A stretch of DNA of 64,000 nucleotides from Candidatus Forterrea multitransposorum CG_2015-17_Forterrea_25_41 (GTDB lineage Archaea > Iainarchaeota > Iainarchaeia > Iainarchaeales > CSSED10-239), in the NCBI GenBank assembly GCA_009392915.1, contig CP045477.1, positions 224,001 to 288,000 of the forward strand, given 5' to 3'. The number at the start of each line of letters is the position of its first letter. Positions within the stretch are counted from its first letter, which is position 1. Shown piece after piece: positions 1 through 64,000 of this stretch. The notes below the pieces were generated by a model, which searched no databases, had not been told where the DNA came from, and worked only from the letters and a program-made list of their open reading frames with translations. Made by a program: the position numbers and the translations under genes.

Positions 1-806
1 ACTATAATAAAATAAAAGATAAAAAAGTAAAAGAAGAAATAGATAAGTTAACAATAGGGTATAGTAATAAAGTAGATTATTTTGTAGATAAATTATCTCA
101 AGGTATTGCAAGAATAGCTGCTGCTTTTTATCCTAAAAAAGTTATCTTAAGAACTTCTGATTTTAAGACAGATGAGTATGCAAATTTAATTGGTGGAAAA
201 GAATATGAACCAATTGAATCTAATCCAATGCTTGGATGGAGAGGTGCTTCAAGATATTATCAAGGAAACTATAGAGAAGGTTTTGCTTTAGAGTGTAAGG
301 CTATTAAAAGAGTTAGAGAAGATATGGGTCTTACAAATTTAGAAGTAATGATACCTTTTTGTAGAACACTTGATGAAGCTAAAAAAGTAATTGCTGAACT
401 TAAGAAAAATGGTTTAGAACAAGGTAAAAATGGTCTTAAAGTTATTGGTATGTGTGAGATTCCTTCAAATGTAATTTTAGCTGAAGAATTTTTAAATATC
501 TTTGATGGTTTTTCAATAGGTTCAAATGACTTAACACAATTAACTTTAGGTCTTGATAGAAATTCAGAAATTGTTGCAAGTATTTATGATGAAAGAAATC
601 CTGCAGTAAAGGAACTTATTACAAATGTTGTAAAGATTGCAAAAAAGAAAAAGAAATACATAGGTATCTGTGGACAAGCACCTTCTGATTATCCTGACTT
701 TGCTGAGTTTTTAGTATCTATTGGTATTGATTCTATGAGTTTAAATCCAGATACTTTAATTAAGACAAAAATATTAGTTGCAAACAAAGAAAAATCTAAA
801 AAATAG
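1..806 (+). CDS. ppsA: Phosphoenolpyruvate synthase / PEP-utilising enzyme, C-terminal TIM-barrel domain (5' end lies outside the window)
   Basis: Frame 3 is open from nt 3 with no upstream Met. The translation ...[40 protein letters not shown]...[17 protein letters not shown]...[30 protein letters not shown] carries the hallmark motifs of the PEP-utilising enzyme C-terminal domain (PpsA/PPDK family). The ORF track shows only the Met-started part (228..806). Confidence 0.75.
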
Positions 807-807
807 A

Positions 808-833
808 TTTTTTTCTTTTTTTCTTTTTTTTTT
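808..833 (+). terminator. Oligo-T tract after ppsA (archaeal-type intrinsic terminator candidate)
   Basis: tttttttctttttttcttttttttttt lies immediately after the stop codon. Archaeal RNA polymerase terminates at oligo-dT. Confidence 0.4.
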
Positions 834-1121
834 ATAATATAAAATTATTTTTTAAAAATAAAAATAACTACTTAATTTTCAATAATTTATCTTTACATAA
901 TTATTTTTTGATTTGTAAACCATTATTAGAATATGGTTTGAAATACAAAAACATTCTTTTTAAATTATATTTGATTTACTCTATAATTCCTAAAAAAGAC
1001 TTTTTTTAGAAAACCAAATTAGATTGTAAAAGTAACTGTCAAACAGTCATTTTTTTTCTTTACAATTTAATAAAAACAAGTACTTTCAAACTAGTAAGAT
1101 TCATACAGTGGAGGAATAACT

Positions 1122-1367
1122 ATGCCTAGTAAAAGACAGAAAGGAATGGTTTTAATATCCGTAATTGCAACAGCTTTGTTTGTTTTATCAAATATTTTCT
1201 TTATTACTTTAAGTAGTAATGATTTAAAACAAACAGATATAAGCTATCAAGATAGAATTTCACAATATAAGATGCCTTTTTCAACAGCTCCTTATTGTGG
1301 AGATTTAACTTGTAATTATTCTTACGGAGAAAATCCATTAAATTGTCCTCAAGATTGTTATATGTAG
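1122..1367 (+). CDS. Small Cys-rich membrane/secreted protein, candidate archaeal type IV pilin-like protein (class III signal peptide)
   Basis: The N-terminus MPSKRQKG-MVLISVIATALFVLSNIFFI has a basic n-region, then K-G, then a hydrophobic stretch of about 22 aa. This is the pattern recognised by archaeal prepilin peptidases. The C-terminal part has 5 Cys (CGDLTCNYSYGENPLNCPQDC). Confidence 0.35.
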   Translation: MPSKRQKGMVLISVIATALFVLSNIFFITLSSNDLKQTDISYQDRISQYKMPFSTAPYCGDLTCNYSYGENPLNCPQDCYM

Positions 1368-1372
1368 GATGA

Positions 1373-1395
1373 TTTTTCTTTTTCTTTTTTTTTTA
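1373..1395 (+). terminator. Oligo-T tract
   Basis: tttttctttttctttttttttt directly follows the stop of the 81-aa ORF. Confidence 0.35.
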
Positions 1396-1474
1396 TTAAA
1401 AACATTTGTTTTTATTCTTTTTTATTCATAATATAATATACTATTTATTTTAATATTAAATAGATTTCACAAAA

Positions 1475-1483
1475 AAGGGGGAA
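1475..1483 (+). promoter_or_regulatory. Strong Shine-Dalgarno-like RBS (AAGGGGGAA) 8 nt upstream of the lemA start
   Basis: acaaaaaagggggaattaattATG. An almost identical motif precedes the HU gene at 52493..52501. Confidence 0.5.
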
Positions 1484-1489
1484 TTAATT

Positions 1490-2041
1490 ATGGCAGTTTG
1501 GTTAATTATTTTGATCATAGTTGGTGTACTTCTTTTAATTGTGTTTGGTATCTATAATAGTTTAATAAGATTAAGAAACAGAGTTAAAAATTCTTGGAGT
1601 CAAATCGATGTTCAATTAAAGAAAAGATTTGATTTAGTTCCAAACTTAATTGAAACTGTTAAAGGATATATGACACATGAAAAAGAGACTTTAACTAAGA
1701 TTACTCAACTAAGATCTCAAGCAATGAGTGCAACTGATATGAGTATGAAAGCAAAAGCTAATAATCAACTTTCAAAAGCTTTATCAGGTTTAAATATTGC
1801 TGTTGAAAGTTATCCTGATTTAAAAGCAAGTCAGAATTTTTTAATGCTTCAAGAAGAACTTTCAGGTATTGAAAATAAAATTGCATATGCAAGACAATTC
1901 TATAATGATTCAGTAATGATTTATAACAATAAAATAGAAATGTTTCCATCAAACATCTTTGCAAGCATGTTTAATTTTAAGAAAGAACAATTTTTCGAAG
2001 CACCAGAAGAAGAAAGAAAGAATGTTAAGGTTTCTTTCTAA
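1490..2041 (+). CDS. lemA: LemA family membrane protein
   Basis: An N-terminal TM helix is followed by NSLIRLRNRVKNSWSQIDVQLKKRFDLVPNLIETVKGYMTHEKETLTKITQLRSQA... and ...AYARQFYNDSVMIYNNKIEMFPSNIFASMFNF, which is a typical LemA (PF04011) sequence. Confidence 0.8.
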   Translation: MAVWLIILIIVGVLLLIVFGIYNSLIRLRNRVKNSWSQIDVQLKKRFDLVPNLIETVKGYMTHEKETLTKITQLRSQAMSATDMSMKAKANNQLSKALSGLNIAVESYPDLKASQNFLMLQEELSGIENKIAYARQFYNDSVMIYNNKIEMFPSNIFASMFNFKKEQFFEAPEEERKNVKVSF

Positions 2042-2062
2042 TTCTTTTTTTTCTTTTTTTTT
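2042..2062 (+). terminator. Oligo-T tract after lemA
   Basis: ttctttttttttcttttttttt. Confidence 0.4.
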
Positions 2063-2108
2063 ACAAACATATAAATACTTTATTGTGTATATTTATTTAT
2101 AAGATAAA

Positions 2109-2301
2109 GGGGACATGGGGTAGCCAGGTTAACCTTACAGGCTCCAGATATTTTTTAAATTAGAAAGTAATCTGGAACGCAGGATGTTTTTTTTTAAAAA
2201 AAACAGATGATTGATATTATACAGGTTTGTTTAATTTTATATTTATATAAAATTGAAATAGGAGAAACCTGTAGACCCGGGTTCGAATCCCGGTGTCCCC
2301 A
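2109..2301 (+). tRNA. tRNA-Trp(CCA) interrupted by an intron of about 119 nt at the canonical 37/38 position
   Basis: The 5' half GGGGACA-TG-GGGTAGCCAGGTTAACCT-T-ACAGG-CTCCAGA gives an anticodon CCA at 2144..2146. The 3' half (2267..2301) A-CCTGT-AGAC-CCGGG-TTCGAAT-CCCGG-TGTCCCC-A follows. The acceptor (GGGGACA/TGTCCCC), anticodon stem (ACAGG/CCTGT) and T stem (CCGGG/CCCGG) all pair. CCA is not encoded. Archaeal tRNA-Trp genes classically carry an intron. Confidence 0.7.
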
Positions 2302-2340
2302 TATCTTTCTTTTTTTATAAATTTTAAATTTTGATTATAA

Positions 2341-3324
2341 ATGATTTTTAGCTATTCTTCTTTTTTTAGTATTAAGCATGAAGATTTAAAAATAAATTTT
2401 GATCAAAATAAAGCTTGTTCTTTAGATGAATATCTTTTTTTAACACATGCACATACAGATCATGTTTGTAATACTTCTCAAAAGACTTTTGCAACTAAAG
2501 AAACTATTTCTCTTTTAGAGAATAGATATGATAATAATAAATTTAATTTTATAGAACTTGAATATAATAAACCATATTTTCTTAAAGCCGATTTTAAAGT
2601 TACTGCTTTAAATGCTGGACATATTTTAGGCAGTTCAATGTTTTTATTTGAAACTAATGATACATCTTTACTTTACACTGGAGATTTTAACACTAAAGAT
2701 TCTATTCTTTTAAAAGGTGCAAAACCAGTTATTGCAGATTATTTAGTTATTGATTCAACTTTTGGAAGAGAAGAGTTTTATTTTAAAGAAAGAAGTTTAG
2801 TTTATGATGATTTATTAAAAAAAATAAAACAAGATCTTTTTGAAAATAAATTTATAATTCTTGCAGGATATTCTTTAGGTAAAAATCAAGAAATAATTGC
2901 TTTTTTAAATAAATATCTAAATATAACTCCTTTAGTTGATAAAGAAACATATAGGTATTCTAAAATATATAACACCCATAATAATAATTTAAATTTTATT
3001 CTTTTAGATCATAATATTTATTCTTCAAATGTTTTAGTTATGCCTTTATCTTTAATGAATAGAAATTTAATTAAAAGTTTAGAACATCAAATCTATAAAA
3101 AAATATCTCCTTATGTTCTAACAGGTTGGAAATATTCAAGAGGAGCAAATCTTGTAAATGTTTCTGATCATTGTGATTTTAATTCTTTATTAGATTTTAT
3201 AAATGTTGTAAATCCTAAAAAAGTATTTACAATTCATGGTTTTACTAAAGATTTTGCAGATAGTATTAATTATAAGTTAGGAATTGAGGCTCAATGTGTT
3301 TCTTCCTTAAATAAAAAACTTTAA
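2341..3324 (+). CDS. Metallo-beta-lactamase fold hydrolase, beta-CASP-like (putative nuclease)
   Basis: It has the HxHxDH motif (LTHAHTDH) near the N-terminus, then GHILGSSMF, TGDF and a C-terminal ...DHCDFNSLLDFINVVNPKKVFTIHG that resembles beta-CASP motifs B/C. At 327 aa it is shorter than aCPSF/RNase J. Confidence 0.55.
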   Translation: MIFSYSSFFSIKHEDLKINFDQNKACSLDEYLFLTHAHTDHVCNTSQKTFATKETISLLENRYDNNKFNFIELEYNKPYFLKADFKVTALNAGHILGSSMFLFETNDTSLLYTGDFNTKDSILLKGAKPVIADYLVIDSTFGREEFYFKERSLVYDDLLKKIKQDLFENKFIILAGYSLGKNQEIIAFLNKYLNITPLVDKETYRYSKIYNTHNNNLNFILLDHNIYSSNVLVMPLSLMNRNLIKSLEHQIYKKISPYVLTGWKYSRGANLVNVSDHCDFNSLLDFINVVNPKKVFTIHGFTKDFADSINYKLGIEAQCVSSLNKKL

Positions 3325-3370
3325 ATAAATCTTTTTATATTTCTTTAGATATATATTTATATTAGGTGAA

Positions 3371-4285
3371 ATGATTATGGATTCTTATAAAACAGATTTT
3401 TATAGAGAAGTTAGAGTTAATAATTTGAAGACATATATGTTATTTTTCTTTTTTTTTATATTTATAGGGCTTATAGGTGTTGCTTTATATTTTATATTTT
3501 CTGACTTAGGTGTTGGTATTTTATTTTTTGCAGGGCTATTTGCTATAATATATGCTTTAGTTGGATATTTTGCAGGAGATAAAATTGTACTTTCAACCTC
3601 AAGAGCAAAACCAATAGATCCAAATAATAATCCAAAACATAAGCAATTAGATAATTTAGTTGAAGGTCTTTCTATGGCTGCAGGAATTCCAAAACCAAAA
3701 GTATATATTATTCAAGATAAATCTCCAAATGCTTTTGCAACTGGAAGAAATCCTGAAAATTCATCAGTTGCAGTAACCTCTGGGCTTTTAGAAGTTTTAA
3801 ATAGAGAAGAGCTTGAGGGTGTAATTGCTCATGAACTTTCTCATATTAAAAACAGAGATATAAAAGTTATGACAATGGCAACTGTTCTTTTTGGTCTTGT
3901 TATGATGGTTTCAGATATTGCTTTAAGAGGAATTATTTTTGGAGGTGCTTCTGGAGGAGGAAATGATAATAAAAGTCCTGTTCTTTTAATTATTGCTATA
4001 ATTTTTGTAATTCTTTCTCCTATTATTGCTGCAATGATACAAATGTCAATTTCAAGAAAAAGAGAATATTTAGCAGATGCATCAGGTGCACAAATTACAA
4101 GATATCCTAAAGGACTTTCAAATGCTTTAAGAAAAATTTCTGGAGTTAATATTCCTGTTTCAGGTGCTTCAAGAGGGAGTGCTCATCTTTATATTGCAAA
4201 TCCTTTTAGAGGTAAAAGTTTTTCTGGAATGTTTGCAACACATCCTCCTATTGAAGAAAGAATAAAAAGACTTGATGCAATGTAA
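3371..4285 (+). CDS. htpX: HtpX-like M48 zinc metalloprotease (membrane)
   Basis: It has N-terminal TM helices, the HExxH motif (IAHELSHIKNRD), further TM helices, and the C-terminal ...FATHPPIEERIKRL that is typical of HtpX. Confidence 0.85.
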   Translation: MIMDSYKTDFYREVRVNNLKTYMLFFFFFIFIGLIGVALYFIFSDLGVGILFFAGLFAIIYALVGYFAGDKIVLSTSRAKPIDPNNNPKHKQLDNLVEGLSMAAGIPKPKVYIIQDKSPNAFATGRNPENSSVAVTSGLLEVLNREELEGVIAHELSHIKNRDIKVMTMATVLFGLVMMVSDIALRGIIFGGASGGGNDNKSPVLLIIAIIFVILSPIIAAMIQMSISRKREYLADASGAQITRYPKGLSNALRKISGVNIPVSGASRGSAHLYIANPFRGKSFSGMFATHPPIEERIKRLDAM

Positions 4286-4384
4286 TTTTTTTAAAGGAAA
4301 TATATTTTCTTAAATTATGTGTGGGCATATACTCCACATTACTTTTTAAATTATTCTTAACTAAATATATTTGGTGATTATTAA

Positions 4385-4606
4385 ATGGCTAATATGACTT
4401 TAAGTATACCTGATGATCTTTTAAAAGAATTAAAAAAACACTCTTATATTAAATGGAGTGAAGTTGCAAGAATTGCTTTTGAAGAAAAGGTAAGTGCTTT
4501 AGAAAGAATAGATGTTTTTAAAGAATTTCAAGAAGCTGAAAGAGATTTTAAAGATGGAAAAAGTATTTCTTTAGAACAATTAAAAAAGGAACTTGGTAAA
4601 AAATGA
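4385..4606 (+). CDS. Small RHH/CopG-like protein (possible antitoxin-like DNA-binding protein)
   Basis: MANMTLSIPDDLLKELKK... resembles ribbon-helix-helix N-termini. The stop overlaps the start of the next gene (ATGA), which suggests translational coupling. Confidence 0.35.
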   Translation: MANMTLSIPDDLLKELKKHSYIKWSEVARIAFEEKVSALERIDVFKEFQEAERDFKDGKSISLEQLKKELGKK

Positions 4607-5673
4607 TTGAAGAAGAAATTGTAAATTTAATTTCAAAGATTTATGAAAAAAACCAAAGTGTTGTATCTATTTTTAAAGAAAATAATTTTTCTTTACAAAA
4701 GTCATTTTATAATCCTGAAGAAAATATAATTAATCCTATTGTTATTGAAAAAAATCAAAATTTATCATTTTTAGGAGTTGATTCTGGTTTTGTAAATAAA
4801 CAATTTAATTTTGCAAATTTAATTATTATTAAAGAAGCAGGAGCTTTATTTAATTATAAAGATTCAAAACTTTCTTCTGTTAAATATTTTCCAAAAATAT
4901 ATAATATTGCAAAACCATATCTTACAACTTCTTCTTTAGAAATTGAAGAAATTATTTGGAATACTTCTATTCTAAGGCTTAAAAAAGAACTTTCTCTTTC
5001 AAAAAAAATTATGGAATCTGAAAAAGTAAATTTTTCTTTAATAGATGGTTCTATTATTCCTCAATATTTATCTAAACCTTCAAAAGATTCAAAATATTAT
5101 AAAGATTATTCTTTTCTTTTATCCTTATTTTTTTCACTTTATGAAATTTCTAAAAATAAAAAAATATTTTTAGTAGGGTGTGTTGAAGATTCTAGAGCTG
5201 ATAGATTTTTTAATATTTTAAAAAATAATTATTTTAAAGATAAAATAAATTTTGATCTTTCAGATTCTTTTTTAGTATTTTCTCTTCTTTCAAAAAATCA
5301 AAGAACTTGTGTTTTTAGATATACTGATGATTTAAGAGAGCATCCTATCTTAAAAGATTTTCCAAAAGAAATTGTTGATAATTTATATGTTTGTTATTTA
5401 AAGCTTTCAGAAGAGGATTATCCTTTAAGAATAGAATTTATTTATTTTAAAGAATTTGGAATGTCTTTAAAAGAATATACAGATTATATAATTTCAAATA
5501 TTGCGTCTATCTCTTCTTTTAATAAAAGATATATATATCCTGCACCATTAATTGAAGCTGATTTACAGAGTAGACTAAAAATACAAGAAATTGATTTATT
5601 GGTTAGAAATTTTCTTGAAAAAACTAAAAAGTTTGGTCTTAAAGTGCCAAGAAGAGAAGCAAGGTCTTTTTGA
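4603..5673 (+). CDS. NurA-like 5'-3' nuclease domain protein (tentative)
   Basis: The motifs FLGVDSGF (about aa 55), FSLIDGSIIP (about aa 145), LVGCVEDSRADRF (GxxKDS-like) and the C-terminal YIYPAPLIEADL (a YPxPL-like motif) are arranged as in the NurA family (PF09376). I could not verify this against an HMM. Confidence 0.4.
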   Translation: MIEEEIVNLISKIYEKNQSVVSIFKENNFSLQKSFYNPEENIINPIVIEKNQNLSFLGVDSGFVNKQFNFANLIIIKEAGALFNYKDSKLSSVKYFPKIYNIAKPYLTTSSLEIEEIIWNTSILRLKKELSLSKKIMESEKVNFSLIDGSIIPQYLSKPSKDSKYYKDYSFLLSLFFSLYEISKNKKIFLVGCVEDSRADRFFNILKNNYFKDKINFDLSDSFLVFSLLSKNQRTCVFRYTDDLREHPILKDFPKEIVDNLYVCYLKLSEEDYPLRIEFIYFKEFGMSLKEYTDYIISNIASISSFNKRYIYPAPLIEADLQSRLKIQEIDLLVRNFLEKTKKFGLKVPRREARSF

Positions 5674-5754
5674 TTAATATATTTTAAATTTTCTAAACAT
5701 TTATAAACTTAATGTGTTACTATTTTATTATATTTTAATAATTATTAAAAATAG

Positions 5755-6174
5755 GTGATTAAATTGAAATTAAAAAAATTAAGTTTTATATTTATTTTAT
5801 TTGCTTTTTTAGTTTTTTCTGCAATTAATGTTTCTGCAGATATAACTACTAGAAGTCTTCCAACAATATATAAAGTTACAGGAGATATTGATATTCCTTC
5901 TCCAGGAACTAATTATTATTTTTTAGTAACATCTGTTAAAAACGGAACTACTTTATATCCTGTTTCAAAAACTCAATGTGCACAATATACTGTTTTGAAA
6001 GATCAATTAACTCAAGGTATGTTTATTGGTCCAATATCTTCAGAAGTTACAGGTTATAATAATAAAAGTTTTACTTTAAGATTAATGATACAAAAGTATA
6101 GTAGTCAAAGTTTATGTCAAACTGGAAATAATTCTATTAGTATGACAGGCAATTTAGGAGAACTTTATAGTTAG
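5755..6174 (+). CDS. Small secreted protein (Sec signal peptide)
   Basis: MIKLKLKKLSFIFILFAFLVFSAINVSA|DIT has a positive n-region, an h-region and an AxA-like cleavage site. The mature part is rich in N-glyc sequons. Confidence 0.45.
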   Translation: MIKLKLKKLSFIFILFAFLVFSAINVSADITTRSLPTIYKVTGDIDIPSPGTNYYFLVTSVKNGTTLYPVSKTQCAQYTVLKDQLTQGMFIGPISSEVTGYNNKSFTLRLMIQKYSSQSLCQTGNNSISMTGNLGELYS

Positions 6175-6191
6175 AGGGGGTTAGTTTATTT

Positions 6192-7550
6192 ATGAAGTCA
6201 AAATTTATATTTTTAATATTTTCTTTAGTTTTATTATCTGGATTTATTTTTTCTGCAACTCCTGCAGATCCACCAGTAAGCAATACAGTTTTTAGTGTTG
6301 ATATCGTGCTTCCAAATCCATATTATGGATTAATTGTTGCAGATGCATCTAATCTTGCAAATCCAGATTCTGTTTCAACTCAATCAATACTTAATAATGC
6401 TGTTGTATTAAGTAAGATTGGGGCTAGTAATCCTGGTGCAAACAAATTTTTAAAAATTAATTCTACTGGAAATTCTCTTGAATGGGCAACTGTTGAAGGT
6501 GGTTCTAGTTCAGGAGATGGTGTAGTTTATACTGCAACAAACCCTATAAGTATTTCAAATAATGTTATAAGTTTAAATGATTCTGGAATAACTACTTTAA
6601 AATTAGCAAATAGTGCTGTTACTTCTGATAAATTATCAGAAAATTCAGTTACAACTACTAAATTAAATAATTCTGCAGTAACTAATACTAAAATTGCAGA
6701 TGGTGCAGTTAATAAAGATAAAATTGCAGTTAAATCTGTAGATCATGCAAGACTTGAAGTTTATCCTTTAGATAAATGTCCTGCTAATAATGCAACTATA
6801 ATTTATAGAAATAATAGATTAGAATGGTCAAATTCTATTGAATGTGGATCTGACATGTTTATTACAGGGGATATTTCTTCTACAAGAACACAAACTTATT
6901 ATCCAGCTCCATTTAATCAATGTGTAAAAGATGTAACTCACACTGTATCAGGAACTTCTTGTACAGGTGCATCTTGTCTTGAAGAATGGAGTCTTTTTAG
7001 AAGTGGAGGAAGTAATGCTGTTAATAATACTGTAAACAATATTAATGGTACAAGATCTGTTACTTTTAATGCTTCTGAAAATAATTTATATGCTTCAAGT
7101 TATGATATAAGATATAATTTATCTCAACCATCAACAGGGAAATCTGCAACTAGAATTAGAAATAGTAGTTATAATGGTTTTAATGCAATTTCTAATGAAG
7201 AAAATACTTGTGCTCCAGTAGTTCCAAGTTCTTTAAATGTTTTAAGATTTCCATCTGATGGATGTATTGATTATTTTGAAGTTAAAGCATTAGTTAGTTG
7301 TGTTGGTTCTTGTAATTATGTAATGTATGTAGATAATCTTCCTCATTCAGAAGGTTCATTTACTGGTACTCAAACAATTACTGAGAATGTATATGTTTCA
7401 GACATAATACATAATAATCCTAAAGTGAAATTTAAGATTACAAATACAGGCCCTGCTGGACTTGTAGGTCTTGAAAGAATTACACCTGAGGGTACACTTC
7501 AAATTACACTTCCACAAATGGTTGATGGACTTCTTTGTTCACAAAATTAA
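6192..7550 (+). CDS. Secreted repeat protein with tandem 11-residue NSAVTxxKL repeats and a Cys-rich C-terminal domain
   Basis: The signal peptide is MKSKFIFLIFSLVLLSGFIFSA. The repeats are ITTLKLANSAVTSDKLSENSVTTTKLNNSAVTNTKIADGAVNKDKIAVKSV. There are more than 12 Cys in the C-terminal half. Confidence 0.5.
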   Translation: MKSKFIFLIFSLVLLSGFIFSATPADPPVSNTVFSVDIVLPNPYYGLIVADASNLANPDSVSTQSILNNAVVLSKIGASNPGANKFLKINSTGNSLEWATVEGGSSSGDGVVYTATNPISISNNVISLNDSGITTLKLANSAVTSDKLSENSVTTTKLNNSAVTNTKIADGAVNKDKIAVKSVDHARLEVYPLDKCPANNATIIYRNNRLEWSNSIECGSDMFITGDISSTRTQTYYPAPFNQCVKDVTHTVSGTSCTGASCLEEWSLFRSGGSNAVNNTVNNINGTRSVTFNASENNLYASSYDIRYNLSQPSTGKSATRIRNSSYNGFNAISNEENTCAPVVPSSLNVLRFPSDGCIDYFEVKALVSCVGSCNYVMYVDNLPHSEGSFTGTQTITENVYVSDIIHNNPKVKFKITNTGPAGLVGLERITPEGTLQITLPQMVDGLLCSQN

Positions 7551-7565
7551 GATTAATTTCTTAAT

Positions 7566-7603
7566 TTCTTTTTCTTTTTTTTATTTTTTTTTCTTAATTA
7601 AAT
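7566..7603 (+). terminator. Oligo-T tract
   Basis: tctttttcttttttttatttttttttctt lies after the 452-aa ORF. Confidence 0.4.
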
Positions 7604-7852
7604 ACCTTTTTAAATAGTTAGGTGTATATTATATCTAAATAATATATTTATTTTTAAGGTTATTAAGATATAAAAAGATCTAATCTCTTTAATAACAAAT
7701 TTTTATATCTTTTTTAAAAAAATATATTACTTTCATGTAGTTGTTTAAAAACTACATAACTTGGTTTGATTTTCAAACCAAAAAAACTATTTCTTATGGG
7801 AAATTTAAACCGAAGCTCTTTTAATACTTTCATGACATTATCATGATATATT

Positions 7853-8317
7853 ATGACACAAAATGACAATATCACAAAACAGATATTTTTAGAAAAGTTA
7901 TTAAAACAAGATACCAAAGAGCTGGGTTTGAATGATCTTATTCAGATCCAAGAGAAGTTTAACGATCCGTTGATACTTTCTGTAATATTACATCAACTTT
8001 TAGAAGAAAGAAAAAGAACAAACGAGATATTAAAAGATCTTTATGAAAAGTATGACTCTTTACAATTTTCTATTAAGAATAGTAAAGAATCTAGTAATTT
8101 AAATCAAGATCAAGATACAATTAATATCTTACCAGAAATAGATGATAAGATAATTTCTTTTATAAGAGCAAATCAAAAAGTTGATGCAGAACAAGTACAG
8201 GAAGCATTTAATTATAAAGGATCAAATGCAGCTTCTCAAAGACTTAATAGACTAGTAAAAGAAGGATACTTACGAAAAGTTCAAGCAGGAAGAAAGGTAT
8301 ACTTTATTGTAAAATGA
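7853..8317 (+). CDS. Winged-helix DNA-binding protein (putative transcriptional regulator)
   Basis: The C-terminus ...SNAASQRLNRLVKEGYLRKVQAGRKVYFIVK is a typical archaeal wHTH recognition helix plus wing. Confidence 0.45.
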   Translation: MTQNDNITKQIFLEKLLKQDTKELGLNDLIQIQEKFNDPLILSVILHQLLEERKRTNEILKDLYEKYDSLQFSIKNSKESSNLNQDQDTINILPEIDDKIISFIRANQKVDAEQVQEAFNYKGSNAASQRLNRLVKEGYLRKVQAGRKVYFIVK

Positions 8318-8481
8318 TTTTTCCCCTTAAAAATCATTTCCTTTAAAAAACCCCTTTAATATAGAAAAACTGTAAAAAACCCCTTTTTTACATTTTTTCA
8401 AAATTTATACCTTTTTTCCTTCTTTTAAAAATAAGTTTTTGTCTTTTATTTTAGTCATTTAATTTCCCTCTAAAAAACTTT

Positions 8482-8700
8482 AAAAAAGATTGTAAGGAAA
8501 ACTTTTTTGTTTCTTTCCTTCTTCTTTTCTGCCCTTTAATTATAAAAATACTTATTAAAAAAAAGATTGTAAGGAAAACTTTTTTGTTTCTTTCCTTCTT
8601 CTTTTCTGCCCTTTATTAAAAAATACTTATTAAAAAAAAGATTGTAAGGAAAACTTTTTTGTTTCTTTCCTTCTTCTTTTCTGCCCTTTATTTTTAACTT
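8482..8700. repeat. Three near-perfect tandem direct repeats of about 76 bp in an intergenic region
   Basis: The unit (a)aaaaagattgtaaggaaaacttttttgtttctttccttcttcttttctgcccttta plus about 20 nt recurs with gattgt at 8488, 8565 and 8640 (periods 77 and 75). Shorter aaaaaacccctttt motifs lie just upstream (8341..8400). Confidence 0.85.
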
Positions 8701-8857
8701 AAAAAACTAAAAAAACTATTTTTTTTAATTTTACAACTCTTTTTAAATATTTTGTATATATAGATTTAATACTAATGAAATTGCTTTTTAACCTATTAAG
8801 CAATCAATTTAGCTACATTATAATTTTATATTAAAAAGAAGGAGTTGACTTAAAAAT

Positions 8858-9193
8858 ATGAAACTAGAAAAAATTGGTGCATTTGCTTTTCTTGGTGGTA
8901 TCTTAATTTCAATTATTTTTGGACTTATTTACAATATTAACCATCCAGTATGGCTTTCAACTGTTTTAATTATTTTAGGATTAGTTGTTGGTCTTTTAAA
9001 CATTGAAGATAAAAACATATCTCTTTTCTTAATTGCATCCATTACATTTATTGCAACTAGTAACTCAATAAATGCAATACCTGTTATAGGAGATGTATTA
9101 AGAGGAGTTTTAGTTAATTTAGTATACTTTGTAGCTCCAGCTGCATTAGTAGTTTCAATTGTTGCAATTATTAGAGTTTCAAACTCTAAATAA
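8858..9193 (+). CDS. Small polytopic membrane protein (3-4 TM helices)
   Basis: Hydrophobic segments are present throughout. An RBS-like aaggag precedes the ATG. Confidence 0.45.
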   Translation: MKLEKIGAFAFLGGILISIIFGLIYNINHPVWLSTVLIILGLVVGLLNIEDKNISLFLIASITFIATSNSINAIPVIGDVLRGVLVNLVYFVAPAALVVSIVAIIRVSNSK

Positions 9194-9194
9194 T

Positions 9195-9214
9195 TCTTTT
9201 TTTTTCTTTTTTTT
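9195..9214 (+). terminator. Oligo-T tract
   Basis: tctttttttttcttttttttt. Confidence 0.4.
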
Positions 9215-9362
9215 AAATAAAAATACATTTTTTATCTATAAATAATGAATATTTAAATATTTCTATTTATAGTATATTTAAAGTATATATAAAAAACTTT
9301 ATATAGTAATAAATATATAATATTTATATAATATTTATAAATTTATAAATAAAGAAATAAAT

Positions 9363-12300
9363 ATGGTTAAAGATAAAAATAATTTAGGCTCAAATGAAAA
9401 CAATGAAAATAAACAAAATATTTTTTCAAGATTTTATAATTATCTTGAAGATAAATATTCTTCTTTATCAAACTGGCTTACAGAAAAAGGAATACCATTA
9501 AATAATTTAAATAATTATTTAGAGGAAAAAGGACTTCCTGCTTTTGCAATAGTTGCATCTATTTTATTATTATTAATCTTTATAATTGTTTTCTTAATTA
9601 TCTTTTCTTTTTCCAGTCAATCAACATTAATTTTTTCTGTTAAAGATTATTCTGGACTTTCAATCAATGATGCTTTTTTAAAAATTACAAATAGTTCAGG
9701 TAAGGAAATCTTTTCAGGAACTGTAAATGATACTGATGTTAAAAAATTAAAATTAAAATTAGGAGAATTATATTCTTTTAAATCAACTAAAGATGGATAT
9801 CCTGATTTTTCAAAATCAATAACTATTACTGATAAAGATCAAAAAGTACAAATTACTTTTTCAGAATCAATTGAGTATGGTATATTAAGAATAAAATTAA
9901 TAGATAGAGATAATAAAGGAATAATTACTTCAGGAACTGCGATCGCAAGATATTCAATTAATAATGCTCCTGAGTCTACAGAAAACATTGTAAATATTGC
10001 AAATGAACATTTTATTACTTTAGAAGTTCCAATGAATAAAGATATTGAACTTTTAGTTAGTGCAGATGGTTATGAAGATTTTAAAGAAACAAATTTTAGA
10101 ATAACTTTAGAAAATCAAGAAAAAGTAATTGAAATGGATATTTCTTCTTTATCTTTTGAAGGTAAAAGTCAAGTTACTTTTGTTGTTTTAGATACAGAAC
10201 AAAATCCAATTGATGGTGCTTTAGTAAGCATATATAATCTTGGAGATGAATTATTAGATTCAAAAAATACAATTGATGGAAGAGCTTTATCTTTTATTGA
10301 TAGTGGTTCTACAATATCTTATAAAGTTGAAAAAGAAGGTTATAGAACATTTGTAAGTGATCCTGAAGTTTCTTTTAGAATTACAAAATCTGAAATAACT
10401 TATAATGTTACTTTAGAAGAGGGTGGAAATTTTTTAGATGTGTTTGTAAAATCTGGTTCTAATTTTTTAGCTCTTGGAGATGTTGCAATTACTGTTTATG
10501 ATTTAAATAATAATATTATTAATTCTGGAAATACAGATGATTTAGGAAATTTAAAATTAACTGGTCTTTCTGATAAAGCACCAATTGTTGTAACTGCTTG
10601 TAAAGAAGATTTCCTTTGTGAAAATTTAACAGTAGATCTTTTAGAAAAAAGTTCAGTTGAGTTTACTTTAGAAAGAATAGATGTAACAAATAGTGCTATT
10701 CTGTCTGTTTTTGTTGTTGATGAAAAAAATTTACCGATCTCAAAAGCTTTTATAAAAATCTATCAATTACTTGAAGATGATAAAGAAGTTCCATACAACA
10801 CATCTCTTCAAACTGATCTTACAGGTTCTCTTTCAATACCTCTAAGAGTTGGAGATTCTTTTATAGTTTATTCATTAGTTGGAGAAGTTCAATATTTTGA
10901 AGAAATTACAATTGATGCTTTAAGAGAAAATAAAATAATTTTTGTAATGGATAATGCTTCTAAAATAATTAAATTAGATCTTTATGATGAAAATGGTTTT
11001 AAACTTACTTCAGGTTCTTTACTTGTAAAAACAAAAGATGGAACTGTTCTTTTTGATGGTAATTTATCTGAAACTGATCAAATAAGTTTTATTTCAGAAG
11101 GCTATAAAGATTTATATGCTGAATACACAGATGTTAATGGTAATAAATCTTCAATTAATTTTAATGCTGATGAATCTGAGTCAGATGGATATATAAGACT
11201 TGATTTTAATAAAGAAGTTAATTTAACAGATTATCCTGTAATTGAGTTTTCAGGAATTGTAGATTCTAAAGGAGTTAAATCAAATTTTGTAACAATAGGT
11301 AAAGAATATTATTTAATTTTTGATGTTTTATTCCCAGAAAATACTTATAAAGGACAAGTACATATTAGAGCTGGTGATGATACTCAAGTTGATGTTGAAG
11401 AAATGAGTTATGGTATAACTGGTTTTTCTGCAATGGATATTTATGATTTTAAATATGGTACAACATATAATAGTTCTCCTCTTCCAGGTTTAATGAATAT
11501 TGATCTTTTAAATGAAGGTTCTTCTCAAGTTTTAAATAAATGGCTTGAACTTAAATGGAATAGTGATCTTCCTTTAGGTAATAAACAAATCAAAGTAAAA
11601 ATAAATGTTATAGATGATTCTTATTCAAAATTAACTTTTAAATATAGAACTTTATTTGAAGAAAATAAATTATACTATAGAGATCCAGTTGACTCTTTAT
11701 TAAACCAAAGTTATTCTTCATCTCAAAAAGGTGCTTTATATGCAGATACAAAAGAAGTAAATATTGATGTTTATAATGTTCCTTTAGATTGTGAAGGTTC
11801 TCAATGTTTGTCATATACTTTTATTGATTCAAAAGGAAATGAATTTTCAAAAAATGATTTCTATGCTGTAAGAGATGAAACTTATTTTTTAAAAGTTAGT
11901 CTTTATTCTTTAGATAATAAACAATTAGATCTTTTAGCAGAAACTTCAAAAAGTTTCCCTTTAATTTCATTTGGTTCTTTTTCAGATAATCTTTATCAAA
12001 ATGAAATAATAAATGATAATTCTTTATTTGAAATTTCAAGAGATGGTTTTTTACTTTCTGAAAATTCTTTAAAAAATATTTATCTTTCATTTATCTCAAA
12101 AGATATTGGTGCTGCATATATTGATCTTAAAGCAACAGATGTTATTTTAGGAAATGAAATTTTAAACAATAGATTAAGTTTTAATGTTTATGATAAAAAA
12201 GAAATGAATGTTTTAGTTTCTCCAAGTAATTATGTTGATTATGGATCAAATTTTACTGTTGATGTTTTAGATTCAGTTTCTCTTGAACCTATTACAGATG

Positions 12301-15300
12301 CTTTTATTTCTTTTTATGATGTTAGAGATACTTTTATTTCTTCTTTAAAACCAAGTAATTCAAATGGAAGGAATGGAAAATATACTATTACAAATAATTT
12401 TAATACTTCAACTGTTAAAATGGTAGTTGAAAGATATGGTTATCTTCCTTATGAAACTGAAATTTATATTATTGATAATACTTTATTAAATGCAATTCCT
12501 TCAGAAATAATTTTTAATTTAGGTCTTGACCAAACAGCATCAACTTCAAATTTTAGTTTAGAAAACTTAGGTAATTATCAAGCAACAAATGTAAGGTTTG
12601 GAGAACCTATTTGGATTGAAGGTAGTGCTGGTATTTATCTTGAAGGAAGAGGTAATCCAATAATTAATAAAAACTCAACTCAAAATTATCAATTGTTACT
12701 TACAACAGAAAATGATGTTGAACTTAAAACAGCATATGCACATCTTCCAGTATATGCATCTGTAGGTCCTAGAGAAGTTACAAAAATATTAAATGTTAGA
12801 ATAAATAAAGGTTTAATGTTAAATGAATGTGTTGAAATTACTCCTTCTGAAGTTTCTTCTTTTGTTGGACTAAATGTTTCTTCAAATTATGCAGATCCTT
12901 TTAATACTCCTTTTGCAGATTATGATTATACTTCAAATACTTCAAATAATCCTATGCTTGCACCTTCTCAAAGTTATTCTAATTATGAAGAATATTTAAA
13001 TTCAAGTGGATATAACATTACTGATTCAACAGATAATGGTTATACTTACACAGATTCTAAAAATTATACTTATCATGCAACTTCTCCTGCTCTTAATTCT
13101 CAAATTACTGAAAACACAACTTATTTTACAATTAAAAATAATTGTTCTCAAGCTATAACTTTTAATCCTCAAGCAGTTTTAACTTCTTCATCATCAAATA
13201 ATAATTTAGAAGTTTCTCTTGCAAACATAACTGTTCTTCCAGGAGAAGAAAAAGTTTATGATGTTATTTTAAAAAATTCATCTGAACTTAAAAGAAAAAC
13301 AACATATACCTATAATGTTTTATGGCATAATAATTATTATTCAATAGCTCCTTCAGTTTTAAATGTTGATCTTTTAGATTTAAGTAGAGCTTTATGGGTT
13401 ATGCCACAACAAATAAATATTCCAATCTCTCAAGTACATCCTCAACAAGCTGCTGAAAATTATACTAGATTTTTTATTAAAAATATAGGTGCTGTTCCAA
13501 TAACTGATATACAAATAAGTCAGTATCCAAAAATGGTGTCTTCTAATATTAAAATAACTGAATATCCAAGACAAGTATCTGTTTTAGAACCAGGAAAAAC
13601 AATTCCTGTTGATTTAAAATTTTCAGTAAATATTAATAAATCTACATTAGATAATGCCTTTATACAAGTAACTGGTAAAGCTGTTGGTATTAGTGAACCA
13701 ATTACTTCAACAACACAATTAGTGTTTTCAATTTCTTCTCCAAATTGCTTAAAAGTAAGTAATAAAAATATTAATTTTGATTTAGAAGTTGGGGAAACAA
13801 GAGCAAGAAATATTACAATTACAAATCAATGTTCTGAACCTGTTACAATAGTTGGAATTGATAAAAAACAACAAGGATATTATCAAGCATATGGGGATAA
13901 TTCTTTTAGAATAACTCCTGCTTCTGGTAATCCAATAATTCCTGTTAACATGTCAAATTCTTATAGAATAGAGTTTACTGCAAATTCTTTAGGTGGTTCT
14001 CCAAAAACACCAATGATACTTCAAGGTAGATTAATGAATTCAGGTAATCCTGTAACTTCAGAAGAGGTTTTAGTTTCAATAACTATAGATGATATAATGG
14101 TTGGAGAAGAAGCTGAAAGAAATATTTCTATTTTATCTTCTCTTCCTTCTTGTGAAGATCCACAAAATATTAATTCATATAATAGACCATTAATTTCAAT
14201 TAAAGATTGTTCTGAAACTTCAGGATATTGTGATGGAGAATCTTCAGCTGAATTAATTTTAAAAAAAGTAAATGAACTTCAAAATGAAATTAAACAATTT
14301 TCTGCACAAACACAATCAAAAGTAATTGATACTGGTTGTACTCTTCAAGATGCATATAGTGGTTTTTGTAAAATATCTGAACTTGGTGGAGGAATTGATC
14401 CTGTTGAGTTTTCTTTCTTTATGCAAAATGATAATGTTACACCTGATTTAATTAAATCTATTTTAACAAAATCAAATTATTCTTTTAAAAATTATTTTGT
14501 TGAAACAAATATTTTTAATAAAGAAATTAAAACTATAAATCAATATTCTTCTTATGGGGTATATGCTGGTGGAAATAAAATATTTGTATCTCCTCACCTA
14601 TCAGGTTGTGGAAAATATACAGTAGAGATTGATGGTTATGTTGCTGCAAGTCCAGATTATATTTATCCTGAAAGAGCATATTATTATATTAATGTTGTAG
14701 AAAAAGATACTAACACTATTCATTGTGAGAAAAATATTGTAAATTATTTAAATTATCTTCCATGGGATCTTTCTTTTAATAAAAACCAAAGAGCAGGAAC
14801 TTGGCTTACTTTATTTACTGGTGATGAAAATTTATCAAAAGCTTTAATTAAAAGTGTGGGTAAGTTTAAGTCAGATGAAATTGATTTAAGATATGTTTAT
14901 AATAAAGATGTTTTATCTACAAGAAATAGTACTTTAAATGTTTCAACTGGAGAGATTTCTGAAAATAAAGAAGCTCTTGCAAAAATTTCTTTTAATGATA
15001 CTTCTTTAAGAAAAAGCTCTTCTCCAGAACAAATAGATATTACTTTAAATTCTCTTTATAATTCTCCTGAAGGTAAAACTTCTGAGTATGCTGTTAAAGA
15101 TTTTTCAAAAGTAATTTCTTCAATGATTTCAGATAATGATTATTCTGCAAAAGTTTGTATTTCTGAAGATAAAACATATATGCTTGTTTTAGATGTTATT
15201 TCAGCAGGAGATTTAACTTTTGTTGATAAAGAAGTAAGTCTTCCTTTAAAGGATGGAGCTTCATGTTCTTTATTAAAAGTTAAATCATCAGTTCCTGAAA

Positions 15301-17378
15301 CTTTAAAGATTACTTCTGATTCTTTAGAGTTTGCAAATATTGGTTTTAAGAAAAATAAAGATGATACTCTTCAAGAGTCATTAGATATTAGTGTTATTGC
15401 AAATAAAGATTCTAACTTTTATATGTGTGTAACTCCAAATTCAGAGACTGCTATCTCAAGTCTTGTTGATAAAAAAATAACTGTAACAGCAACAAGTATT
15501 TATTCTGCAAGTGGTAGTATTGGAAATAGAAGCACAACTTCAGAAGTAGCTTTCTCTTCATGTGCAATCACACCTGAAGATTATCTTTTAGGTATTTATT
15601 CAAATATTTTAACTGAAAATAATAAAGCTGAAGATGATAGAATCTTACCTCAAAATTATACAGCTATTGTAGATTGGGATAAACAATATAATCCTGAAGA
15701 AAAAGAAAAATTATGTTCAACTTTACAAAAGATTGTAAATAGTAAAAAGTATAATGGAGAACTTTTCTTTGATTATGAAGTTTTAGGTTGTGAGATTGAA
15801 GATTCTTCACAAGAAAGAGATTCAAGAATAAGTAAAGGATTACATAATGCTGGACAATATTTCTTTTCTTGTTCAGGAGCTTGTGGACTTTGTTATGGTC
15901 TTTCAGGACTTATAATGCCTACACAATTTGTAGGTGCAATTGTTGATTGTTTAGGTTTCTCTTGTTTATTACCTTCATTAAATATATTTGCATCAAATCT
16001 ATCTAATGGAGAAGGTGGAATATCTTGGCTTTTAGATGAATTTTTTGGATTATTATTAAATGATGATGTTAGTTTCTTTTCAAATATTACAAGTGAGATT
16101 GAAACATGGGTAAGTGGTGTTTTAGGTGTTGGAGGAGCTGCAACAAGTGGAGCTTTAAAAGCTAATGCTGCTTCTGCTGCTGTACCTTTAGATCAAGTTA
16201 CTCAAGACTTAGTTTCACAATCTAGTTATGATCCTACAACACAACAAATATTAGATGATTTAGCAAATCCATCAACAACACCTGCTCCTGTAAATCCATC
16301 AACAACTTCTGGTGTAATTAATGGTTCTACTGAATTAAAAAATTTAAATAGTCAATTAAATAATTTAAATAGATATTTAAGTGGTAATGACAATATTAAA
16401 TTACAAACATTTTCAAACCCACAAGAAGCAGGTAGATTTAGTGATATCCTTAGAAAAATGAATCAAACATCTGGATCTAACTTTGATAAATTGAGATCTT
16501 TATCTACTCAAGAGTTTGATGATTTTGTAAATATTCTTGAAAAACAAAATTTTACAGGTAAAAATAGTCATTTATTCAAAAAAGACTTACTTATTAAAAG
16601 ATTAAAAGATGCTAAAGTAAATGATTTCAAATCAGTTTCAGCTGCAACTTCTTCAAGTGCAGCAGCTACATCTAGTAGTGCAGCTTCAGTTGCTGATGAT
16701 TTCTATGATTACCCTAAAGCAGATTATGATCAAGCAATTAAAAATTTTGATAATGATATTAAAATGCTTGATGATTCAATAAGTAATCTTGAAAATCAAA
16801 AAGCAGCAATTGAAACTAATGCAAAAAGATCATCTGCAAATCCTAAAAAAGCACTTCGTTATAAATCAAAAGTTGATGCTCAAATAAAAGCAATAGATAG
16901 TCAACTTGATGAACTTAAAAAAAGTAAAGATGCTCTTTCAAGTGTTAAATCTAAATTTGCTTCAGCTAAAAATGTAAATGGTACTTATAAAGTTCCAACT
17001 TCTGCAATTGATGATTTATCAAATAATATTCCAAAACAAGCAAAACTTAGCAAATTATCTAAATTTGCAAAAATTAAAGGTGTTGCAAAAAGCTTTGGAA
17101 GAGGCCTTCTTTGTGGTGCTACAGGAAATGCTGCAGGAATATATTCTTTAAAAGAAGAAGGTAAAACAGGACTTAATAAATCAATAGAGTTTTTAAGTAA
17201 AAATGATTTTGAGAAAAATATATTCTATGTTTCAGAAGTTGATATGTTATCTCCAGAAAATGATCAAGAATACGAAACAAGATATACAATTAATATAAAA
17301 CCTTATATCTCTCAAGATCAAAGTATTATTTCTTCAATTCCTACAAAAAGAATTGATTCTTGTACTATAGAAGAATAA
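9363..17378 (+). CDS. Giant (2671 aa) signal-anchored surface protein: conserved cytoplasmic N-motif, one TM helix, at least 8 CarboxypepD_reg/Ig-like beta-sandwich repeats, Cys-containing modules, and a C-terminal hydrophobic/Ala-Ser-Thr-Pro-rich/coiled-coil tail
   Basis: The N-terminus is ...FYNYLEDKYSSLSNWLTEKGIPLNNLNNYLEEKGLPAFAIVASILLLLIFIIVFLIIF. Repeated about 80-aa modules follow (e.g. VTFVVLDTEQNPIDGALVSIYNLGDELLDSKNTIDGRALSFIDSGSTISYKVEKEGYRTF). There are dozens of NxS/T sequons. The tail carries the PSTTPAPVNPSTTSG linker, SAATSSSAAATSSSAAS and heptad-like segments. Confidence 0.8.
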   Translation: MVKDKNNLGSNENNENKQNIFSRFYNYLEDKYSSLSNWLTEKGIPLNNLNNYLEEKGLPAFAIVASILLLLIFIIVFLIIFSFSSQSTLIFSVKDYSGLSINDAFLKITNSSGKEIFSGTVNDTDVKKLKLKLGELYSFKSTKDGYPDFSKSITITDKDQKVQITFSESIEYGILRIKLIDRDNKGIITSGTAIARYSINNAPESTENIVNIANEHFITLEVPMNKDIELLVSADGYEDFKETNFRITLENQEKVIEMDISSLSFEGKSQVTFVVLDTEQNPIDGALVSIYNLGDELLDSKNTIDGRALSFIDSGSTISYKVEKEGYRTFVSDPEVSFRITKSEITYNVTLEEGGNFLDVFVKSGSNFLALGDVAITVYDLNNNIINSGNTDDLGNLKLTGLSDKAPIVVTACKEDFLCENLTVDLLEKSSVEFTLERIDVTNSAILSVFVVDEKNLPISKAFIKIYQLLEDDKEVPYNTSLQTDLTGSLSIPLRVGDSFIVYSLVGEVQYFEEITIDALRENKIIFVMDNASKIIKLDLYDENGFKLTSGSLLVKTKDGTVLFDGNLSETDQISFISEGYKDLYAEYTDVNGNKSSINFNADESESDGYIRLDFNKEVNLTDYPVIEFSGIVDSKGVKSNFVTIGKEYYLIFDVLFPENTYKGQVHIRAGDDTQVDVEEMSYGITGFSAMDIYDFKYGTTYNSSPLPGLMNIDLLNEGSSQVLNKWLELKWNSDLPLGNKQIKVKINVIDDSYSKLTFKYRTLFEENKLYYRDPVDSLLNQSYSSSQKGALYADTKEVNIDVYNVPLDCEGSQCLSYTFIDSKGNEFSKNDFYAVRDETYFLKVSLYSLDNKQLDLLAETSKSFPLISFGSFSDNLYQNEIINDNSLFEISRDGFLLSENSLKNIYLSFISKDIGAAYIDLKATDVILGNEILNNRLSFNVYDKKEMNVLVSPSNYVDYGSNFTVDVLDSVSLEPITDAFISFYDVRDTFISSLKPSNSNGRNGKYTITNNFNTSTVKMVVERYGYLPYETEIYIIDNTLLNAIPSEIIFNLGLDQTASTSNFSLENLGNYQATNVRFGEPIWIEGSAGIYLEGRGNPIINKNSTQNYQLLLTTENDVELKTAYAHLPVYASVGPREVTKILNVRINKGLMLNECVEITPSEVSSFVGLNVSSNYADPFNTPFADYDYTSNTSNNPMLAPSQSYSNYEEYLNSSGYNITDSTDNGYTYTDSKNYTYHATSPALNSQITENTTYFTIKNNCSQAITFNPQAVLTSSSSNNNLEVSLANITVLPGEEKVYDVILKNSSELKRKTTYTYNVLWHNNYYSIAPSVLNVDLLDLSRALWVMPQQINIPISQVHPQQAAENYTRFFIKNIGAVPITDIQISQYPKMVSSNIKITEYPRQVSVLEPGKTIPVDLKFSVNINKSTLDNAFIQVTGKAVGISEPITSTTQLVFSISSPNCLKVSNKNINFDLEVGETRARNITITNQCSEPVTIVGIDKKQQGYYQAYGDNSFRITPASGNPIIPVNMSNSYRIEFTANSLGGSPKTPMILQGRLMNSGNPVTSEEVLVSITIDDIMVGEEAERNISILSSLPSCEDPQNINSYNRPLISIKDCSETSGYCDGESSAELILKKVNELQNEIKQFSAQTQSKVIDTGCTLQDAYSGFCKISELGGGIDPVEFSFFMQNDNVTPDLIKSILTKSNYSFKNYFVETNIFNKEIKTINQYSSYGVYAGGNKIFVSPHLSGCGKYTVEIDGYVAASPDYIYPERAYYYINVVEKDTNTIHCEKNIVNYLNYLPWDLSFNKNQRAGTWLTLFTGDENLSKALIKSVGKFKSDEIDLRYVYNKDVLSTRNSTLNVSTGEISENKEALAKISFNDTSLRKSSSPEQIDITLNSLYNSPEGKTSEYAVKDFSKVISSMISDNDYSAKVCISEDKTYMLVLDVISAGDLTFVDKEVSLPLKDGASCSLLKVKSSVPETLKITSDSLEFANIGFKKNKDDTLQESLDISVIANKDSNFYMCVTPNSETAISSLVDKKITVTATSIYSASGSIGNRSTTSEVAFSSCAITPEDYLLGIYSNILTENNKAEDDRILPQNYTAIVDWDKQYNPEEKEKLCSTLQKIVNSKKYNGELFFDYEVLGCEIEDSSQERDSRISKGLHNAGQYFFSCSGACGLCYGLSGLIMPTQFVGAIVDCLGFSCLLPSLNIFASNLSNGEGGISWLLDEFFGLLLNDDVSFFSNITSEIETWVSGVLGVGGAATSGALKANAASAAVPLDQVTQDLVSQSSYDPTTQQILDDLANPSTTPAPVNPSTTSGVINGSTELKNLNSQLNNLNRYLSGNDNIKLQTFSNPQEAGRFSDILRKMNQTSGSNFDKLRSLSTQEFDDFVNILEKQNFTGKNSHLFKKDLLIKRLKDAKVNDFKSVSAATSSSAAATSSSAASVADDFYDYPKADYDQAIKNFDNDIKMLDDSISNLENQKAAIETNAKRSSANPKKALRYKSKVDAQIKAIDSQLDELKKSKDALSSVKSKFASAKNVNGTYKVPTSAIDDLSNNIPKQAKLSKLSKFAKIKGVAKSFGRGLLCGATGNAAGIYSLKEEGKTGLNKSIEFLSKNDFEKNIFYVSEVDMLSPENDQEYETRYTINIKPYISQDQSIISSIPTKRIDSCTIEE

Positions 17379-17401
17379 TTCTTTTCTTTTTTTATTTTTT
17401 T
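17379..17401 (+). terminator. Oligo-T tract
   Basis: ttcttttctttttttatttttttag. Confidence 0.35.
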
Positions 17402-17487
17402 AGTAAAAAGAAATATATAAAAATATAAACATCTTATTTATATTAGTTAATATAATATATTAAAGATATAATTGGTGTTATCTAATC

Positions 17488-19167
17488 ATGTTAAGAAATA
17501 AAAAAGGATTTAATTTATTTACTGCTTTAATCTCATTGATGCTTTTATCAATAACTCTAGTTTTTATTTTTAATATGGTTCAAACTGAAGAAAATTATTT
17601 AGAATTAATAAATAATCAATCTCAAGCTTCTGACCTCTTAACAATTGCAGATATTTCAAGAGCTGATGCTTTTAATAATTTTGTTGTTTCTTTTAGAGAA
17701 CAATGGATGTCTTTTAGAAGTGATCCTCGTTCTGAAATCATACTTAAAAGAAAAGATATTATGCTTGATTGGGATGGTTTTGTAGATTATTTTGCAGATT
17801 ATATTTTCTTTGATAATAGTTTTGAAAATTATTTTGCAGATAATATGGTTAGATCTTTAAATTATACAAATCCACCAACAGGTTATGCAATAAATGTTCC
17901 TAATTATTCTCGTGATGATTTATCTAGTATTATTAAAACAGCTTTTCTTGAAGCTGGAGATGATAAAATAAAAGTTGTAAGTTGTGAAAGAGAAGATGAG
18001 GTTTGTTTAGGTACACTTTATTTTACAATTGATACTAGAAAACTTTCTGCACAAGAATATGAAAAACTTCCAATGATAACTGTTAAAAGAAATGTTGATG
18101 ATGAAGTTATTCAAAGACCAGTTTTTGCAAAAAGAGCATACAGGATATATATTCCCTGGAGAGGTTTTCAAGCTTTAAGGACTGTTAGAAATTTTGCACT
18201 TGATGCTGATCTTGAAAAAGGAGAAACAACAGCTCAAATTATTGAATATTCAAAAGATTCAAGAGGTTTTTTAAACCCCTATATTCATTATACTCTCAAT
18301 AGTGCAAAACTTGGTGTTTGTGATATTGATAGTTGTGCTCTAAGAAAAGATTTATTTAAAACTGTTGAGTTTAATGGGTTTACTGGAGATGCATGTTCTA
18401 ATCCGCCTGGAGTTAGTAATGTTTCTGACAATGGAGGAATTACTGGATCTTTTACTGGAGAAGTTTCTCTTTCTAATAATCATAGTTACAATATTCAAGA
18501 TATAGATGGAACTGTAAAACCTATATATAATGATTTAGTTAAAACAACTATAGAAAACAATTTAGAATATAGAACTGATATAATACATGCAGGAAATAAT
18601 TTGCCATCAATCTCTTCTTCTTCAATTTTAGATGATGAATGTCAAATGTCTTTAACAACTGGAAATTTTTCAATATGTGATATACGTGTAAGACTTCCTT
18701 CTCCAAAAGTTACAAAAGAAGTTATTTCTGTAGGAACTGTTTCAGAATCTTTAAGTAGTTTATCTCAAGTTTCATTCAATCCTTCTGGTAGTTTTAATAA
18801 AGCTTCAAACTTAAGTCTCTCTATTGATGATGATTTAAATATTAATGTTTTTGATCAAGAAAGTACTATTCCTAATGAAACTGATAATCAATATCTATCA
18901 TGTACAACAATTGACTATATTGATTTATTATTTAAATTTGAAGAACAAGATGAAAAGTATATTTTTTCTCAAGATTCTAAAAATATTTATATTTTAATTC
19001 AAGATAGATTTTCAGATTATACTTTCTTTAATTCATTTGGAAGCGTTCCTAACTTTAGTGGAGGATATTTTCAAAAAAGAGAACTTCCTTCATTTACAGG
19101 AGGACAAGGTTGGACTTGTAAAAGTTATGAAGCAAATGAAGATGATGCAGCATGTGTTGCAGGTTAA
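17488..19167 (+). CDS. Large type IV pilin-like protein (archaeal class III signal peptide)
   Basis: MLRNKKG-FNLFTALISLMLLSITLVFIFNMV has a basic n-region, G at -1 and F at +1, then a hydrophobic stretch of about 24 aa. This resembles the bacterial GFTLIE pilin N-terminus but lacks E+5, as in archaeal pilins. The C-terminal region has paired Cys (WTCKSYEANEDDAACVAG). Confidence 0.6.
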   Translation: MLRNKKGFNLFTALISLMLLSITLVFIFNMVQTEENYLELINNQSQASDLLTIADISRADAFNNFVVSFREQWMSFRSDPRSEIILKRKDIMLDWDGFVDYFADYIFFDNSFENYFADNMVRSLNYTNPPTGYAINVPNYSRDDLSSIIKTAFLEAGDDKIKVVSCEREDEVCLGTLYFTIDTRKLSAQEYEKLPMITVKRNVDDEVIQRPVFAKRAYRIYIPWRGFQALRTVRNFALDADLEKGETTAQIIEYSKDSRGFLNPYIHYTLNSAKLGVCDIDSCALRKDLFKTVEFNGFTGDACSNPPGVSNVSDNGGITGSFTGEVSLSNNHSYNIQDIDGTVKPIYNDLVKTTIENNLEYRTDIIHAGNNLPSISSSSILDDECQMSLTTGNFSICDIRVRLPSPKVTKEVISVGTVSESLSSLSQVSFNPSGSFNKASNLSLSIDDDLNINVFDQESTIPNETDNQYLSCTTIDYIDLLFKFEEQDEKYIFSQDSKNIYILIQDRFSDYTFFNSFGSVPNFSGGYFQKRELPSFTGGQGWTCKSYEANEDDAACVAG

Positions 19168-19297
19168 ATTCACTTTTTAATGTTAATAAAAAGGTATTTA
19201 AATGTATAAGCACTATAATTATATAACAAATAACATAGTTTTTAAAAGATTATGTTATAAAAATATAATATATTATAATATATACGAGAGATGATTT

Positions 19298-22200
19298 ATG
19301 GGTCTTAGATCTTTTTACTTTAAACAAGAAGAAAAATATTTTAATTTTCTAGACAGGATGGAGAAAAAAGGAATTAATCTATACAAAATAATAGATCCTT
19401 TAGAAAAGAATGGTATACCTACTTTTTTAGTATTTAATATATTTATTCTACTTTTAATTTTATTTTTAGTTTATTTATTTGTTGGACAAACTCCATTAAC
19501 TGATGAAAACTACACTTTAACTTTTGTAAATTCTCAAGACCAGCCAATCTCAAATCAAGCAATTGAAATTCTTCTTAATAACAATAGAAAGATTTTAACA
19601 ACTAATGAATTTGGAATTTCAGAAATTACTGATGTTGAAATTAAATCTTATGATTTAGAAATAAGTAGTGAAAAGTATACTCTTGAAAATCCATTAACTT
19701 TAGATTTTAAAGAAAACACTTCTCATAAAATATTTTTAAAATCAAAAACTTCTGTTTTATCAAAAACTATATATTTTAAAACAAATAATGAATTATATAA
19801 TTCTCCATTAACAATTTCAAATATTTCTTGTTCAAATAATTCTCTTTATACAAAAAATAATCTTCAAACAAATGATGGTTCTTTAACTTTAGATGATATT
19901 CCTACAGATTGTGGATATTTAGAAGTTGCTATTGAATCTTCAACAATTAATGCTGTTGGTTCTTTAGAAGTTTCAGAAGACTCTCCTTCTGGAGATATTG
20001 ATTTAAGTTTTGAAGGTGTTGAAACTGGAAGTGCAAAAATAATTATTCTTGATAAAGATTTAAAAGTGCCTATTCAAAACATAAGTATTTCTATTCTTAA
20101 TAATCAAAGTCAAATTGTAACTTCTTCAATAACAAATGCAAATGGTATAGCATCTTTTGAAGAAATAAATGTTGGAACATATAATCTTTTAATCTATGAT
20201 GAAGAAGAAAGATACAAGCCAGTAACTGAAAATGAAAGTTTAGAACTTGTAGTATATGATTCTGTTTTAGAAGAAAAAGAAGTTCTTTTAGAAAAAGCAT
20301 TCATTGGTAAATTAAATTATAAAATTATTGATACTCAAAGTAAAGAAGCTATTGAAAATGTAGCTGTAACAATATACAAAGGAAATGATATTTTAAAAAC
20401 AATTAATTCAAATAAAGAAGGCGATGTTTCTTTTGGTGTTGAAGAAAATATTTCTTATAAAGTTTTATTTAATCATCCTAATTATATAATAAGAACTGAA
20501 AATAATCAAAGAATAAGTGAATCTATTAAACAAATTGCCTTAACTCCAATAACAAATGAAAATTTAAGAAGTTTAGTTATTACTGTTGTTGATGATTTTG
20601 CAAAACCTGTTGATTTTGCAACCATAAGATTATGGGATGATACTGAAGATATTATTCTTAGAACAATAACAGCTGATATTTATGGTAAAGCTGTTTTTAC
20701 AAATTTAGATTTAGGTAAAGAATATAGACTTGATGCAACTAAAGATCAATTTACTTCAAATCCTACAAATCCTTTTAGAATCTCAGAACAAGAAATAACT
20801 GAAGAAACTATAAAGATGAGTATAGGTGAAGGAACTTTTAATATTAATTTAGTTTCTGAGTATGGAGAGTTCTATCAAGGAAATGTATATGTTTATGATG
20901 CAACAAATGATACTTTAATGCAAGATAAAACCACAACAACAAACCAAGATGGTTTTACAATAATAAAGATTAGAGCTGATAAACAAATTTATTTTGTTAT
21001 TGATAATTTAGATTCTAAATTTATAACTCCAAAGTATTCAACAAATGCAAATGAAATAAATACTTTAAATTTTACAATTCCAGGAACTGTTGGGCAAACA
21101 TCTGGTATTGAATTTTTAGGTTTTTATAATGCTGAAGGAGAAAAAATAAATTCAGTGGCTGCAGGTATGCAAGTTACTGCTAAATATTTATTAAATGTTA
21201 CAAAAGAATATTCTAAAGCAGTTGCACATATAAGAACTGGAGAAGTTCCAAGTCCTTTATGTTCTTCAAACACATATAATGTTTTAGAAGATTTAATTTT
21301 TATAAAAGATGTACGTTATGCAAAATCTGATAAGATCGGTTCATTAACTTTTACTCCATGTAATGGAGAAGGTATTGATTTTTCAAATAAAACTTTAAGA
21401 AATGCAAAATGGTTTAATTTAACTTTAAATAATCCAATGCAAGGAAGTTATTTAATTGAAGCAGATGTTGTTGTTTTAGATACAGCTTTTGCAAATCAAG
21501 CTTTAAACTATAGAGCAGAGTTTTATCAAGGTTCAAGTATTATAAGATCACCTGTTGATTCTTCTTATAGTTCTTCAACAAGTAAACAAAATTTATATGC
21601 TCAAGCAAAACAAGTTCAATTATTTTTAGGAACTCAAAATCAATGTACTTCACTTATGTGTTATGCATTTATTATGACAAATACACAAAATAATTTATCT
21701 AGAAATATAATTGATAGTTATAAAGCTAAATTAAATAATGATTATAGACTTTCATTTAGTTTAAATGTTTTAGATGGAAAAATTGCACCAAACTCAATGC
21801 TTGTAATCTCTTCAGGTAGTTCTGTTGATTTAGATGGTTATTCTATTACTTCAGGAACTGGTTCTCTTTTAGTTGGAGAGGATTATGATGGAATTGATTT
21901 AGGTTCTTTAGTTTCAAATGATTTAATAACTGGAGAGCTTGCTTTTAAAGTAATAGATGATGTTTCTGATGTTTTAGACTTTTCAATAGTTTCTAATGGA
22001 GAAGTTGTATTCTCTAAAAAAATATATCTTGAAATTGATCCTGCAAAAGAAATGTTTGTAGAGTTTGTTCCAAGAAAAATTGTTCCTTTTGTTTCAAATG
22101 ATTTACTTGTTGTTGTAACTGATGATTCTAATAATTTTATTTCAAATGCAATTGTTGAACTTTCAATTAATGATAGAAGTTTAACTGTAGGTTCAACTAA

Positions 22201-25200
22201 TCAAGAAGGATTATTTGGTCATGTAATTCCAGCAACTGATCTTGGAGATGTTTTAAAGATTGTTGTAAAGAAAGATGATTATAAAACAGTTAAAACAGAA
22301 ATTGTAATTGATGATAAATTAATCACAACAATTCCTGAAAAAATTGATTTAACAATTGATTCTTCAAAATCAATAAGAGAAGTTTATAATTTTAGTTTAT
22401 ATAATGAATCTTATGTTCCTTTAACAATTGTTTCTGCATCAGCATTTACTGATAATGAATTTGTTGATCTTGATTTAGGTATTGAAGAAAATATCATAAA
22501 TGGTGTTTCTCAAAATGATATTTCTCTAACAGCAACATTAACAGATAAAGGTATTAATCTTTATAATCAACAAACAATTAATACAGAAGTTGCAATTAAA
22601 ATTAAAAGTGAAGAAATGAATAAAACTTGGGTTATTACAGTTCCATTAACTGTTAGAATAGTTTTAGGAAATTCTCTTGATTCTCTTGAATGTTTAAAAG
22701 TTCTACCTCTTGAAGGAACAATTAGAGCTAAATCTCAAGAAACAAAAACTTTAGATTTTACTTTAGAAAACACTTGTACTTCAAAGAATGTTTCTGTTGA
22801 TTTAGGAACTATTAATGCAATGGTTGATTGGGGTAATGAATCTGAAACTGGACTTTTATCAATTGTTGTTTCTGGTAAAGAATATATTTTAGAAAACTTA
22901 ACTGAAACTGAAATATTATCAACTCTTTTAAAGAAATCAAAAACAACTTTACAATTAAAGTTTAAAGCGCATAAAATAGTTTCAGATGTTAAAATACCAA
23001 TTATTTATTTTACTTCAAAGAAAGGAAATATTAATGGTGTTGATGAAGTTAAAACAAGACTTCCCTTAAAAACAATTATTAATGATTATTCAGAATGTAT
23101 TGAGATCCCAAGAGAGACAATTCCTGCTCTTGCATGTAATTGGTATTCTGGACTTAATAACTATGGTAATTATTATGGTGGAGTAAACCAAGGAGGAGCT
23201 TTCAATAATCCTTATTATGGTGGAAATAATTTTAATGCAACATATAATCCTAATAACCAATTTAATTCTAGAAATTACTATCAACAAGGTTCTGGTTATG
23301 TTACACAACAACAAGGTGTTTTTAATCCAAATTATAATTTAGTGGGACAAACAAATTATACAGGAAATCAAAATTCTGTGTTTAACCCTTATAATTTCCC
23401 TTCCTCACAATATCAAAATACTTTTGGAAATTATGATAGTTATAATTTTACATCAGGTTATCCTCAAGGTAACTATGGAAACATGGGTTTTACAAATAAC
23501 ATGAATTGTCCAACAAGACCATTTTATATTAAAAATAATTGTTCTGAAGCTGTTGATATTAAACTTGATTCAATATATGGTTTAACAATTGCAACAGATA
23601 AAGAATTTACAATAGAACCTGGAGATACAGAAGAGATTAGTGTTTTAGGTGGAGAGTCTATGGGTACTTTTAAAATACCTGTAAATGCAAAAGCATCTCT
23701 TGCATCTAATGAAAATTATTCAACAATTGGAGATGTTTTATTTTCTTTAACATTACCAATTAGTTTTATGTCTTCAAATTGTATACAAGTAACTCCTCAA
23801 AAATTAGATTTTTCAAATATTATTGATCCTAACTATCAACTTGTAAAAGTAATTAATACTTGCTTTGCACAAGGATACAGAATAGTTGAAGTTAATTATC
23901 TTGATTTAATTTCACTTGACTTTGATGGTGTATCTTTCTTAAATGTAGGAGATATGCAAGGAAGAATTCAACCAATTAAAGTTGATACTTTAACAAATAC
24001 AACTACAAATGAACCAATGGAAGTTTGGGAAATTGCATTAAGAAGAAATCCTGAAATTGAAAATACTAAGTCTGTAAAAGAGTATATGAATAAATATTCT
24101 GATTATTCTTTAGCTGCTGGTGTTATTTCTTCATTTAGAAAAATATTAATTGATGTTGAAGACGCAGTTAACTTAAAGTTTTCTTTACAAGTTGGACTTC
24201 AACCACCAACAGGACAAGCTTCACTTATCTATAATAATATAGGTATGGAACTTAAGGATAATTTCCAATGGTTAATTTTAGATAATCCTGATAATATAGG
24301 TCTTTTAAAAGATTTATTTGGTGATGAAGCTATTAGTGATGAAGAAATTTCATTTATTGATACTTCTGTAAAATTAACATATACCCTTGATCCTAATAAC
24401 AATGCAGTTATTATTAATGTTCCTGAAGGAGAACTTGCTGCAGATAAATTCACACAAATTGATCAAGACCCTACAAGTAAAAGATGTTTCTATGGATATG
24501 TTAAAGATTTCCCTATAACTGGTATTGTAGATACTTCATATATACAAAACTCTGGTAAATATTATTTAAATAATAAATATGATCCATTAGATGTAAGTCT
24601 TGAATTTATTACTAGAAATAAAAATATCTTTAAATTATGTTTTGAAAGACCAGTTGAATCATTTGATAATATTTTAGCTACAAATGATAATTACAATATC
24701 TTAGATTTATTTAAAACAAGTAAAGATTCTCTTACAAACCAAAACTTTGAGATTTGGAGAATTTTAGATACTACAAATAAAGGTAAATACCAAGGTAGTA
24801 CTTTAATTGGTGTAAAAGCTGATGTTTCAACAAAAGAAGTTGGCTCTAAAGAAGAGGGTGACTCTGGAAAAACTGATCCTTCTCAAACAACAGATGATTC
24901 TTTAGTTTGTCTTGCTCCTGACCTTTCAACAAATCTTGGACATACAGGTTCTAATGTTTATTCTCAATATGGATTTGATAAAATATTACTTGATTACTTA
25001 CCAGAAGATATTACAGATTCTTCTTGTGAAGATTATTTCTGTGATCAAGAACAATTCTATAATTTCTTAACAAAGAAAGCAGATAAATTAAAAGAAGTTA
25101 CTTCAAATAGTAATTATATAAATATTAATGGTATTTATTTTGAAAAAGAAAATAATACTATTAAAGAATCAAAAGTAAAAGTAGATCTTTGTGCAAACGG

Positions 25201-26269
25201 CGTTTGTGATGGCTTTGATGTTTCTGGTAAAGAAACTTTAAATGATTATATAAATCAAGCAAATAAAGTTTTAAATGCTGTTCCAGCAGACTTAAAGAAA
25301 ATAACAATCATTAAGACTAAAGGTTTAACTACTAATGGAAATAAAATTGTAACAATTGGTGATTATCAATATACAACTGTTGATTATTTCTTAGAAAATT
25401 ATGATTCTTTTGAGAACAAAGCAATAGTTTATGCAAACATGGATGTATACTTTGGATCTTCTCCTCAAGTATTCAGTTCTAACCTTAAGAAATTTTCTGG
25501 TAGTTCTGAAGATTTAAATAAAAAAATCTTAGCAAACTTTAATAATACTTTAACAAGTAACTATACAATTGAGTATGCTGAGGCTGTAAATATTTCAAAA
25601 CCAGGAACTTATACAACAGTTATTTCTCTTGAAAATATAGATTCTCAAAATAAAAGAAAAATAAATTTAACAATAGGTTCTAAAGTTTCTGAGATTAGTG
25701 AAGAATATAGTAAAAATATTTTATTTACATATCCAATTAATCCTGAATATACAATGAAAGAAAAGAGTGATAAATATAATGCTCCTTTCATTAAGAATAA
25801 AAATTATACTTTAATTGATTATCCTTCAGAAATTATACAAGATGGATATATCTTTAAGTTTGAGGATATGGCAAATTATGATTTTATTGATTCAAGACCA
25901 TTTTATTTCAATAAACCATATAGTTTTAAGATTATTGAAACTAATGAAAATAATACAGAGCTTGATTTAATAGAAAATAAAGCAAGTTTATTCTTACTTA
26001 AAGATAGAACAAATAAAAAGATTAGTTTGTATTCAAAACCACAAATTACAAGTCAAGATACAAAGAATAACACTGTCTTTTTAAAAACAACTACTAATAA
26101 TAATTATATGATATATAATTTACAAATGAATAATGTTTTACCAAAATTAACATATTCATCAATGAAAGATGTATTTAATGAAATTAAAAACGAGAATGTA
26201 TGTTTCAATATAACTGAAGGAACAACTCCTGAACTTATGTTGTGGCATAATCCTGAAAAATTTAAATGA
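19298..26269 (+). CDS. Giant (2323 aa) signal-anchored surface protein, paralog of 9363..17378, with an N/Q/Y/G-rich low-complexity insert
   Basis: The N-terminus FYFKQEEKYFNFLDRMEKKGINLYKIIDPLEKNGIPTFLVFNIFILLLILFLVYLF is followed by CarboxypepD_reg-like repeats (e.g. KIIILDKDLKVPIQNISISILNNQSQIVTSSITNANGIASFEEINVGTYNL). It has the shared FLGFYNAEGE module and the shared Cys-motif C..YFCDQEQFYNFL. Confidence 0.8.
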   Translation: MGLRSFYFKQEEKYFNFLDRMEKKGINLYKIIDPLEKNGIPTFLVFNIFILLLILFLVYLFVGQTPLTDENYTLTFVNSQDQPISNQAIEILLNNNRKILTTNEFGISEITDVEIKSYDLEISSEKYTLENPLTLDFKENTSHKIFLKSKTSVLSKTIYFKTNNELYNSPLTISNISCSNNSLYTKNNLQTNDGSLTLDDIPTDCGYLEVAIESSTINAVGSLEVSEDSPSGDIDLSFEGVETGSAKIIILDKDLKVPIQNISISILNNQSQIVTSSITNANGIASFEEINVGTYNLLIYDEEERYKPVTENESLELVVYDSVLEEKEVLLEKAFIGKLNYKIIDTQSKEAIENVAVTIYKGNDILKTINSNKEGDVSFGVEENISYKVLFNHPNYIIRTENNQRISESIKQIALTPITNENLRSLVITVVDDFAKPVDFATIRLWDDTEDIILRTITADIYGKAVFTNLDLGKEYRLDATKDQFTSNPTNPFRISEQEITEETIKMSIGEGTFNINLVSEYGEFYQGNVYVYDATNDTLMQDKTTTTNQDGFTIIKIRADKQIYFVIDNLDSKFITPKYSTNANEINTLNFTIPGTVGQTSGIEFLGFYNAEGEKINSVAAGMQVTAKYLLNVTKEYSKAVAHIRTGEVPSPLCSSNTYNVLEDLIFIKDVRYAKSDKIGSLTFTPCNGEGIDFSNKTLRNAKWFNLTLNNPMQGSYLIEADVVVLDTAFANQALNYRAEFYQGSSIIRSPVDSSYSSSTSKQNLYAQAKQVQLFLGTQNQCTSLMCYAFIMTNTQNNLSRNIIDSYKAKLNNDYRLSFSLNVLDGKIAPNSMLVISSGSSVDLDGYSITSGTGSLLVGEDYDGIDLGSLVSNDLITGELAFKVIDDVSDVLDFSIVSNGEVVFSKKIYLEIDPAKEMFVEFVPRKIVPFVSNDLLVVVTDDSNNFISNAIVELSINDRSLTVGSTNQEGLFGHVIPATDLGDVLKIVVKKDDYKTVKTEIVIDDKLITTIPEKIDLTIDSSKSIREVYNFSLYNESYVPLTIVSASAFTDNEFVDLDLGIEENIINGVSQNDISLTATLTDKGINLYNQQTINTEVAIKIKSEEMNKTWVITVPLTVRIVLGNSLDSLECLKVLPLEGTIRAKSQETKTLDFTLENTCTSKNVSVDLGTINAMVDWGNESETGLLSIVVSGKEYILENLTETEILSTLLKKSKTTLQLKFKAHKIVSDVKIPIIYFTSKKGNINGVDEVKTRLPLKTIINDYSECIEIPRETIPALACNWYSGLNNYGNYYGGVNQGGAFNNPYYGGNNFNATYNPNNQFNSRNYYQQGSGYVTQQQGVFNPNYNLVGQTNYTGNQNSVFNPYNFPSSQYQNTFGNYDSYNFTSGYPQGNYGNMGFTNNMNCPTRPFYIKNNCSEAVDIKLDSIYGLTIATDKEFTIEPGDTEEISVLGGESMGTFKIPVNAKASLASNENYSTIGDVLFSLTLPISFMSSNCIQVTPQKLDFSNIIDPNYQLVKVINTCFAQGYRIVEVNYLDLISLDFDGVSFLNVGDMQGRIQPIKVDTLTNTTTNEPMEVWEIALRRNPEIENTKSVKEYMNKYSDYSLAAGVISSFRKILIDVEDAVNLKFSLQVGLQPPTGQASLIYNNIGMELKDNFQWLILDNPDNIGLLKDLFGDEAISDEEISFIDTSVKLTYTLDPNNNAVIINVPEGELAADKFTQIDQDPTSKRCFYGYVKDFPITGIVDTSYIQNSGKYYLNNKYDPLDVSLEFITRNKNIFKLCFERPVESFDNILATNDNYNILDLFKTSKDSLTNQNFEIWRILDTTNKGKYQGSTLIGVKADVSTKEVGSKEEGDSGKTDPSQTTDDSLVCLAPDLSTNLGHTGSNVYSQYGFDKILLDYLPEDITDSSCEDYFCDQEQFYNFLTKKADKLKEVTSNSNYININGIYFEKENNTIKESKVKVDLCANGVCDGFDVSGKETLNDYINQANKVLNAVPADLKKITIIKTKGLTTNGNKIVTIGDYQYTTVDYFLENYDSFENKAIVYANMDVYFGSSPQVFSSNLKKFSGSSEDLNKKILANFNNTLTSNYTIEYAEAVNISKPGTYTTVISLENIDSQNKRKINLTIGSKVSEISEEYSKNILFTYPINPEYTMKEKSDKYNAPFIKNKNYTLIDYPSEIIQDGYIFKFEDMANYDFIDSRPFYFNKPYSFKIIETNENNTELDLIENKASLFLLKDRTNKKISLYSKPQITSQDTKNNTVFLKTTTNNNYMIYNLQMNNVLPKLTYSSMKDVFNEIKNENVCFNITEGTTPELMLWHNPEKFK

Positions 26270-26296
26270 TTTTTATAAACTAAGAGGTTATGAAAT

Positions 26297-29200
26297 ATGG
26301 GACTTAAAAAGTTATACTATAATTTAGAAGATAAATATTACAGTTTTGTTGAAAGAACAGGACTTTATAAGGTTACTGATAAAATAGATAAGGTTATGCC
26401 TTCTTTTATTTTATTTATTCTTTTAATTGTAATATTAATATCTGGACTTGTCTTTTTACTACTTCCTTCTTCTCAAGTAAAAGACGGTGTTGATATTCAG
26501 TTTGAAGTGATTGATGCTGAGTCTGGTGCTCTTCTAGAGGATGTAACTTTAATGCTTACAACAAGTAAAGATATTTCTTCTATAACAACTTCTTCTGAAG
26601 GACTTACAGATTATATTAAAATTCCTAAAAATACCTCTTATCAAATAGATATTGTTGAAGATTCTTATGAAAATTTCAATGATATTTTTTCAACAAAAGA
26701 GTCTTCTGAAACTATAACTATAGCTTTAGAACCTTCTGGTGTTGAACCATTAACTGTTTCATATTCTTTTGATGTTGTTGATTCTAAAACTACTTTAATT
26801 GTAAATTCTACTGGTGCAATTTCTTTTAAATGTATGAACGGATCTTTAGCACCTAATCCAGTTAGAGTTTTAAATGGTAATGTTTCAGTTGAGGCATCTC
26901 CTGAATGTAATCTTGCAATTGATTCAATTTCATTTAATGGTTATTTATCAAAAGATAATATTCCAATAAATGCAATGACTGGAACAATTTCTTTAGAACC
27001 AACAGAAATTAATTTCCAAGATGATACTTATAAAGTTGTAATAAATGTTAAAAATTCATCTAATGAAGCTTTATCAAATATTAAGGTAACTTTTACAAAT
27101 GATTATGGTATAATTGATTCTAAAACAACTTCAAGTAATGGAAATGTAACTTTTGAAGATTTAGATTCTGGAGAATATATTGTAAATTTTTCTGATCAAA
27201 GAGCAACTCCTATATACAGTACTCTTTCAAGAACATATTATATTTCATCTGATATTACAAAATCAGAAACTTTATCTTCTGATGTTTCTGGATATATTTT
27301 TGTAAGAATAATTGGTGAAAATTCAGGTGTTTTAGAAGGAGCTGAAGTAAATTTAAAAACTTCAGAAAATAATACTATTGAAACTAAATTATCTGATGTT
27401 GATGGTGAAGTAATTTTTACAGTTTCTGAAATTAAAGATTATAATGTAGTTGTTGATGCTGAAGGTTATTTAATAACTAGAAAACTTGTTGAAGCAAAAG
27501 AAGTAATGCCAACAAACCCTATTGTTATTCCTTTACCTTTAATAACACCTGCAACTTTAGCTTCTTTAAAGGTACAAGTTACAACTTGGGAAGGAAAGCC
27601 TTTTAAGTTTGCAAAAGTTGTTTTGTATGATGCAGAAACTGGTTTTTTAACAGACTATAAACCAGTTTTAACAAACTATGATGGAAATGCTACAATAAAT
27701 ATTACTTCTGGAAAATATATTGCAAAAGCTATTAAAGGAAGTGTTACTGGTGAGTCATCAGAGTTTGAGTTTAATGTTAAATATCCTGAACTTTCTGGTA
27801 CTGTAACTATTCCAATGGGAATTAGTGAAGGTGTATTGAATGTTTCAGTTGTTGATAATGATGGTAATCCTGTTCCATATGCCATAATAGATTTATATGA
27901 TAGATATAGTTACTATAATTTCACACCAGCAGTTCCTTTAAAAAAGACAACTACAGATTCACAAGGAAATATTGAAATGGTTGTGGATGCTGATATTGAA
28001 TATTATGTTGTTGCAACTGATTTAGATGATGTTTATGGAAAAACACAATCTAGATTTGTTTATGTTGGTGCAGATTCTCAAGAGTCTCTAGAAGTTACTC
28101 TTTATCCAAGAAATAGTTCTACAACAAAACCAAGAATGGTATTTAATGGAATATATAAAGATGACTTAAAAGTTGAAGATAACTTAAAGGCTGGAGAAGA
28201 TTACAAAATCAGATATAATCTTTTAGTTCCTCAAAATAGAACTGGAGATGATGTTTTTGAAGAAATTGGTTTAATGTTAAGAACTGGTTCAACTTCAATG
28301 ATTGAAAATGATTCTTTATTTATTAAATATCTAGATGTTCCATATTTAGATAGTATACAAAAATATACACAATTTAATCTTAATGCACCTCATGAAAATG
28401 AAGGTTATTATGATGAAGATAGTTTAACTGAAGGAAACTTTAAATGGGCAAAAGCAACATTAAAAGAAGGTCCTATTAATTATAATGGTTCTTTTGGTTT
28501 CTATAATGCTTATGAAATTGAAGCAATAATTTCTGTTAAAGACACAGCTGTCTTTGGAGAAGAACTTAAAATATTTAGTTTAGGTTATGGTCTTAATGAA
28601 GATGATGAATATGAAACATATAATTCATATTTAGGACCTAATGAAGAAATTGAATATTATGATGTTTATGATCAAATAACATTTGGTGTTGGAAATGAAC
28701 TTTTCTGTTCTGATGAGTTTTGTTTCTCTTCAACAATTGTTGATGTTTCAGAAGACTTAAGATATGATGTTACAAATAATTTTGCAGCTATGCCAAATAA
28801 AGATTATAAGTATAGTTTTACATTAATTAATAATTCTCTTGAAACTAAATATTTATCTTCTAGATTTATTTTAGAAAATATTGATGAAGGTTTAGATTTT
28901 AAAAATATAAAAATCTATAAACCAGATGGAGAAGTATACACCCAAACAAATACTAATGAAAATGAATTTGATATACCAATAACTTCTTTAGTTTCAAAAC
29001 AAAAAGTAACTGGAGAAATTATTTTTATGCCTAAACTTAAAGGTACAAGAGAGTTATCTATTAAATTTATTTCTGATCAAAAAATAAAATTCATTAATCA
29101 ATTATTCATAGATGTTCTTTCAGATAAAACATTTGAAGTAGAGATTGAACCTTCAATAATTCCTTCTGCAAAGAGTTTCTCACTTGTGATTAATGCTGTT

Positions 29201-31900
29201 GATTCTAAAACAAAAATACCTGTTGAAAATAGAACAATAACAATTAAAGATAAATTTAAAGATACTATTAAAGGACCAATTTCAGTATCTGATTCAGTTG
29301 ATGAAATTGAAATAGGTAATATTCCTGCTCAAGGACCTGGAGATACAATCTATGTTTATATAACAGCTCCTGAGTATGAAACTGTTGTTGAAGAATTAAA
29401 AGCAACTGATAAATTATATAATATTATTCCAAGAAATTTAGCATATTCATTAAATATATTTGATGAAAAACAAAAAACTGAAAACTTTACAATTAATAAT
29501 TTATCTCCAATTGATTTAACTATTGATGAAATGGTTGTAAAAGGAAATGGTCTTGAAGTTGTTGATCTTCACAGAATAAATAATACTTTACTTAATAGTG
29601 TTGGTGTTATTATAAAAGGATTTGATTCAGTTTCAGATCTGCCAGATAACACAGACGCTTCAAAAGAGATTCCATTAACTATTAGTTTAAATCCAAGAGC
29701 TGAAACAATTAGAGAAGTTGTAGATTTATCTTCAACACTTCATATTGTTCTTTCAAATGGAGAAAATCAATGGAAGAGTGAGATTCCAATTAAAATAAAT
29801 ATTGGCTTTGATGGTATGATTGATAATTCTAATTGTTTAACTTTATCTCAAGATCAATGGAATGCTGTTGCTTTAAATAAAGCTGTTGATACAACATTTA
29901 TGGTTTCAAATAAATGTTCTGTAAATGGAACAAATATGCCTCTTTCAAATGGTCTTGAAGCAAGAGTATTATTTGAATCTAATCCTCAAGGTAAATTTAT
30001 TATAAGTCTTGATAATAGATCAATTGAACTTACTCATGGTAACTATAGAAGATTACTTGATACTTTTGATAGAGATAGATCACTTCCAGTAATTTTAAAA
30101 TATGAACCTGCTGGAAGAATGAAAGGAACTGTTAAAGGTACAATTGAGTTTAGATCTGTAAATAACACTGGAAGTGGAGAACAAGAATTAGTTTCATCAA
30201 TTGCATTTGAAATTGATGTTACAAATTTAAAAGATTGTGTTGTGTTTTCAAAGAGTTCTTTAAATGTTGGACAAGTTGATGACGAATTCACAATTGAAAA
30301 TGTTGCTTGTCCTGCAGACATGACTTACAGACTTTCATGTGACAATTGTCAAGGTTTAGTTGTTGAACCAAGAAATAATATTGATGTTCCTGCAAGTGGA
30401 AGTAGTGAAAATATTGTTGTAAGAAACATGGGAGCTACACCTGGTGCTTATGTTTTAAATGTATTTTCAAGTATGAAAGAATTTAGAGGTTCTGAAGAAC
30501 TTATAAAAAGAATAAAAGTATATGTAAGACCAACAGATTATTGTGTTGATCTTGAAAGATATGAGTTTGATCTTTATAGATCTGAATATTCTGAAAGTAC
30601 TGGTCTTGAACTTAATGCAACTTCATATGATACAACAAATTTAATTAATCTTTGTTATGGTCAAGAAGTTGAAGGTACTTTTAGTGTTAAAGAAGATGCT
30701 AAATGGAAGATGGCTTTAACTTCATTTTTAAGAGAAGGTTTGTATACTGGTGGTATTTCTGCTATCTTGCAAGGAAAGTTATTTGCATCAGCTGAAGATA
30801 AGGCAAATAAATTACTTGAAAGTGATGCTATAAAGAATAGCACTGATGAAAATGTAAAATCAGCTGCTGCTGCATTAGCTGCTGCTGTTGCTACTGGTAA
30901 TAAGAAAGATATTAAAGAGAAGACAACTGCTCTTGAGAATGCTGTGAATGATTCTGTTAATCCAACTTCTTCAGAAGCTACACCTGGGGAAACTTCTACT
31001 GGAAATCAAACTTCTTTGATTGATAAATCTAACCAATTAGTTACTGATGTTGAAAAATATTTAGAAGATTACAAGGTTTCTGGAAAAAATATTTATCAAG
31101 AAGTTGGTGACACAAATATAAAAAAATTAATCAATGATTTAAAAGATGCAATAAAAACTAATAAAATTGAAAAAATAGAACCTGCTTATAATGAGCTAAA
31201 ATATGTTTTTGAAGAATTTAAAAATACAAATTCTCCTGTTACTACTCCATCTGCTGGAAGTACTCCACCCGCTCAAACTACTTCCCCCGCTCAAACTTCT
31301 GATACTGATAGTTTAACTGTAAATGATGATGTTGATAATACTTGGAAAAATAGTGTTAATTTAGATATATATAGAGAGTTTGTTTTAGATAATCCTAATA
31401 AACTTGATTTTGAATCTAAATCCTATAAAGCAGAAGATTATTCTAATTGGGATACTTTCAGAGAAAAATACGATAAAAGTGTTATTACACTTAATAAAAA
31501 AATAGAAGATGAATTATTAGTGTCTGCAACAAGTCAAAATGATTTTTCTGAAAAAATAAGAACTGCAAAAGATGAATGGAAAAAAAATGTTAGAATTTTA
31601 ATTGAAGATTTAAAAGCAAAGGAGGAGACATTAACTCCTAATTTAGATGTTCAACAACAAAGACTTCAAATTGCAAGTCAAGCACAAACAGGTGCTAGTT
31701 GTAGTAAAGACGAATTAATCCCTGGAACACAAGAAAATTTATTTAATATTATTGAACCTAATGATAATGGATTTGTATATGTTTGTACAGGAAATGGTCA
31801 TTATAGAGCTTGTGATTTAAATACAAATAAATGGACTCCAATAGCAACTAATTACCCAATTTATGATCATGCAGTAGATACATGTATTGAAATAAATTAA
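26297..31900 (+). CDS. Giant (1867 aa) signal-anchored surface protein, paralog; its C-terminal tail is homologous to that of the 2671-aa protein
   Basis: The N-terminus is LYYNLEDKYYSFVERTGLYKVTDKIDKVMPSFILFILLIVILISGLVFLLL. It has beta-sandwich repeats, the shared CSDEFCFSSTIVDVSEDLRYD module, and an Ala-rich/PT-rich tail (SAAAALAAAVATG...SPVTTPSAGSTPPAQTTSPAQTS). Confidence 0.8.
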   Translation: MGLKKLYYNLEDKYYSFVERTGLYKVTDKIDKVMPSFILFILLIVILISGLVFLLLPSSQVKDGVDIQFEVIDAESGALLEDVTLMLTTSKDISSITTSSEGLTDYIKIPKNTSYQIDIVEDSYENFNDIFSTKESSETITIALEPSGVEPLTVSYSFDVVDSKTTLIVNSTGAISFKCMNGSLAPNPVRVLNGNVSVEASPECNLAIDSISFNGYLSKDNIPINAMTGTISLEPTEINFQDDTYKVVINVKNSSNEALSNIKVTFTNDYGIIDSKTTSSNGNVTFEDLDSGEYIVNFSDQRATPIYSTLSRTYYISSDITKSETLSSDVSGYIFVRIIGENSGVLEGAEVNLKTSENNTIETKLSDVDGEVIFTVSEIKDYNVVVDAEGYLITRKLVEAKEVMPTNPIVIPLPLITPATLASLKVQVTTWEGKPFKFAKVVLYDAETGFLTDYKPVLTNYDGNATINITSGKYIAKAIKGSVTGESSEFEFNVKYPELSGTVTIPMGISEGVLNVSVVDNDGNPVPYAIIDLYDRYSYYNFTPAVPLKKTTTDSQGNIEMVVDADIEYYVVATDLDDVYGKTQSRFVYVGADSQESLEVTLYPRNSSTTKPRMVFNGIYKDDLKVEDNLKAGEDYKIRYNLLVPQNRTGDDVFEEIGLMLRTGSTSMIENDSLFIKYLDVPYLDSIQKYTQFNLNAPHENEGYYDEDSLTEGNFKWAKATLKEGPINYNGSFGFYNAYEIEAIISVKDTAVFGEELKIFSLGYGLNEDDEYETYNSYLGPNEEIEYYDVYDQITFGVGNELFCSDEFCFSSTIVDVSEDLRYDVTNNFAAMPNKDYKYSFTLINNSLETKYLSSRFILENIDEGLDFKNIKIYKPDGEVYTQTNTNENEFDIPITSLVSKQKVTGEIIFMPKLKGTRELSIKFISDQKIKFINQLFIDVLSDKTFEVEIEPSIIPSAKSFSLVINAVDSKTKIPVENRTITIKDKFKDTIKGPISVSDSVDEIEIGNIPAQGPGDTIYVYITAPEYETVVEELKATDKLYNIIPRNLAYSLNIFDEKQKTENFTINNLSPIDLTIDEMVVKGNGLEVVDLHRINNTLLNSVGVIIKGFDSVSDLPDNTDASKEIPLTISLNPRAETIREVVDLSSTLHIVLSNGENQWKSEIPIKINIGFDGMIDNSNCLTLSQDQWNAVALNKAVDTTFMVSNKCSVNGTNMPLSNGLEARVLFESNPQGKFIISLDNRSIELTHGNYRRLLDTFDRDRSLPVILKYEPAGRMKGTVKGTIEFRSVNNTGSGEQELVSSIAFEIDVTNLKDCVVFSKSSLNVGQVDDEFTIENVACPADMTYRLSCDNCQGLVVEPRNNIDVPASGSSENIVVRNMGATPGAYVLNVFSSMKEFRGSEELIKRIKVYVRPTDYCVDLERYEFDLYRSEYSESTGLELNATSYDTTNLINLCYGQEVEGTFSVKEDAKWKMALTSFLREGLYTGGISAILQGKLFASAEDKANKLLESDAIKNSTDENVKSAAAALAAAVATGNKKDIKEKTTALENAVNDSVNPTSSEATPGETSTGNQTSLIDKSNQLVTDVEKYLEDYKVSGKNIYQEVGDTNIKKLINDLKDAIKTNKIEKIEPAYNELKYVFEEFKNTNSPVTTPSAGSTPPAQTTSPAQTSDTDSLTVNDDVDNTWKNSVNLDIYREFVLDNPNKLDFESKSYKAEDYSNWDTFREKYDKSVITLNKKIEDELLVSATSQNDFSEKIRTAKDEWKKNVRILIEDLKAKEETLTPNLDVQQQRLQIASQAQTGASCSKDELIPGTQENLFNIIEPNDNGFVYVCTGNGHYRACDLNTNKWTPIATNYPIYDHAVDTCIEIN

Positions 31901-31937
31901 TTAATTTTTATATTAAAAATAAAAGGTGTAAAAAAAT

Positions 31938-34832
31938 ATGGAAAAAATAAAAAAAAATATTAAATTTTTAGGAATTTTTTTAATAATGGCGCTTATGCTT
32001 TCATTTGTAAGCATACCTGTTTCAGCTGAGTTAGGTGATGAAGCAAAAAGCCAAGTAGGAAATGTTTTAATTGAACAAGTATTTTTAGGTGGTGGAAAAC
32101 TTCTAAATAAAGTCTTTGGACTAAACCCAATAGTTCACGGTGTCTTAGCAGGTGGTTTTTCTGCAATAAATACTTTTTCTCAACTTTCAAAAGTAGAAAT
32201 TGATTTTTCCTTAGATAGAGATCAAGTAAACCTTTCTGAAGATAAAGAAGATTATTTTGAACCATATGATAATTACCTTTTAGATAATAAAATAGAACAA
32301 GATGTAACTTTAAAAGACAACATGCTTTTAACTGATAAAAATATCTTAGATGCACAATTTATTGAAACAAAAAATTTATCTGAAATTGATAATGGAAGTA
32401 ATTCTCCAAATTTTAGACTTGCAGATAAAACAAAACTTGTAAAAGTTTTAGATTCAAATAATCAAGCAGTATCTTTACAAAAAAGAGAAATATTATTTGA
32501 AGATACAAATAAAACAATTGAAAACGAATATGAATATAGAACCTTTGTAGTTAAATATCCTAAATCAACATATACAGGAAAAGTAGATTATGATCTTGGT
32601 TTTTCTGATCTTTTAGGATCATGGGCAAATCTTTTAGTTCCATTCTATAATGGTGCAAGTAATATTAAAATAAGTAAATTTTTAGATGGTTCTAATACAA
32701 AACTTATAGAAAAAATAAATGAAGAAAAAAAAGAAGAAATACTTTTAGAACCTTTCAAATTAATATTTAATTCTTATGTTAGAGATTCACTTGAAAATGT
32801 TGAAACAGACCAAGTTAACTGTGTTACTGAAGGTGGATTACTTTTAGGTCAAACAGGAACAGAAGCTCTTCCAAATATAGCTTTAGATTGGACTTATAAT
32901 TCTTCAAATGCACAAACAATTTCAGGTATGAATGTTTCAAGACTTGATTGGTGTGATGCTGATTTAACTGGTGAAGAAAACAAAAACTCAATCTTTTGTG
33001 ATTCAACACAATTCTCAATTGAACTTTTAAATAAACTTGAAAAAATTCAAAACTTTGTAAAAGATAATAAAGCTTCATTTACATGTCCAACACCAGGTGT
33101 TACTCAAAGCTTAATTTCAGAAAATAACAATATAGGAATAACACAATTAAATTCAAGTTATGATTCTTCAATAATTTCTGTTGAATATCTACTTGAAGGA
33201 ACAATGAATTTAGATGATTTTAATATTGTTCCAGAAACATTAGGAAGTTTAGCTCTTACTCTTCTTAAAGACGGAGTAGAGGAAGATAGTAAAATAATAG
33301 AGTTTACTTTAGAAGACTTTATTGAAAATAAATTCTCAGGAACAGAAGAATTTGATGTTGGTTTTATTTTTGATGATGAAACTAATTTTAAAATAACTGC
33401 AATTTTAACTTTATCAGATCCATATAGTTCAGTTGATTCAAAATTAGATAATCTTTTAGAAAATGAATTTACTCCAAATTCAGAAACTTGTGATTTAGAA
33501 AAAACATCTCAAAATATAAATCTTTTCTCTAAGAATAAGAAAATAGATACTTCATTAGTAGAGTTTAGATCTTATTTAATGAAAGATGGATATTCTAATG
33601 ACTTTAAATCAGACTTTGATAGATATTATAGACATACAATAACAGCAGCTCCAGATATCTATAAAGATTATTATTATAAATATTTTACAACAGATAATTT
33701 TACTTTCCAATCATCCTTTGATTCAGAACCTGGAAGATTAATGCTTCAAGGTCCTGGAAGATACAATGTTTTATTAAAAGTAACATTTGATGATGAATGG
33801 AATTTATTTGATAAAACAACAGATGAAGTTACAGGAAAAGTTGAAGTTATTTTAACAAGAGAAATTGCACCTGAAAGAGATTCTCCTCTTTACTATATGC
33901 CATTTAATGGTCTTGTTGGAATTGATTCTGAAAATGCAAGACAAGGTTATGGTGTTGACTTTACAGGAGATGTTGTAACAGTTTCAAAACTTCAAACTAA
34001 TGAATATTTAAGAACAGAGCCTTTTACACAATCTAATACAGTTAACACAGTTTCTGTAAAAGAGTATGGTAAAAATCCAACTGACTTTTCTTTCTTAAAT
34101 AATGGACAAACAAGAGGAATGCTTCTTAATATTAATTTATCAAGTACAAAAACAAATCCAGAGCTTGTCTTTGTTCCATCAAGAGCAACTCCTGTTGCTT
34201 TAAAAGTTTCAAATCAAAATAATGATGCTTATGCTTTCTATAAGCTTGATATAGGAGCTCCTCAAGCTCAAGGTGGAGAACCTGCATTAACTCCTGGTAG
34301 TTTAGTTCCATGGACAGGTGTTGGAAATTGTCTTGACTTTACAGGAATTTCAATTTTAGAAACTTATAAAGGTAGACCAGACATACATGCAATTTCTTCA
34401 AAACTTGCACCTTCAACAACAAGTGACACTGTTTCATATGGTGTTGAATGGGAAGGAAGAAATATTACTAGAAGAGGAGATGTATTCTTAAGAACAGTCT
34501 TTTACACACCAAGTAATTTTAAAACAGGTGATGGTTTAAGTGTACTTACTTTAGATTCATATGATGATGCAGCAGCTTTCTATACATTAGGTCAAGAGAA
34601 TGCAAGTTCTGTTGAGCTTAGAAATGTTTTAGGAAACAATGCAGATATTAAATATATTAGTGAAATCTTTTCACTTGTAAACGAAAAGAAAGCATGTATT
34701 GATTATACAGCTAATAATTTAAAAATTTCATATAATCCAATAGCCGTATCAGAACCATTATTTGGTGGAGATTTATCTTCAGATTCTCAAAATGCTTGGG
34801 TTGAAAGTAAAGGCGGATGTATAATAAATTAA
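31938..34832 (+). CDS. Secreted 964-aa protein; a stand-alone copy of the C-terminal module B found in the 2466- and 2147-aa giants
   Basis: It has a classical Sec signal peptide (MEKIKKNIKFLGIFLIMALMLSFVSIPVSA|ELG). It is collinear with the giants' C-termini: TGTEALPNIALDW, DWCDADLTGEENKNSIFCDSTQF, YYMPFNGLVG..RQGYGVDFTGD, WTGVGNCLDFTG, VFLRTVFYTP, ISEIFSLVNEKKACI. Confidence 0.75.
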   Translation: MEKIKKNIKFLGIFLIMALMLSFVSIPVSAELGDEAKSQVGNVLIEQVFLGGGKLLNKVFGLNPIVHGVLAGGFSAINTFSQLSKVEIDFSLDRDQVNLSEDKEDYFEPYDNYLLDNKIEQDVTLKDNMLLTDKNILDAQFIETKNLSEIDNGSNSPNFRLADKTKLVKVLDSNNQAVSLQKREILFEDTNKTIENEYEYRTFVVKYPKSTYTGKVDYDLGFSDLLGSWANLLVPFYNGASNIKISKFLDGSNTKLIEKINEEKKEEILLEPFKLIFNSYVRDSLENVETDQVNCVTEGGLLLGQTGTEALPNIALDWTYNSSNAQTISGMNVSRLDWCDADLTGEENKNSIFCDSTQFSIELLNKLEKIQNFVKDNKASFTCPTPGVTQSLISENNNIGITQLNSSYDSSIISVEYLLEGTMNLDDFNIVPETLGSLALTLLKDGVEEDSKIIEFTLEDFIENKFSGTEEFDVGFIFDDETNFKITAILTLSDPYSSVDSKLDNLLENEFTPNSETCDLEKTSQNINLFSKNKKIDTSLVEFRSYLMKDGYSNDFKSDFDRYYRHTITAAPDIYKDYYYKYFTTDNFTFQSSFDSEPGRLMLQGPGRYNVLLKVTFDDEWNLFDKTTDEVTGKVEVILTREIAPERDSPLYYMPFNGLVGIDSENARQGYGVDFTGDVVTVSKLQTNEYLRTEPFTQSNTVNTVSVKEYGKNPTDFSFLNNGQTRGMLLNINLSSTKTNPELVFVPSRATPVALKVSNQNNDAYAFYKLDIGAPQAQGGEPALTPGSLVPWTGVGNCLDFTGISILETYKGRPDIHAISSKLAPSTTSDTVSYGVEWEGRNITRRGDVFLRTVFYTPSNFKTGDGLSVLTLDSYDDAAAFYTLGQENASSVELRNVLGNNADIKYISEIFSLVNEKKACIDYTANNLKISYNPIAVSEPLFGGDLSSDSQNAWVESKGGCIIN

Positions 34833-34847
34833 AAGAGGGATTAATTA

Positions 34848-37800
34848 ATGTCATTTAAAGATGCTTGGCAAAATTTTCTAACAAAGATAGACAACAGAAT
34901 ACCAATTAAAAAGATAACAGGCCCACTTGATAAAAAAAATCCCTTAACTTCTTTTTTTATTTTTCTTTTAATAATTTTAGTTGTTTTATACTTAATCTTT
35001 GGATCAAGTATAACACTAAATAATCAAAAACTAACTGAAGTTACAATAAGACTTGCAGATTCAGATAATAATATTTTAGATAATTTTGATTTTAAGATTA
35101 GAAATATATCTGATGGAATAACAAATAGTTATGTTACAAACTCATCAGGTTCTTTAACTTTAGAACTAGATTTAAATAAAAAATATTTATTAATTATTGA
35201 TTCTCCTAATTATGAACTTTTAGAAGAAGAAATTAATTTATCTTTAGATTCTTTAAATTTTATAGTTACTGTTTTAGATACTCCAATTAATTATTTAAAA
35301 ACAGTTTACTTTGAAGATGCATTAACTAATAGCTTAATTGAAGATTCTTTAAATGTTACAATTAGATGTGATAATGGAGAAATAATTACTCCAAATACTA
35401 TTGATACTCAATCTGGAAGTGTAGAAATTAATGTTCCTTTAGAATGTGAAAATATTTATGCATCTGTAAGAGGAGATAGGTATATTGAAGAAAATCTAGA
35501 GATGCCTATTACAGAAAGTACTTTCAAGCTTGAATCTATAACTGAAATATTAGAGAGTGGAAGAGTTTCTATTTCAGTATTTTCTGGAGAAGATATTATT
35601 CAAGATTCAATAACTATTAAAATATTTTCAGTTGATGATTCAATAACTCCAATTAATACTACACAAACAACAAATGGAATTGGTTTTTTTAATTCAATAC
35701 CAGTTGGTGAATATATTGTTAAAGCAAGTGATGTTTCAAATAGATATCTTCAAAAACAAGAACAAGTTACAATAATTAAAAACTCACTTTCTGAAATTAC
35801 ATTTGATTTAATAGATACAGATACAGACTCTCCTATAATAATTGATCCTGATACAAATCAAGAAATTGTTATAAGAGAAGTTACTGTTTTTGTAAAAGAT
35901 AAGGATTCAGGAGAAATTATAGATTCTTCTTTTGATCCTAGTGTTACTTTACTTTTAGATGGTAATGAAAATATTGAACAAAGAAACCTTAATGAAGGTT
36001 TTATTTTTAATATTTCAGAGGATAAATCATATTCTCTTAAAGCAACAGCAGAAGGTTATATTCCTGGAGAAATTATTCCAATAATTTCTGGTAAAAATAC
36101 ATATATTTTTAATTTAGAAAAAATAACAATAAGTAATGTTTCAAACCTTAATATTACTGTTCAAGATGAAGACTTAAAACCAATTGTTGGTTTAAAATCT
36201 TGGATATATGATAAAGATGGACAATATATAGATCCTAGATTTGATTTTTCAACATCTGATGAAAATGGAAATATTGTTTTTGAAAATATTCCTGATCTTA
36301 ATTTTACAATAAAAGTTAAAAATAGTTTTATTGAAGAGACTTCTTCAATGTATCATAATTCTCCACCAGAAGATACTAACATAACATTACCTGTAGAGAT
36401 TGGTACTGGTACAGTTAATTTAACTGTTAAAAATAAATTAAATGATATTGTTTCAAATGCACAAGTTACTTTTTATTCTGAAAGTTTAGAAGTTTTAGGT
36501 AGTTCTTTTGCATCTTCAAATGGAACTTTAGAAAATGATCTTAAAGCTGATAAAAGAATTTTTATAAAAATAGAAGCTGATGGTTATCTTCCTTACTTTA
36601 CAGAGCTTTTTAGAATTTATAAAAATAAAACAGTTACAAAAGAAATTATTCTTGAAAGAGAAAATTTATCAGATGATGTTTCTGTTGAGTTTTTAGGACT
36701 TTATAATTCTTTAGATACTGAAGTTGAATCTTTAAAAAACAATGAAGTATTTTATTTTAAGTTTAAAGCAATCATGCCTGTTTCAAGTCAACATTTTAAT
36801 TTTGTATTTAGAGCAGGTTCTTTTACTTCAGTAACAGAAGATATTGTTTTTATAATGCCACAAAATACTTCTTTAGGTATTCCTGTTTATTATGAAAATG
36901 AGCCATTTAATGAATCAGGGAATTATTTAGAATCTAAGTTAGTTGATATTGAATTCTTAGGATATCCTGCTTCAGTTCATGAAATTACAATTCCTATAAG
37001 AATTAAAAATGCAGCTATTAATGAAAGAGTTTCTTTCTTTTATGATTCTTCAATAAATAATATTGACTTTATGTCAAATAATTTTAATCAATTACAATAT
37101 TTTATAGAAGCTACAAGTCTTTGTGGAGAAGATTTTTGTTTTTCAGGACAATATGTTGATGTTTCTCAAGACTTAAGATATGATATTTCTTCAAATAATT
37201 TAATTTCAACAAATATTCATTCAGATTATATTTTAGAATATCAAATTACAAATTCTTCTTCAAATAGTTTTGAAGATGTAAGACTTTCTACAAGAAATTT
37301 AAATAATGATGATAATCCAGTAGCTATGATTAACATTAATAGTTATTCAATTTCTGGAGAAGCAACTTCTGTTGGTCAAACAATTGAAGGAGAAAATAAT
37401 TTTAATATTCCTTTTACTGGTGATGAAATTAATTTAGAAAAAATTAATCCTTTTTCAAGTATTAATTATACTTTAAATGTAACTCCTTTAAATCTTGGAC
37501 AATCTAAACTTACAAATAGAATTATTTCTCTTCAAGAAGAAATCTATTCTCTTCCTATAAACTTTTCAGTTTCAGAACTTGAAACTATGGAAATTGATTA
37601 TGAACCTAAAAATATTGTTCCTGGACTTCCTTTTGATTTATTAGTAACTGTAAAAGATACTCAAGGAGAATATTTAGAAGGAGTAAATATTAATATTTTA
37701 CAAAAAGTTAGAAATGAGTATATTACTGTTTCAACAGGAAAAACAACTGATCCTCAAGGAAATGTAATAATAACTTTACCATCTTTAAGACCAGGAGAGA

Positions 37801-40800
37801 CTTTTGAAATACAAGCTATAAAGTCAAAATATTTTTCTCAGAATGTTTCTTTTACAATCGGAACTGATATTTTAGATGTTTATTCTCAAGAGCAAATATT
37901 ATCTTCTGAAAGTCCACTTGAAGTATTTATTCATAAAACAAATATTAATGGTGAAACTTATTCTTTAACTTTAAAAAACAAAACAAACTATGCTTTAAAA
38001 ATTAATCAATTTAATACTGAAGATTTTTCTTTTAATAAATCTTATTTACTTAATTTAGAGCAAACTGTTAATTATCTTAATAATCAAATAACTTCTCAAG
38101 CAGAAGGTTTTGTAATTCCTGCAAATGAATCTAAAGAAATTGTAATTAAGTTTGCCCCTTCAGATTCTGCAAGAACTCATCCTGTTTCAGAAGATATTTT
38201 AGGTGCAATTACAGGAAATTATTCTTTAAATAATTATGATTATCGTTTTACAATTCCTGTTAAAGCAAAATTTTCTGTTGGAAGTGGTGTTTTATTTGAT
38301 GATTGTTTAGTTGTAACTCAAAGTCCAGGAGAATGGAATACTGTTGTTTCTACAAGTACTCAAACAACTTCTTTTACAATAAAGAATACTTGTCTTTCAA
38401 AAGAAGGAGAAGTCCCAATACCTATTAAAAATGTACAAGCAAAGATATCTTCTCAAGCAGATAGATATGGTGTTTATTTCTTAAACCTTATAGGCCCATC
38501 TTCTTCAAATCAAATACAGTTGTCTGAAAATTACTATAGAGTTGTAATTGATCAAATGGCTCCTGAAGAAGAATATAGAGTTGATTTAACATTTAATACT
38601 AATGGTACAAGATTTGCAGATGTTAAAACAAATATACATCTTAATGCTCAAGTAGAAACTGAAGATGGTTTATCTTTTGTAAATAAAGAACCTAAAGATA
38701 TTTTCTTAAAAACAAATATTTCAATAATGAATCTTAATGATTGTTTTTCATATATTGATCAAAATGGAAAAGTAATTAATTCAGGTGGTCTTTATACTTT
38801 AGAAGGTATTGAAGAAAATGAATTAACTATTAGAAACAATTGTCAAGGAAAAGCTACTTTTAAAATGAATCTTTGTGATGCTTATGATTTAGGTTGTAAT
38901 GATTTAATTATTACAAATACAGATGAAGAAAATAATATTTTAAGATTTTCACTTAACGATTCTGAAAAAACAGTATATATTAAAAAAGATTCAACAAAAG
39001 CACCTGGTGCTTATATTCTTAATAACAGAGTCTCTGTTATAAATAATTTTGAAAGAGAACTTGCATCTTCTTTTGCTCTTTTAAAAATAAATGCAAAAGA
39101 TCCTAATGGTTTATGGATGGAAGATCCTTTTATAGAGATTAATGAAGATAAAGTTTCTGAGATTAAAAGATTATATAATAATAATTTAGAAAAGACTCCT
39201 TGGGATTATGCAAGTTATTATCAAGGAGAAGAAGGTTTTGGAAAATTTATAACAAATATTTATTATACAGGAAATACTTGGAAAAAATCTTTTAATCAAC
39301 ATTGGAGTAGATGTATAGCTGGAGATGATACTTGTTTATTTAACGGGGATAATTCTTTACTTTCAATGAGATTTTTACCAGAAAATCAATTAAGTAATGT
39401 TGGTGCAGAAGGATTAAGTGCAGGTGGTGCAATTGGGATAGGAATTGGTACTGCTGCAATTGTTTCATTAGTTTTAATTATGGCAAAAGTTGCTGTATTA
39501 GGAAGTCTTTTAGGACCTGTCGGTTGGATAGTTGCTGGACTTTCAATTGTTGTTGCATCAATAGCACCATCTTTCTTTTCAGATTATGATGTAGATGTGC
39601 AACCAAGGTTTTTGGATGTTTCTGAAAATAATACTATTGATAATTTAGTTGCTTTAAAAGAAATATCTGTAGATGATTTAAGTGATCAAAAAGAATTAAT
39701 TAATGTATTTGATATTACTGGTGCAAGATATTTTAAATATTTTAATAATGTTATTTTTGCACATGGAAAACTTGCTTCTAAAAAAGAAATTAAAAGTGTA
39801 CTTCCAAAATGTAATGGTATAAATAATTTAGTGCCTGTTGATCAATTTTTAAAAGTATATAATAAACCTCCATTTTGTGATGAAATAACTATAGAAGAAA
39901 CTGAAGATTCTTATATTTATAAAACAAGTTGTAATGGACAAAAATTAAATAGACTTGAATTAAATTTATTCTATAGTGCTTATTCAATATGTAAAAGTGA
40001 TGAAACATATTGGCCAGAACAAGCAGGTATAAAACCTTTACAGTTTAATTTAACTGATGAAATATATAATTTATTAGATAATGATTCTAAAAAATATTAT
40101 TTTAAAAAATATGAATTTAATCCAACTTTAGATGATTCAAATAGCACACAAGATTTAGCTTTTGTAGATTCAGATAGTGTAGGAAATTATAGATTTGGTT
40201 TCTTTTTAACAAAACCTGAAGAAACACCAAATTATGATCTTTCATTACAAGAATGTGTAACTGATACTGGAAGAACTGGAAAAACAGGAGAAGGTGCAGT
40301 TCCAAATATTTCTCTAAATTGGAATTGGGCTGAAACTGATTGTGCACAAACATATTGTGATGCAACTCAATTAACTCAAGATGTTTTAGATAGAATTAAT
40401 GATGCTGAAAAATTAATTTCATCAAATGTTGTTCAATGTCCTATAAGTAATCAAGAACTTTATGACCAAGCATTAAATGGTTCTTATAAAGTAACTGCAG
40501 AACCATCTGATGTTATTAATGAAATACCTGTTGGAAAAGTAGGTATTAATTCTGTAAAATTAGATTCTCAAAATAATAAATTAGCAATAAAAGTAGTTTT
40601 AGAAAACAGATCTGATACACCATCTTCAGGAACTATTGTTATTAGTCTTGATGATAAACAATTAGAATCTATAAAATACAGAGATGTAGCTTCAGGAGAA
40701 TATATTGAAGAAAATATAGATTATCCTGGATCTTATTCAAAAAGTATAACTGTTCCTTCTGGTATTGATAATACTAATGAAATAATTTTTGTTTATAAAG

Positions 40801-42248
40801 AAGGAATTTATGGTGAAGACTTACCTTTAACTATTGATTATTTAGCAACAAATTCACATAGTAATATGTTTGCTTCAAGTGTTGATTTATCAAGTTATCA
40901 AGCAGAAGAAATCAATGAGTGTCAAGTTCCAGCAACAACTGCAAGATTTGATGGAACAAGTTATTTAGATATGTGGCTTAATAAAGAAATGTATCCTGAT
41001 AATGTTGTAGGTTCTGGTTGGTCTCAAACTGATATTACAAAACTTAAAGAACTTTTAGAGTTTGATGCATACTTAATAACAGATAATTATAATAGTAATT
41101 TTAAAAATGACTTTGATATGGCCTTCGGTGGTCTTGCTTCAAAAGAAGATGGAGCTGGAGCTGGAAATTATGCTATAATGTCTTCTCCAACTGTGTTTTC
41201 AAATGGTTATCTTTCTAAATTATTTAAAAACAATTTAATATTTACAAAAGAATATTCAAGTGAAGAAAATGTAAATATTAATGTTCCAGGAAAATATAAA
41301 ATTAAAATTGATTTATTATTTGAAAATGGTTCTTGGAATTTTTATGAAGGTGATGATCTAGATGTAAATGCATTTGTAACTTTTAGATTTATTTCTTCTC
41401 CAGAAACAGATAGTGTTTTCTATAGAATGCCATTTAATGGATTTGTTGGAAAAACAACTTCTGGATATGATAGACAAGGTTATGGTGTTTCTTACTTAGG
41501 AGATTCTATAAGAGTTGATAATGAAAATGTAATTACAGAAGAAGATTATGGTTCAAATTCATTAAGAACAATAACTGTTACAAAATCAAATGATCTTTCA
41601 AGAATTAATTCAAATATTGAAACAAGAGGTAATCTATTAAGTATTAAATATAATCAAACAGACAATGTAGATTTAATATTTACTCCAAGCACACCAATTC
41701 CTTTACTTATGAGTATTGATAAGAGTAATAATAGCCCTCTTAATGTGATTTATAGACTTAAAGATAAGAGTGGTAATGCTATTAGTTCAACTTCTTTATT
41801 AAGATGGACAGGTGTTGGTTCTGGTTGTGACTTTTCTGGTAATTCTATATATAATATGACTTATTATGATAGATATGCTGGAGATGAAGGTGCAGTTTCT
41901 GCATATGTAGTTGATTGGCCACAAGTCTTAAGAACAGGAAAAATATATTTAAGAACTGTTTTCTATAGTCCTGAAAGAGAGTCTTATTCTTTAGAGAATA
42001 GATCTGATCAAGGTGTTATGGTTAAGTTTTCAAAGAATGGAACTAATTATTCTTCTTCAGTTTCTTTAGGTGAAGATGATTTAACAGGCATTAAATCTAT
42101 TTCAGATGTATTTAATTTAATTAAAGATAATAAAGTATGTGTTGTAAATTCATATGATGGAAAAACTTCTGATTTCTTTTATAATCCTTCAGAAATTTTT
42201 ACAGAGAAGTTTACAAAACAACCTTCTGATTCTTTAGAATGTAGTTAA
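34848..42248 (+). CDS. Giant (2466 aa) signal-anchored surface protein, paralog; it has an internal hydrophobic hairpin and C-terminal module B
   Basis: The N-terminus WQNFLTKIDNRIPIKKITGPLDKKNPLTSFFIFLLIILVVLYLIF is followed by beta-sandwich repeats and the shared CGEDFCFSGQYVDVSQDLRYD module. An internal segment reads GGAIGIGIGTAAIVSLVLIMAKVAVLGSLLGPVGWIVAGLSIVVASIAP. The C-terminus (FYRMPFNGFVG..RQGYGVSYLGD, WTGVGSGCDFSG, IYLRTVFYSP) is homologous to 31938..34832. Confidence 0.8.
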   Translation: MSFKDAWQNFLTKIDNRIPIKKITGPLDKKNPLTSFFIFLLIILVVLYLIFGSSITLNNQKLTEVTIRLADSDNNILDNFDFKIRNISDGITNSYVTNSSGSLTLELDLNKKYLLIIDSPNYELLEEEINLSLDSLNFIVTVLDTPINYLKTVYFEDALTNSLIEDSLNVTIRCDNGEIITPNTIDTQSGSVEINVPLECENIYASVRGDRYIEENLEMPITESTFKLESITEILESGRVSISVFSGEDIIQDSITIKIFSVDDSITPINTTQTTNGIGFFNSIPVGEYIVKASDVSNRYLQKQEQVTIIKNSLSEITFDLIDTDTDSPIIIDPDTNQEIVIREVTVFVKDKDSGEIIDSSFDPSVTLLLDGNENIEQRNLNEGFIFNISEDKSYSLKATAEGYIPGEIIPIISGKNTYIFNLEKITISNVSNLNITVQDEDLKPIVGLKSWIYDKDGQYIDPRFDFSTSDENGNIVFENIPDLNFTIKVKNSFIEETSSMYHNSPPEDTNITLPVEIGTGTVNLTVKNKLNDIVSNAQVTFYSESLEVLGSSFASSNGTLENDLKADKRIFIKIEADGYLPYFTELFRIYKNKTVTKEIILERENLSDDVSVEFLGLYNSLDTEVESLKNNEVFYFKFKAIMPVSSQHFNFVFRAGSFTSVTEDIVFIMPQNTSLGIPVYYENEPFNESGNYLESKLVDIEFLGYPASVHEITIPIRIKNAAINERVSFFYDSSINNIDFMSNNFNQLQYFIEATSLCGEDFCFSGQYVDVSQDLRYDISSNNLISTNIHSDYILEYQITNSSSNSFEDVRLSTRNLNNDDNPVAMININSYSISGEATSVGQTIEGENNFNIPFTGDEINLEKINPFSSINYTLNVTPLNLGQSKLTNRIISLQEEIYSLPINFSVSELETMEIDYEPKNIVPGLPFDLLVTVKDTQGEYLEGVNINILQKVRNEYITVSTGKTTDPQGNVIITLPSLRPGETFEIQAIKSKYFSQNVSFTIGTDILDVYSQEQILSSESPLEVFIHKTNINGETYSLTLKNKTNYALKINQFNTEDFSFNKSYLLNLEQTVNYLNNQITSQAEGFVIPANESKEIVIKFAPSDSARTHPVSEDILGAITGNYSLNNYDYRFTIPVKAKFSVGSGVLFDDCLVVTQSPGEWNTVVSTSTQTTSFTIKNTCLSKEGEVPIPIKNVQAKISSQADRYGVYFLNLIGPSSSNQIQLSENYYRVVIDQMAPEEEYRVDLTFNTNGTRFADVKTNIHLNAQVETEDGLSFVNKEPKDIFLKTNISIMNLNDCFSYIDQNGKVINSGGLYTLEGIEENELTIRNNCQGKATFKMNLCDAYDLGCNDLIITNTDEENNILRFSLNDSEKTVYIKKDSTKAPGAYILNNRVSVINNFERELASSFALLKINAKDPNGLWMEDPFIEINEDKVSEIKRLYNNNLEKTPWDYASYYQGEEGFGKFITNIYYTGNTWKKSFNQHWSRCIAGDDTCLFNGDNSLLSMRFLPENQLSNVGAEGLSAGGAIGIGIGTAAIVSLVLIMAKVAVLGSLLGPVGWIVAGLSIVVASIAPSFFSDYDVDVQPRFLDVSENNTIDNLVALKEISVDDLSDQKELINVFDITGARYFKYFNNVIFAHGKLASKKEIKSVLPKCNGINNLVPVDQFLKVYNKPPFCDEITIEETEDSYIYKTSCNGQKLNRLELNLFYSAYSICKSDETYWPEQAGIKPLQFNLTDEIYNLLDNDSKKYYFKKYEFNPTLDDSNSTQDLAFVDSDSVGNYRFGFFLTKPEETPNYDLSLQECVTDTGRTGKTGEGAVPNISLNWNWAETDCAQTYCDATQLTQDVLDRINDAEKLISSNVVQCPISNQELYDQALNGSYKVTAEPSDVINEIPVGKVGINSVKLDSQNNKLAIKVVLENRSDTPSSGTIVISLDDKQLESIKYRDVASGEYIEENIDYPGSYSKSITVPSGIDNTNEIIFVYKEGIYGEDLPLTIDYLATNSHSNMFASSVDLSSYQAEEINECQVPATTARFDGTSYLDMWLNKEMYPDNVVGSGWSQTDITKLKELLEFDAYLITDNYNSNFKNDFDMAFGGLASKEDGAGAGNYAIMSSPTVFSNGYLSKLFKNNLIFTKEYSSEENVNINVPGKYKIKIDLLFENGSWNFYEGDDLDVNAFVTFRFISSPETDSVFYRMPFNGFVGKTTSGYDRQGYGVSYLGDSIRVDNENVITEEDYGSNSLRTITVTKSNDLSRINSNIETRGNLLSIKYNQTDNVDLIFTPSTPIPLLMSIDKSNNSPLNVIYRLKDKSGNAISSTSLLRWTGVGSGCDFSGNSIYNMTYYDRYAGDEGAVSAYVVDWPQVLRTGKIYLRTVFYSPERESYSLENRSDQGVMVKFSKNGTNYSSSVSLGEDDLTGIKSISDVFNLIKDNKVCVVNSYDGKTSDFFYNPSEIFTEKFTKQPSDSLECS

Positions 42249-42321
42249 AAGTAATATATATAAATATATTGCTTAACTATATTTTATAGGTTTAATATAT
42301 ATATATTAGGTTAGTATAATT

Positions 42322-42684
42322 ATGAGAAGATACATTTATTTATTTTTAATCGTTTTCTTAGTTTTTCCATTTATTTCTGCACTTAGTTATGATAATGAAA
42401 TCTATGTAAACCCTTTTGTTTTTGGTGTAATTAGAGGGGATGATGGGGAAGTTATTTCAAATATTTCTGATGATGAAATAATAGATCCTGAAATGCAAGT
42501 TTCAAGTGCAAATGGGTTTACTAAAAAATCAGATCTTGATTTAACCATAAGAGAGAATCTTTTGATTTTTAAACTTCCTTCTTATCAAAAAACAAATAAT
42601 AATTCTTTAAATAAATATACTTTTATTTATAATACCTTTGATTATCCTTCAAAGAATGTAAATATTTTATTTAAATTAAATTGA
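42322..42684 (+). CDS. Small secreted protein (signal peptide)
   Basis: MRRYIYLFLIVFLVFPFISALS is a signal peptide. The stop overlaps the next gene's start (ATGA). Confidence 0.4.
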   Translation: MRRYIYLFLIVFLVFPFISALSYDNEIYVNPFVFGVIRGDDGEVISNISDDEIIDPEMQVSSANGFTKKSDLDLTIRENLLIFKLPSYQKTNNNSLNKYTFIYNTFDYPSKNVNILFKLN

Positions 42685-45110
42685 GAAAATATATGAGATA
42701 TTTAAAAAAAATTATTTTAACAGTAATATTAATTACTTTTATTTTACTAGTTCAATCATATGTGTTTTCAGCAAGTTGTAATTTAACTCCAAATCAAACT
42801 TCTCTTAGAACTCTTTCTTTAGGTTGTAGTGGTGATGCTTGTGATTTTGTTTTAATTAAAAGTGAAGATGTATCTTCTCAATATAATTCTTGTATTGATT
42901 CTTGTGATCCTGATAATTATCCTGAAAATTACAAAACTTGTATGACTGATTGTTATGATTCTTCAATTAATTCTACAACTGATATTTCATTAAACAGTTC
43001 TTTAAGTTTTTCAAAATCTTCTGAATGCTCTGATAAAGAAATAAATGTTTCTTTAGCAGCAGATATTAATTTTGAAATGTTAAATGAAACAACTTCTCTT
43101 TCAATTTCAGGTATTGATTCTTTAAATACTAATGGAAAAGATATTATAATTTTTGTAAACAATAATGATAAACTTGGAGATGCAACTTTTAGGTTTGATT
43201 TTAGTGATTTAATAATTTCTGATACTTCTAAAATAATTATGACAACAAAAGAAAGAACTTCAATTACAGATTCTATTAATGGTGGGTGGGATGATTGGAA
43301 AAGAGATGGTATTAAACTTTATTTTAATAATTTAGAAATATTAGAAAATGCATCACTTGATTTAAATATGTATATTCCTAAAAATATTTTTAATGTAATT
43401 GATGAAATAGATATGCCTAGAACTTCACTTGCAGGTGGTGAATTAACTTTTGATGGAAACTTAATAGTTAATAATGGTAATTTAAATATTTATCTAAAAG
43501 CACAAGATAGTCAAGATGGTAGAAATTATATAGATTCTGGAAATTGTTTTGATGATCCAGCTTCACAAGGTGGAACTGTTAAAGAGGCAGGGCACATATT
43601 TTTTAACTTAAATTATTTAGAGAATAATGGTTTACTTTTTTCTAAAATGTTATCTGGAAATGGTGGTATTGGAGGTAATGGATCAAAAGCTCAGGATGGA
43701 TGTCGTGGAGATCCTCCAGGTCATGGTGGTAGAGGGGGAAATGCAGGAGATATTTTTTTATATATTAATAATATAGATAATACTAGTAATATTGATTTTA
43801 ATTTAATTGCAGGAAATGCTGGTCCTGGTGGAGATACAGGTTTTGATGGTGGAAATTCTCGTGAAAATTTTGCTATTGGAGGTTCTGGTGGTAATGGAGG
43901 AAATATTTATTTTTGTAAACCAATTTGGAATTCTGGCTTTAGTTGTTTGATAAATAATTATAATTCATTAATAAATAAAGGTAATTTTAATTTAGTTGCA
44001 AATACTGGTTTTGGAAATAATGGTGGAAATAAGAATAATCATCCTGATGAAGGTAGAGCAGGAGATGGAGGAGATGGTGGTTCTTATTTATCAAGTTTAA
44101 CGTTTGATTTTATAAGAAACTCTGGAAATTTAAATATTGCTCTTGAAACAGGTTATGGTGGTTTTAAAGGAACTACTGATGGTGGTGAAGATGGTGTTGG
44201 TGGAAGAACTCCTAATTTTTTTATTAATTTCTTAGAAAATTCTTCTGAAAATTTAAATATATTTTTAAACAGTAAACATGAAATTGGTAATCTTGAATCA
44301 GATGTTATTATTGATAAATTACAAAATGGTAGTTATCTACCAAGTATGATATATACTGTTTTTACTGATTGGACTTTTACACCTAGTGAAGAGTGTGCAA
44401 TTAGTTGTCAATCTAAATTTGATTCTTGTTATCATTTGCCTTCAGCTTGTAATAGATTTTTAGATATGTGTTTATATACTTGTGATAAAACTACAGAAGA
44501 TCTTGAAACTGTTACACAAAATAGAAAAATAAAAATTAATGATGCATGTTATGTTAAACAACCATCAAGTGCTTTAGATTATATGACTGGATTTATATAT
44601 GTTAATTCTGCAAATAAAGATGTTTTTGAAAATCTTCTTCCAGAAAATGTTTCTTCTAATCTTACTAATAACTCAGAATGTGTAATCTGTGATTATTATG
44701 ATTTTGAAAATTTAAATGAAATATTTCCAACAGGTTCTGGAAATAAATTCTTTAAAAACTATACTTTATATTCTACAGTTCAAGGAAAAATTAATGCAGG
44801 AGATTTAGAAATACATTATGCTAAAAATGATCTATCTTTTACAAAAATAAATAAGCTTTATAATCCTTTTACAAAAGAAAATAATCTCCCACTTTATTCT
44901 AATAAACAAGATATAACAAGTAGTCAAGAACCTAATTCTCTAGGTTTGTATGAATATAATATAGATGCAAGTAATCTTGAATGGTATTATGATAAAGAAA
45001 TGGACTTATCAGAAAAAGATTTATATTGTTATAATCAAAATTATAGAATTGAAGGAAAAATAGGAACTAAGATTTTTAACTTCCCATTTACTCCATTATT
45101 TAAAAATTAA
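42681..45110 (+). CDS. Secreted Cys-rich / Gly-rich repeat protein (beta-solenoid-like GGxGG repeats)
   Basis: A signal peptide is followed by a Cys-rich N-domain (CNLTPNQTSLRTLSLGCSGDACDF...CIDSCDPDNYPENYKTCMTDC). The central region has periodic Gly-rich repeats (GNGGIGGNGSKAQDGCRGDPPGHGGRGGNAGDIFLY...IAGNAGPGGDTGFDGGNSRENFAIGGSGGNGGNIYF...GFGNNGGNKNN...GDGGDGGSYL...GGEDGVGGRTPNFF) separated by N-rich strands (NLNIAL, NLNIFL). The C-domain is Cys-rich. Confidence 0.6.
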   Translation: MRKYMRYLKKIILTVILITFILLVQSYVFSASCNLTPNQTSLRTLSLGCSGDACDFVLIKSEDVSSQYNSCIDSCDPDNYPENYKTCMTDCYDSSINSTTDISLNSSLSFSKSSECSDKEINVSLAADINFEMLNETTSLSISGIDSLNTNGKDIIIFVNNNDKLGDATFRFDFSDLIISDTSKIIMTTKERTSITDSINGGWDDWKRDGIKLYFNNLEILENASLDLNMYIPKNIFNVIDEIDMPRTSLAGGELTFDGNLIVNNGNLNIYLKAQDSQDGRNYIDSGNCFDDPASQGGTVKEAGHIFFNLNYLENNGLLFSKMLSGNGGIGGNGSKAQDGCRGDPPGHGGRGGNAGDIFLYINNIDNTSNIDFNLIAGNAGPGGDTGFDGGNSRENFAIGGSGGNGGNIYFCKPIWNSGFSCLINNYNSLINKGNFNLVANTGFGNNGGNKNNHPDEGRAGDGGDGGSYLSSLTFDFIRNSGNLNIALETGYGGFKGTTDGGEDGVGGRTPNFFINFLENSSENLNIFLNSKHEIGNLESDVIIDKLQNGSYLPSMIYTVFTDWTFTPSEECAISCQSKFDSCYHLPSACNRFLDMCLYTCDKTTEDLETVTQNRKIKINDACYVKQPSSALDYMTGFIYVNSANKDVFENLLPENVSSNLTNNSECVICDYYDFENLNEIFPTGSGNKFFKNYTLYSTVQGKINAGDLEIHYAKNDLSFTKINKLYNPFTKENNLPLYSNKQDITSSQEPNSLGLYEYNIDASNLEWYYDKEMDLSEKDLYCYNQNYRIEGKIGTKIFNFPFTPLFKN

Positions 45111-45133
45111 TTTAAAAAAAGAGAAGAAAGAAT

Positions 45134-48100
45134 ATGTCAATATTTAAAAAATCAAGAGACAAAATAGAAGCAGAAAAGCTATATGCTCTTTTATCAGACA
45201 AAACTACAAACTATACTCTAGAGGATATTAAAGAGACTATTAAAAAACAAGGTTATTCTGATAAAGTTTCTTCAATTGTTGTAAAGATGATTACAGATAA
45301 TAAACTTCCTTTAAAAGATTCAGTTAATAAAACAAAAACAAAAGAAGAAGTCTTAAAAGAATTATCAGCTTCTGTTGATAAAAACTTCTCTAAACAAAAT
45401 CCAAAAGATTCTTCAAAAGATTCAAAAAAAGAAGATAAAAATAATCAAAAAGAAAATACAAAAAAACAAGAAGATATTAAAAAAGAAGATTCTAAAAAAC
45501 AAAAAGAAGATCTTAAAAAAACAAAAGAAACAAATTTAAAAAATATTAATAAAGTTCCTTTCTTTACAAAAGTAAAAACTTTCTTTAAAAGAATATATTT
45601 CTTTTTTGAAGATAATTACTATAAGATGGTTGATGGTGTAAGTAAAGTTATACCTCTAAACAAATTAACAGACAAAATAGATAAAGTTTTCCCAAGTTTC
45701 ATATTATTCTTATTAATCTTAGCTTTATTGATATATTTAATACTTTCAGGAAGTTTATCTTTCTCTAAAACTTGGACAGTTGCTGTAGAGGTTTATGACC
45801 CATCTTCTGTACCCTTAAAAGATGTTTCTGTAACTTTAATGCTTAAAGATGAAAATTTTTCAACTTTAAAAACAGATATTTTTGGTGAAGTTATTTTTAG
45901 TGATTTTAAATCTAGAAAACAAAATATTAATTTAATAGCTTCTAAAGATAATTATGATACAGTTGAACATTCCTTTAAATTAAGTAAAAGTAATTTAAGA
46001 CAAAAGTTATATCTTCCAACAGATGTAAATTCTAAGATTGATCCTTCAGAAGAAGAAGTAAGAGAAATTTCTTTTGTTGAAAATAATACTGTTTTAATAA
46101 CAGATTCTGTATTAACTACAAATTTTTCTTGTACTAATGCAGATGTAGAACCTAATCCTACAAGAAAAGTTATTTCTTCAGGAAAGGTAACAGTTACAAC
46201 TTATTCTGGTTGTGGTGCTTTAAGAGTTTCTGTAACTTCAGATGATTTTTCTTCAATTACAAATCAAGTTATAAATTCTTCAAATAAAGTAAATCTTACA
46301 AGAATTAATCTTGATAGAGGTAATTTAGGTTTCTCTGTTAAAAACATATCTGGAAGTTCAATTCCTGGAACAGAAGTTAAAGTTTATAGTTCTTCAAACA
46401 CTACTTTTCCTCATGATACAACCACAACTGATCTTTATGGTTTAGGTGAGTTTAGTTTAGAACCTAAAAGTTATTTTTTAACTTTCTCAAAAGAAGGTTA
46501 TCTAACAAATCCTTTAAAAGGTCCTTTAACTGTTATTAAAAATGATTCTGTAAACACAGATGTAGTTTTATTTACTTTAGATGATCTTTTAGAATTTGAT
46601 TGTTCTGATGATAAATATTCACAATTTTGTATTGCTGATGAAATTGATTGTTTTAATCCAAACTTAAAACCATTTTTAATAAATAATGCTGATGGTTCTT
46701 GTACAATTGGAAGACCAGGTTATATTTCTGTAACTTTAAAAGATGTTAATTCTGGAGAACCTGTATATGCAGATATAACTTTAGATTCAAAATTAAAAGA
46801 ATCTGATCAAAACTTTTCTCTTGGTGAACATATTGCAAGGGATACTAATTTCTATACTTTTAATGTTATTGATTTCTATAATTATAGAGTAAGAGTTTTA
46901 AATACAGAAGAGAGTGGTTATCTTCAACCAGATCCAGTCACTGTAAACGGTATTGATCAAAATATAACAGTTAATTTAGAATATTCTTCTTCCCTTAACT
47001 CAGGAGATATTTCAGTAAATGTTAAGAGTGCAGATATGCCTATCTCAAATGCAAGAGTTTATTTATATAAAGAGTTTGAAGATGATTTTGTTTTAGTAAA
47101 TTCTGATCCATTATTTACAAATCAAAATGGAGATGTTAATTTTTATTCTCAAAGAGCAAATAGAGATTATTATGCTTATGCTTTACATAATGTTTTAGAT
47201 AAACAAGGAACTTCACAAACAGATGATTTAGATGTTAACTCAATACTTGATTTATCAATAGATCTTGAAGATATTCCAAAGATATTAAATCTAAAGGTAA
47301 GTCCAAGTATTTCTTATGATATTAATTTTTATAATTCTTCAGATAATCTTGTAACTGAATATGTAAGAACAGATCTTGAAGATGGAAATTCTCTTTATTA
47401 TTTTACAGGTTCTATAAATAAAGTTTATGCAGTTGTTTCTTCTTCAGGTTATACTACCTATCAAACAGATTATATTACTTTAATACCTGATCAAGAAGTT
47501 TATAAAACAGTTAATCTTTCTACACTTTCTTCTTGTGAAGACTCTAAGTTAGAAATTTTAGGTCTTTATGATGGTTCTGGAGTTTTAGAAATTGATAATA
47601 TTGATTTTGTTGAAAATGATTTAGATAAAGAATACAGATTAAAGTTTAAATATATTTCATGTACAGAAGATGAAGAATACAATCAAGCTACTTTAAGACT
47701 TGGAAGACAAGGTTTAATAGATGATGAATATTTATTCTTTGTTTCAGATCAATTTACTTCTCAAGATATAGATGTTACAAGAGGTTATAAATTTTCACAA
47801 GAACATATACCTGACTTTAATTTTGATCTTTTCAATCTTAATTATTCTCAAGATAGATCTTATGATTATTCTGGTGAAGGTTATAAATGGATTGAAATTG
47901 ATTTTGAAAAATTAAATTCTGATATCTTAGAGTTTTCAACTAACTTTAAGTTCAGAGAAGATTCAATTGTTCCTTTTGAAAACTATGTTTTAAATTATAA
48001 ATCATTTGCAAGTATTTATGATGAACTTTATTCTTTTGATCCTGTTTTAAATGAATCTTGGACAGAGATACCAATCTATCCTAATGGTTATTTTTATGCA

Positions 48101-51100
48101 GAAACAAACAAATATTTAATACCTTTTGAAAATACAGATTATATTTATTCTGTAAAATTAAAAGACTGGAATCAAAATCTTTTAGAAGAATATGCTGGTG
48201 GTTATCCTGTATCTATTAATAATTTTTATAAATATGATCTAAGTTATTTATATTTAAATCAAACAGAAAGAAACGGTAGTGTTTTACAATCTTCTCAATA
48301 TACAAATAATAATTTAGATTATTTAAGTTATGGTTATACTTCATCTTTAGGTAACTCAAGTTCAGGAGATACTCAAAATGCTACAAATAACATGACTTCA
48401 TTTTTAATACTTCCAGATTATAATACTCTTCCAGGTTCAACAGATACTACTATAAATCAAGAAATCTATTATCATATTAATGTTGATGATTATAATTATT
48501 CTTTAGATGATATTAATGCAGAGATTGGTTATTATTTAAATACTTATACTCTTTTAGAGCCAAAAGGTTTTTTTGAAAATACTAATTTTTCAGATTCAAG
48601 TATTATTTCTGATGTTTTAGATGAGTACCCTTTAGTTAATACAAGTATTTATTCTTATTTATCTGATGAAAATTTTATATTTAATATTTCAACTAACTTT
48701 TCAGGAAACAGAATAATTATTGGTGAAAATAATTTAGGTTTTAAAGTTTTAGATAATTATGGTTCTCCAGTTTCAAATGTTTTAATAAAGTATAAAGTTG
48801 ATGGTGATGAGCTTATAACTTTAGGGTCTACAAATGAACAAGGTATGCTTAGTGATCAAAATATTTTTATAAATCTTTCAGATATTGGAAAAAATATTAA
48901 TTTTGTATTTTTGTTTTCTCCAGAGTTTGGTTTCCTTGCAAACACAGTTGTAAGAAACAAAGAAATCTATTCTGGATTTTCAATAGTTCCAGAAGATATT
49001 AATTTATCTGCAAGTTATTATATTTTAAATGATCAAGTTATAATTGATCAAGTTTCTACAAATAATTATAATCTTTTAAAAGAAACAAATTATTCAAGCA
49101 CTTTAGAAGAAATTGATTTTGTTGGAGAATCAAGTTTGTTTAATCTTGATTCTATTAAAAATAAAATGATTGAAGATAATAATCTTGTAAAAGATTTATT
49201 AGAAGGAGAAAATGAAATTATTACAAGTCTTTTCTTAAACAATAATATTTCTCAATCAACAAATCTTTTAGGTTATTATAGAAATGAAATTGATATTAAT
49301 AATTCTTTAACACAATTATTAGATATTAATTCAAATGTTGAAATTATTAATCTAGGTTCAATTAACTATGATTTTAATCTTGAAAAACATTTTATGAAAG
49401 GACTATTAATTGAAAACAATAATGTTTCTCTTGAGCTTATAAAAGAAATAAACGAATTAATTACTTTAGATTTAAATCTTTTATCAGATAACTCTCAAGC
49501 AACATTTGATAGTATTTCTGTAGAGCTTCCTGAATTTTTAGATCTTGAAGAATTTAATGAAGGTTATTCTTCTTTAGTTGGAGAGTCTTTAACTTCTGAT
49601 GGTTTAATAATTCCTCTTAACTTTAAGATTAATAACTCCTATTCAGGTTCTCTTCCAACTCCAAAGGAAGATATTAATTTAACTTTTAATGTTTATCTTG
49701 ATGATAAATTAGTTTCTTTTAATAAAATAATTTCAATAAAAGTATATTCTAAAGATGACATCTTTTTAATAGAGTCTGAAGGAGACTTACAGATCTATTG
49801 TACTGTTGAAAATTGTTCTCAAAAAAAATCTTTTACTTTTAAAAAATTAGTTAATAATTATATATTAAATCTAAATAAAGAAATTGAAATCAATGAGATG
49901 GATTTAATTGAAGTTTCAAATCTTTTAAGTAATATTAATTTTATTGACCTTTCTGAAAAGAACAGAGCTTTATCTTTTAGTGCCCTATATAATTCTGTTA
50001 ACGAAGAAAATAAACAAGGTAATTTTGATTTAATTTTTAATATTAATATTTTAAATGATTCTTTTAATATAGAAATACCTATTGATTATTTAATTATAAA
50101 ATATTTAGAAGAAGAAACCATAAGTGAAATTACTTTTAATTCCTGTATTGGTGTTGGTGGTCAAGAAAGCAGTAGTGATTTATTTATTTTAGGTTATTGT
50201 CAAGATACCCAAGATACTTGTAAAACAGGAGAATCTGCTGTTCCAAAAGTATTTTTTAATTGGGCAGAATCTGACCTTTCAACAGATTATGACGGAAAAA
50301 CCTGGAATAATGTCTGTATTGGTAATAGCCAAGATACAATGTCAAGTAAATATGCTTGTGATTCCTTACAAATGTTAATTTCAATTTTTAATAAAATTGA
50401 TAATGGTGTAGAAGAATCATTCTATATTAAACTTTTAAATGATGGAATTTCTGATGCTCTTTTAAAAGATTTTATAAATTATAATACACTTTACTTAGGT
50501 TATGATAAACCTAGTGAAGAGATCTTTTCAGAAGATGCAGTTGATGATGGTTTATTTAAAATAACAATTAATAATTCTCCAGAAATTAAAATTTTCCAAC
50601 CTGGTATCTATAAAGTTTTAGTATATGGTGATGATTCAGGAAATGCATATATGGGAAGAGAAGAAGATCAAATGATAGATATACGTCTAGAAAAGGTAAG
50701 TGATCTTCCTGCATCAGAGATAAGTGTATTCCACTATATGCCATTTAATGGTAATTTAGGTTTAGATGGTACAAGAGAGGGTTACGGTATTAAAAATCAA
50801 GATAGTGATGTTGCTCAATTAACTCAAGATGTTGATATTAATTATATTGATGTTATAGATGAAATAATTCAACTATCTTTAACTAATAATAATCTAGAAA
50901 CTTCTCACTTAACACAAACATTAAAGTCTGAAGGAAAAATACTTGAATTAAATAAATATGATAGTGTTGTTGAAATGATTTATTCTCCTTCATATCCAGT
51001 ACCAATATATTCTCATGTAGCATGTATTGATAAAGATGATTTTAGTTATAATCTTTATGAAAATAATAATGCTTTAGATAATATTATAGGTGGATCATTT

Positions 51101-51577
51101 ATTGATTGGAATTTTAATAATACCATAAGATCAGATGTTAAAACAACAGTAACAGGAGATGTTACTAGATACGTATTTAACAATAATAATTTAGAAGGTT
51201 CTTTAAACCTTAATTCAATGTTATATCTTCCTGTAAAATTAAATATTGATTCTTTAAAACTTAAAACCACAGAGTTTGCAAATAATAAAAATACAACTTT
51301 ATTTACAAAGAATAATTTTACAGGTGTAAATCAAGCAGATTTAGTTTTCTCTGAAGATGATTATGTTCTTGGAAATGATTTAATAAACCTTAATACTATT
51401 AAAGGTTTATTTAATTTTATAAGTCAAGAAAAAGCATGTATTGAAAAATCTATTGATAACACAACTATTAAATGGATTGATGAAAAAGTTAATTTTACAG
51501 AACAAGAATTACTTGATATAAATAGTAATATTCCTTCTGATTATTCTTGTCTTGAAGGAGAGGTAATCATAGATTAA
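45134..51577 (+). CDS. Giant (2147 aa) signal-anchored surface protein, paralog, with an extended K/E/D-rich cytoplasmic N-terminal region and C-terminal module B
   Basis: A charged, low-complexity leader of about 150 aa (KKEDKNNQKENTKKQEDIKKEDSKKQKEDLKK) precedes the conserved IYFFFEDNYYKMVDGVSKVIPLNKLTDKIDKVFPSFILFLLILALLIYLIL TM anchor. Beta-sandwich repeats follow. The C-terminal region (CKTGESAVPKVFFNW, HYMPFNGNLGLDGTREGYGI, GLFNFISQEKACI) is homologous to 31938..34832. Confidence 0.8.
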   Translation: MSIFKKSRDKIEAEKLYALLSDKTTNYTLEDIKETIKKQGYSDKVSSIVVKMITDNKLPLKDSVNKTKTKEEVLKELSASVDKNFSKQNPKDSSKDSKKEDKNNQKENTKKQEDIKKEDSKKQKEDLKKTKETNLKNINKVPFFTKVKTFFKRIYFFFEDNYYKMVDGVSKVIPLNKLTDKIDKVFPSFILFLLILALLIYLILSGSLSFSKTWTVAVEVYDPSSVPLKDVSVTLMLKDENFSTLKTDIFGEVIFSDFKSRKQNINLIASKDNYDTVEHSFKLSKSNLRQKLYLPTDVNSKIDPSEEEVREISFVENNTVLITDSVLTTNFSCTNADVEPNPTRKVISSGKVTVTTYSGCGALRVSVTSDDFSSITNQVINSSNKVNLTRINLDRGNLGFSVKNISGSSIPGTEVKVYSSSNTTFPHDTTTTDLYGLGEFSLEPKSYFLTFSKEGYLTNPLKGPLTVIKNDSVNTDVVLFTLDDLLEFDCSDDKYSQFCIADEIDCFNPNLKPFLINNADGSCTIGRPGYISVTLKDVNSGEPVYADITLDSKLKESDQNFSLGEHIARDTNFYTFNVIDFYNYRVRVLNTEESGYLQPDPVTVNGIDQNITVNLEYSSSLNSGDISVNVKSADMPISNARVYLYKEFEDDFVLVNSDPLFTNQNGDVNFYSQRANRDYYAYALHNVLDKQGTSQTDDLDVNSILDLSIDLEDIPKILNLKVSPSISYDINFYNSSDNLVTEYVRTDLEDGNSLYYFTGSINKVYAVVSSSGYTTYQTDYITLIPDQEVYKTVNLSTLSSCEDSKLEILGLYDGSGVLEIDNIDFVENDLDKEYRLKFKYISCTEDEEYNQATLRLGRQGLIDDEYLFFVSDQFTSQDIDVTRGYKFSQEHIPDFNFDLFNLNYSQDRSYDYSGEGYKWIEIDFEKLNSDILEFSTNFKFREDSIVPFENYVLNYKSFASIYDELYSFDPVLNESWTEIPIYPNGYFYAETNKYLIPFENTDYIYSVKLKDWNQNLLEEYAGGYPVSINNFYKYDLSYLYLNQTERNGSVLQSSQYTNNNLDYLSYGYTSSLGNSSSGDTQNATNNMTSFLILPDYNTLPGSTDTTINQEIYYHINVDDYNYSLDDINAEIGYYLNTYTLLEPKGFFENTNFSDSSIISDVLDEYPLVNTSIYSYLSDENFIFNISTNFSGNRIIIGENNLGFKVLDNYGSPVSNVLIKYKVDGDELITLGSTNEQGMLSDQNIFINLSDIGKNINFVFLFSPEFGFLANTVVRNKEIYSGFSIVPEDINLSASYYILNDQVIIDQVSTNNYNLLKETNYSSTLEEIDFVGESSLFNLDSIKNKMIEDNNLVKDLLEGENEIITSLFLNNNISQSTNLLGYYRNEIDINNSLTQLLDINSNVEIINLGSINYDFNLEKHFMKGLLIENNNVSLELIKEINELITLDLNLLSDNSQATFDSISVELPEFLDLEEFNEGYSSLVGESLTSDGLIIPLNFKINNSYSGSLPTPKEDINLTFNVYLDDKLVSFNKIISIKVYSKDDIFLIESEGDLQIYCTVENCSQKKSFTFKKLVNNYILNLNKEIEINEMDLIEVSNLLSNINFIDLSEKNRALSFSALYNSVNEENKQGNFDLIFNINILNDSFNIEIPIDYLIIKYLEEETISEITFNSCIGVGGQESSSDLFILGYCQDTQDTCKTGESAVPKVFFNWAESDLSTDYDGKTWNNVCIGNSQDTMSSKYACDSLQMLISIFNKIDNGVEESFYIKLLNDGISDALLKDFINYNTLYLGYDKPSEEIFSEDAVDDGLFKITINNSPEIKIFQPGIYKVLVYGDDSGNAYMGREEDQMIDIRLEKVSDLPASEISVFHYMPFNGNLGLDGTREGYGIKNQDSDVAQLTQDVDINYIDVIDEIIQLSLTNNNLETSHLTQTLKSEGKILELNKYDSVVEMIYSPSYPVPIYSHVACIDKDDFSYNLYENNNALDNIIGGSFIDWNFNNTIRSDVKTTVTGDVTRYVFNNNNLEGSLNLNSMLYLPVKLNIDSLKLKTTEFANNKNTTLFTKNNFTGVNQADLVFSEDDYVLGNDLINLNTIKGLFNFISQEKACIEKSIDNTTIKWIDEKVNFTEQELLDINSNIPSDYSCLEGEVIID

Positions 51578-51579
51578 AT

Positions 51580-51951
51580 ATGAGTAATATTTTTTTAAAT
51601 TTTTTAAATGATTTTGATTTAATCTTACAGTTATTTTTAATTCTTACAATCATTGCATTTATCAGAAGAAGAGTAACTCACAATACATTAGCTCTTTTTT
51701 TAATAAGTGTAACAGTTATTGCTATGATCTTTTTATTCTGGCCTGTCTTTAAAATTGGATATATTTTCTATATTCTTTTGTCAGTTGGAGTTGCAGGAAT
51801 ATTTGTTGATTTCTTCTTTATTAGTGCTGGTGGTTCTGCAGAAGAGATGATGGGTAAAAAAATGGAGACTCATGGAACTCCTGGAGCAACTGAACATGCT
51901 GCAAGAAATCAATTAGTTAAAAAAATGGGTGGAAGACCTCCTGGAAGATGA
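51580..51951 (+). CDS. Small membrane protein (3 TM helices), possibly the N-terminal half of a split gene
   Basis: It starts 3 nt after the giant gene's stop. Hydrophobic helices are followed by the basic tail MGGRPPGR. Confidence 0.4.
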   Translation: MSNIFLNFLNDFDLILQLFLILTIIAFIRRRVTHNTLALFLISVTVIAMIFLFWPVFKIGYIFYILLSVGVAGIFVDFFFISAGGSAEEMMGKKMETHGTPGATEHAARNQLVKKMGGRPPGR

Positions 51952-52306
51952 ATTAAAAATGAATAGTAATAAAGGTTTTTTTGGTGGTATTCCTTTAATT
52001 GCAAAGATATTAGTAGTGTCTGTTATTGCAATTTTGATTGTTCCTGGGGCAATGGCAATTTTTCCTTGGGTTAAGTATGTTATAATGGGTTTAATTGTTT
52101 TTTTTATTTATGAAAACGCAGCACAGGCTTTTGGTGAAAAAAATATTCTTACCTTTATTGTGACTGGTATTTTAGCTTATTTTTTAGTTTATAAATATTT
52201 ATTTCTTACAAGTGCTATAATGATGGCATATTTATTTTTAGGCTTTGGTTTAGTTTCTGTTTTCTTTTGGGGAACTTCTACTCTTTCCAGAAAAGGCAAA
52301 AAATAA
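51929..52306 (+). CDS. Small membrane protein (3-4 TM helices)
   Basis: It overlaps the previous ORF by 23 nt in another frame and is hydrophobic throughout. Confidence 0.4.
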   Translation: MEDLLEDELKMNSNKGFFGGIPLIAKILVVSVIAILIVPGAMAIFPWVKYVIMGLIVFFIYENAAQAFGEKNILTFIVTGILAYFLVYKYLFLTSAIMMAYLFLGFGLVSVFFWGTSTLSRKGKK

Positions 52307-52314
52307 TTTTAATA

Positions 52315-52388
52315 GGATCTATGGTGTAGCCTGGATAGCACGTAGGCTTGCGGAGCCTAAAACTTGGGTTCAAATCCCAATAGATCCG
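52315..52388 (+). tRNA. tRNA-Arg(GCG)
   Basis: GGATCTA-TG-GTGT-AGCCTGGATA-GCAC-G-TAGGC-TTGCGGA-GCCTA-AAAC-TTGGG-TTCAAAT-CCCAA-TAGATCC-G folds as a cloverleaf with all stems complementary. The anticodon is GCG. Confidence 0.7.
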
Positions 52389-52492
52389 TCTTTATTCTTC
52401 TCTAAATGCCCATAAAATAAGGTTTTTAACACATCTATTTAAAAAGCTTTGGTATTATTAATTAATTAAAACATATAACTTTTATTACATAA

Positions 52493-52501
52493 AAGGGGGA
52501 A
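52493..52501 (+). promoter_or_regulatory. Strong Shine-Dalgarno-like RBS (AAGGGGGAA) upstream of the HU gene
   Basis: cataaaagggggaattaaaaATG. This is the same motif as at 1475..1483. Confidence 0.5.
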
Positions 52502-52507
52502 TTAAAA

Positions 52508-52777
52508 ATGAATAAAAGTACTTTAATAGAAGCTGTTGTTAAGAAAACAGATTTATCAAAAGCAAAAGCTGAAGAGTTTATTAATACAACTTTAGAAGCT
52601 ATGAAAGTAATTGTAAAAAAAGAAGGTAAATTACAATTAGTTGGTTTTGGTACATTCAAAGTTAAAAAAAGAGCTGCTAGAATGGGTAGAAATCCACAAA
52701 CAGGAAAATCTATGAAAATAGCTGCTAGTAAAACAGTTTCATTCAAAGTTGGTAAAGAATTTAAAGAGAGATTATAA
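52508..52777 (+). CDS. hup: HU-family (bacterial-type) histone-like DNA-binding protein
   Basis: MNKSTLIEAVVKKTDLSKAKAEEFINTTLEAMKVIVKKEGKLQLVGFGTFKVKKRAARMGRNPQTGKSMKIAASKTVSFKVGKEFKE contains the canonical HU/IHF arm (GFGTF..RAAR.GRNP.TG). Confidence 0.85.
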   Translation: MNKSTLIEAVVKKTDLSKAKAEEFINTTLEAMKVIVKKEGKLQLVGFGTFKVKKRAARMGRNPQTGKSMKIAASKTVSFKVGKEFKERL

Positions 52778-52780
52778 ATC

Positions 52781-52806
52781 TCTTTTTTTTTCTTTTTCTT
52801 TTTTTT
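52781..52806 (+). terminator. Oligo-T tract after the HU gene
   Basis: tctttttttttctttttcttttttttt. Confidence 0.4.
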
Positions 52807-52912
52807 ATAATTTTTTAAAAAATCTATTTTTTAATAATCCCACTACTTCTTTTAAAACCTTTGTATCATAATTATGTTATACAATTAATATAAAAAAGGA
52901 GCAAAGATATAT

Positions 52913-53168
52913 ATGTTATCAAAAATAGATGATAGACAAAGATTTACAATTTCAAAAAATCTTTTAAAAGAAAATAAATATTTCTTAGATTTCAATTTAG
53001 AAAACTCAACTGTACTTTTAAGTCCATTCTCTACTGCTCCCCATCATCACTAATTCTAAAATAATTGTTTCTTCTGACAAGAAAAACAGATTTCTAATAC
53101 CTACAAGTATAAGAAAGTCTTTTGGCGTCTATAGTTTTGTAGAGGTCACTTTAAAGGAAGATTCTAAA
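52913..53168 (+). pseudogene. Possible frameshifted tandem AbrB/MraZ-like (swapped-hairpin) regulator gene
   Basis: ORF 52913..53053 (MLSKIDDRQRFTISKNLLKENKYFLDFNLENSTVLL...) has one AbrB-like half. A second half (KNRFLIPTSIRKSFGVYSFVEVTLKEGF) is open in a different frame (53019..53168) with no Met start. Confidence 0.25.
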
Positions 53169-53199
53169 CTTTTATTGAAGTTTATTTAAACTTATAATG

Positions 53200-53271
53200 G
53201 TCATAATAGTGTAGTGGTTAGCATAGGAGTCTGTGGAGCTTCTGGCCCGGGTTCAAATCCCGGTTATGACC
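53200..53271 (+). tRNA. tRNA-His(GTG) with a genome-encoded G-1
   Basis: G(-1)-GTCATAA-TA-GTGT-AGTGGTTA-GCAT-A-GGAGT-CTGTGGA-GCTTC-TGGC-CCGGG-TTCAAAT-CCCGG-TTATGAC-C. The anticodon is GTG. The anticodon stem has two G.U pairs. The extra 5' G pairs with discriminator C73, which is the hallmark of tRNA-His. It lies directly upstream of hisS. Confidence 0.65.
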
Positions 53272-53453
53272 CTTTTTAACCTTCCTTTTAAGAAAAGAAA
53301 CGTTAACGAAAGAAAAGTAAACTTTCTTTTAGGTAAAGAAACGGTATAACAAAAGAAAAGTAAAAAGAGATGTTAAAATGAAAAAAAAAATAAAAACATT
53401 TACTTTTTATATGTTTTTGTAATTAAAATATAATATAGAAAAAAAGATTAAAT

Positions 53454-54770
53454 ATGAATGATAAAATAATACTTGAAACCGCAAAAGGTTTTAGAGACTT
53501 TTCTCCTGAAGAAAAGATATTAAGAGATAAAGTTATTTTTAAAATAAAAAACATTTTTGAAAATTATGGTTTTTCTCCTCTAGAGACCCCAACTGTTGAA
53601 AAATTAGAAATTTTAGAAGCAAAGTTTGGAGCTGGAGAAGCTTCAGATGCAGTTTCTGAAATCTATAGGTTTAAAGATCAAGGTGATAGAGACTTAGGTC
53701 TAAGATATGAGTTTACTTTTGCCTTAGCAAGATACATTGGAATGAATCCTCAAACAAGACTTCCTTTTAAAAGATACCAAATAGGTCCAGTTTTTAGAGA
53801 TGGTCCTATTAAAGCAGGAAGATATAGAGAGTTTTATCAATGTGATGTTGATATTATAGGTGTTAATTCTCAAGAAGCTGATGCTGAAATAATTTCTTTA
53901 CTTGATTATGTTTTTAAAGAACTTAATCTAGAGGTTAACATAGAAATTAACGATAGACGTCTTTTAGAAGAAATCTTAGATTTTCTAAAAGTTACAAAAG
54001 AAAAACAAACTTCAGTAATTATAACTATTGATAAGCTTAAGAAAACAGGTAAGGAAGGGGTTAAAAATGAGCTTTTATCTAAAGGTTTAGATGAAAATAC
54101 CTGTGATTCACTGTTAAATATACTTCTTATCTCTAAAACAAACCAAGAAGCTTTAGAAGACCTATCTAAAACAATAGGAGAAACAGAAGGTATTGTTTCT
54201 TTAAGAAATTTATTTAGTTTTTTAGAGTATTATAATGTTAATTATATTTTCCTACCTTCTCTTGCAAGAGGGCTTGGTTACTATACAGGTCCAATCTTTG
54301 AAGTTTTTTTAAAAGATGAAACTATAATGTCTTCTTCAATTGCTGGTGGAGGAAGATGGGATAAAATGATAGGAAAATACTTGCAAGATGAAAATAGAAA
54401 TTATCCTGCTGTGGGTGTTGCTTTTGGTCTTGAACCAATCATGGAAATTATAAAAAAAAGAGATGGTATGGATAAAAAAACAACTGCTGATCTTTTTATA
54501 ATACCAATTGGTGATAAAAATATAAAAAAAGCTATTAGAATAACTCAAGAGATTAGAAAACAAAAAGTTAATACTTCAATTGATCTTTTAAAAAGAAATA
54601 TTGGAAAAAATATAGATTATGCAGATAAACTTGGTATAACATATGTTGGTTTTTTAGGAGAAAATGAAATTTTAGAAAATAAAATAAAAATTAAAAATAT
54701 AAAAACTGGAGAAGAATCTTTAATTGATGTTAAAGATGTTAAAAAACATTTAGTTGTAGAAGGTAATTAG
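53454..54770 (+). CDS. hisS: Histidyl-tRNA synthetase
   Basis: It has class II aaRS motifs and HisRS signatures: KGFRDFSPEE, LRYEFTFALARY, AGRYREFYQCDVDIIG and a C-terminal anticodon-binding domain. Confidence 0.9.
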   Translation: MNDKIILETAKGFRDFSPEEKILRDKVIFKIKNIFENYGFSPLETPTVEKLEILEAKFGAGEASDAVSEIYRFKDQGDRDLGLRYEFTFALARYIGMNPQTRLPFKRYQIGPVFRDGPIKAGRYREFYQCDVDIIGVNSQEADAEIISLLDYVFKELNLEVNIEINDRRLLEEILDFLKVTKEKQTSVIITIDKLKKTGKEGVKNELLSKGLDENTCDSLLNILLISKTNQEALEDLSKTIGETEGIVSLRNLFSFLEYYNVNYIFLPSLARGLGYYTGPIFEVFLKDETIMSSSIAGGGRWDKMIGKYLQDENRNYPAVGVAFGLEPIMEIIKKRDGMDKKTTADLFIIPIGDKNIKKAIRITQEIRKQKVNTSIDLLKRNIGKNIDYADKLGITYVGFLGENEILENKIKIKNIKTGEESLIDVKDVKKHLVVEGN

Positions 54771-54772
54771 AT

Positions 54773-55399
54773 ATGGTTAAAGGCGCTATAAAACCAATTA
54801 AATTAGAAAATATAACTTACTCTACAGGCAAGGGTTTAAAAAAATATGTTCCTAAAAATATTAGAAGTACTTTAAAGATAGAATACTTAGAAAAAAATAC
54901 AACTATTAGTAGAGCTTTTAAAAATAAATTAGAAAAAAATGTATCTGAATTCTATACTAAAAAAGCAACTACTAAAGAAGAATATTTTTCAAAAAAACAT
55001 TCTCAAATCTTAAAAGAATTTAATAGTCTTAGTTTGAAAACTGACCTTCTATCTTTAAATGAAAAACTAAAAGATATTAATGTTTCTTTTAATTATTTAA
55101 TTTCAAGATTACAACAATCAAAATCAAAAGAAACTACTTATCAAAGAAGGGTTTTTACTGCCTTTTTTAAAAAAGAAAAAGAAACAGTAAAAAGTCTTGT
55201 AGATAATTTAAATCAAATAAATAAAATTGATCTTAAAATATTTAAGCTTAGCTCTGATCCTGCTTTTAAAGAAAATATATCTTCTTTAGGACATGAAAGA
55301 ACATTGTTAACTGAAAAAACATTAGAAAAGTATACTGAACTAAAAATGAATTTAGATCTTTTTACTTCAAGTAATATGCTTGAAGCATTTAGTCTTTAA
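54773..55399 (+). CDS. Hypothetical protein (K/E-rich, predicted helical)
   Basis: The ORF starts 3 nt after the hisS stop. I recognise no motifs. Confidence 0.35.
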   Translation: MVKGAIKPIKLENITYSTGKGLKKYVPKNIRSTLKIEYLEKNTTISRAFKNKLEKNVSEFYTKKATTKEEYFSKKHSQILKEFNSLSLKTDLLSLNEKLKDINVSFNYLISRLQQSKSKETTYQRRVFTAFFKKEKETVKSLVDNLNQINKIDLKIFKLSSDPAFKENISSLGHERTLLTEKTLEKYTELKMNLDLFTSSNMLEAFSL

Positions 55400-55436
55400 A
55401 ATAATTTAACAAAAGCAATACAAATAATGATCAAAA

Positions 55437-56375
55437 ATGGCAATAAACAATTTAATATTTAATGAAATTATAAAAAGAGGATATTCCCTTGAAGGAAACA
55501 CAAGAGTATGGGATTTATCAGATTCTAAACTTTGGTATATTACTCCTAAACAGTCTCAAGGTTTTTTAAATGTTGAAGAAGATGCAGAATATAAAAAATC
55601 TTTAACTGAAGTTGAAATTAGTTTAATTAAAAATAATCTTAACTTTATTCTCTCACAATTAAAAGCAAAATCATATAATATAGTTGATATTGGTTGTGGA
55701 AATGGTAAAAAAGCTTCTTTATTTATTGGACAACTTTCAAAACATCTCTCTATTAGATATTGCCCAATTGATATTAGTTCTTACATGGTAAATACAGCTT
55801 CTGAAACTATTAGAAGATTAAACATAGGTGATGTTTTAGAGTTTAGTTGGAATATTTCTGATTTTGAAAATCTAGATAATGTTACAGCTCTTTTTAGAAA
55901 TCAAAGTTATAAACATCATTTTATGTTATTTCTAGGAAACACTATGGGTAATTTTAGCCAAAATAACATCTTAGCAACTATTAAGAAAAGTATGAAGAAA
56001 GGAGATTATCTTTTAATTGGAAATGGTATTATTGATAAAGTTACTCCTGAACTTATTAAAAGTTATTATAATAAAGCAATGATTGATTTTTTAGTTCAAC
56101 CATTAAAGCTTATAGGCTTTAAAAAAAATGAACTAAATTATAGTTCTAGGTTTGTAAATTCAAGAATGGAAATGTATTTTACTGTTTTAAAAGATAAAAC
56201 AATTAAAAGTATGGATAAAGTTATTAATTTCAAGAAAGGAGATCAGATAACAGTTGGTATATCTTATAAATATAAAAAGACAGATTTTAAAAAGATTTTA
56301 GGTAAATTTTTTAGAAAAGTTAAAATTATAACAAATAAAGAAGAAACTTATGCTCTTGCTTTTTGTAATGTTTAG
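55437..56375 (+). CDS. SAM-dependent methyltransferase, EgtD-like (Methyltransf_33 family) (tentative)
   Basis: It has motif I IVDIGCGNGKKASLF. The motifs YCPIDISSYMV and FLGNTMGNFS resemble the EgtD-type histidine N-methyltransferase motifs (ELGSGS / Y.P.DIS / FLGSTIGNF). Confidence 0.45.
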   Translation: MAINNLIFNEIIKRGYSLEGNTRVWDLSDSKLWYITPKQSQGFLNVEEDAEYKKSLTEVEISLIKNNLNFILSQLKAKSYNIVDIGCGNGKKASLFIGQLSKHLSIRYCPIDISSYMVNTASETIRRLNIGDVLEFSWNISDFENLDNVTALFRNQSYKHHFMLFLGNTMGNFSQNNILATIKKSMKKGDYLLIGNGIIDKVTPELIKSYYNKAMIDFLVQPLKLIGFKKNELNYSSRFVNSRMEMYFTVLKDKTIKSMDKVINFKKGDQITVGISYKYKKTDFKKILGKFFRKVKIITNKEETYALAFCNV

Positions 56376-56497
56376 TTTTTTAATTAATTAAAAGAATTAT
56401 TCTGAAATAAACTAGTTTTAAAATAAAAAATAACTTTTAAAAACAATGCATACAATAATATATAAGTTATTTATAGATATATTTATGTGATTTTTGT

Positions 56498-59167
56498 ATG
56501 GCTGAAACAGAACTTAAAAAACAAGTAAGACCAATGTTTGAAAAAAACTGGAAAGAACATTATCAAGTAGATGCTCTTGAAAAACTTGGTTATGAAAGAA
56601 AAGTTTGCAGGAAATGTAATAAACCTTTCTGGACAAACACAAACAGAGATACTTGTGCTGAATCTACTTGTGAAGAAAGAAGTTTTATTGGAAAAAAAAC
56701 AAAAGAATTTTCATATACACAGACCTGGAAAGAAATTGAAAAATTCTTTGAAAGTAAAGGACATACTTCAATACCAAGATACCCTGTTATACCAAGATGG
56801 AGAAATGATCTTTATTTTACAAATGCATCAATCATTGATTTTCAACCATATGTTGTTAATGGAGAAGTTAAACCTCCAGCAGACCCTTTAATAGTTCCAC
56901 AAACTTCAATAAGGTTTGGAGATATTACAAATGTTGGTGTTACTGGAACACATTATACAACTTTTGTAATGTTTGGTCAACATGCTTTTAATACAGATCC
57001 TAAAAAACCATACTGGAAAAACGAAGCTTTATCTCTAGATTTTGAATATTTAACAAAAGTTATTGGTGTTAAAGAAAAAGATTTAGTCTTCTTTGAAGAT
57101 GTTTGGGAAGGTGGAGGTTATTTTGGACCTTCAATGGAATATTATGCACATGGTGTTGAACTTGGTAATTGTGTTTTTATGCAATTTCAAGATCTTGGAA
57201 ATAAACAATATGATCAATTAAAAAGACCAATTATAGATATGGGTGCTGGTTTTGAAAGACTTGCATGGTATACAAATGGTACACCTACAAGTTATGATGT
57301 AACTTTTAAAGATTTATTAGATTATTTAAAAAAATATACAAAAGTTAAATTTGACGGAAAACTTTTAGAAAGATTTTATAAACTTTCAGGAGAATTAAAT
57401 ATTGATGAAATTTCAGATGTTGATAAAAAATATAATGAGATTTCAGAAAAACTAGGTTTTGATAAAAAAGAACTTCTAGAAAAACTTTCTCCTGTTCATG
57501 CTCTTTATGCTATATGTGATCATACTAAAACATTACTTTATACTTCAACTGATGGTTTATTACCTTCAAATTCAGGAGGAGGATATAATTTAAGGATATT
57601 AGCAAGAAGAGTTTTAGATTTAAATAAAGAATTTAATTTTAATTTAGATTTTGAAAAAATATTTGAAATACATGTAACTTCTTTAAAAGATTTTGATCCA
57701 ACTTTAAGAAATGGTTTAAAGACTGTTATTGATGTTTTTAGAGAAGAAGAAAAAAAATATATTGCAAGTAAAGAAAAAGCTGTTCAAAAAATAAATGCTT
57801 TTTCATCTTCTAAAAAACAATTAACAACAGAAGATCTTGTAACTTTATATAAAAGTGATGGAATTACAGCTGAACAAATAAAAGAAGTTTACAAAGATAT
57901 TGAAATTCCAACAGATTATTTTACAAAAATAACTTTAGATAATGCTCAAGAAAAAGCAAAACAAGAAAACTTCTTAGATAAGCTTTTAGAAAATGAAAAT
58001 AAAGAAATTATTAAAGCTTTAAAAAATACAGAAAAATTATACTATCAAGGAATTACAGAAGTTACTGCAAAAGTAATTTTTTCTTCTAAAAAATTTGTTA
58101 TTCTTGACAAAAGTGTTTTCTATCCTCAAGGTGGAGGACAAAACTATGATCATGGAACCATAAATGGTCTTTATGATGTTTCTGAAGTTTATAATTATGA
58201 AGGAAAAATATTAGTTGTTTTAGATAATTCTCAAAAAGAGTTAAATATTGGACAAAATGTAATCTGTTTAGTTGACAGAGAAAGACAAATACAACTTAGA
58301 TCTCAACATTCTTCAACACATCTTCTAAATGCTGCTGCAAGAAAAGTTTTAGGGAATCATATCTGGCAAGCAGGTGCTTTTAAAGACGTTTCTCAAGCTC
58401 ATTTAGATGTAACTCATTATAGAGCAATTACTGATGAAGAGATAAATGAAATTGAAAATCAAGTTAATGAATGGATTCTTGAAGGAATACCAATAAATAA
58501 TTATGAACTTTCAAAAGATGAAGCTGAGAAAAAATATGGCTTTAGACTTTACCAAGGTGGTGCAATTCCTGGGAATGTTTTAAGAATATTAGAGATTCAA
58601 GGAATAGATGTACAAGCATGTGCAGGTCTTCATTTAACAAACACATCTCAAGCTGGTATCTTTAAGATTATTAAAAGAACTTCTGTTCAAGATGGTGTTG
58701 AGAGAATAATTTTTACAACTTATAAATCTGCTTTAAAATATATTAAAGAAAATGAAAATATTTTAAATAACTCTTCTCAAGTTCTTTCAGTTTCAAGAGT
58801 TGAACTTGAAAAAACCATTAAAAATTTCTTTAAGGAATGGAAAGAACAAAGAAAAGAAATTGATTCTTTAAGAGAAAGAATTGCTGAATATGAAACCAAT
58901 AATGTTATTGAAACTTCTGAAAAGAAAGTAATTGCAAAGTTTAATTTAGATTCTATTGAAATTTTAAAAATCTTTAAAAAAGTTGGAAATGTTGAAAAAG
59001 CAAAAGATAAAACAATTGCTATATATAATAATAATGGTAATGTTTTTATCTATAAAGGACCAGATTCAAAAATTTCAATTGAAGAAGTAAAAACTGAACT
59101 TGAAGAAAAAATGAAAAGAAAAATAAAAGGAGGAGGAAATATCCTCTTCCAAGGTAAATTTATATAA
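56498..59167 (+). CDS. alaS: Alanyl-tRNA synthetase, archaeal type
   Basis: It has the archaeal N-terminal Cys cluster (RKCNKPFWTNTNRDTCAESTCEE), a class II core, an editing-domain HxxxH (QHSSTHLLNAAARKVLGNHIWQAGA) and a C-terminal domain. It is 889 aa. Confidence 0.9.
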   Translation: MAETELKKQVRPMFEKNWKEHYQVDALEKLGYERKVCRKCNKPFWTNTNRDTCAESTCEERSFIGKKTKEFSYTQTWKEIEKFFESKGHTSIPRYPVIPRWRNDLYFTNASIIDFQPYVVNGEVKPPADPLIVPQTSIRFGDITNVGVTGTHYTTFVMFGQHAFNTDPKKPYWKNEALSLDFEYLTKVIGVKEKDLVFFEDVWEGGGYFGPSMEYYAHGVELGNCVFMQFQDLGNKQYDQLKRPIIDMGAGFERLAWYTNGTPTSYDVTFKDLLDYLKKYTKVKFDGKLLERFYKLSGELNIDEISDVDKKYNEISEKLGFDKKELLEKLSPVHALYAICDHTKTLLYTSTDGLLPSNSGGGYNLRILARRVLDLNKEFNFNLDFEKIFEIHVTSLKDFDPTLRNGLKTVIDVFREEEKKYIASKEKAVQKINAFSSSKKQLTTEDLVTLYKSDGITAEQIKEVYKDIEIPTDYFTKITLDNAQEKAKQENFLDKLLENENKEIIKALKNTEKLYYQGITEVTAKVIFSSKKFVILDKSVFYPQGGGQNYDHGTINGLYDVSEVYNYEGKILVVLDNSQKELNIGQNVICLVDRERQIQLRSQHSSTHLLNAAARKVLGNHIWQAGAFKDVSQAHLDVTHYRAITDEEINEIENQVNEWILEGIPINNYELSKDEAEKKYGFRLYQGGAIPGNVLRILEIQGIDVQACAGLHLTNTSQAGIFKIIKRTSVQDGVERIIFTTYKSALKYIKENENILNNSSQVLSVSRVELEKTIKNFFKEWKEQRKEIDSLRERIAEYETNNVIETSEKKVIAKFNLDSIEILKIFKKVGNVEKAKDKTIAIYNNNGNVFIYKGPDSKISIEEVKTELEEKMKRKIKGGGNILFQGKFI

Positions 59168-59179
59168 AGTGAATAAAAA

Positions 59180-60307
59180 ATGAATTTTTTAAAAATAATC
59201 TCTTTTGTCTTAATTGGTTTAGTTGTTTTTTTAGTGGCATCTTCATATCTTGCAAATGATTCTTTTCAAGATGTAAAATCAGATACTTCTGATAAAATAG
59301 ATTCAACTATTGAAGATGTTAAAGATAATAATCTTTTTTCAAAACCAAAAGATGCATATGATTCTATAAAAAATAAAATTACCTTTGGTTCTTTTGATAG
59401 AAATATTTCAACTGAAGTATTTTTTTGTCCTGAAGAAGATTGTTTAACAGAACTTTTAGAGTTGATTTCTTCTTCTAAAAAAACAATTGATTGTGCGGTA
59501 TATGATGTTTCTCTTGAAACTGTAACTGATGCTTTAATTGAAAAATCAAATCAAGGTCTAGAAATAAGGTTTATTTCAGATTATGGAACTTCTCAAAATA
59601 AATCTTCAAATTTAGGATTATTAAAAGATTCAAATGTTACAGTTCTTACAAACTCTTCAGAATCTTCTTACATGCATAATAAATTTTGTGTTTTTGATGA
59701 AAAAATTGTTTTTGTAGGTTCAATGAATTTTACATTAAATGGAAATTATAAAAATAATAATAATGTTTTAATAATTGAAGATAAAGAAATTGCAAAAGAA
59801 TATACTAACAAAATAGATTCTTTTTTTAAAGGAGAATTTTCTCCAAAACCTAAAGAAGTTTATAATGTTAATAATTATGGTAATCTAGAAAATTATTTTT
59901 GTCCTGAAGATGATTGTTTATATCATCTTTTAAGATTTGCAAATGATGCTAATTATTCTATTGAATGTATGCTTTTTAGTTATACTTTAGATGATTTCTT
60001 TCAAGAAGTTGTTGATAAAAATATAGATCAGAGATATATTTTAGAGTCAAGAGGAATTAGTCAATATTCTAAATATAATGATCTTAAGAATAATTCCATT
60101 CCTGTTATTTTAGATCAAAACCCAAATAGTATGCATAATAAATTTTGTATTATTGATGATTATATTGTTTTAACTGGTTCTATGAACTATTCAAATAATG
60201 GTACTAAAAATAATGATGAAAGTTTTTTAGTAATACATGATTTTGAGATTGCTCAAGAATATAAAGATTATTTTAATGACTATTGGACATCTTGGAGTAA
60301 TAATTAA
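59180..60307 (+). CDS. Phospholipase D / HKD-superfamily protein with an N-terminal membrane anchor (two HxKx4D motifs)
   Basis: HNKFCVFDEKIVFVGSMNFTLNG and HNKFCIIDDYIVLTGSMNYSNNG are duplicated HKD motifs. The N-terminal TM is MNFLKIISFVLIGLVVFLVASSYL. Confidence 0.7.
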   Translation: MNFLKIISFVLIGLVVFLVASSYLANDSFQDVKSDTSDKIDSTIEDVKDNNLFSKPKDAYDSIKNKITFGSFDRNISTEVFFCPEEDCLTELLELISSSKKTIDCAVYDVSLETVTDALIEKSNQGLEIRFISDYGTSQNKSSNLGLLKDSNVTVLTNSSESSYMHNKFCVFDEKIVFVGSMNFTLNGNYKNNNNVLIIEDKEIAKEYTNKIDSFFKGEFSPKPKEVYNVNNYGNLENYFCPEDDCLYHLLRFANDANYSIECMLFSYTLDDFFQEVVDKNIDQRYILESRGISQYSKYNDLKNNSIPVILDQNPNSMHNKFCIIDDYIVLTGSMNYSNNGTKNNDESFLVIHDFEIAQEYKDYFNDYWTSWSNN

Positions 60308-60379
60308 AAATTTCTTTAAATTAATAATAAAAGAAATTTGTTTATAAACTTATTGCTTCTATATATATATTGTAGTAAA

Positions 60380-60453
60380 GGGGCTGTGGTGTAGCCTGGT
60401 TAGCATTTAAGCTTTGGGAGCTTACGACCCCCGTTCAAATCGGGGCAGTCCCA
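60380..60453 (+). tRNA. tRNA-Pro(TGG)
   Basis: GGGGCTG-TG-GTGT-AGCCTGGTTA-GCAT-T-TAAGC-TTTGGGA-GCTTA-CGAC-CCCCG-TTCAAAT-CGGGG-CAGTCCC-A. All stems are complementary (one G.U in the acceptor). The anticodon is TGG. Confidence 0.7.
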
Positions 60454-60484
60454 CTCTTTTACTAAACTTCTTTAATAGATTATT

Positions 60485-61447
60485 ATGGCTAAATCAAATT
60501 CTTTATCTAAAAATTTTTTAGTTGAAAATTTTAATCCAAGGTATAAAGAAAAGAAACCTACTTTTTCTTCAAGAACAATAAGCATATTATCTGAAGTTAA
60601 ATCTGAACAATTATTTTTAAGAAACTTTAAGCAAGCTAAAGAAGAATATTCAAAAATTAAAAAAGAATTAAATCCTGTTTTTGAAAAAAGAAAAAAAGAA
60701 AATCTTGCAAAATTTAATGATTATTTATCTCTTGAAAGAACTTCTGTAAAAAATCTTTTAGATTTTTTAAGTAATAATGATCAAAAGATTAGAAGAATAA
60801 AAAATATGATTGAAAGTAGAACTAAATATTCTTCTGATATTAAATTAAATAAAGCTCAACAATTTTATTTAAAATATTTAAATCTAATGTTAAGAAAAAG
60901 CGATCAATTACTTTATTATTTAAAAGAAATGAAAGCAATTCACAATCTTCCAAAAAGTAAAGAACTTCCTAAAAGATATTCTGATAAAATAGATGAACTT
61001 AAACTAAGATTAAAAAAAATGTCTCATAGAAAAAGATATTTATTAGAAGAAAAAGATTATTCTTTAAATTTTTTAAGTAATAATTTACCAAATCTTAAAT
61101 CTGATTATAAACTTAAAGCAGCTGGTGAAGGGAAAGAAATTATTAATGCTGAAAATCATCATGAATCACAAATTAAAAATATTGATTCACAATTAAGTGA
61201 TATTGAAACTAATACTTTAAGACTAAAAAAAAGAATTGAAGAATTAACAAAGCAAGGCCATGAAGAAAATCTTAGATCTTTTATTTCTCAAGAAAAAAAG
61301 AAGATTCCAGTTCTTAAAAAAAAATTTAAAGAAAAATTTCCTGATTTTATAACTCTTTATCAAATTTTCATGGAAGAAAGAAATAGTATTGAAGAAAAAT
61401 TTTATATTGACCTTTATCTTAATGGTAAGTTAAGTAATATTAAATAA
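60485..61447 (+). CDS. Hypothetical K-rich coiled-coil protein
   Basis: It is helical and charged throughout. I recognise no catalytic motifs. Confidence 0.35.
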   Translation: MAKSNSLSKNFLVENFNPRYKEKKPTFSSRTISILSEVKSEQLFLRNFKQAKEEYSKIKKELNPVFEKRKKENLAKFNDYLSLERTSVKNLLDFLSNNDQKIRRIKNMIESRTKYSSDIKLNKAQQFYLKYLNLMLRKSDQLLYYLKEMKAIHNLPKSKELPKRYSDKIDELKLRLKKMSHRKRYLLEEKDYSLNFLSNNLPNLKSDYKLKAAGEGKEIINAENHHESQIKNIDSQLSDIETNTLRLKKRIEELTKQGHEENLRSFISQEKKKIPVLKKKFKEKFPDFITLYQIFMEERNSIEEKFYIDLYLNGKLSNIK

Positions 61448-61526
61448 ATTTTAATTTTATATTATATAGTTTCTTTTTTAAATATATTGCCTTATATAAT
61501 ATATTACTTAAAATATGTGATTATAT

Positions 61527-62990
61527 ATGCCTTCAGATGAAAAATATAAAATAAAAGATTTAAACGAATGGTTTAATGATATTATCTTTAAAGCAGAACT
61601 TATTGATGTAAGATATAACTTAAAAGGTTTTACTGTATTTAGACCAAGATCTGTTTTTTCAATAAGTAAAATGTTTAGAATATATGAAGATAAGTTTAAT
61701 GAAACTGGTCATCAACAAGTAATGATGCCTGCATTAATACCTGAAGAAAATTTTTTAAAAGAATCAGATCATATTGAAGGCTTTACTCCTGAAGTTTTCT
61801 GGGTAACTAAACATGGAGATGAAGATTTTGAACAAAAGTATGCATTAAGACCAACTTCTGAAACTGCATTTTATTATATGTTTAAATATTGGGTACAAAG
61901 TTATAGAGACTTACCTTTAAAAACATATCAAAGAGCAAATGTTTTTAGATTTGATTCAAAAGCTACAAAACCATTTATTAGAGGTAGAGAATTTTACTGG
62001 TATGAATCTCATAATATTTTTGAAACTTTACAAGAAGCAGTAAATCAAGTTTATGAAGATATGCAAATAACAGAAGATATGCTTCATGAAGAATTTGGTA
62101 TACCATTTATTTTCTTTAAAAGACCACAATGGGATAAATTTCCAGGAGCTGTAGATACTTTTGCAGCAGATACTATTTTAGATAATGGAAGAATATTACA
62201 ACTTCCTTCAACACATCTTTTAGGAACTAAGTTTACTGAAACTTTTGATGTTAAGTTTAAAGATAAAGATGATGAAATGAAATATCCTTTTGGTACTTGT
62301 TATGGTCCTGCAATTTCAAGAATATATGGTGGAATGATTTGTGTTCATGGAGATTCTCTTGGTTTAAGAATACCTTTTGATTTAGCTCCTGTTCAAATAA
62401 TTTTAGTTCCTTTATATTTTAGTGATTTTGATAATACTAAATTAGAAGCATTTTGTTTAGATATAGCACAAGATTTAGATAAACTTGGATATAGAGTAAA
62501 AATAGATGATCAGACTTCAAAAACTCCAAAAGAAAGATTTTCAGAATATGAAATGAAAGGAATCCCTATAAGAATAGAAATTGGTCCAAAAGATATTTTT
62601 TCAGGAACAGTTGTAATCTTTAGAAGAGATTTAAATGAAAAGAAAAAAGTTGATGTTGCAGATATTTTTGATGAAATAAAACTTATTGAATCTGAGTTTA
62701 TAAATAATTTAAGATCTCAAGCAGATGAAGTTTTTGAAGAAAAAATTATAACTGTTAACAACATGGATGATTTAAAAGAAGTTATAGATGATAACCTTGT
62801 TGCAAGAGTACCATTTTGTTCAATAGATATGGATGGTAAAAATTGTTTTGAAGAACTTAAAGCAGAAACAAAAGGTGGAGACATTAGAGGAGTAAGGATG
62901 GATGTTAAAGAAGTTCCTGAAGAAAATGATGTTTGTGTTGTTTGTAAAAAGAAAGCTCAATCTATTGTGTATGTAGGTAAAAGTTATTAA
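61527..62990 (+). CDS. proS: Prolyl-tRNA synthetase, archaeal/eukaryotic type
   Basis: It has class II motifs (FRPRSVF, ALRPTSETAFYYMF, RGREFYWYESH), a C-terminal anticodon-binding domain and a Zn-binding domain (CVVCKKKA), and it ends in the conserved Tyr. Confidence 0.9.
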   Translation: MPSDEKYKIKDLNEWFNDIIFKAELIDVRYNLKGFTVFRPRSVFSISKMFRIYEDKFNETGHQQVMMPALIPEENFLKESDHIEGFTPEVFWVTKHGDEDFEQKYALRPTSETAFYYMFKYWVQSYRDLPLKTYQRANVFRFDSKATKPFIRGREFYWYESHNIFETLQEAVNQVYEDMQITEDMLHEEFGIPFIFFKRPQWDKFPGAVDTFAADTILDNGRILQLPSTHLLGTKFTETFDVKFKDKDDEMKYPFGTCYGPAISRIYGGMICVHGDSLGLRIPFDLAPVQIILVPLYFSDFDNTKLEAFCLDIAQDLDKLGYRVKIDDQTSKTPKERFSEYEMKGIPIRIEIGPKDIFSGTVVIFRRDLNEKKKVDVADIFDEIKLIESEFINNLRSQADEVFEEKIITVNNMDDLKEVIDDNLVARVPFCSIDMDGKNCFEELKAETKGGDIRGVRMDVKEVPEENDVCVVCKKKAQSIVYVGKSY

Positions 62991-63031
62991 TTTCTTTTAA
63001 AAAAGCTTTAATAATTAAAAGGTAAAATAAA

Positions 63032-64000
63032 ATGGAATTTAGTTTAGTATCTAAATATTTTCAAAGACTTGAAAAAACTTCAAGTCGTCTTGAAATGAGA
63101 AATATATTGTCAGAATTATTTTCTATTTGTTCTCTTGATCAAATATCTAAACTAATTTATTTTTGTCAAGGAAAGATTGGTCCAAAATATAAAGGTAAAG
63201 AAATAAATATTGGACAATCTACACTTATTGTAATTTTATCAAGATATCTTGGACATACTGTAAGCACAATTTCAGATAAATTTAAAGAACTTGGAGATTT
63301 AGGTTTAGTTGTTGAGAGCTTATCTTCAGGAAAAAAACAAGAAACTCTTTTTTTAAAAAAACAATCTTTTCTGCAAGTTTACTCTTCTTTTGAAAAAATG
63401 ACAGAGATTGATGGAAAGGGTGCAATTGATACAAAAATAAAAATATTTGAATCTATTCTTTATAATGCAGATAATCTTTCTGCTAAATATATAATAAGGT
63501 TTCCAATTTCCTTAAGATTAGGTTTTTCAGACTCAACAATTATTGATGCTTTATCCTTATTGGAAGAAGATGAAGAAAAACAAAAAGAAGCAAGAGATTT
63601 AATTTTAGAAAAATACAATTTAGTTTCTGATCTAGGACTTATTGCAAAACAATTTAAAGAAAATAAAACTCAAGGTATTAAAGAATTATCTGTTCAACCA
63701 TTAATTCCTTTAAAACCAGCTCTTTGTGAAAGATCAAAAGACTTAAATGAAATTTTTGAAAGACTTGGTAAAGATGGAGATTTTTTAATTGATTCAAAGA
63801 TTGATGGTTTTAGAATGCAAGTACATAAGCTTAATGATACAATTAAAATATATTCTAGAAATGAAGAAGATATAACTTCTATGTTTCCAGATATAACTTC
63901 TAATATTTTAAAAATCAAACATAATTTTATAATTGATTGTGAAGCAATAGGTTATGATCCTATTAATAAAAAATATCATGATTTTCAAGTAACAATGCAA
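63032..64000 (+). CDS. lig: ATP-dependent DNA ligase (5' part; the 3' end lies outside the window)
   Basis: The ORF is open from ATG 63032 to the window end (323 codons). It has an N-terminal DNA-binding domain and the adenylation motif I KIDGFRMQVHK. Confidence 0.8.
   Translation, partial: MEFSLVSKYFQRLEKTSSRLEMRNILSELFSICSLDQISKLIYFCQGKIGPKYKGKEINIGQSTLIVILSRYLGHTVSTISDKFKELGDLGLVVESLSSGKKQETLFLKKQSFLQVYSSFEKMTEIDGKGAIDTKIKIFESILYNADNLSAKYIIRFPISLRLGFSDSTIIDALSLLEEDEEKQKEARDLILEKYNLVSDLGLIAKQFKENKTQGIKELSVQPLIPLKPALCERSKDLNEIFERLGKDGDFLIDSKIDGFRMQVHKLNDTIKIYSRNEEDITSMFPDITSNILKIKHNFIIDCEAIGYDPINKKYHDFQVTMQ

Follow-up and report, generated by a model that had tools for sequence, protein, structure and literature searches.

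On balance, we regard the three tandem units of about 76 nt in the 64-kb stretch of Candidatus Forterrea multitransposorum DNA analyzed here (the window) as three copies of a stem-loop module that belongs to a conserved, structured element at the 3' end of a winged-helix gene. The element is best read as a previously undescribed, C-rich, non-coding sequence at the 3' end of this regulator gene across Iainarchaeota and Micrarchaeota (DPANN); a literature search found no earlier description of it. It is homologous among relatives and specific to one locus, its hairpins are conserved, a long-range helix (P1) joining it to the coding sequence (CDS) covaries, and its modules vary in copy number. 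From the sequence we infer that it is transcribed and has a binding or regulatory role, and the best reading of its nature, with strand and function likewise deduced, would be a structured RNA, either a 3' UTR or a 3'-derived species, whose pyrimidine-rich modules can be amplified. Among the roles that the original prediction listed for the repeats, a structured non-coding RNA is the one favored by the conserved hairpins and covariation-supported pairing.

Organization of the Repeat Array

The array occupies positions 8482-8697 (TRF period 75, 2.8 copies, 95% matches, score 404). It lies in a gene-free gap of 540 bp (8318-8857), not the approximately 360 bp first described, and the flanking genes are, as had been stated, those of a winged helix-turn-helix (wHTH) regulator (7853-8317) and a membrane protein (8858-9193). 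The three near-perfect 76-bp tandem repeats of the original prediction are real as three units, but repeat finding places their starts at 8482, 8559 and 8634, with a spacing of 77 and then 75 nt, and their identity is that of a 57-nt core at the unit start, which is the same in 3/3 units. The claim that the copies differ only in their last few bases thus holds for the first 57 nt, while the variation extends over the A/T tails of about 20 nt: those of copies 1 and 2 differ by a 2-nt indel and substitutions and are otherwise near-identical, and the tail of copy 3 is plain flanking sequence.

Copy 1 (8482-8558, plus strand, 77 nt) consists, in order, of an A run, a purine arm (AAAAGA..AAGGAAA), a T6 loop, a pyrimidine arm (TTTCCTT..TCTTTT) and an A/T tail, with the pyrimidine arm sitting within an invariant box, CCTTCTTCTTTTCTGCC (8517-8533). 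Copy 2 (8559-8633, plus strand, 75 nt; box at 8594-8610) was, like copy 1, delineated by repeat finding, TRF and folding, and copy 3 (8634-8697, plus strand; box at 8669-8685) by repeat finding and folding. Each unit opens with an A run and is pyrimidine-rich, and CCCC motifs occur at 8323-8326, 8351-8354 and 8380-8383, so the earlier description of the composition is borne out by the sequence. No ORF of ≥20 aa lies within the repeats. Runs of T5-T6 stand directly after the regulator stop codon and within every module, where they could stop a plus-strand transcript prematurely. Downstream of the copy 3 box come a T5 (8691-8695) and a T8 (8719-8726), both of them candidate signals for oligo-U termination.

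The repeats had been assigned to 8341-8700, which is correct for 8482-8697; the stretch at 8341-8390 is a distinct repeat on the plus strand, found by repeat finding, with 1.6 copies of a 29-nt unit (CTKTAAAAAACCCCTTTAATATAGAAAAA), each carrying a AAAAAACCCCTTT box, and 8406-8424 is a helix arm. Within the 64-kb window a 50-nt core has three exact matches (0 mismatches) and no further copies when ≤3 mismatches are allowed, against a chance expectation of 0.

Copy Number Among Strains and Relatives

Identical sets of three copies are present in independent JGI and NCBI assemblies (L001-L003). Loci L004 and L005 also have three copies, with one loop SNP common to the copies within a strain, and L015 has two, such that strains 96-98% identical carry two to three identical copies at the same locus. 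The 29-nt unit is present in 4.6 copies in strain L005 vs. 1.6 in the window, its number being strain-dependent; exact copy numbers from short reads are uncertain, since the L006 contig terminates within the repeat. The array is not an assembly artefact. Most relatives have a single module, and at 80% protein identity two diverged modules are found (L007). The tripling is a recent, species-specific expansion of one stem-loop module, in agreement with the recent expansion or active maintenance originally proposed: copy number passes from one to two to two or three identical copies, and SNPs are shared by the copies within a strain. The module may have been tripled through unequal recombination or slippage in the window species, with concerted evolution holding the copies identical, and the same locus would also have amplified its CCCC-box unit in one strain.

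An origin cluster, a MITE or other dispersed repeat, a CRISPR remnant, an integration scar and an assembly artefact are all extremely improbable readings of the repeats, although the gap is long and A/T-rich with direct repeats and one contig (L006) breaks off inside it. The artefact is contradicted by the recurrence of the structure in independent assemblies. A MITE is contradicted by the lack of further core copies both elsewhere in the window and across the 355 kb of related loci, where the original prediction had asked whether copies were scattered, and both a MITE and a scar by the vertical conservation of the element at the orthologous position. CRISPR had already been discounted, correctly. 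Such arrays have direct repeats of about 23-47 nt and unique spacers of comparable size, whereas here each 75-77-nt unit shares 57 identical nt and the "spacers" of about 20 nt are near-identical. No Cas family was found by Pfam in ten proteins (nine neighbors and the 559-aa gene inside the giant-gene cluster), and PADLOC returned no cas or defense system in six proteins (four neighbors and two in that cluster); the sole matches in these searches were weak and at the wHTH level.

The suggested test of a replication origin by GC skew and Orc1/Cdc6 location gave no support for that role. On both sides of the site all 29 plausible-gene ORFs of ≥100 aa are on the plus strand, the cumulative GC skew climbs monotonically with a local dip from the C-rich repeats and no inflection, and no orc1/cdc6 gene is present among the scanned neighbors. 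The Pfam-scanned genes between 228 and 9193 begin with a PEP-utilising enzyme, LemA, a metallo-beta-lactamase fold protein, an M48 peptidase and NurA, followed by two unknown proteins, the wHTH protein and the membrane protein; the 559-aa gene (17488-19167) has no Pfam match. Archaeal origins have inverted ORB elements, each with a dyad and a G-string, on either side of an A/T-rich unwinding element; the repeat boxes are direct repeats without the dyad that we take to characterize the ORB consensus.

The Winged-Helix Regulator and Its Promoter

The product of the gene preceding the element (7853-8317, plus strand) is 154 aa long, with a helical N-terminal region followed by a winged helix-turn-helix at the C-terminus, and it is conserved throughout Iainarchaeota and in some MAGs labelled Micrarchaeota. 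It has weak Pfam and PDB profile matches to wHTH proteins of the BlaI/MarR type, and its AF2 model (pLDDT 70.6) has AspA, ArsR/SmtB and MarR as top fold matches, AspA at E 3e-4 with a TM of 0.57 across ~70 residues, and ArsR and MarR proteins score almost as well. Upstream are a BRE/TATA-like promoter (CCGAAG..TTTTAATA, 7810-7826, plus strand), in an arrangement conserved in relatives, and a 17-bp palindrome (TCATGACATTATCATGA, 7830-7846, plus strand) 6 nt upstream of the ATG. The order TATA, TCATGA-N5-TCATGATA, ATG is conserved in 74/78 loci. Because promoter and palindrome end only 6 nt before the ATG, the regulator mRNA is predicted to be leaderless. The palindrome TCATGA-N5-TCATGA is likely the auto-operator of the regulator, which would probably be auto-repressed, and its recognition adds a likely operator to the annotation of an uncharacterised phylum-wide winged-helix protein.

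The palindrome occurs once in 64 kb, at 7830-7846, and is absent from the repeats. This bears on the proposal that the repeats are tandem promoter or operator sites, which finds no support here: the only operator-like palindrome lies before the regulator gene, and the TATA-like box TTTTTAAATA (8740-8749, plus strand) of the downstream operon, comprising the 111-aa and giant genes, is outside the repeats, its TTTTTAAATATTTTGTA being conserved in L007, L009, L013, L181 and L199. It also bears on the broader alternative of a DNA-level protein-binding array (iterons, a centromere-like site or an operator) bound cooperatively by the winged-helix or another DNA-binding protein, in which extra copies would mean stronger binding. 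The sopC site of F is a plasmid centromere array beside a binding-protein gene. Centromere arrays (sopC; the pNOB8 AspA site, PDB 5k5q) resemble the element in that tandem direct repeats directly neighbor a gene encoding a DNA-binding protein of the winged-helix kind, but the boxes of the element are strongly strand-asymmetric and non-palindromic, the conserved palindrome is elsewhere, ParA/ParB genes are missing, and helices change sequence while staying complementary, which is unexpected for protein-recognition sites. The array does adjoin the gene of a DNA-binding protein whose top PDB fold match is AspA, the centromere-binding protein of pNOB8, although that match is generic to wHTH proteins; both the 76-nt and 29-nt units vary in copy number, the hairpins that follow box 2 in GC-rich lineages are, with few exceptions, perfect palindromes free of wobble pairs, and the strand tests described below are indecisive. 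Weighing these points, we consider a DNA-binding array unlikely.

The first gene downstream (8858-9193, plus strand) encodes a membrane protein of 111 aa, for which neither Pfam nor PADLOC gave a match. A type III toxin-antitoxin system of the ToxI type, in which tandem RNA repeats immediately precede the gene of an endoribonuclease toxin, was rejected: this gene product is a membrane protein with no toxin match, and the module is mostly single-copy and stays with the upstream gene.

Conservation at Orthologous Loci

The comparison covered more than 80 orthologous loci, with subsets of 72-78 in individual counts. As the original prediction recommended, orthologous loci were compared, and the module was found at the same position, mostly in single copy, in relatives. 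The hairpin with CCTTCTTCTTTTCTGCC is present in all orthologous gaps at 80, 75, 68, 65, and 47% protein identity; among AT-rich relatives L007 has its two diverged modules and the remainder a single one, and each module is a hairpin with the invariant CCTTCTTCTTTTCTGCC as its 3' arm. Ten orthologous modules share a common fold with variable apical sequence (Z-scores -1.6 to -4.1), and the apical stems vary yet remain complementary (AAGGAAA/TTTCCTT, AGAAGGA/TCCTTCT, AAGGTG/CACCTT, GAAGG/CCTTC, GTAAT/ATTAC). A MAFFT alignment of ten-plus modules scrambled the variable 5' arms.

The box CCTTCTTCTTTTCTGCC is the AT-rich form of a CCTCCTTTGCC box, which occurs 47 times in 43/77 loci, always on the plus strand and 0-400 nt 3' of regulator homologues, and nowhere else on either strand in 355 kb of related loci. 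GC-rich relatives have an equivalent box, CCCCCUCCUUUGCC, with an anti-Shine-Dalgarno-like core (CCUCC) and an oligo-T run immediately after it. C makes up 28.9% and G 11.9% of the first 120 nt, CCCC is present in 62/72 loci vs. GGGG in 6/72, and C runs are exposed in hairpins or loops, as CCCC in the window and as ACCCCCACC or CUCCCAAC in GC-richer relatives. Near-invariant sequences of 17-25 nt are kept across lineages in which the flanking protein is only 35-45% identical. The element accompanies the regulator gene even in lineages that have a HerA-like gene, rpL10e, a gene for a Cys-rich protein or a convergent gene as the next one; it is thus no marker of the giant-gene array, and the earlier suggestion of a recombination or integration scar at the left edge of that array is not upheld. 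A metagenome search with the exact 17-mer box returned at least 120 matches, almost all due to chance (a low-complexity word), with L137, L181, and L199 the only relatives among the matches listed. In some clades the reading frame continues into part of the C-rich element; an MPPPLP mini-ORF and a read-through peptide were dropped as coding products, as the frames vary among lineages.

The position and composition of these sequences recall archaeal transcription termination. FttA is reported to cleave exposed nascent RNA at CA/CC dinucleotides once translation has stopped, bacterial Rho rut sites are C-rich and G-poor, and hairpins are unnecessary for archaeal intrinsic termination (PMC8501993). 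The element could accordingly be imagined as merely a reinforced terminator or insulator, its C-rich, G-poor and largely unstructured RNA serving as the FttA (aCPSF1) loading and cleavage substrate and its stacked modules stopping read-through. It does place C-rich, G-poor RNA straight after a stop codon at a gene 3' end, followed by U runs, with oligo-T after the last box in GC-rich lineages and T5 and T8 after copy 3, in parallel with FttA cleavage and rut-site composition (PMC8501993). General terminators, however, lack its extreme sequence conservation, its one-locus specificity and its conserved helices: near-invariance over 17-25 nt far exceeds the needs of termination, the box follows no other gene in the 64-kb window or the 355 kb of related loci, hairpins are not required (PMC8501993), and a helix reaching into the CDS is no terminator feature. 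We therefore judge a mere terminator highly unlikely.

The P1 Helix and Predicted Fold

In the window, P1 pairs a 5' arm within the CDS (AAGCAGGAAGAAAGGTATA, 8283-8301, plus strand, codons QAGRKVY; identified by inverted repeat, duplex, MFE and centroid) with a 3' arm downstream, termed box 1 (TATACCTTTTTTCCTTCTT, 8406-8424, plus strand; inverted repeat, duplex and fold). The duplex is predicted at -26.5 kcal/mol (z -5.3 vs. shuffles). It encloses two inner hairpins on the plus strand, one at 8312-8339, whose stem includes the stop codon (8315-8317) and whose loop includes CCCCUU (8323-8328) (MFE and centroid of 8270-8730), and one at 8364-8399 (GAAAAACUGUAAAAAA-CCCC-UUUUUUACAUUUUUUC; inverted repeat and fold) with the CCCC at 8380-8383 as its loop. 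Folding of the plus strand of 8270-8730 (z -3.8) gave P1, these two CCCC-loop hairpins and the three module hairpins.

Across relatives the last ~20-30 nt of the CDS pair with the first downstream box, and C-rich-loop hairpins with variable stems are seen across loci. The duplex between CDS end and downstream sequence has z < -2 in 48/73 loci, and cognate P1 duplexes average -26.2 kcal/mol vs. -19.8 for non-cognate ones, with the cognate in the top 10% in 47/72 loci. With P1 entered by hand, as defined from a single sequence, 80.9% of the cells in alignment A2 pair vs. 48-58% after the partner is slid by 1-3 columns, and double changes occur in 10/24 pairs. Double-change cells number 27 vs. 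11.1 in shuffles, and none of 500 shuffles reaches 27, in a control that ignores phylogeny. Box 1 tracks synonymous CDS changes in L011, L013, L019, and L021, where GCA to GCT is matched by TGCTT to AGCTT, GGA to GGG by TCCT to TCCC, and GTATAC changes to GTATAT or GTTTAT, and synonymous variation is lower over the last ~9 codons of the regulator CDS. RNAalifold on the MAFFT alignment A2 did not recover P1, solely a 6-bp pairing of CDS and box 2 without covariation. The sequence comparison points to conserved helices with compensatory changes, as expected of a structured cis-acting or 3'-UTR RNA.

Rfam at gathering threshold identified only tRNAs in the window and 20 related loci, and permissive searching of 8300-8870 only noise (E > 1).

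Strand of the Element

In hairpins independent of the CDS, G.U outnumbers A.C by 29:8 in the plus-strand direction, and P1 of the window clade gains 4-8 kcal/mol in stability on the plus strand; these two tests favor the coding strand as the one that would be transcribed into the element, and the remaining strand tests are mixed. For type-A P1 the G.U : A.C ratio is 54:42, in many GC-rich loci minus-strand P1 duplexes are slightly more stable, and the module hairpins are at least as stable on the minus strand as on the plus strand. The oligo-T run directly behind the last box in GC-rich lineages is in keeping with the coding strand, and so is the outcome of a promoter search: no separate promoter was detected in the gap on either strand with a PWM built from 74 regulator promoters, a matrix that is weak for the AT-rich clade.

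An alternative is transcription from the other strand, as tandem small-RNA genes or one antisense RNA. Each unit would then yield a purine-rich, Shine-Dalgarno (SD)-like RNA of ~45-55 nt (GGGCAGAAAAGAAGAAGG-loop-CCUUACAAUC-U8) with its own oligo-U end. This would account for the U5-U8 that follows every module hairpin on the minus strand in every AT-rich relative, resembling a small-RNA terminator, and is in keeping with the minus-strand stability of the module hairpins and of P1 in GC-rich loci, as well as with TATA-like A/T stretches upstream of GGGCAG in several species. Such stretches are ubiquitous at 22% GC, however, and no conserved promoter lies at a fixed distance; the GC-rich lineages, with oligo-T directly after the last box, have no oligo-U stop before an antisense RNA would run into the regulator; and both the wobble ratio of the CDS-independent hairpins and the stability of P1 in the window clade speak for the plus strand. 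Minus-strand RNAs consequently appear improbable.

Proposed Mechanism and Related Systems

Under the preferred reading as a plus-strand 3' RNA element, the region would form a long 3' UTR of the regulator mRNA or be processed to a 3'-derived RNA. P1 would link the CDS end to the first pyrimidine box, placing the stop codon within the enclosed loop, and in the terminal modules the purine-rich 5' arm would mask the invariant CCUUCUUCUUUU and leave CUGCC(C)UU single-stranded. The repeated C/U-rich boxes may be multivalent binding sites for a trans factor, possibly an RNA-binding protein or else a purine-rich RNA segment, for instance a ribosome-binding site or the GGAAGAAAGG tract of the gene itself, with the hairpins gating access to the boxes.

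In Staphylococcus aureus, the 3' UTR of icaR mRNA pairs through an anti-SD motif (UCCCCUG) with its own 5' UTR. The element is similar in having C-rich, anti-SD-like motifs in the 3' UTR of a regulator and long-range pairing within one mRNA, but its mRNA is predicted to be leaderless, with no 5' SD, the CDS 3' end is what its motif pairs with over long range, and this motif is repeated and amplifiable and belongs to an archaeon; pairing of the icaR type was dropped from consideration on the ground of the leaderless mRNA. RsaE/RoxS are C-rich-loop small RNAs of Firmicutes, and like them the element has several hairpins exposing C runs that could pair with G-rich ribosome-binding sites. Unlike them, it is fused to the 3' end of a coding gene instead of being free-standing, represents a candidate RNA motif absent from Rfam, and shows no target enrichment among gene starts in the window, the mean energy of the box being -5.95 kcal/mol against 27 gene starts vs. 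-5.48 against random internal sequence. Sponge RNAs of the CsrB/RsmZ type carry short GGA motifs repeated on tandem hairpins. The element likewise repeats short motifs on tandem hairpins, and its lineage-dependent copy number suggests that multivalency matters, but its motif is pyrimidine-rich rather than GGA and a sponge role would be pure conjecture; we know of no CsrA-like partner in archaea. Archaea do offer a precedent for a non-coding RNA that works by complementarity to ribosome-binding sites (RBS), namely sRNA41 of Methanosarcina mazei, which masks these sites in polycistronic mRNAs (PMC5867862). It is an intergenic, trans-acting methanogen sRNA with no relation in sequence or structure, and RBS targeting is not evident for the element.

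To our knowledge, almost nothing is known of non-coding RNA or post-transcriptional control in DPANN, whose genomes are tiny and tightly packed, and the element provides a concrete, testable candidate for such control: its conservation exceeds that of the neighboring protein, it overlaps the CDS end, it occupies one locus per genome and its module number varies among strains. It also illustrates the need for caution, as a conspicuous young tandem repeat became understandable only through distant orthologous loci with a single-copy module. In its GC-rich form the element includes CACCUCCUU, the very sequence found at the 3' end of 16S rRNA. It is conceivable, though unlikely, that the element represents a class of regulatory RNA new to archaea and deeply conserved, in Iainarchaeota and at least some Micrarchaeota, which would be fused to the mRNA of a core auto-repressed regulator, present anti-SD-like or poly-C motifs on amplifiable modules and act as a decoy or sponge for factors or RNAs that recognize the 16S 3' end or SD-like purine tracts; its dosage would then be set by tandem duplication, through one, two, or three modules and 1.6 or 4.6 C-box units.

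A triplicated hairpin module downstream of the regulator gene

The original prediction described three near-identical tandem repeats at 8341-8700, in an intergenic region of about 360 bp. The gene-free gap, bounded by the gene for the 154-aa winged-helix regulator (7853-8317, + strand) and the gene for a 111-aa membrane protein (8858-9193, + strand), measures 540 bp. The repeats are real and occupy 8482-8697 (period 75 nt, 2.8 copies, 95% matches and a score of 404 in Tandem Repeats Finder), and a repeat search placed the copy starts at 8482, 8559 and 8634, with spacings of 77 and 75. The upstream part of the predicted interval is a different sequence, comprising a second tandem repeat with AAAAAACCCCTTT boxes (29-nt unit CTGTAAAAAACCCCTTTAATATAGAAAAA, 1.6 copies at 8341-8390) together with an arm of a long-range helix at 8406-8424. 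Nucleotides 1-57 are identical in the three copies (AAAAAAGATTGTAAGGAAAACTTTTTTGTTTCTTTCCTTCTTCTTTTCTGCCCTTTA), the final ~20 nt are variable, and no ORFs of at least 20 aa were found within the repeats. A 50-nt core is matched perfectly at exactly three places in the 64 kb; the proposed search for more copies returned none there at up to three mismatches, none being expected by chance. Within the 64 kb the core is confined to this site, and all plausible genes of the window (G+C ~25%) are on the + strand; readings as a replication origin, MITE or integration scar are effectively excluded, as is CRISPR, which the original prediction had already rejected.

JGI contigs of ~0.66 Mb and an NCBI MAG (L001-L003) contain the same proteins together with the three-copy gap, and an assembly artefact is effectively excluded. 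Among strains whose flanking DNA is 96-98% identical the repeat varies: three copies persist in L004 and L005, where the hairpin loop shows a T-to-A change in copy 2 or in copies 1 and 2. L015 has two 76-nt copies, and the L006 contig terminates within the repeat, so that copy numbers from short reads are minimum estimates. The 29-nt unit reaches 4.6 copies in L005 (1990-2140; a strain ~98% identical) versus 1.6 in the window, and thus the CCCC boxes have been amplified too. Identity within the genome, variants shared among copies and counts differing by strain are consistent with unequal recombination or slippage in the recent past, accompanied by concerted evolution, and support the very recent expansion or active maintenance that had been proposed. 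Taken alone, the repeat is a young and minor amplification.

A conserved element across the phylum

About 54 homologues of the 154-aa protein were found in the protein database, and we compared 77 related loci from GTDB species representatives, including the complete AR10 genome; nearly all are labeled Iainarchaeum/Diapherotrites, and a few Micrarchaeota/Anstonellales. In AT-rich relatives the same blocks follow the gene in the same order at all five levels of protein identity compared (80, 75, 68, 65, and 47%): two CCCC boxes, a pyrimidine box with CTGCC at its end, an A-rich spacer, and a hairpin whose 3' arm is an invariant CCTTCTTCTTTTCTGCC followed by (C)TTATT. The hairpin is present as two diverged copies in L007 and as one in every other relative. 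Ten modules share a common fold (z-scores -1.6 to -4.1), in which a purine-rich 5' arm pairs with CUUCUUCUUUU and CUGCC is unpaired, while the apical stems vary in sequence and keep their complementarity. The window's 76-nt unit is a triplicated form of this module.

In GC-richer lineages the stop codon is typically followed immediately by ACTCCCAACCCCCACCTCCTTTGCC, about 20 nt, and CCTCCCCTTAAATGCCCCCTCCTTTGCC. There are 47 occurrences of the motif CCTCCTTTGCC, spread over 43 of the 77 loci; all are on the coding strand and at most 400 nt 3' of the gene, and the 355 kb contain no others on either strand. The first 120 nt contain 28.9% C and 11.9% G; 62 of 72 loci have CCCC and 6 have GGGG. 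In other clades (AR10, L044, L047, L049, L055, L060, L062, and the Micrarchaeota-labeled L061 and L078) there is a hairpin of 10-20 bp whose sequence varies and whose loop contains ACCCCCAC or GACCCCCC.

The element is linked to the regulator gene and independent of the downstream gene, which in many lineages encodes a 431-aa HerA-like ATPase; otherwise rpL10e, a Cys-rich protein or convergent genes adjoin, and in the window clade the 111-aa gene followed by giant genes. Neither an Rfam family match nor an earlier description in literature searches was found, so this conserved element, the interesting object here, appears to be undescribed.

In some clades (L056, L063, L066, L071, L072, L074, L075, L085, L086, and L089) the winged-helix frame extends into the C-rich element, giving Pro/Thr-rich C-terminal tails (..LPTPNHP.., ..RPTPTPSM..), and the position of the stop codon relative to the element is therefore variable. 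Many GC-richer relatives also have lineage-specific short repeats and T-run/A-run palindromes beyond the conserved boxes, within the 100-300 nt that follow the last box in L023, L028, L037, L041, and L065 (for example, L023 has five copies of AAAAAATCC, L028 has three large repeated hairpins, and L065 has TTGCCCAAAAGAAAGAA repeats); in general, this gap seems to favor the expansion of repeats. In L027 (3047-5401) the HerA-like ATPase gene has an intein bearing a LAGLIDADG endonuclease, its product measuring 785+ aa versus 431 aa elsewhere.

Pairing between the coding end and the first box

The conserved wing (..GRKVYFIVK or ..SGRKVLYLAR) is specified by the final ~20-30 coding nucleotides, which have a complementary partner in the first pyrimidine box. 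The window's version of this long helix, P1, is an inverted repeat joining 8283-8301 with 8406-8424. The duplex scores z < -2 against shuffles in 48 of 73 loci, and mean duplex energy between coding end and downstream region is -26.2 kcal/mol for cognate versus -19.8 kcal/mol for non-cognate combinations. Box changes track synonymous codon changes in relatives: GCA to GCT with TGCTT to AGCTT (L019), GGA to GGG with TCCT to TCCC (L013), and GTATAC to GTATAT or GTTTAT with the corresponding box change (L011, L021). In a GC-rich-type alignment of 23 sequences, 80.9% of P1 cells pair, versus 48-58% with the partner slid; double changes occur at 10 of 24 pairs, and the 27 double-change cells (11.1 when shuffled) were reached in 0 of 500 shuffles. 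Synonymous variation is lowered over the last ~9 codons of the gene. On the plus strand, 8270-8730 folds with z -3.8: P1 encloses two CCCC-loop hairpins, the stem of one containing the stop codon, and the three module hairpins lie downstream.

The regulator and its promoter

The 154-aa protein has a helical N-terminal region and a C-terminal winged helix; its Pfam and PDB profile matches are weak, and its AF2 model (pLDDT 70.6) matches the folds of AspA, ArsR/SmtB and MarR. In 74 of 78 loci TATA is followed by (A/G)TCATGA-N5-TCATGATA and, 4-6 nt on, by ATG, an arrangement that implies a leaderless mRNA and a putative palindromic auto-operator. This promoter, with its BRE/TATA, is almost invariant phylum-wide (window 7810-7875; the equivalent place in L015-L091), with a 10-nt period at 7830-7874 (TRF), and a third TCATGA is often found in codons 3-5. 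The palindrome has a single occurrence in the window, at 7830-7846, and is absent from the repeats, which argues against their being operators of the 154-aa protein and weighs against a rival reading of the repeats as a DNA-level binding array.

Strand and proposed role

Several observations favor the coding strand: a G.U to A.C ratio of 29:8 in coding-independent hairpins, a window-clade P1 that gains 4-8 kcal/mol in stability on the plus strand, no additional promoter detected in the gap, and, in GC-rich lineages, a T5-T7 run immediately after the last box, as predicted where a plus-strand transcript ends. Against it count the 54:42 ratio in GC-rich P1, module hairpins of equal or higher stability on the minus strand, and U5-U8 after every module on that strand in the AT-rich clade, as would suit the rival of small-RNA genes on the minus strand. 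On balance we lean toward the plus strand.

The element occupies a single locus, is deeply conserved and strand-asymmetric, and has conserved helices; its module number differs among strains and species. Its best-supported reading, which we hold with slightly better than even confidence, is as a regulatory RNA, structured and located at the regulator gene's 3' end. The regulator mRNA would carry the element as its 3' UTR or give rise to it as a derived RNA; the partner bound by the C/U-rich boxes may be a protein or a purine-rich stretch of RNA, with hairpins gating access and box number setting the dose. The GC-rich boxes contain CCUCC, or CACCUCCUU as in the 16S rRNA 3' end, and a direct test of anti-RBS targeting by the box was negative within the window. 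A further rival is a reinforced FttA/oligo-U terminator: FttA is reported to cleave exposed RNA at CA/CC once translation stops, and rut sites are rich in C and poor in G (PMC8501993).

Other features of the window

The giant array spans 9363-51577 on the + strand (ORFs of 2671, 559, 2323, 1867, 964, 2466, 120, 809, and 2147 aa) and is missing after the element in most of the other lineages; the only recorded match is a faint CarboxypepD_reg one, to orthologues of the first ORF. At 807-1489 lies another gene-free stretch of unusual length (684 nt) for an otherwise compact genome, with T-rich low-complexity repeats at either end. A 41-nt tandem repeat (53277-53364; 2.1 copies, 85% matches) directly follows tRNA-His (53200-53272).

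Follow-up and report, generated by a model that had tools for sequence, protein, structure and literature searches.

An array of 11 co-directional genes occupies positions 9363-52306 of the window, the 64-kb stretch of DNA analysed here (Table 1). Five of these genes encode giant proteins (G1 to G5), and the 42-kb array accounts for ~5% of the genome (5.0% of 0.84 Mb). Proteins encoded in the window have exact copies in the databases (NCP72242.1 and others), and the nearest genomes are Ca. Iainarchaeum/Diapherotrites MAGs (phylum Iainarchaeota). The source organism is a tiny groundwater archaeon.

TABLE 1. Features of the array and its flanks, with positions in the 64-kb window.
Feature	Position	Strand	Description
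Tandem repeat	8482-8697		Unit 75-76 bp, 2.8 copies, 95%
G1	9363-17378	+	Giant, 2671 aa
P559	17488-19167	+	Type IV pilin-like, 559 aa
G2	19298-26269	+	Giant, 2323 aa
G3	26297-31900	+	Giant, 1867 aa
S964	31938-34832	+	Secreted, 964 aa, stand-alone C-module
G4	34848-42248	+	"Type B" giant, 2466 aa
s120	42322-42684	+	120 aa, N-terminal signal sequence
B809	42681-45110	+	Secreted Gly/Cys-rich, 805-809 aa; likely start ATG 42693
G5	45134-51577	+	Giant, 2147 aa
m123	51580-51951	+	Small polytopic membrane protein
m125	51929-52306	+	Small polytopic membrane protein; likely start ATG 51959
tRNA-Arg(GCG)	52315-52388		Begins 8 nt past the last array gene

The original prediction for this locus counted nine genes; its ORFs and coordinates were re-derived as given, and a secreted 120-aa ORF (s120) had been overlooked. 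The close co-directional spacing also held, with gaps of 2-130 nt on re-measurement rather than 3-131 nt. The overlaps proposed for B809 and m125 probably vanish, given the JGI start call for B809 and the point at which family conservation begins in m125. The tandem-repeat region upstream and the tRNA-Arg downstream are both present, the repeat ending at 8697 instead of 8700, and searches of the array turned up no integrase, ATPase, or secretin, as had been noted.

Architecture of the giants and their neighbours

The view of the five giants (1867-2671 aa) as paralogous, signal-anchored proteins with alternative C-terminal modules is well supported. BLASTP links G2, G3, and G4 to one another over ~1300 aa (1e-32 to 1e-34) and gave no direct match below 1e-3 between G1 and any of the remaining giants; with iterated profiles, all five are united across aa 1 to ~1050 (domain E values 1e-20 to 1e-50). 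Mutual homology, a point on which the original prediction hinged, is real. In the complete AR10 genome, the first giant is the best match of G3 (6e-99), and the second is matched by G1 (5e-27).

Each giant has a single strong N-terminal TM segment (mean Kyte-Doolittle 2.9-3.6, 19-aa window) with positive charges on its N-terminal side, as read from the sequences; before it lies a common cytoplasmic N-motif of ~40 aa, conserved across 75 different giants. The common stalk comprises ~1000-1450 aa of beta-sandwich, roughly 12-14 domains based on Pfam and profile matches, the Pfam matches being to CarboxypepD_reg, Big_1, SpaA, MG3, and MG4. CarboxypepD_reg repeats, originally ascribed to every giant, exceed the Pfam cut-off in G2 to G5, whereas G1 has only a weak bMG3 match. 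With its topology predicted, this long, anchored extracellular chain of Ig-like/beta-sandwich domains has the organization of a giant repeat adhesin.

Distal to the stalk the giants diverge. In G1 (TM helix aa 63-81), the beta-sandwich domains extend to ~aa 1050 and are followed by a long C-terminal region of its own, with a Cys/Gly-rich hydrophobic stretch (~aa 2100-2170) and helical low-complexity segments; an ortholog (L074; 3096 aa, 31% identity over 2250 aa) bears a C-terminal NlpC/P60 domain (2.7e-23). G2 carries the N-motif, TM segment, and common stalk to ~aa 1300, and has its own C-terminus after a partial C-module (the Cys-motif part only, aa 1753-2050). The common stalk of G3 runs to ~aa 1490 and leads to a helical low-complexity tail with a Cys-containing end. 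In G4, the N-motif, TM segment, and stalk are followed by a complete C-module (aa 1778-2459, nt 40179-42224), ahead of which lies an internal, Gly/Ala-rich hydrophobic hairpin (~aa 1515-1578, nt 39390-39581). G5 has a Lys/Glu-rich cytoplasmic extension of ~150 aa ahead of the N-motif (TM aa 185-203), the common stalk to ~aa 1040, a unique middle region, and the second half of the C-module (aa 1762-2127, nt 50417-51514).

S964, which had been described as a stand-alone copy of the C-module of G4 and G5, indeed matches the C-termini of both (BLASTP, 2e-36 and 1e-7, respectively); its C-module spans aa 255-964 (nt 32700-34829), behind a Sec-type signal (…SIPVSA/E) and a poorly modelled N-region. 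Together, G3 and S964 look like a split "type A" giant. The C-module, ~680 aa long in type B giants, defines an unannotated family of 737 representative proteins (~740) at E <= 1e-3, in which it is mostly located at the C-terminus of proteins of 2200-3250 aa; it gave no PDB or Pfam match except to generic beta-sandwiches, and one family member (P0033) combines PKD, dockerin, and a partial C-module. When an uncharged stretch was sought within 450 aa before the C-module, 43 of the 87 distinct C-module giants, or about half, proved to have one of 25-96 aa. The distance from the end of this hairpin to the C-module has a median of 136 aa (range ~100-210), and in 20/43 the hairpin is Cys-flanked on both sides.

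The high density of NxS/T sequons that had been remarked upon is real, at 1.5-2.0 per 100 aa vs 1.03 in flanking genes; however, it equals the shuffled-sequence expectation (z <= 1.5) because the proteins are Asn/Ser/Thr-rich, so that the heavy N-glycosylation read into it finds no enrichment beyond composition.

The N-terminus of P559 is of class III type (KKG/FNLFTALISLMLL), and the protein contains 10 Cys. It shows the features of a class III signal peptide (a positive N-terminus, Gly/Ala at -1, ~20 hydrophobic residues, and a helix start), and K-G-F-x-L-F-T-A-L plus the hydrophobic stretch is invariant across 21 homologs; AF2 predicts a long N-terminal helix (aa 10-77). B809, for which a beta-solenoid had originally been proposed, is 9.5% Gly with 22 Cys and some six Gly-rich repeats, each 45-60 aa long and read by eye in the sequence; self-BLAST, Pfam, NCBIfam, PHROG, and PDB searches all gave no match, and its homologs are confined to close relatives (5 loci). 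Homologs of s120 occupy the same position in close relatives, and the place of P559 between giants is likewise kept. The putative link between the giants and P559, B809, and s120 is drawn from this conserved gene order.

Conservation and comparison with known systems

As shown by synteny, the core conserved phylum-wide is a pair of tandem giants together with two small membrane proteins. Giants and m123/m125 homologs occur in this arrangement in the complete AR10 genome and in dozens of other loci: m123 homologs lie directly after giants in 33 related loci (AR10 among them), and m125 homologs are found in 19. One giant of the core pair has the extra internal hydrophobic hairpin (type B), whereas the other has the N-terminal anchor only (type A). 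Iainarchaeota genomes, that of AR10 included, contain C-module giants at 136 places, with the core gene order conserved, and the order of the array itself is conserved in relatives at 33-74% identity.

AR10 and Ca. Iainarchaeum are reportedly predicted by others to be free-living. The proposed cell-contact role is plausible, but the presence of the core in such genomes (AR10) makes a reading confined to episymbionts less compelling and leaves room for an envelope or S-layer role; a general role in the envelope would explain the core pair in predicted free-living genomes no less well than host attachment would.

The array had been taken to be undescribed; however, a locus of this type has already been reported with a cell-contact reading, a role in cell-cell interaction having been proposed for a giant-protein region of Forterrea multitransposorum (Probst & Banfield 2018, PMC5905446). 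The two agree in phylum, in how many giants they contain, in size threshold, in the length of the region, and in its share of the genome, and are almost certainly a single locus. The published treatment consists of one sentence and a cartoon; the domain anatomy, accessory genes, phylum-wide core, internal hairpin, and C-module family go beyond it.

The SPEARE proteins of Nanohaloarchaeota (3,300-8,500 aa, several per cent of the genome), for which host contact has been proposed (Hamm et al. 2019, PMC6642349), are likewise DPANN proteins, mostly extracytoplasmic with a single TM anchor (N-terminal in one variant, as in the array giants), and they carry adhesion domains. They share no sequence relationship with the array giants and contain serine protease, laminin-G, and cytoplasmic type III restriction-enzyme domains, none of which was found in the giants; SPEARE expression has been shown by proteomics (PMC6642349). 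Giant1-5 of Apilactobacillus kunkeei, five consecutive co-directional giants that make up ~5-6% of a small genome (PMC12863079), resemble the array in their elongated repeat stalks, a binding domain at one end, and growth by duplication and paralog addition. These proteins and the Ig-repeat adhesins SiiE, LapA, and Embp are, however, bacterial, non-homologous, and anchored via the cell wall or T1SS; the Giant1-5-type head is an N-terminal beta-solenoid, as opposed to the variable C-terminal head, N-terminal TM segment, and cytoplasmic motif of the array giants.

Among archaeal surface proteins, the stalk-and-canopy S-layers (SlaA/SlaB of Sulfolobales and Staphylothermus tetrabrachion) and the Haloferax surface-glycoprotein cluster HVO_2160-2173, which includes the largest protein of its genome (HVO_2160) (PMC8241124; PMC5898192), are similar in being large membrane-anchored beta-sandwich glycoproteins of the surface with small membrane-protein neighbours. 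They differ in having Sec signal peptides and C-terminal anchors (TM or ArtA/PGF-CTERM), and match the giants in neither sequence nor fold. The predicted arCOG01314 secretion/S-layer complex (Makarova et al. 2015) comprises DUF4350, a MoxR-type AAA+ ATPase, vWA, and DUF1616 (pfam07760) (PMC5898192); no Pfam matches to DUF4350, MoxR, vWA, or DUF1616 were found in the array or its flanks.

Proposed function and alternatives

The array would be the main extracellular apparatus of a genome-reduced member of the Iainarchaeota (Diapherotrites), and the reading that we favour, at even confidence, is a fibrillar surface coat or adhesin system mediating cell-cell or cell-substrate attachment, with a true S-layer as the main rival. 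The giants would be surface fibrils anchored in the membrane of the cell that makes them, their N-terminus facing the cytoplasm and the remainder exposed outside according to the predicted topology, and built as a cytoplasmic motif and TM segment, a stalk (predicted geometry), and an exchangeable distal module. The unit of two giants and two small proteins, which synteny shows, would be ancestral, and was expanded in this lineage to five giants, with one giant split (G3 and S964) and P559, B809, and s120 added as lineage-specific accessories. Anchoring of the giants, or help with their insertion, via the N-motif is the probable task of m123 and m125, and the beta-sandwich, putatively lectin-like C-modules and other tips may bind the surfaces of partner cells or substrates; as no specific relative of the C-module was found in structure or sequence, such ligand binding is a guess. 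An attachment coat would serve an organism unable to make lipids or nucleotides, in agreement with the published suggestion. The N-terminal anchor and the 16-28 Cys per giant are unusual, being atypical of known archaeal surface proteins, and count against this proposal.

A possible, though less probable, explanation is that the giants form an S-layer or S-layer-like canopy of Iainarchaeota, an A/B lattice of stalk-and-canopy type with a function like that of SlaA/SlaB or tetrabrachion, in which adhesion would be secondary and the additional paralogs would serve as variants of the envelope subunits. The core pair and m123/m125 are conserved phylum-wide, including in the complete AR10 genome, as is characteristic of a core envelope gene throughout a lineage; the genes are native and syntenic, and for a genome of 0.84 Mb the outlay is large. 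Extracellular beta-sandwich proteins that are rich in Asn, Ser, and Thr and carry many sequons would also suit a lattice, and the window shows no other S-layer candidate, yet no S-layer family was matched in Pfam or NCBIfam, the giants are not members of the known families (TIGR01564/TIGR01567, DUF1608, SlaA/SlaB, halobacterial csg), and solved S-layer structures are unmatched by sequence or fold. The anchor of the giants is N-terminal, whereas the archaeal S-layer proteins known so far are mostly anchored at the C-terminus by a TM segment or a lipid, and the many Cys and very long chains also speak against an S-layer. Five diverged paralogs with different tips (one of them enzymatic in a relative) look more adhesin- or effector-like than lattice subunits would.

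It is unlikely that the array represents a pilus or secretion apparatus in which a type IV-like filament would contain P559 as a minor or tip pilin, with the giants as cargo or filament-associated adhesins and with the assembly ATPase and platform encoded elsewhere in the genome. The class III-type N-terminus, long N-terminal helix, and putative pilin-like fold of P559, as well as its conserved place between giants, are consistent with this reading; no prepilin peptidase and no assembly ATPase or platform was found in the 64-kb window, and a "secretion-related ATPase" has been indicated in the Forterrea genome (PMC5905446, figure legend).

The locus is native rather than mobile. A horizontally acquired island or prophage remnant at tRNA-Arg, coding for tail-fibre-like or host-recognition proteins, can be dismissed almost entirely: the tRNA gene 8 nt after the last gene, the upstream tandem repeat, and one weak Sipho_tail match in G3 (Pfam, E 0.0035, below the cut-off) are set against uniform GC, GC3 (0.075 in the array vs 0.088 in the flanks) and codon use like those of the flanks, a tRNA-Arg neighbourhood that is not conserved, synteny that persists in relatives with as little as 33% identity and reaches LemA on the upstream side, the absence of PHROG matches and of relatives among 2.9 million viral contigs, BFVD TM-scores <= 0.10, and a search in which no integrase, capsid, or terminase was found. 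Viral hallmarks, composition, and synteny are all against this identity, which is refuted as far as the tools used allow; the cross-genome comparison that had been suggested as a check returned a conserved gene order that is not island-like.

Type B giants as a candidate membrane-insertion device

A further reading concerns the type B giants (G4), which could act in trans as a membrane-insertion device, the hairpin entering the membrane of a partner cell and not that of its own; we consider this very improbable. A stalk tens of nanometres long would present the hairpin beside the C-module at the far end, tip enzymes such as the NlpC/P60 domain of the G1 ortholog would first clear the wall of the partner, and the hairpin would then tether or locally fuse the membranes of both cells. 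Cytoplasmic bridges have been seen between DPANN archaea and their hosts. If this reading were true, membrane insertion would open host material to an archaeon that is auxotrophic for lipids and nucleotides, and type B giants would be the first molecular candidate for such bridges.

Gene content of the array and its surroundings

The array comprises eleven genes between 9363 and 52306, including those for five giant membrane-anchored surface proteins (G1 to G5). The original prediction of nine co-directional genes was right in direction and short in count, having overlooked the small secreted protein s120, and its gap sizes of 3-131 nt are 2-130 nt as measured. The two overlaps are present as called; both would probably disappear if B809 starts at the ATG at 42693, as in the JGI call, and m125 at the ATG at 51959, the point where conservation of its family begins.

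Genes of the array and the adjacent tRNA (window positions)
Feature	Description	Position	Strand	Length
G1	giant	9363-17378	+	2671 aa
P559	pilin-like protein	17488-19167	+	559 aa
G2	giant	19298-26269	+	2323 aa
G3	giant, the smallest	26297-31900	+	1867 aa
S964	secreted stand-alone copy of the C-terminal module	31938-34832	+	964 aa
G4	giant	34848-42248	+	2466 aa
s120	small secreted protein	42322-42684	+	120 aa
B809	Gly/Cys-rich protein	42681-45110	+	809 aa
G5	giant	45134-51577	+	2147 aa
m123	small membrane protein	51580-51951	+	123 aa
m125	small membrane protein	51929-52306	+	125 aa
tRNA-Arg(GCG)		52315-52388		

Every real-looking ORF of ≥100 aa in the window lies on the + strand. Cumulative GC skew climbs monotonically over 1-64000, in keeping with the replichore skew of bacterial type that has been reported for Ca. 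Forterrea. The array is flanked by ordinary archaeal housekeeping genes, encoding a PEP-utilising enzyme (C-terminal part), LemA, HtpX (peptidase M48), NurA, HisRS, AlaRS and ProRS. Between tRNA-Arg and tRNA-His (53200-53272), this archaeal genome encodes a bacterial-type HU/IHF DNA-binding protein (52508-52777; Pfam Bac_DNA_binding, E 3.6e-30), and a 41-bp tandem repeat (53277-53364, 2.1 copies, 85%) lies directly 3' of tRNA-His. The tandem repeat described upstream of the array was recovered (75-76 bp at 8482-8697, 2.8 copies, 95% identity); it is intergenic, between a winged-helix-like gene (7853-8317) and the gene for a 111-aa membrane protein (8858-9193), and has no match in Rfam. The 111-aa protein was rejected as an array member, having no link to the array or related loci. 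Two adjacent secreted proteins of 139 and 452 aa (5755-6174 and 6192-7550) are Ser/Thr-rich and contain Cys, with no family match and no relatives among related loci or in the array. A 375-aa protein (59180-60307) carries a TM at the N-terminus and a pair of HxK(x)4D motifs (…MHNKFCVFD… and …MHNKFCIID…) and is, by direct reading, a putative phospholipase D/cardiolipin synthase-like enzyme, notable in an organism reported to be without lipid synthesis.

Anatomy of the giants and their partners

BLASTP and iterated profile searches, the latter built with ORFs from 73 related loci, connect all five giants, bearing out the proposal that they are paralogs on one plan. By BLASTP, G2, G3 and G4 are joined over ~1300 residues (E 1e-32 to 1e-34), G3 and G5 are joined at their N-termini, and the C-termini of G4 and G5 match S964 (2e-36 and 1e-7, respectively). 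G1 has no direct BLASTP match to the other four; it matches the second giant of AR10, a complete Iainarchaeota genome, at 5e-27. The profiles link all five giants over aa 1 to ~1050, and G2, G3 and G4 further, to ~aa 1300-1450.

The giants are anchored at the N-terminus; their extracellular region is all-beta and their ends are exchangeable. Each has one strong hydrophobic helix close to the N-terminus, preceded by a cytoplasmic N-motif (consensus of 75 distinct giants: l.d.Y..lEdkyY..ldki...iP.yki.dpiDk..PSF); Lys and Arg are clustered ahead of the helix, so that the N-terminus is predicted to lie inside and the C-terminus outside. In G5, an extra cytoplasmic extension of ~150 aa, Lys/Glu-rich, precedes the N-motif (45134-45580), with low-complexity repeats in the underlying DNA (45414-45543). 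In the beta-sandwich stalk, CarboxypepD_reg is above the Pfam cut-off in G2-G5, with overlapping matches to Big_1, SpaA, SdrD_B, MG3 and MG4; the only Pfam match of G1 is a sub-threshold one to bMG3. The C-termini diverge: the ~680-aa C-terminal module (C-module) is complete in G4 (aa 1778-2459; reference copy, S964 aa 255-964), halved in G5 (aa 1762-2127) and reduced to its Cys-motif part in G2 (aa 1753-2050), and G1 and G3 finish in other sequences. In most of the secreted proteins of the array, a Cys stands 2-6 residues before the C-terminal end (G1, SCTIEE; G3, TCIEIN; S964, GCIIN; G4, LECS; P559, ACVAG); it is invariant across the P559 family and nearly so across the S964 family, and it may staple the terminus through a disulfide or link subunits to one another.

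Heavy N-glycosylation had been proposed from the high density of sequons. Array proteins have 1.5-2.0 sequons per 100 aa (flanking genes, 1.03; the three tRNA synthetases, 0.2-0.6), which is the expectation on shuffling each protein (z <= 1.5). The density reflects Asn/Ser/Thr-rich composition and thus gives no independent evidence for glycosylation.

The cluster also includes two conserved small membrane partners (m123 and m125), along with accessories particular to this lineage, of which one is pilin-like. The AF2 model of S964 (36 sequences; pLDDT 73, confident over aa 295-964) consists almost entirely of beta-structure, apart from a single long helix that follows a conserved C…C-D-x-T-Q-F motif; a profile search of PDB sequences gave no match. 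For P559, the model (21 sequences; pLDDT 74.7, pTM 0.74) has an N-terminal helix of 68 residues followed by an alpha/beta body; this long helix and the invariant K-G-F-x-L-F-T-A-L at the N-terminus of the family support a pilin-like protein. B809, put forward in the original prediction as a beta-solenoid, appears by eye to contain ~6 Gly-rich repeats of 45-60 aa (GG..[ILF]xF…N.G.LNI.L.); self-BLAST found no significant internal repeat, and neither Pfam nor PDB sequences gave a match.

Relatives and the two-giant core

With each species represented by a single genome, a scan located relatives of the C-module at 136 places, nearly all of them in MAGs of Iainarchaeota/Diapherotrites and in the complete genome of AR10. 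At these loci a pair of tandem giants recurs, with homologs of m123 (33 loci) and m125 (19 loci) behind it; the AR10 versions of these four genes encode proteins of 2444, 2249, 125 and 104 aa. The members of the pair are consistently distinct. The first giant (type A, ~2400-2900 aa) has the N-terminal helix only. In the second (type B, ~2250-2400 aa) this helix is supplemented by a hydrophobic stretch of 25-96 aa, uncharged and Gly/Ala-rich, which lies ~100-200 aa (median ~135) ahead of the C-module and is flanked by Cys on both sides in 20 of 43 cases (e.g., C-x-W-E-E-A … E-D-P-C). G4 is the type B member in the window, with this hairpin at ~aa 1515-1578. G3 and S964 both have the AR10 type A giant as best match, and therefore together resemble a type A giant that has been split.

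Among 1.84 billion representative proteins, an HMM search recovered 737 that contain the C-module (628 of them at E <= 1e-10); in most it closes a chain of 2200-3250 aa. None of the 737 has a Pfam annotation, and their source names are 'hypothetical'. In one protein from Diapherotrites, PKD and dockerin domains accompany part of the C-module. At one related locus (L076), the G1 ortholog is split immediately before the Cys/Gly-rich hydrophobic stretch of G1, a position suggesting that stretches of this kind can act in cis as a signal or an anchor. At the same locus, a gene for an AAA ATPase (AAA_14/DUF4143) precedes the P559 homolog (features at 5959-7890 and 8545-9912 of that locus).

At another locus (L074), the G1 ortholog (648-9938; 3096 aa, 31% identity over 2250 aa) terminates in an NlpC/P60 domain (aa 2979-3065; E 2.7e-23, 82 bits vs a cut-off of 23) that is absent from G1 of the window. 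NlpC/P60 enzymes typically cut cell-wall peptides. The C-terminal, membrane-distal end of a giant can thus carry an enzyme, which fits a protein acting on the surface of another cell.

Origin and putative function of the array

The array is a native, conserved and expanded gene cluster, and its origin from a genomic island or a prophage is effectively excluded. The original prediction had taken tRNA-Arg for an island insertion point; GC is flat (25% for the window, 0.22-0.29 throughout), GC3 is 0.075 in the array vs 0.088 in the flanks, and the tRNA-Arg neighborhood shows no conservation among relatives. Relatives with identities of 74% and 36% preserve the order giant-S964-giant-small-B809, and the order LemA…G1-P559-G2-G3 is preserved at 31-39% identity. 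For a viral origin, PHROGs gave no match, a BFVD fold search gave TM-scores <= 0.10, and a C-module scan of a viral contig collection found no relative.

Database entries for the window proteins read 'hypothetical protein GW835_… [archaeon]' (NCP72242.1 and NCP72245.1 among them), and the proteins were found on 35-41 contigs, the longest of 839,632 bp; the array (42 kb of 839.6 kb) makes up 5.0%. The closest genomes are Ca. Iainarchaeum/Diapherotrites MAGs, the best a 671-kb contig (S964, 74% identity). The array had been regarded as undescribed; however, the locus is almost certainly in print, with the same interpretation in one sentence, in the report of Probst and Banfield (2018; PMC5905446) on Ca. 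Forterrea multitransposorum, a Diapherotrite of Crystal Geyser whose complete genome they described, so that the finding is not a discovery. The window almost certainly derives from that genome or from one of its strains.

We hold with moderate confidence that the array encodes a surface coat or attachment system. The giants would form long surface fibrils or a coat, their ends would bind or act on partner surfaces, and m123 and m125 would anchor the giants or aid their insertion. That the giants constitute a true S-layer is rather unlikely: conservation across the phylum, including lineages predicted to be free-living, is in its favor, but the N-terminal anchor, numerous cysteines, diversified tips and lack of any S-layer family match (Pfam, NCBIfam) argue against it. 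Known S-layer and adhesin families were rejected for all array proteins, as Pfam, NCBIfam and PDB sequence searches returned generic beta-sandwich matches only. A pilus- or secretion-linked apparatus, to which P559 could belong, is improbable and weakly supported; no peptidase or assembly ATPase is encoded within the 64-kb window. The arCOG01314 'novel secretion system' and the Haloferax HVO_2160 cluster were also rejected, their defining components being absent. That the type B hairpin inserts into a partner membrane is very improbable, since the gene-fission pattern suggests that hydrophobic segments act in cis.

As a cluster of giant surface proteins, the coat or attachment system proposed here is similar in kind to the SPEARE proteins of Nanohaloarchaeota and to Giant1-5 of Apilactobacillus, but differs from both in its own anchoring, conserved cytoplasmic motif, hairpin, unannotated C-module family and small membrane partners. 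We know of no DPANN proteins identified as gripping other cells and taking their material outside a few cultivated pairs. If the giants were the Iainarchaeota S-layer, this would be an unusual envelope architecture of two giants, N-terminally anchored. The analysis extends a one-line remark on one genome to a phylum-wide protein family with defined parts, namely a cytoplasmic N-motif with TM anchor, a beta-sandwich stalk, an optional hairpin, a ~680-aa C-module and two small membrane partners; it also brings out an expansion in this lineage, joined by a pilin-like partner, and a putative wall-hydrolase tip in one relative. These parts give metaproteomics, antibodies, cryo-ET and binding tests with recombinant protein something concrete to aim at.

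Follow-up and report, generated by a model that had tools for sequence, protein, structure and literature searches.

Surface proteins are the presumed tools of the host-dependent lifestyle of DPANN archaea and, to our knowledge, almost none of them has been characterised. Motifs that mark a class of large surface proteins include YSIRK-G/S (PF04650) and KxYKxGKxW, which in the known cases steer where or how secretion happens. Like the N-terminal module described here, both are conserved motifs in the N-terminal export region of large surface proteins. However, they are short, lie inside cleaved bacterial signal peptides and go with C-terminal LPXTG anchoring, and none matched in the giant proteins reported below. 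ESPR (PF13018), which is restricted to large T5SS passengers, is similarly an N-terminal extension placed ahead of a hydrophobic export segment in very large adhesins and is not a targeting signal (PMC8151025). It is bacterial (diderm), spans ~25 residues and is followed by a complete, cleaved n-h-c signal peptide, whereas the giants are archaeal and their hydrophobic helix comes directly after the module and, unlike that of ESPR proteins, is probably uncleaved. Archaeal adhesin-like proteins (ALPs) are typically held by a single N-terminal TM helix, and those of Methanobrevibacter and Methanosphaera resemble the giants in their large size, repeated Ig-like/β-sandwich domains and the cytoplasmic N-terminus that is proposed for the giants (PMC11532034). 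ALPs belong to another phylum, carry ABD/RBH ectodomains and begin with a short Lys/Asn-rich N-terminus that has no 40-residue two-helix module. The first ectodomain of the giants shares a transthyretin (TTR)/CnaB-like β-sandwich with SlaB and CnaB-type fibre and pilin domains, but SlaB has a C-terminal TM anchor and a normal signal peptide, and its likeness to the giants is limited to one common domain fold. Lastly, SPEARE and other giant proteins of Nanohaloarchaeota, thought to mediate host contact, are likewise surface-exposed and account for much of the coding space of a very small DPANN genome (PMC6642349, PMC10266531). They come from a phylum other than Iainarchaeota. Their domain content is reportedly also unlike that of the present giants.

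The window analysed here is a stretch of 64,000 nucleotides (25% G+C) of the Candidatus Forterrea multitransposorum contig CP045477.1 (positions 224,001 to 288,000). Its five giants and their neighbours are given below; the bits behind the five giants are module scores from an independent HMM built from 109 sequences, all of other genomes, and scored on 644 six-frame window fragments.

9363..17378, + strand: giant 1, 2671 aa; divergent module and TM at 9417-9605 (13.9 bits)
17488..19167, + strand: 559-aa protein bearing a prepilin-like (class III) signal, KKG/FNLFTALISL; conserved accessory gene
19298..26269, + strand: giant 2, 2323 aa; module and TM at 19298-19483 (49.4 bits)
26297..31900, + strand: giant 3, 1867 aa; module and TM at 26297-26464 (54.5 bits)
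31938..34832, + strand: 964-aa protein with the ~700-aa shared C-terminal domain and an ordinary Sec signal peptide, …VSIPVSA/ELG
34848..42248, + strand: giant 4, 2466 aa; module and TM at 34848-35000 (22.1 bits)
42681..45110, + strand: 809-aa Cys-rich secreted protein inside the giant array, with an ordinary Sec signal peptide
45134..51577, + strand: giant 5, 2147 aa; canonical module and TM at 45578-45742 (57.8 bits)
51580..51951, + strand: c6a, small 3-TM membrane protein with a basic C-terminal tail (67.2 bits)
51929..52306, + strand: c6b, small 3-TM membrane protein, paralogue of c6a (25.2 bits)

Tandem giant arrays lie in a conserved operon that runs from the pilin-like gene through the giants to the two small membrane proteins. 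At ~43 kb, the giant operon corresponds to ~5% of the longest contig with these genes (0.84 Mb). The 559-aa protein scores 203 bits to the c12 HMM, and c12 homologues are found directly 5′ of the first giant in 9 related loci, at a distance of 90-300 nt. The genes for c6a and c6b share a 23-nt overlap, and c6a is kept right 3′ of the last giant in large arrays. The only recurrent membrane neighbours of the giants are c6a/c6b and c11, which occur with large tandem arrays and are absent from the ‘short-type’ loci, which carry the module too. Giant 3 and the 964-aa protein are pieces of one split giant: the former represents its N-terminal two-thirds, the latter the C-terminal part that was split off. 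The shared C-terminal domain was located at residues ~1780-2460 of giant 4 and ~1762-2120 of giant 5, and is absent from giant 1. Membership of the 809-aa protein in the giant system is uncertain, because no homologue was found in the related loci. Four giants match CarboxypepD_reg (PF13620) above the Pfam gathering threshold of 32.3 bits (73.9, 62.8, 53.5 and 38.1 bits), with no match in the 2671-aa giant.

An earlier note on this DNA had proposed that all five giants share a bipartite N-terminal motif ahead of the TM anchor. A motif HMM applied to the six-frame translation of the window recovered the five giants only (54-79 bits, next best 5 bits), and neither the window nor 1.1 Mb of related loci contained a scoring ORF other than giants. 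The independent HMM also ranked the giants 1-5, with noise at or below 6.1 bits. A shared motif is therefore confirmed, and every N-terminus quoted in the note is present, although the entries for the 2147- and 2466-aa giants were swapped relative to their coordinates, an inconsequential slip. The copies differ in quality: the canonical module occurs only in the 2147-, 1867- and 2323-aa giants, the last with a ‘KGINLYK…EKNGIPTF’ variant. The 2466-aa giant retains the second half of the module only, with no EDKYY box, and the module of the 2671-aa giant is weak (E = 1.2e-3 at window scale). Judging from these two most divergent copies, much of the module sequence is free to drift.

Extending the HMM search beyond the genome, as the note had suggested, was productive. 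An exhaustive hmmsearch of 1.84e9 proteins returned 796 carriers at E<=1e-3, of which 292 pass E<=1e-10. These constitute essentially one family from Iainarchaeota (Diapherotrites) plus a few Micrarchaeota MAGs, and 107 of the 109 motif ORFs from 75 related loci fall in one homologous family. Moreover, in 196/216 carriers the same TTR/CnaB-like domain starts 17-28 aa past the motif (~22). The suggestion of a label for one part of the secretome is thus not supported, and the module is no tag on diverse secreted proteins. Rather, the carriers are giant surface proteins with multiple β-sandwiches, encoded by Iainarchaeota and DPANN archaea related to them, mostly 1,000–3,250 aa long with the module at the extreme N-terminus (median 1,241 aa with fragments counted in; 90/151 reach at least 1,000 aa). 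The module starts within 12 residues of the N-terminus in 215 of 265 cases. In 14 family members the module is preceded by an extension of 90-213 aa, mostly highly charged (K/E-rich); the 2147-aa giant is one of them (148 aa, 45134-45577, K/E-rich). The stretch ahead of the TM, put at 40 to 170 aa in the note, measures about 33-187 aa in the window giants. The module had no match in Pfam, NCBIfam, PDB sequences or the literature searched, and is a family-specific N-terminal domain new to databases.

The consensus reads xLKxΦY[YF]xΦEDK[YW]YxΦLDK[IL]Dxx[IV]P[VI]YK[IV][IV]DPIDKVΦPSF, followed by the TM helix. In the family logo (242 sequences) Y6, E10, Y14, D18, P25, Y27, D31, D34, P38, S39 and F40 are conserved at 90-100%. 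Among 300 random giant pairs, identity was 51% in the module, 30% in the TM and 24% in the ectodomain. The claim that the motif is far better conserved than the ectodomains therefore stands for the family; among the five window paralogs the difference is modest (21-45% vs 20-25%). An AF2 monomer model of the giant 5 N-terminus (pLDDT 92.8) places helices at 2-22, 27-37 and 40-56 and a β-sandwich at 65-145, with Pro kinks dividing the helices. Helix 1, predicted to be amphipathic, consists of two heptads Φx[DE]xYYx and is followed by a Pro kink, a short amphipathic helix 2, a second Pro kink at the invariant P-S-F and the TM helix (40-56 in the model; ~17-22 residues), with the TTR/CnaB-like domain ~8 residues further on. 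The module also contains an internal repeat: the 13-residue unit ΦDxΦDKxΦPx[Y/F] occurs once at the end of helix 1 and again as helix 2. The invariant residues E10, Y14, D18, Y27, D31 and D34 are predicted to lie on the solvent-exposed face. Foldseek matched the β-domain to CnaB2 (8bdw, TMt 0.73-0.75), carboxypeptidase-D TTL domains and the S-layer stalk SlaB (8qox_B, 22% identity over 91 columns).

All five giants have a single N-terminal TM-length helix (19-residue Kyte-Doolittle maxima 2.9-3.6). At the other end, no C-terminal TM or sorting signal was detected: the last 80 residues are all hydrophilic, and neither an LPXTG sorting signal nor an archaeosortase/PGF-CTERM-type tripartite signal (motif, TM, basic tail) is present at the giant C-termini. 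Both the family logo and the N-termini of the five giants lack the twin-arginine (RR) of Tat signal peptides. Motif-less family fragments (the 964-aa gene, L002, L041, L048, L064, L066 and others) carry short classical signal peptides, and therefore the module is not needed merely for domain export. With a probability of roughly 0.55, we interpret the module as the cytoplasmic foot of an uncleaved type II (N-in, C-out) anchor that offers a common docking surface bundling the giants. The hydrophobic helix would act as an uncleaved signal anchor when Sec exports the >2,000-aa ectodomain, with the foot kept in the cytoplasm and the TTR/CnaB-like domain sitting on the membrane. The exposed residues E10 to D34 named above may form the docking surface, by which all paralogues would engage one another or a shared partner. 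Docking of this kind could gather the giants of a tandem array into a single surface structure, probably for adhesion or host contact, and may help to keep the N-terminus inside. A cytoplasmic N-terminus agrees with the mostly K/E-rich extensions and the exported-type ectodomain, and the single N-terminal TM helix typical of ALPs is a precedent. What speaks against this reading is that c6a/c6b and c11 are missing from the short-type loci, that the positive-inside signal is weak, that small residues follow the hydrophobic stretch and that the two most divergent window copies have drifted. Of the options raised in the earlier note, the evidence favours this one, in which the signal anchor stays uncleaved and docks on the cytoplasmic side; a processing site or a cleaved extended signal peptide is a less probable, weaker reading.

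That weaker reading would make the module part of an extended signal peptide that functions in archaea as ESPR does in bacteria; the extension would modulate targeting, slow translocation of very large substrates or tether them transiently at the translocon, and signal peptidase I would then remove it together with the hydrophobic segment. We consider it unlikely but a real possibility. It fits the confinement of the module to very large exported proteins, as ESPR is confined to large T5SS passengers (PMC8151025), the normal signal peptides of the module-less family pieces, and the small, G/S/P-rich residues past the hydrophobic stretch. An [AVSTGC]xA pattern also follows the core in 28% of carriers, though in 50% of the classical signal peptides encoded at these loci, a noisy comparison set. 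However, against that same noisy set AxA is rare (5% vs 22%) and the apolar run is of TM length (median 21.5 vs 16 residues), with a median uncharged stretch of 29.5 aa. The helix follows P-S-F directly, with no separate n-region between module and h-region, and two features look structural: the invariance of P-S-F where the helix starts, and the constant distance to the first β-domain. Moreover, cleavage would leave the giants without a detectable anchor, and neither ESPR (no Pfam match at E<=10 on six N-termini) nor YSIRK (no Pfam/NCBIfam match to PF04650) models show similarity. Cleavage by prepilin peptidase, at a class III (prepilin-type) signal, was hinted at in the earlier note and is rejected as very improbable. 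KG-L/I-P does precede the TM in two window giants and the operon encodes a genuine pilin-like protein, but the real class III signal is on that 559-aa gene. The family consensus is DKVΦPSF, with G/N before ΦPSF in only 21/242 sequences; the n-region would be 35-190 aa instead of a few residues, and the giants have no match to the pilin models of NCBIfam/Pfam.

The module might instead act without any protein partner, its helices lying in the inner leaflet interface and serving N-in orientation, curvature sensing or shaping, or localisation, for example at a contact site. Amphipathicity is indeed seen in both helices (μH 0.41 and 0.75), as is an abundance of the interfacial aromatics Y/F/W, Pro kinks lie between them, and the net charge (-1.4 in the module vs -1.6 in the post-TM flank) gives a positive-inside signal too weak to set topology alone. 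Five near-invariant acidic side chains on the polar face are nevertheless unexpected for lipid binding, and the phylum-wide identity of the module relative to the TM is above that usual for pure amphipathic anchors, which makes this account quite improbable. The idea that the motif is a chance or compositional likeness of AT-rich, Lys/Tyr/Asp-rich N-termini, or a conserved nucleic-acid element, is almost certainly wrong. The low G+C of the window and the two weak copies are what one could cite for it; against it stand the 292 matches at E<=1e-10, the restriction of hits to giants in the window and related loci, and motif DNA that ranges from 26% to 52% G+C across genomes. Identities at codon positions 1/2/3 were 0.65/0.79/0.40 and identical module residues use the same codon in only 46% of cases, and therefore it is the protein rather than the DNA that is under selection.

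The docking foot of an uncleaved anchor could be taken further, with the module as a dedicated tag, retained and structural, that serves assembly or export in a surface organelle specific to DPANN archaea by way of a common machine or co-assembly. This we regard as speculative and on balance unlikely; candidate partners of the foot would be c6a/c6b/c11 and the pilin-like 559-aa protein. If true, the giants would form one multi-megadalton host-contact apparatus, and the module would in effect correspond, in archaea, to ESPR and similar extensions of signal peptides. The 40-residue module is the only part of the giants that is nearly constant across a phylum, and its face of about ten invariant residues offers a small target for studying insertion, orientation and assembly of >2,000-residue proteins in minimal-genome archaea. 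It also defines the conserved operon of pilin-like gene, giants and two small membrane proteins. Its HMM provides a precise sequence handle for finding the family, whose relatives carry the public names ‘carboxypeptidase-like regulatory domain-containing protein’ or ‘hypothetical’.

The five giant proteins of the window share an N-terminal conserved stretch of about 40 residues (the module) just before a TM helix. Their N-termini, as quoted in the earlier note, match the sequence exactly, with only the labels of the 2147- and 2466-aa proteins interchanged. The ORF calls are as follows.

Giant ORFs of the window
start 9363, forward strand, 2671-aa giant
start 19298, forward strand, 2323-aa giant
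start 26297, forward strand, 1867-aa giant
start 34848, forward strand, 2466-aa giant
start 45134, forward strand, 2147-aa giant

A single, strongly hydrophobic segment is present near the N-terminus of every giant (Kyte-Doolittle maxima 2.9-3.6). A motif HMM that included window sequences matched just the five giant ORFs in a six-frame translation, with 54-79 bits against 5 bits for the next best. A second HMM, for which 109 motif segments were taken exclusively from other genomes, still put the giants at ranks 1-5 among 644 six-frame fragments, scoring 57.8, 54.5, 49.4, 22.1 and 13.9 bits, and the background in the window did not exceed 6.1 bits. The motif thus recurs beyond chance, as had been proposed; it is real and statistically overwhelming. 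On these scores, three of the five window copies are therefore canonical. The 2466-aa giant carries the second half of the module only, and that of the 2671-aa giant is weak, yet significant at the scale of the window.

The consensus of 242 unique sequences is xLKxΦY[YF]xΦEDK[YW]YxΦLDK[IL][DN]xx[IV]P[VI]YK[IV][IV]DPIDKVΦPSF (Φ, hydrophobic residue), followed by Φ-rich TM residues; positions Y6, E10, Y14, D18, P25, Y27, D31, D34, P38, S39 and F40 are 90-100% conserved. When the profile was compared with itself, two offsets stood out: offset 7 with a score of 16.1, from heptads in helix 1, and offset 13 with a score of 21.4, from a 13-residue repeat, ΦDxΦDKxΦPx[Y/F]; every other offset scored 4.5 or less. 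The module is thus made of short repeats, and the motif described earlier as bipartite consists of helix 1 and a duplicated 13-residue unit, whose second copy ends in P-S-F at the start of the TM helix. An AlphaFold2 model of residues 149-298 of the 2147-aa giant (28-sequence alignment, mean pLDDT 92.8) has predicted helices at 2-22, 27-37 and 40-56 and a β-sandwich at 65-145, and its helix breaks fall at the two conserved prolines; the model thus points to a helix-kink-helix-kink-TM architecture. The two helices ahead of the TM, putatively cytoplasmic, are both amphipathic (μH 0.41 and 0.75), with the invariant E10, Y14 and D18 (together with D11 and Y7) and Y27, D31 and D34 on their polar faces. 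In a Foldseek search the β-sandwich proved transthyretin/CnaB-like, with matches including CnaB2 8bdw, carboxypeptidase D and the S-layer stalk SlaB 8qox_B, and nothing matched the rest of the model.

Across the family, the module is far better conserved than the ectodomains, as the earlier note had claimed. For 300 random pairs of giants of at least 1,500 aa, mean identity was 51% in the module, 30% in the TM helix and 24% in the following 300 residues, the last being about the level that global alignment yields for barely related sequences. The gap narrows when the five paralogues of the window are compared with one another (21-45% vs 20-25%). The motif DNA of 92 genes ranges from 26 to 52% G+C, nucleotide identity at codon positions 1, 2 and 3 is 0.65, 0.79 and 0.40, and where residues are identical, the codon is shared in only 46% of cases. 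The codon-position pattern and the codon sharing therefore exclude a nucleic-acid element and recent gene conversion. Gene conversion among paralogues is also ruled out by the 21-45% module identity in the window and by the separate orthologues that each window variant has elsewhere (e.g. KGINLYK…EKNGIPTF, ERTGLYKVTDKIDKVMPSF and FFKRIYFFFEDNYY).

Word-indexed homology searches with the motif profiles returned only 3-5 short fragments, and an exhaustive hmmsearch over 1.84 billion cluster representatives was needed, which found 796 proteins at E<=1e-3, of which 292 reach E<=1e-10. Of the 151 best-scoring proteins, 90 have a length of at least 1,000 aa (maximum 3,251 aa), the short ones being contig-end fragments. 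The module starts at or before residue 12 in 215 of 265 collected carriers. GTDB was scanned at one genome per species with patterns from a 9-sequence alignment, which confirmed 198 stretches; since these patterns lean towards the canonical subfamily, the true taxonomic range may be wider. Nearly all of the best 75 loci come from 'Candidatus Iainarchaeum/ainarchaeum' or unnamed archaeal MAGs; two Micrarchaeota MAGs supply another three loci, and three contigs are probably mis-binned. A scan of IMG/VR for the module gave zero relatives. Carriers are publicly named 'hypothetical protein' or 'carboxypeptidase-like regulatory domain-containing protein [Diapherotrites/Micrarchaeota/archaeon]'. Three orthologues of the window gene at 26297-31900 (P0229-P0231) bear the JGI automatic names 'nitrate reductase NapAB chaperone NapD / YqgV (UPF0045)', names that seem to be spurious given that these are β-sandwich surface proteins of 1,800 aa.

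The earlier note had also raised the possibility that the motif marks a secretome subset. In the 75 loci (1.1 Mb, 4,827 ORFs) 109 ORFs have the module, in every case at the N-terminus and in the orientation of the anchor gene, and a single BLAST family takes in 107 of them. Moreover, a TTR/CnaB-like domain was found in 203 of 216 carriers with enough sequence, beginning 17-28 residues past the motif in 196. The idea of a secretome tag is not supported by this single family and the shared domain: the module makes up the N-terminus of a single family and is no portable tag. The giants are collinear homologues, with 22-28% identity across 1,300-1,700 residues, and most end in a shared C-terminal domain of about 700 aa with invariant cysteines and motifs including CDxTQF, PFNGxVG and RxGYG. 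Comparison of the shared domain placed the window copies as follows.

Copies of the ~700-aa C-terminal domain
24893-26266
32700-34829
40170-42245
50186-51574

An AlphaFold2 model of this domain from an 11-sequence alignment was poor (pLDDT 61.8), and Foldseek against the PDB gave no fold match, only generic β-sandwich sub-matches (TM ~0.1). The 1867-aa (26297-31900) and 964-aa (31938-34832) genes together correspond to one giant of about 2,400 aa elsewhere. The split is kept within the lineage, first-half orthologues in related genomes being of similar, truncated length, and the 964-aa second half has gained its own Sec signal peptide. The 2466-aa giant (34848-42248) has a second hydrophobic segment at aa 1537-1555 (AIVSLVLIMAKVAVLGSLL, KD 2.43). 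As a true TM helix it would place the C-terminal domain in the cytoplasm, in conflict with the signal-peptide-bearing 964-aa homologue, and it is thus probably a buried helix. The 2671-aa giant (9363-17378) does not have the common C-terminal domain; its aa ~2150-2671 hold a patch that is both Cys-rich and weakly hydrophobic (aa 2190-2208), then a long S/A/N-rich, Lys-rich tail that appears coiled-coil-like by eye.

Large arrays have a conserved order, in which a pilin-like protein of about 550 aa is succeeded by two to three or more giants and then by the paired small membrane proteins c6a and c6b. The window members are listed below.

Neighbours of the giants in the window
17488-19167, 559-aa class III (prepilin-like) protein, 203 bits, signal MLRNKKG followed by FNLFTALISLMLL
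51580-51951, c6a, ~125-aa 3-TM protein with a basic C-terminal tail, 67 bits
51929-52306, c6b, ~125-aa 3-TM paralogue of c6a, 25 bits

In 9 GTDB loci the pilin-like protein has a conserved N-terminus, KGF[NT]LF[TS]AL, and a conserved place 90-300 nt upstream of the first giant. The c6a and c6b genes overlap by 23 nt, and the pair directly follows the last giant in 12 related loci. A polytopic membrane protein of about 160 aa (c11) is sometimes found upstream of or between giants. None of the pilin-like protein, c11, c6a and c6b matched Pfam; for the 559-aa protein, with zero Pfam matches, NCBIfam gave only a weak ComGF-pilin match (E=0.0085). A short-type locus (L043, L048, L064, L066, L049 and L055 in GTDB) consists of a module-bearing protein of 1,200-1,600 aa, then c5 (~580 aa, starting with a signal peptide, Cys-rich in part and ending in a TM), then a signal-peptide-bearing protein with the giants' C-terminal domain, and is surrounded by conserved housekeeping synteny (Ski2-like helicase, NAC, FKBP, proteasome β). 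These loci carry the module and miss the c6 pair, which is therefore not an obligatory partner unless encoded elsewhere, and this candidate was down-weighted. No candidate sorting enzymes are encoded near the giants.

The hydrophobic segment could be cleaved like a signal peptide or retained as an anchor. Ordinary Sec signal peptides are common at these loci: the split-off 964-aa protein has a short one, typically with A at −1, as do the c5 neighbours, the window proteins of 809 and 452 aa and most motif-less complete family pieces of other loci. Normal signal peptides therefore serve even the same kinds of ectodomain module here, and the conserved foot is confined to chains with which a giant starts. 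Against 54 noisily selected classical-signal-peptide proteins from these loci, the apolar run of the giants is longer (median 21.5 vs 16) and their −3/−1 patterns are rarer (AxA 5% vs 22%; [AVSTGC]xA 28% vs 50%). The uncharged stretch past F40 has a median of 29.5 residues. The giants' C-termini contain zero TM, PGF-CTERM-like or LPXTG-like signals, leaving the N-terminal helix as the sole detectable anchor. N-extensions of 90-213 aa, mostly K/E-rich, precede the module in 14 members, which fits a cytoplasmic N-terminus; that of the 2147-aa giant (148 aa, 45134-45577), a conserved small domain of about 60 aa and a K/E-rich linker, is common to P0025, P0029, P0033, P0096, P0100 and P0147. Charge bias by itself is weak (−1.4 vs −1.6). 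Apolar run, cleavage patterns, sole anchor and N-extensions therefore speak for a signal anchor of type II that stays uncleaved, by which the giants are most probably held; cleavage is the less favoured reading. The module itself would then likely be cytoplasmic, where its invariant polar face may have a docking or assembly role.

Comparison with Pfam and NCBIfam and a sequence-profile search of the PDB yielded nothing credible for the module, and it fits none of the ESPR, YSIRK, Tat and prepilin-type signals. Its closest precedents in function are archaeal adhesin-like proteins, in which one N-terminal TM helix serves as anchor behind a short cytoplasmic N-terminus (PMC11532034), and conserved extensions at the N-termini of giant adhesins in bacteria. 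Chief among these is the ESPR, which does not itself act as targeting signal and whose proposed influence on transit and assembly is unsettled (PMC8151025). It is kin in kind to these and constitutes no new category. Searches of the literature on DPANN/Iainarchaeota surface proteins turned up no account of the module, the family or this Iainarchaeota giant-protein operon; from its published description, the 101-kDa Micrarchaeota S-layer protein appears to be different. The module, with its observed conservation, position, family restriction and operon context, is an undescribed, phylum-restricted N-terminal domain of a giant β-sandwich surface-protein family in tandem arrays.

Closest named relatives of the window proteins (NCBI entries NCP72230-72246, 'archaeon', locus tags GW835_02490-02530) are from 'Candidatus ainarchaeum sp.', i.e. 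phylum Iainarchaeota (Diapherotrites) of the DPANN/Nanobdellati, and the exact gene order of the window was seen again in many metagenome samples. Its G+C content is 25%, and it also encodes NurA, HisRS, AlaRS and ProRS, with AlaRS and ProRS archaeal in appearance by inspection. The giant-protein operon (9363-52306, ~43 kb) takes up about 5% of the longest contig with these genes (839,632 bp). A tRNA-Arg(GCG) gene lies at 52315-52388, tRNA-His(GTG) (53200-53272) precedes the gene for histidyl-tRNA synthetase (53454-54770) by 180 nt, and tRNA-Pro(TGG) (60380-60454) precedes that for prolyl-tRNA synthetase (61527-62990) by about 1 kb.

Follow-up and report, generated by a model that had tools for sequence, protein, structure and literature searches.

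A conserved pilin-type signal, flanking giant genes and type IV filament (TFF) neighbours in relatives together point to an undescribed surface apparatus in the Iainarchaeota, and its pilin-like gene would be one that lies in the window (the whole 64,000-nucleotide stretch of DNA analysed here, from the very small DPANN archaeon Candidatus Forterrea multitransposorum). We consider the product of this gene probably to be a type IV pilin-like substrate of a class III signal peptidase that acts as an accessory subunit for the neighbouring giant surface proteins. Its N-terminal motif is conserved, its synteny with the giants is phylum-wide, TFF genes adjoin the array in many lineages, and the window's own contig encodes a TFF ATPase.

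The gene, its array and its class III-type N-terminus

First, the gene sits exactly where the first-pass annotation placed it, embedded between two giant ORFs (Table 1). The array to which it belongs spans 42 kb (9363..51577) and comprises five giant ORFs of 1867-2671 aa, all on the + strand, together with three Sec-signal proteins. Each of the five giants starts with a cytoplasmic stretch, has one TM helix and carries CarboxypepD_reg/Ig-like domains; in giant 1 the N-terminal stretch forms a conserved module and the extracellular part is huge. A GGTG Shine-Dalgarno-like element stands 11-14 nt 5′ of the ATG of the pilin-like gene, and oligo-T tracts follow the stop codons of this gene and of giant 1. 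The four-TM protein that precedes giant 1 keeps the same position in the window's clade (cluster 5 in L007, L008, L020 and L021). GC content of the window is about 25%, and the + strand carries all genes, among whose products an alanyl-tRNA synthetase scores above the archaeal equivalog cutoff (TIGR03683).

Table 1. Positions, within the window, of the pilin-like gene, its parts and the associated ORFs
Feature	Coordinates	Strand	Remarks
Second candidate, 81 aa	1122..1367	+	RQKG followed by MVLISVIATALFVL, then one CGDxxC...CPxDC module
111-aa four-TM membrane protein	8858..9193	+	directly upstream of giant 1
Giant 1, 2671 aa	9363..17378	+	directly upstream of pilin-like gene; position kept across phylum
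Pilin-like protein gene	17488..19167	+	559-aa ORF, ATG start
Predicted class III leader MLRNKKG	17488..17508	+	predicted cleavage after G7, between 17508 and 17509
Hydrophobic N-terminal helix of predicted mature protein, F8..N29, FNLFTALISLMLLSITLVFIFN	17509..17574	+	best-conserved part of family
Predicted disulfide-rich extracellular body	17575..19164	+	conserved N-domain to about residue 300, variable C-terminal half
Giant 2, 2323 aa	19298..26269	+	directly downstream of pilin-like gene; CarboxypepD_reg/Ig-like domains
Giant 3, 1867 aa	26297..31900	+	in most loci a third giant follows giant 2
964-aa protein, Sec-type signal	31938..34832	+	within array; no family match
Giant 4, 2466 aa	34848..42248	+	ORF in giant array
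Two Sec-signal proteins, 120 aa and 809 aa (Cys- and Gly-rich)	42322..45110	+	within array
Giant 5, 2147 aa	45134..51577	+	TM helix after 180-aa Lys-rich N-terminal region

Second, the translation, which starts MLRNKKGFNLFTALISLMLLSITLVFIFNMVQTEE, has the appearance of a class III signal. Class III signal peptidases recognize a small residue at −1 and a basic one at −2 ahead of a long uncharged helix. The protein has a short basic leader ending in [KR][GA] before its hydrophobic segment, and about 20 uncharged hydrophobic residues follow directly after the predicted cleavage site (marked ↓ in the motifs below). When the 286 Met-start ORF candidates of the window are scanned with a FlaFind/PilFind-style rule ([KR][GA], then 20 hydrophobic uncharged residues), four match, namely this gene, the 81-aa ORF near the start of the window, a polytopic membrane protein encoded at 51959 and an antisense ORF of 48 aa. 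The protein itself, with KG↓FN, does not satisfy the strict FlaFind regex because of its N at +2, while the KG↓FT variants of its family pass. The 81-aa ORF, present as the first-pass annotation described it in naming a second small candidate pilin, passes the same regex; it is not physically linked to the giant array, and its 90% cluster consists of five members, all deposited as ‘hypothetical protein’.

At the family level the motif lies far beyond chance. K-G↓F-x-L-F-T-A-L is invariant in 22 close homologues whose overall identity extends down to 33%. Statistics on the motif from 72 genome loci were discarded as circular, since the pattern used in the genome scan was the motif itself, and those that follow come from a set retrieved without it, by a profile starting at residue 28 that was run against 1.84 billion representative proteins. 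This search yielded 186 clusters, and the N-terminus is evaluable in 124 of the 150 representatives listed, the other 26 being fragments or having starts called at an internal Met. Among the 124 evaluable representatives listed, position −1 shows no residue other than G (85) or A (39), position −2 is K or R in 118, the leader has 4-7 residues (most commonly 5), and positions +1 to +22 are uncharged in 118, with a mean Kyte-Doolittle value of 2.2. Phe occupies +1 in all 124, and +5 is T (111) or S (13), an invariance partly imposed because the pattern that anchors the site uses both positions. The mature family protein thus begins with a near-invariant F-[TN]-L-F-T-A-L. The class III signal claimed from the single sequence is therefore borne out at −1 and −2 across a family retrieved independently of it, and so is the remark that no acidic residue stands at +5, Glu being absent there from every evaluable representative listed. 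Archaeal pilins generally lack Glu5, and this criterion does not discriminate in archaea.

Curated databases recognize this N-terminus faintly. Neither the target nor its family matches curated signal models above threshold (PF07963, PF04021 and the NCBIfam pilin models), and Class_IIIsignal is not matched at all. The only recurrent matches are to bacterial pilin N-terminal models, all sub-threshold: ComGF in 17 of 21 family members (best E = 2e-4; the target scores 16 bits, where the cutoff is 80) and N_methyl (PF07963) in 6 of the 21 (best E = 0.12). The family shares with bacterial type IV pilins and ComGC-GG (N_methyl G↓FTLIE) an F-T-L-[F/I] start and a short basic leader ending in G, and its recurrent matches are confined to ComGF/GE/GC/GD and N_methyl. 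It differs from them in having T or S, never E, at +5, in scores of 16-20 bits versus 80 for ComGF, and in an archaeal host, in whose relatives the pilins of neighbouring TFF loci are of the archaeal K-G-Q type.

Third, the large body that follows the helix has its own pattern of conservation. C166 and C173 are present in all 118 aligned members and R225 is invariant, whereas C278, C283, C303, C472 and C556 each occur in about 100 or more of the 118. The number of Cys residues is even in 107 of 117 family members, which, together with the conserved Cys pairs, agrees with an extracellular protein whose cysteines are all in disulfides. The Cys pair near the C-terminus that had been read as a possible disulfide (C544/C556) is invariant in the close family and found in 89 of 117 members of the wide one. 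The target ends in W-x-C...C, with no TM. Among distant members, which range from 360 to 670 aa, conservation is confined to residues ~4-300. An AF2 model places a single helix over residues 10-77, and Foldseek of this model against the PDB returned no match; a model of residues 28-300 only returned unrelated helical and membrane proteins, which weakens the argument for a pilin fold. Pfam, NCBIfam and PDB sequence searches with the target and the family profile assign the target to no Pfam family and match it to no solved structure; homology to solved pilins is absent at the level of both sequence and profile. When the family is compared by hmmsearch and hhalign with the small K-G-Q pilins found in TFF loci of relatives, no homology is detected beyond the hydrophobic helix.

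Linkage to the giants and to type IV filament loci

In deposited annotations the family is known only as ‘hypothetical protein’, all 22 close homologues being unnamed. A genome scan finds it in 74 species-level genomes, almost all labelled Iainarchaeota/Diapherotrites and including Ca. Iainarchaeum andersonii and the complete AR10 genome. When all ORFs of these 74 loci are clustered, the pilin-like family is recovered in 72 of them, with giants accompanying it in 71 of the 74 loci, usually in the order giant (2.4-3.1 kaa), pilin-like gene, giant (2.3-2.8 kaa), giant. The linkage is kept even where the pilin-like protein has diverged to 33% identity, and apart from the giants no family is consistently linked across the 74 loci. 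The functional tie to the giants that had been proposed from position in one genome thus gains substance from a gene order typical of the phylum. The giants are single-pass proteins with a highly conserved juxtamembrane module at the N-terminus and no C-terminal TM.

Some lineages add further members to this neighbourhood. A membrane protein of ~190 aa belonging to the exosortase/archaeosortase family (TIGR04178, 39 bits versus a cutoff of 23) recurs upstream of giant 1 in at least 11 loci, and between it and giant 1 at least seven of the ATPase-anchored loci described below carry a second family of ~300 aa with the N-terminus [KR]G↓F[SN]LFTPLVGT. At the very edge of the flanks upstream of giant 1, a T2SSE secretion ATPase recurs (PF00437, 62.8 bits versus 24.9), with TadA and FlaI as its best NCBIfam matches. 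This TFF ATPase family is of ~760 aa and is 56-61% identical across Diapherotrites.

The physical association is clearest in locus L081 and in that of Ca. Iainarchaeum andersonii (L082), where the array and a TFF locus are divergently transcribed neighbours. The array side comprises a giant and the exosortase-like gene, accompanied by one or two small genes; on the TFF side the ATPase is followed by a 720-790-aa protein and then by six or seven proteins of 150-270 aa, which have archaeal class III N-termini of the K-G-Q type. The 720-790-aa protein is taken as the platform solely on T2SSF matches of 20-21 bits against a cutoff of 25.2, sub-threshold yet reproducible in three orthologues. Another locus, L097, has the full set, pilin-like gene included, and the array is adjacent to the TFF ATPase and platform in these three loci and in others, though not in the window. 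A metagenome DNA-pattern scan provides an independent sample anchored on the ATPase, in which the window's contig does not figure: among the matches listed, 38 loci have at least 3 kb upstream, of which 22 carry the exosortase-like gene adjacent and 15 the N-terminal module of the giant. Type IV pili genes have been reported independently in Ca. I. andersonii and AR10 (PMC8561730). In sum, the pilus connection suspected from the N-terminus finds its counterpart in an array placed beside an ATPase, platform and pilin locus in many Iainarchaeota.

What, then, does the window's own genome retain of this machinery? As the first-pass annotation had noted for the window, there is no TFF ATPase, platform or prepilin peptidase gene in it, nor in the 10 kb on either side. 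Low-GC Iainarchaeota, among the matches listed, keep the ATPase without an adjacent array. JAQVRT01, the MAG most closely related (86% identity in the pilin-like protein), has P0290 as its ATPase, and the 90% cluster of P0290 includes P0355, encoded at 1-19,230 of Ga0100381_1000002, which is the window's own JGI contig of 663,621 bp; the window genome therefore has a TFF ATPase. This protein is of 770 aa with intact Walker A and B motifs. Its gene is ~400 kb away from the array and has neither platform nor pilin genes beside it, such that within the window, its 10-kb flanks and the surroundings of this gene the ATPase is the one part of the TFF machine recognized. JAQVRT01 and a 671-kb relative each carry both the ATPase and the pilin-like gene. 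The search for PibD/FlaK and PilB/PilC homologs that the first-pass annotation had called for was accordingly successful for the ATPase and negative for the peptidase: a search covering the window, the 10 kb on either side and ~2.3 Mb of related loci finds no Peptidase_A24 gene. Matches to the GxGD motif were rejected as prepilin peptidases, all being of the SPP/presenilin type (PF06550).

Competing readings of the protein

How might such a protein work? On membrane insertion the preprotein would keep its 7-residue basic leader MLRNKKG on the cytoplasmic side, and a prepilin-type peptidase would cleave at G7↓F8. The hydrophobic helix that now forms the N-terminus (FNLFTAL...) could then be taken up by a TFF machine consisting of the FlaI/TadA-like ATPase and the platform protein, so that the protein would either occupy the tip or priming position in a short filament or remain as a stub close to the membrane. 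From there its ~530-residue disulfide-bonded body may bind or organize the neighbouring giant adhesins, coupling them to the filament or to the cell surface. Cleavage, incorporation into a filament, a tip or anchor position and direct contact with the giants are all steps that the motif and the gene neighbourhoods suggest, and the more specific role once proposed, as a fibre, tip or anchor component, is likewise one that the protein may play.

The main rival to this pilin-like accessory subunit is an uncleaved (type II) signal-anchor protein whose TM helix pairs with the TM helices of the giants, for example as a chaperone or organizer, with neither peptidase nor filament involved. We regard it as unlikely but deserving of serious weight. 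The failed search for a prepilin peptidase (window, 10-kb flanks and ~2.3 Mb of related loci) is in keeping with it, as are structure searches that return no PDB match or unrelated helical and membrane proteins; the highly conserved juxtamembrane module of the single-pass giants offers a possible docking partner, and in the window's clade the array is not beside any TFF gene. A plain anchor would, however, leave unexplained why −1 is restricted to G/A and −2 to K/R behind a leader of constant 4-7 residues, why TFF loci recur next to the array, and why a second family with [KR]G↓F-x-L-F-T should occur in the same neighbourhood.

It is very unlikely that the protein is instead the major, filament-forming pilin of a thick novel pilus, with the giants as unrelated neighbours. 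Such a role would be in keeping with the class III-type N-terminus and the long N-terminal helix, but major pilins as known are small proteins, six or seven small K-G-Q pilins encoded in the adjacent TFF loci are better candidates, and the C-terminal half is highly variable in both sequence and length (members of 360-670 aa), which is atypical for a subunit of a helical lattice; linkage to the giants in 71 of 74 loci is also too tight for coincidence.

Least probable of all, to the point of being almost negligible, is an ordinary Sec-secreted protein cut by signal peptidase I, or one processed by the exosortase/archaeosortase-like enzyme whose gene adjoins the array in other lineages: a basic n-region with a hydrophobic stretch and a TIGR04178 gene immediately preceding giant 1 in at least 11 genomes could suggest as much, but the hydrophobic stretch of ~22 residues exceeds the length of a Sec h-region, the sequence after it (…IFNMVQTEE) has no small-x-small site, and conservation lies at the start of the hydrophobic segment, not at its end. 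Exosortases act on C-terminal TM sorting signals (a motif, a TM helix and a basic tail). Neither the target nor any giant has a C-terminal TM, for which reason both were rejected as archaeosortase substrates, and the window region keeps the N-terminal motif with no exosortase-like gene near the array.

Relation to known systems and biological meaning

The pilin-like accessory subunit can be set against several known systems. The tip minor pseudopilins of the GspK/XcpX type, known from type II secretion and type IV pili of bacteria, offer a possible parallel, as the target is likewise large, without an acidic +5 residue and apparently with helical insertions; size and the missing Glu5 confine GspK-type pseudopilins to the filament tip (PMC5207764). 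The target differs from GspK in an extracellular part about twice the size and in a gene placed between giant adhesins rather than at the end of a minor-pilin operon. With no sequence or profile homology to T2SSK/GspK, and with Glu5 generally missing from archaeal pilins, the likeness is an analogy only. A further parallel is found in the binding proteins of the Sulfolobales bindosome (Bas-assembled), which likewise carry a class III signal on a large non-pilin protein; in the target, Pfam and NCBIfam searches find no solute-binding domain, and it differs also in having no ABC transporter nearby and giant surface proteins as its partners. The surprise expressed in the first-pass annotation at a mature part of more than 500 aa is fair in view of the 150-270 aa of the K-G-Q pilins in related TFF loci (559 aa for the target), yet large class III substrates have precedents in bindosome binding proteins and GspK-type pseudopilins (10.64898/2026.04.22.720090; PMC5207764).

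Similar in genomic context are archaeal TFF loci with large adhesins, described as ‘system 2’ and subsystems 4A/4B/4G in a preprint survey in which the Iainarchaeota and the target family go unmentioned (Sivabalasarma & Albers, 2026; 10.64898/2026.04.22.720090). The loci of the Iainarchaeota share with these an ATPase with an extended N-terminal region, one putative platform gene, more than one class III pilin and adhesin-like proteins that are large and rich in Ig domains. They differ in the size of the adhesin-like proteins (2,300-3,100 aa), which are encoded in arrays of three to five and have a conserved cytoplasmic N-terminal module of their own, in the dedicated F+1 pilin-like protein interleaved with these giants and, for the window's clade, in an array that no longer adjoins the TFF genes. 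Pilin-like class III substrates in a TFF context, and large class III proteins and adhesins in archaeal TFF loci, are therefore already known; what is new is the family itself, its bacterial-looking Phe+1 N-terminus in an archaeon, its strict interleaving with the giants and the associated exosortase-like gene.

A bolder idea, which we offer as speculation and think more apt to fail than to hold, is that the pilin-like protein, the giants with their cytoplasmic ‘KG-IP’ module, the exosortase-like enzyme and the FlaI/TadA-like ATPase constitute a previously unrecognized, TFF-derived apparatus of the Iainarchaeota. Rather than building a pilus, it would export, mount or extend adhesins or cell-wall hydrolases of 2,000-3,000 residues at the surface of an ultra-small archaeon, for attachment to, or attack on, other cells. 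It would be an archaeal analogue either of the pseudopilus that serves type II secretion or of a tip-adhesin initiation complex, with the F+1 protein as the adaptor between cargo and filament core. Should the giants indeed be handled by the TFF machine, the type IV filament superfamily would be put to a use not seen before.

The DPANN archaea presumably live attached to other cells, and the attachment machinery is known for a minority of their lineages; we know of no cultured member of the Iainarchaeota. The present analysis extends the range of predicted archaeal class III substrates to a large disulfide-rich protein with a Phe+1 N-terminus, and [KR][GA]↓F-[TN]-L-F-T-A-L followed by the conserved N-domain can serve as a marker of the module in metagenomes. 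More broadly, it defines a phylum-wide, unannotated module of giant surface proteins and a dedicated pilin-like protein, which in many genomes is physically joined to a type IV filament locus and hence constitutes a testable candidate for a cell-contact apparatus.

N-terminal module of the giants

First, all the giant surface proteins, in the window as in some 70 related loci, have in common a conserved cytoplasmic module of about 40 aa directly before their single transmembrane (TM) helix, with the consensus ..LEDKYYxxLDWLDxKG[IL]P[VL]Y..[IL]Ex[KR](G/N)[IL]P[SAT]FP, in which a "KG-I-P" motif is duplicated. The last copy of this motif in giant 1 fits, in formal terms, the pattern [KR]G|[IL]P[AS]F, a class III-like site following a leader of 40-90 aa. 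The module may serve to target the giants to a dedicated machine. Type II TM segments are the substrates cut by SPP-type enzymes, and the giants have this topology. In low-GC Iainarchaeota, an intramembrane GxGD protease of the presenilin/SPP type, with PF06550 matches of 57-69 bits, is encoded 4-6 kb from the type IV filament (TFF) ATPase gene.

Coordinates of the features discussed, by locus
Feature	Locus	Coordinates	Strand	Remark
Giant 1 N-terminal module region	window	9363-9640
Giant 2 N-terminal module region	window	19298-19500
Giant 3 N-terminal module region	window	26297-26480
Giant 4 N-terminal module region	window	34848-35020
Giant 5 N-terminal module region	window	45134-45770
81-aa candidate pilin	window	1122-1367
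HU/IHF-type protein	window	52508-52777
GxGD protease	L106	3439-4320	-	PF06550
GxGD protease	L153	3115-4104	-	PF06550
GxGD protease	L176	8955-9842	+	PF06550
GxGD protease	L201	4218-5069	-	PF06550
Exosortase/archaeosortase-family gene	L081	8028-8516	-	TIGR04178
Exosortase/archaeosortase-family gene	L082	8367-8930	-	TIGR04178
Second pilin-like family	L167	80-1060	-
Intein-bearing TFF ATPase	L118	5567-9430
Intein-bearing TFF ATPase	L149	1737-5555
Intein-bearing TFF ATPase	L190	4984-8760
Intein-bearing TFF ATPase	L200	1657-5433
367-aa gene	L056	3333-4439	-
367-aa gene	L057	11113-12216	-
NlpC/P60-bearing first giant	L003	648-9938		ERZ2635437 NODE_2, 440,806 bp

Exosortase-like gene and further candidate pilin-like proteins

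Second, in many Iainarchaeota an exosortase/archaeosortase-family gene (TIGR04178, above cutoff) lies between the TFF ATPase gene and giant 1; among the matches listed, it occurs in 22 of 38 metagenome loci with at least 3 kb upstream of the ATPase gene. Despite this neighbor, a C-terminal sorting signal is missing from the giants and from the pilin-like protein alike, and the array in the window has no exosortase-like gene nearby. In the loci that have this gene next to giant 1, the space between the two can be occupied by a second, shorter pilin-like family (about 280-340 aa; N-terminus [KR]G|F[SN]LFTPLVGT; among the matches listed, in L147, L165, L167, L180, L182, L186, and L195), which has only the N-terminal helix in common with the family of the 559-aa protein (hhalign probability 32%). 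The 81-aa protein, a candidate pilin in the first-pass annotation, carries a single CGDxxC...ENxxxCPxDC module behind the hydrophobic helix. Larger secreted proteins encoded in related loci, such as a 305-aa protein of L033, contain repeats of this Cys module; the 81-aa protein may be a small membrane-anchored member of that Cys-repeat family instead of a pilin.

Other genes and assemblies

Third, some Iainarchaeota TFF ATPase genes encode about 1260-1290 aa with intein/LAGLIDADG domains (PF14890, PF14528; protein records P0340 and P0350) and are intein-interrupted ATPases. In Ca. Iainarchaeum andersonii and one relative, the pilin-like gene is separated from giant 2 by a 367-aa gene on the opposite strand, whose ...RYG[AS]DEFTF... 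motif is reminiscent of GGDEF diguanylate cyclases. The window also encodes a bacterial-type HU/IHF DNA-binding protein in an archaeal genome; its match to NCBIfam HU-alpha, at E = 5e-25, does not reach the equivalog cutoff.

The complete array is also present on contigs of MAGs labelled Falkowbacteria, Chloroflexota, and Thaumarchaeota (L030, L031, L034, L035), labels that are most likely binning errors. Because the same contig of about 663-665 kb recurs in dozens of samples (L204-L209; L005, L006), always ending a few kb beyond the ATPase/S-layer gene region, the data suggest a near-complete genome of about 0.66-0.84 Mb with one repeat-limited assembly gap.

Finally, the first giant (3096 aa) of a distant lineage contains an NlpC/P60 peptidoglycan-endopeptidase domain, which hints that some of these giants attack bacterial cell walls.
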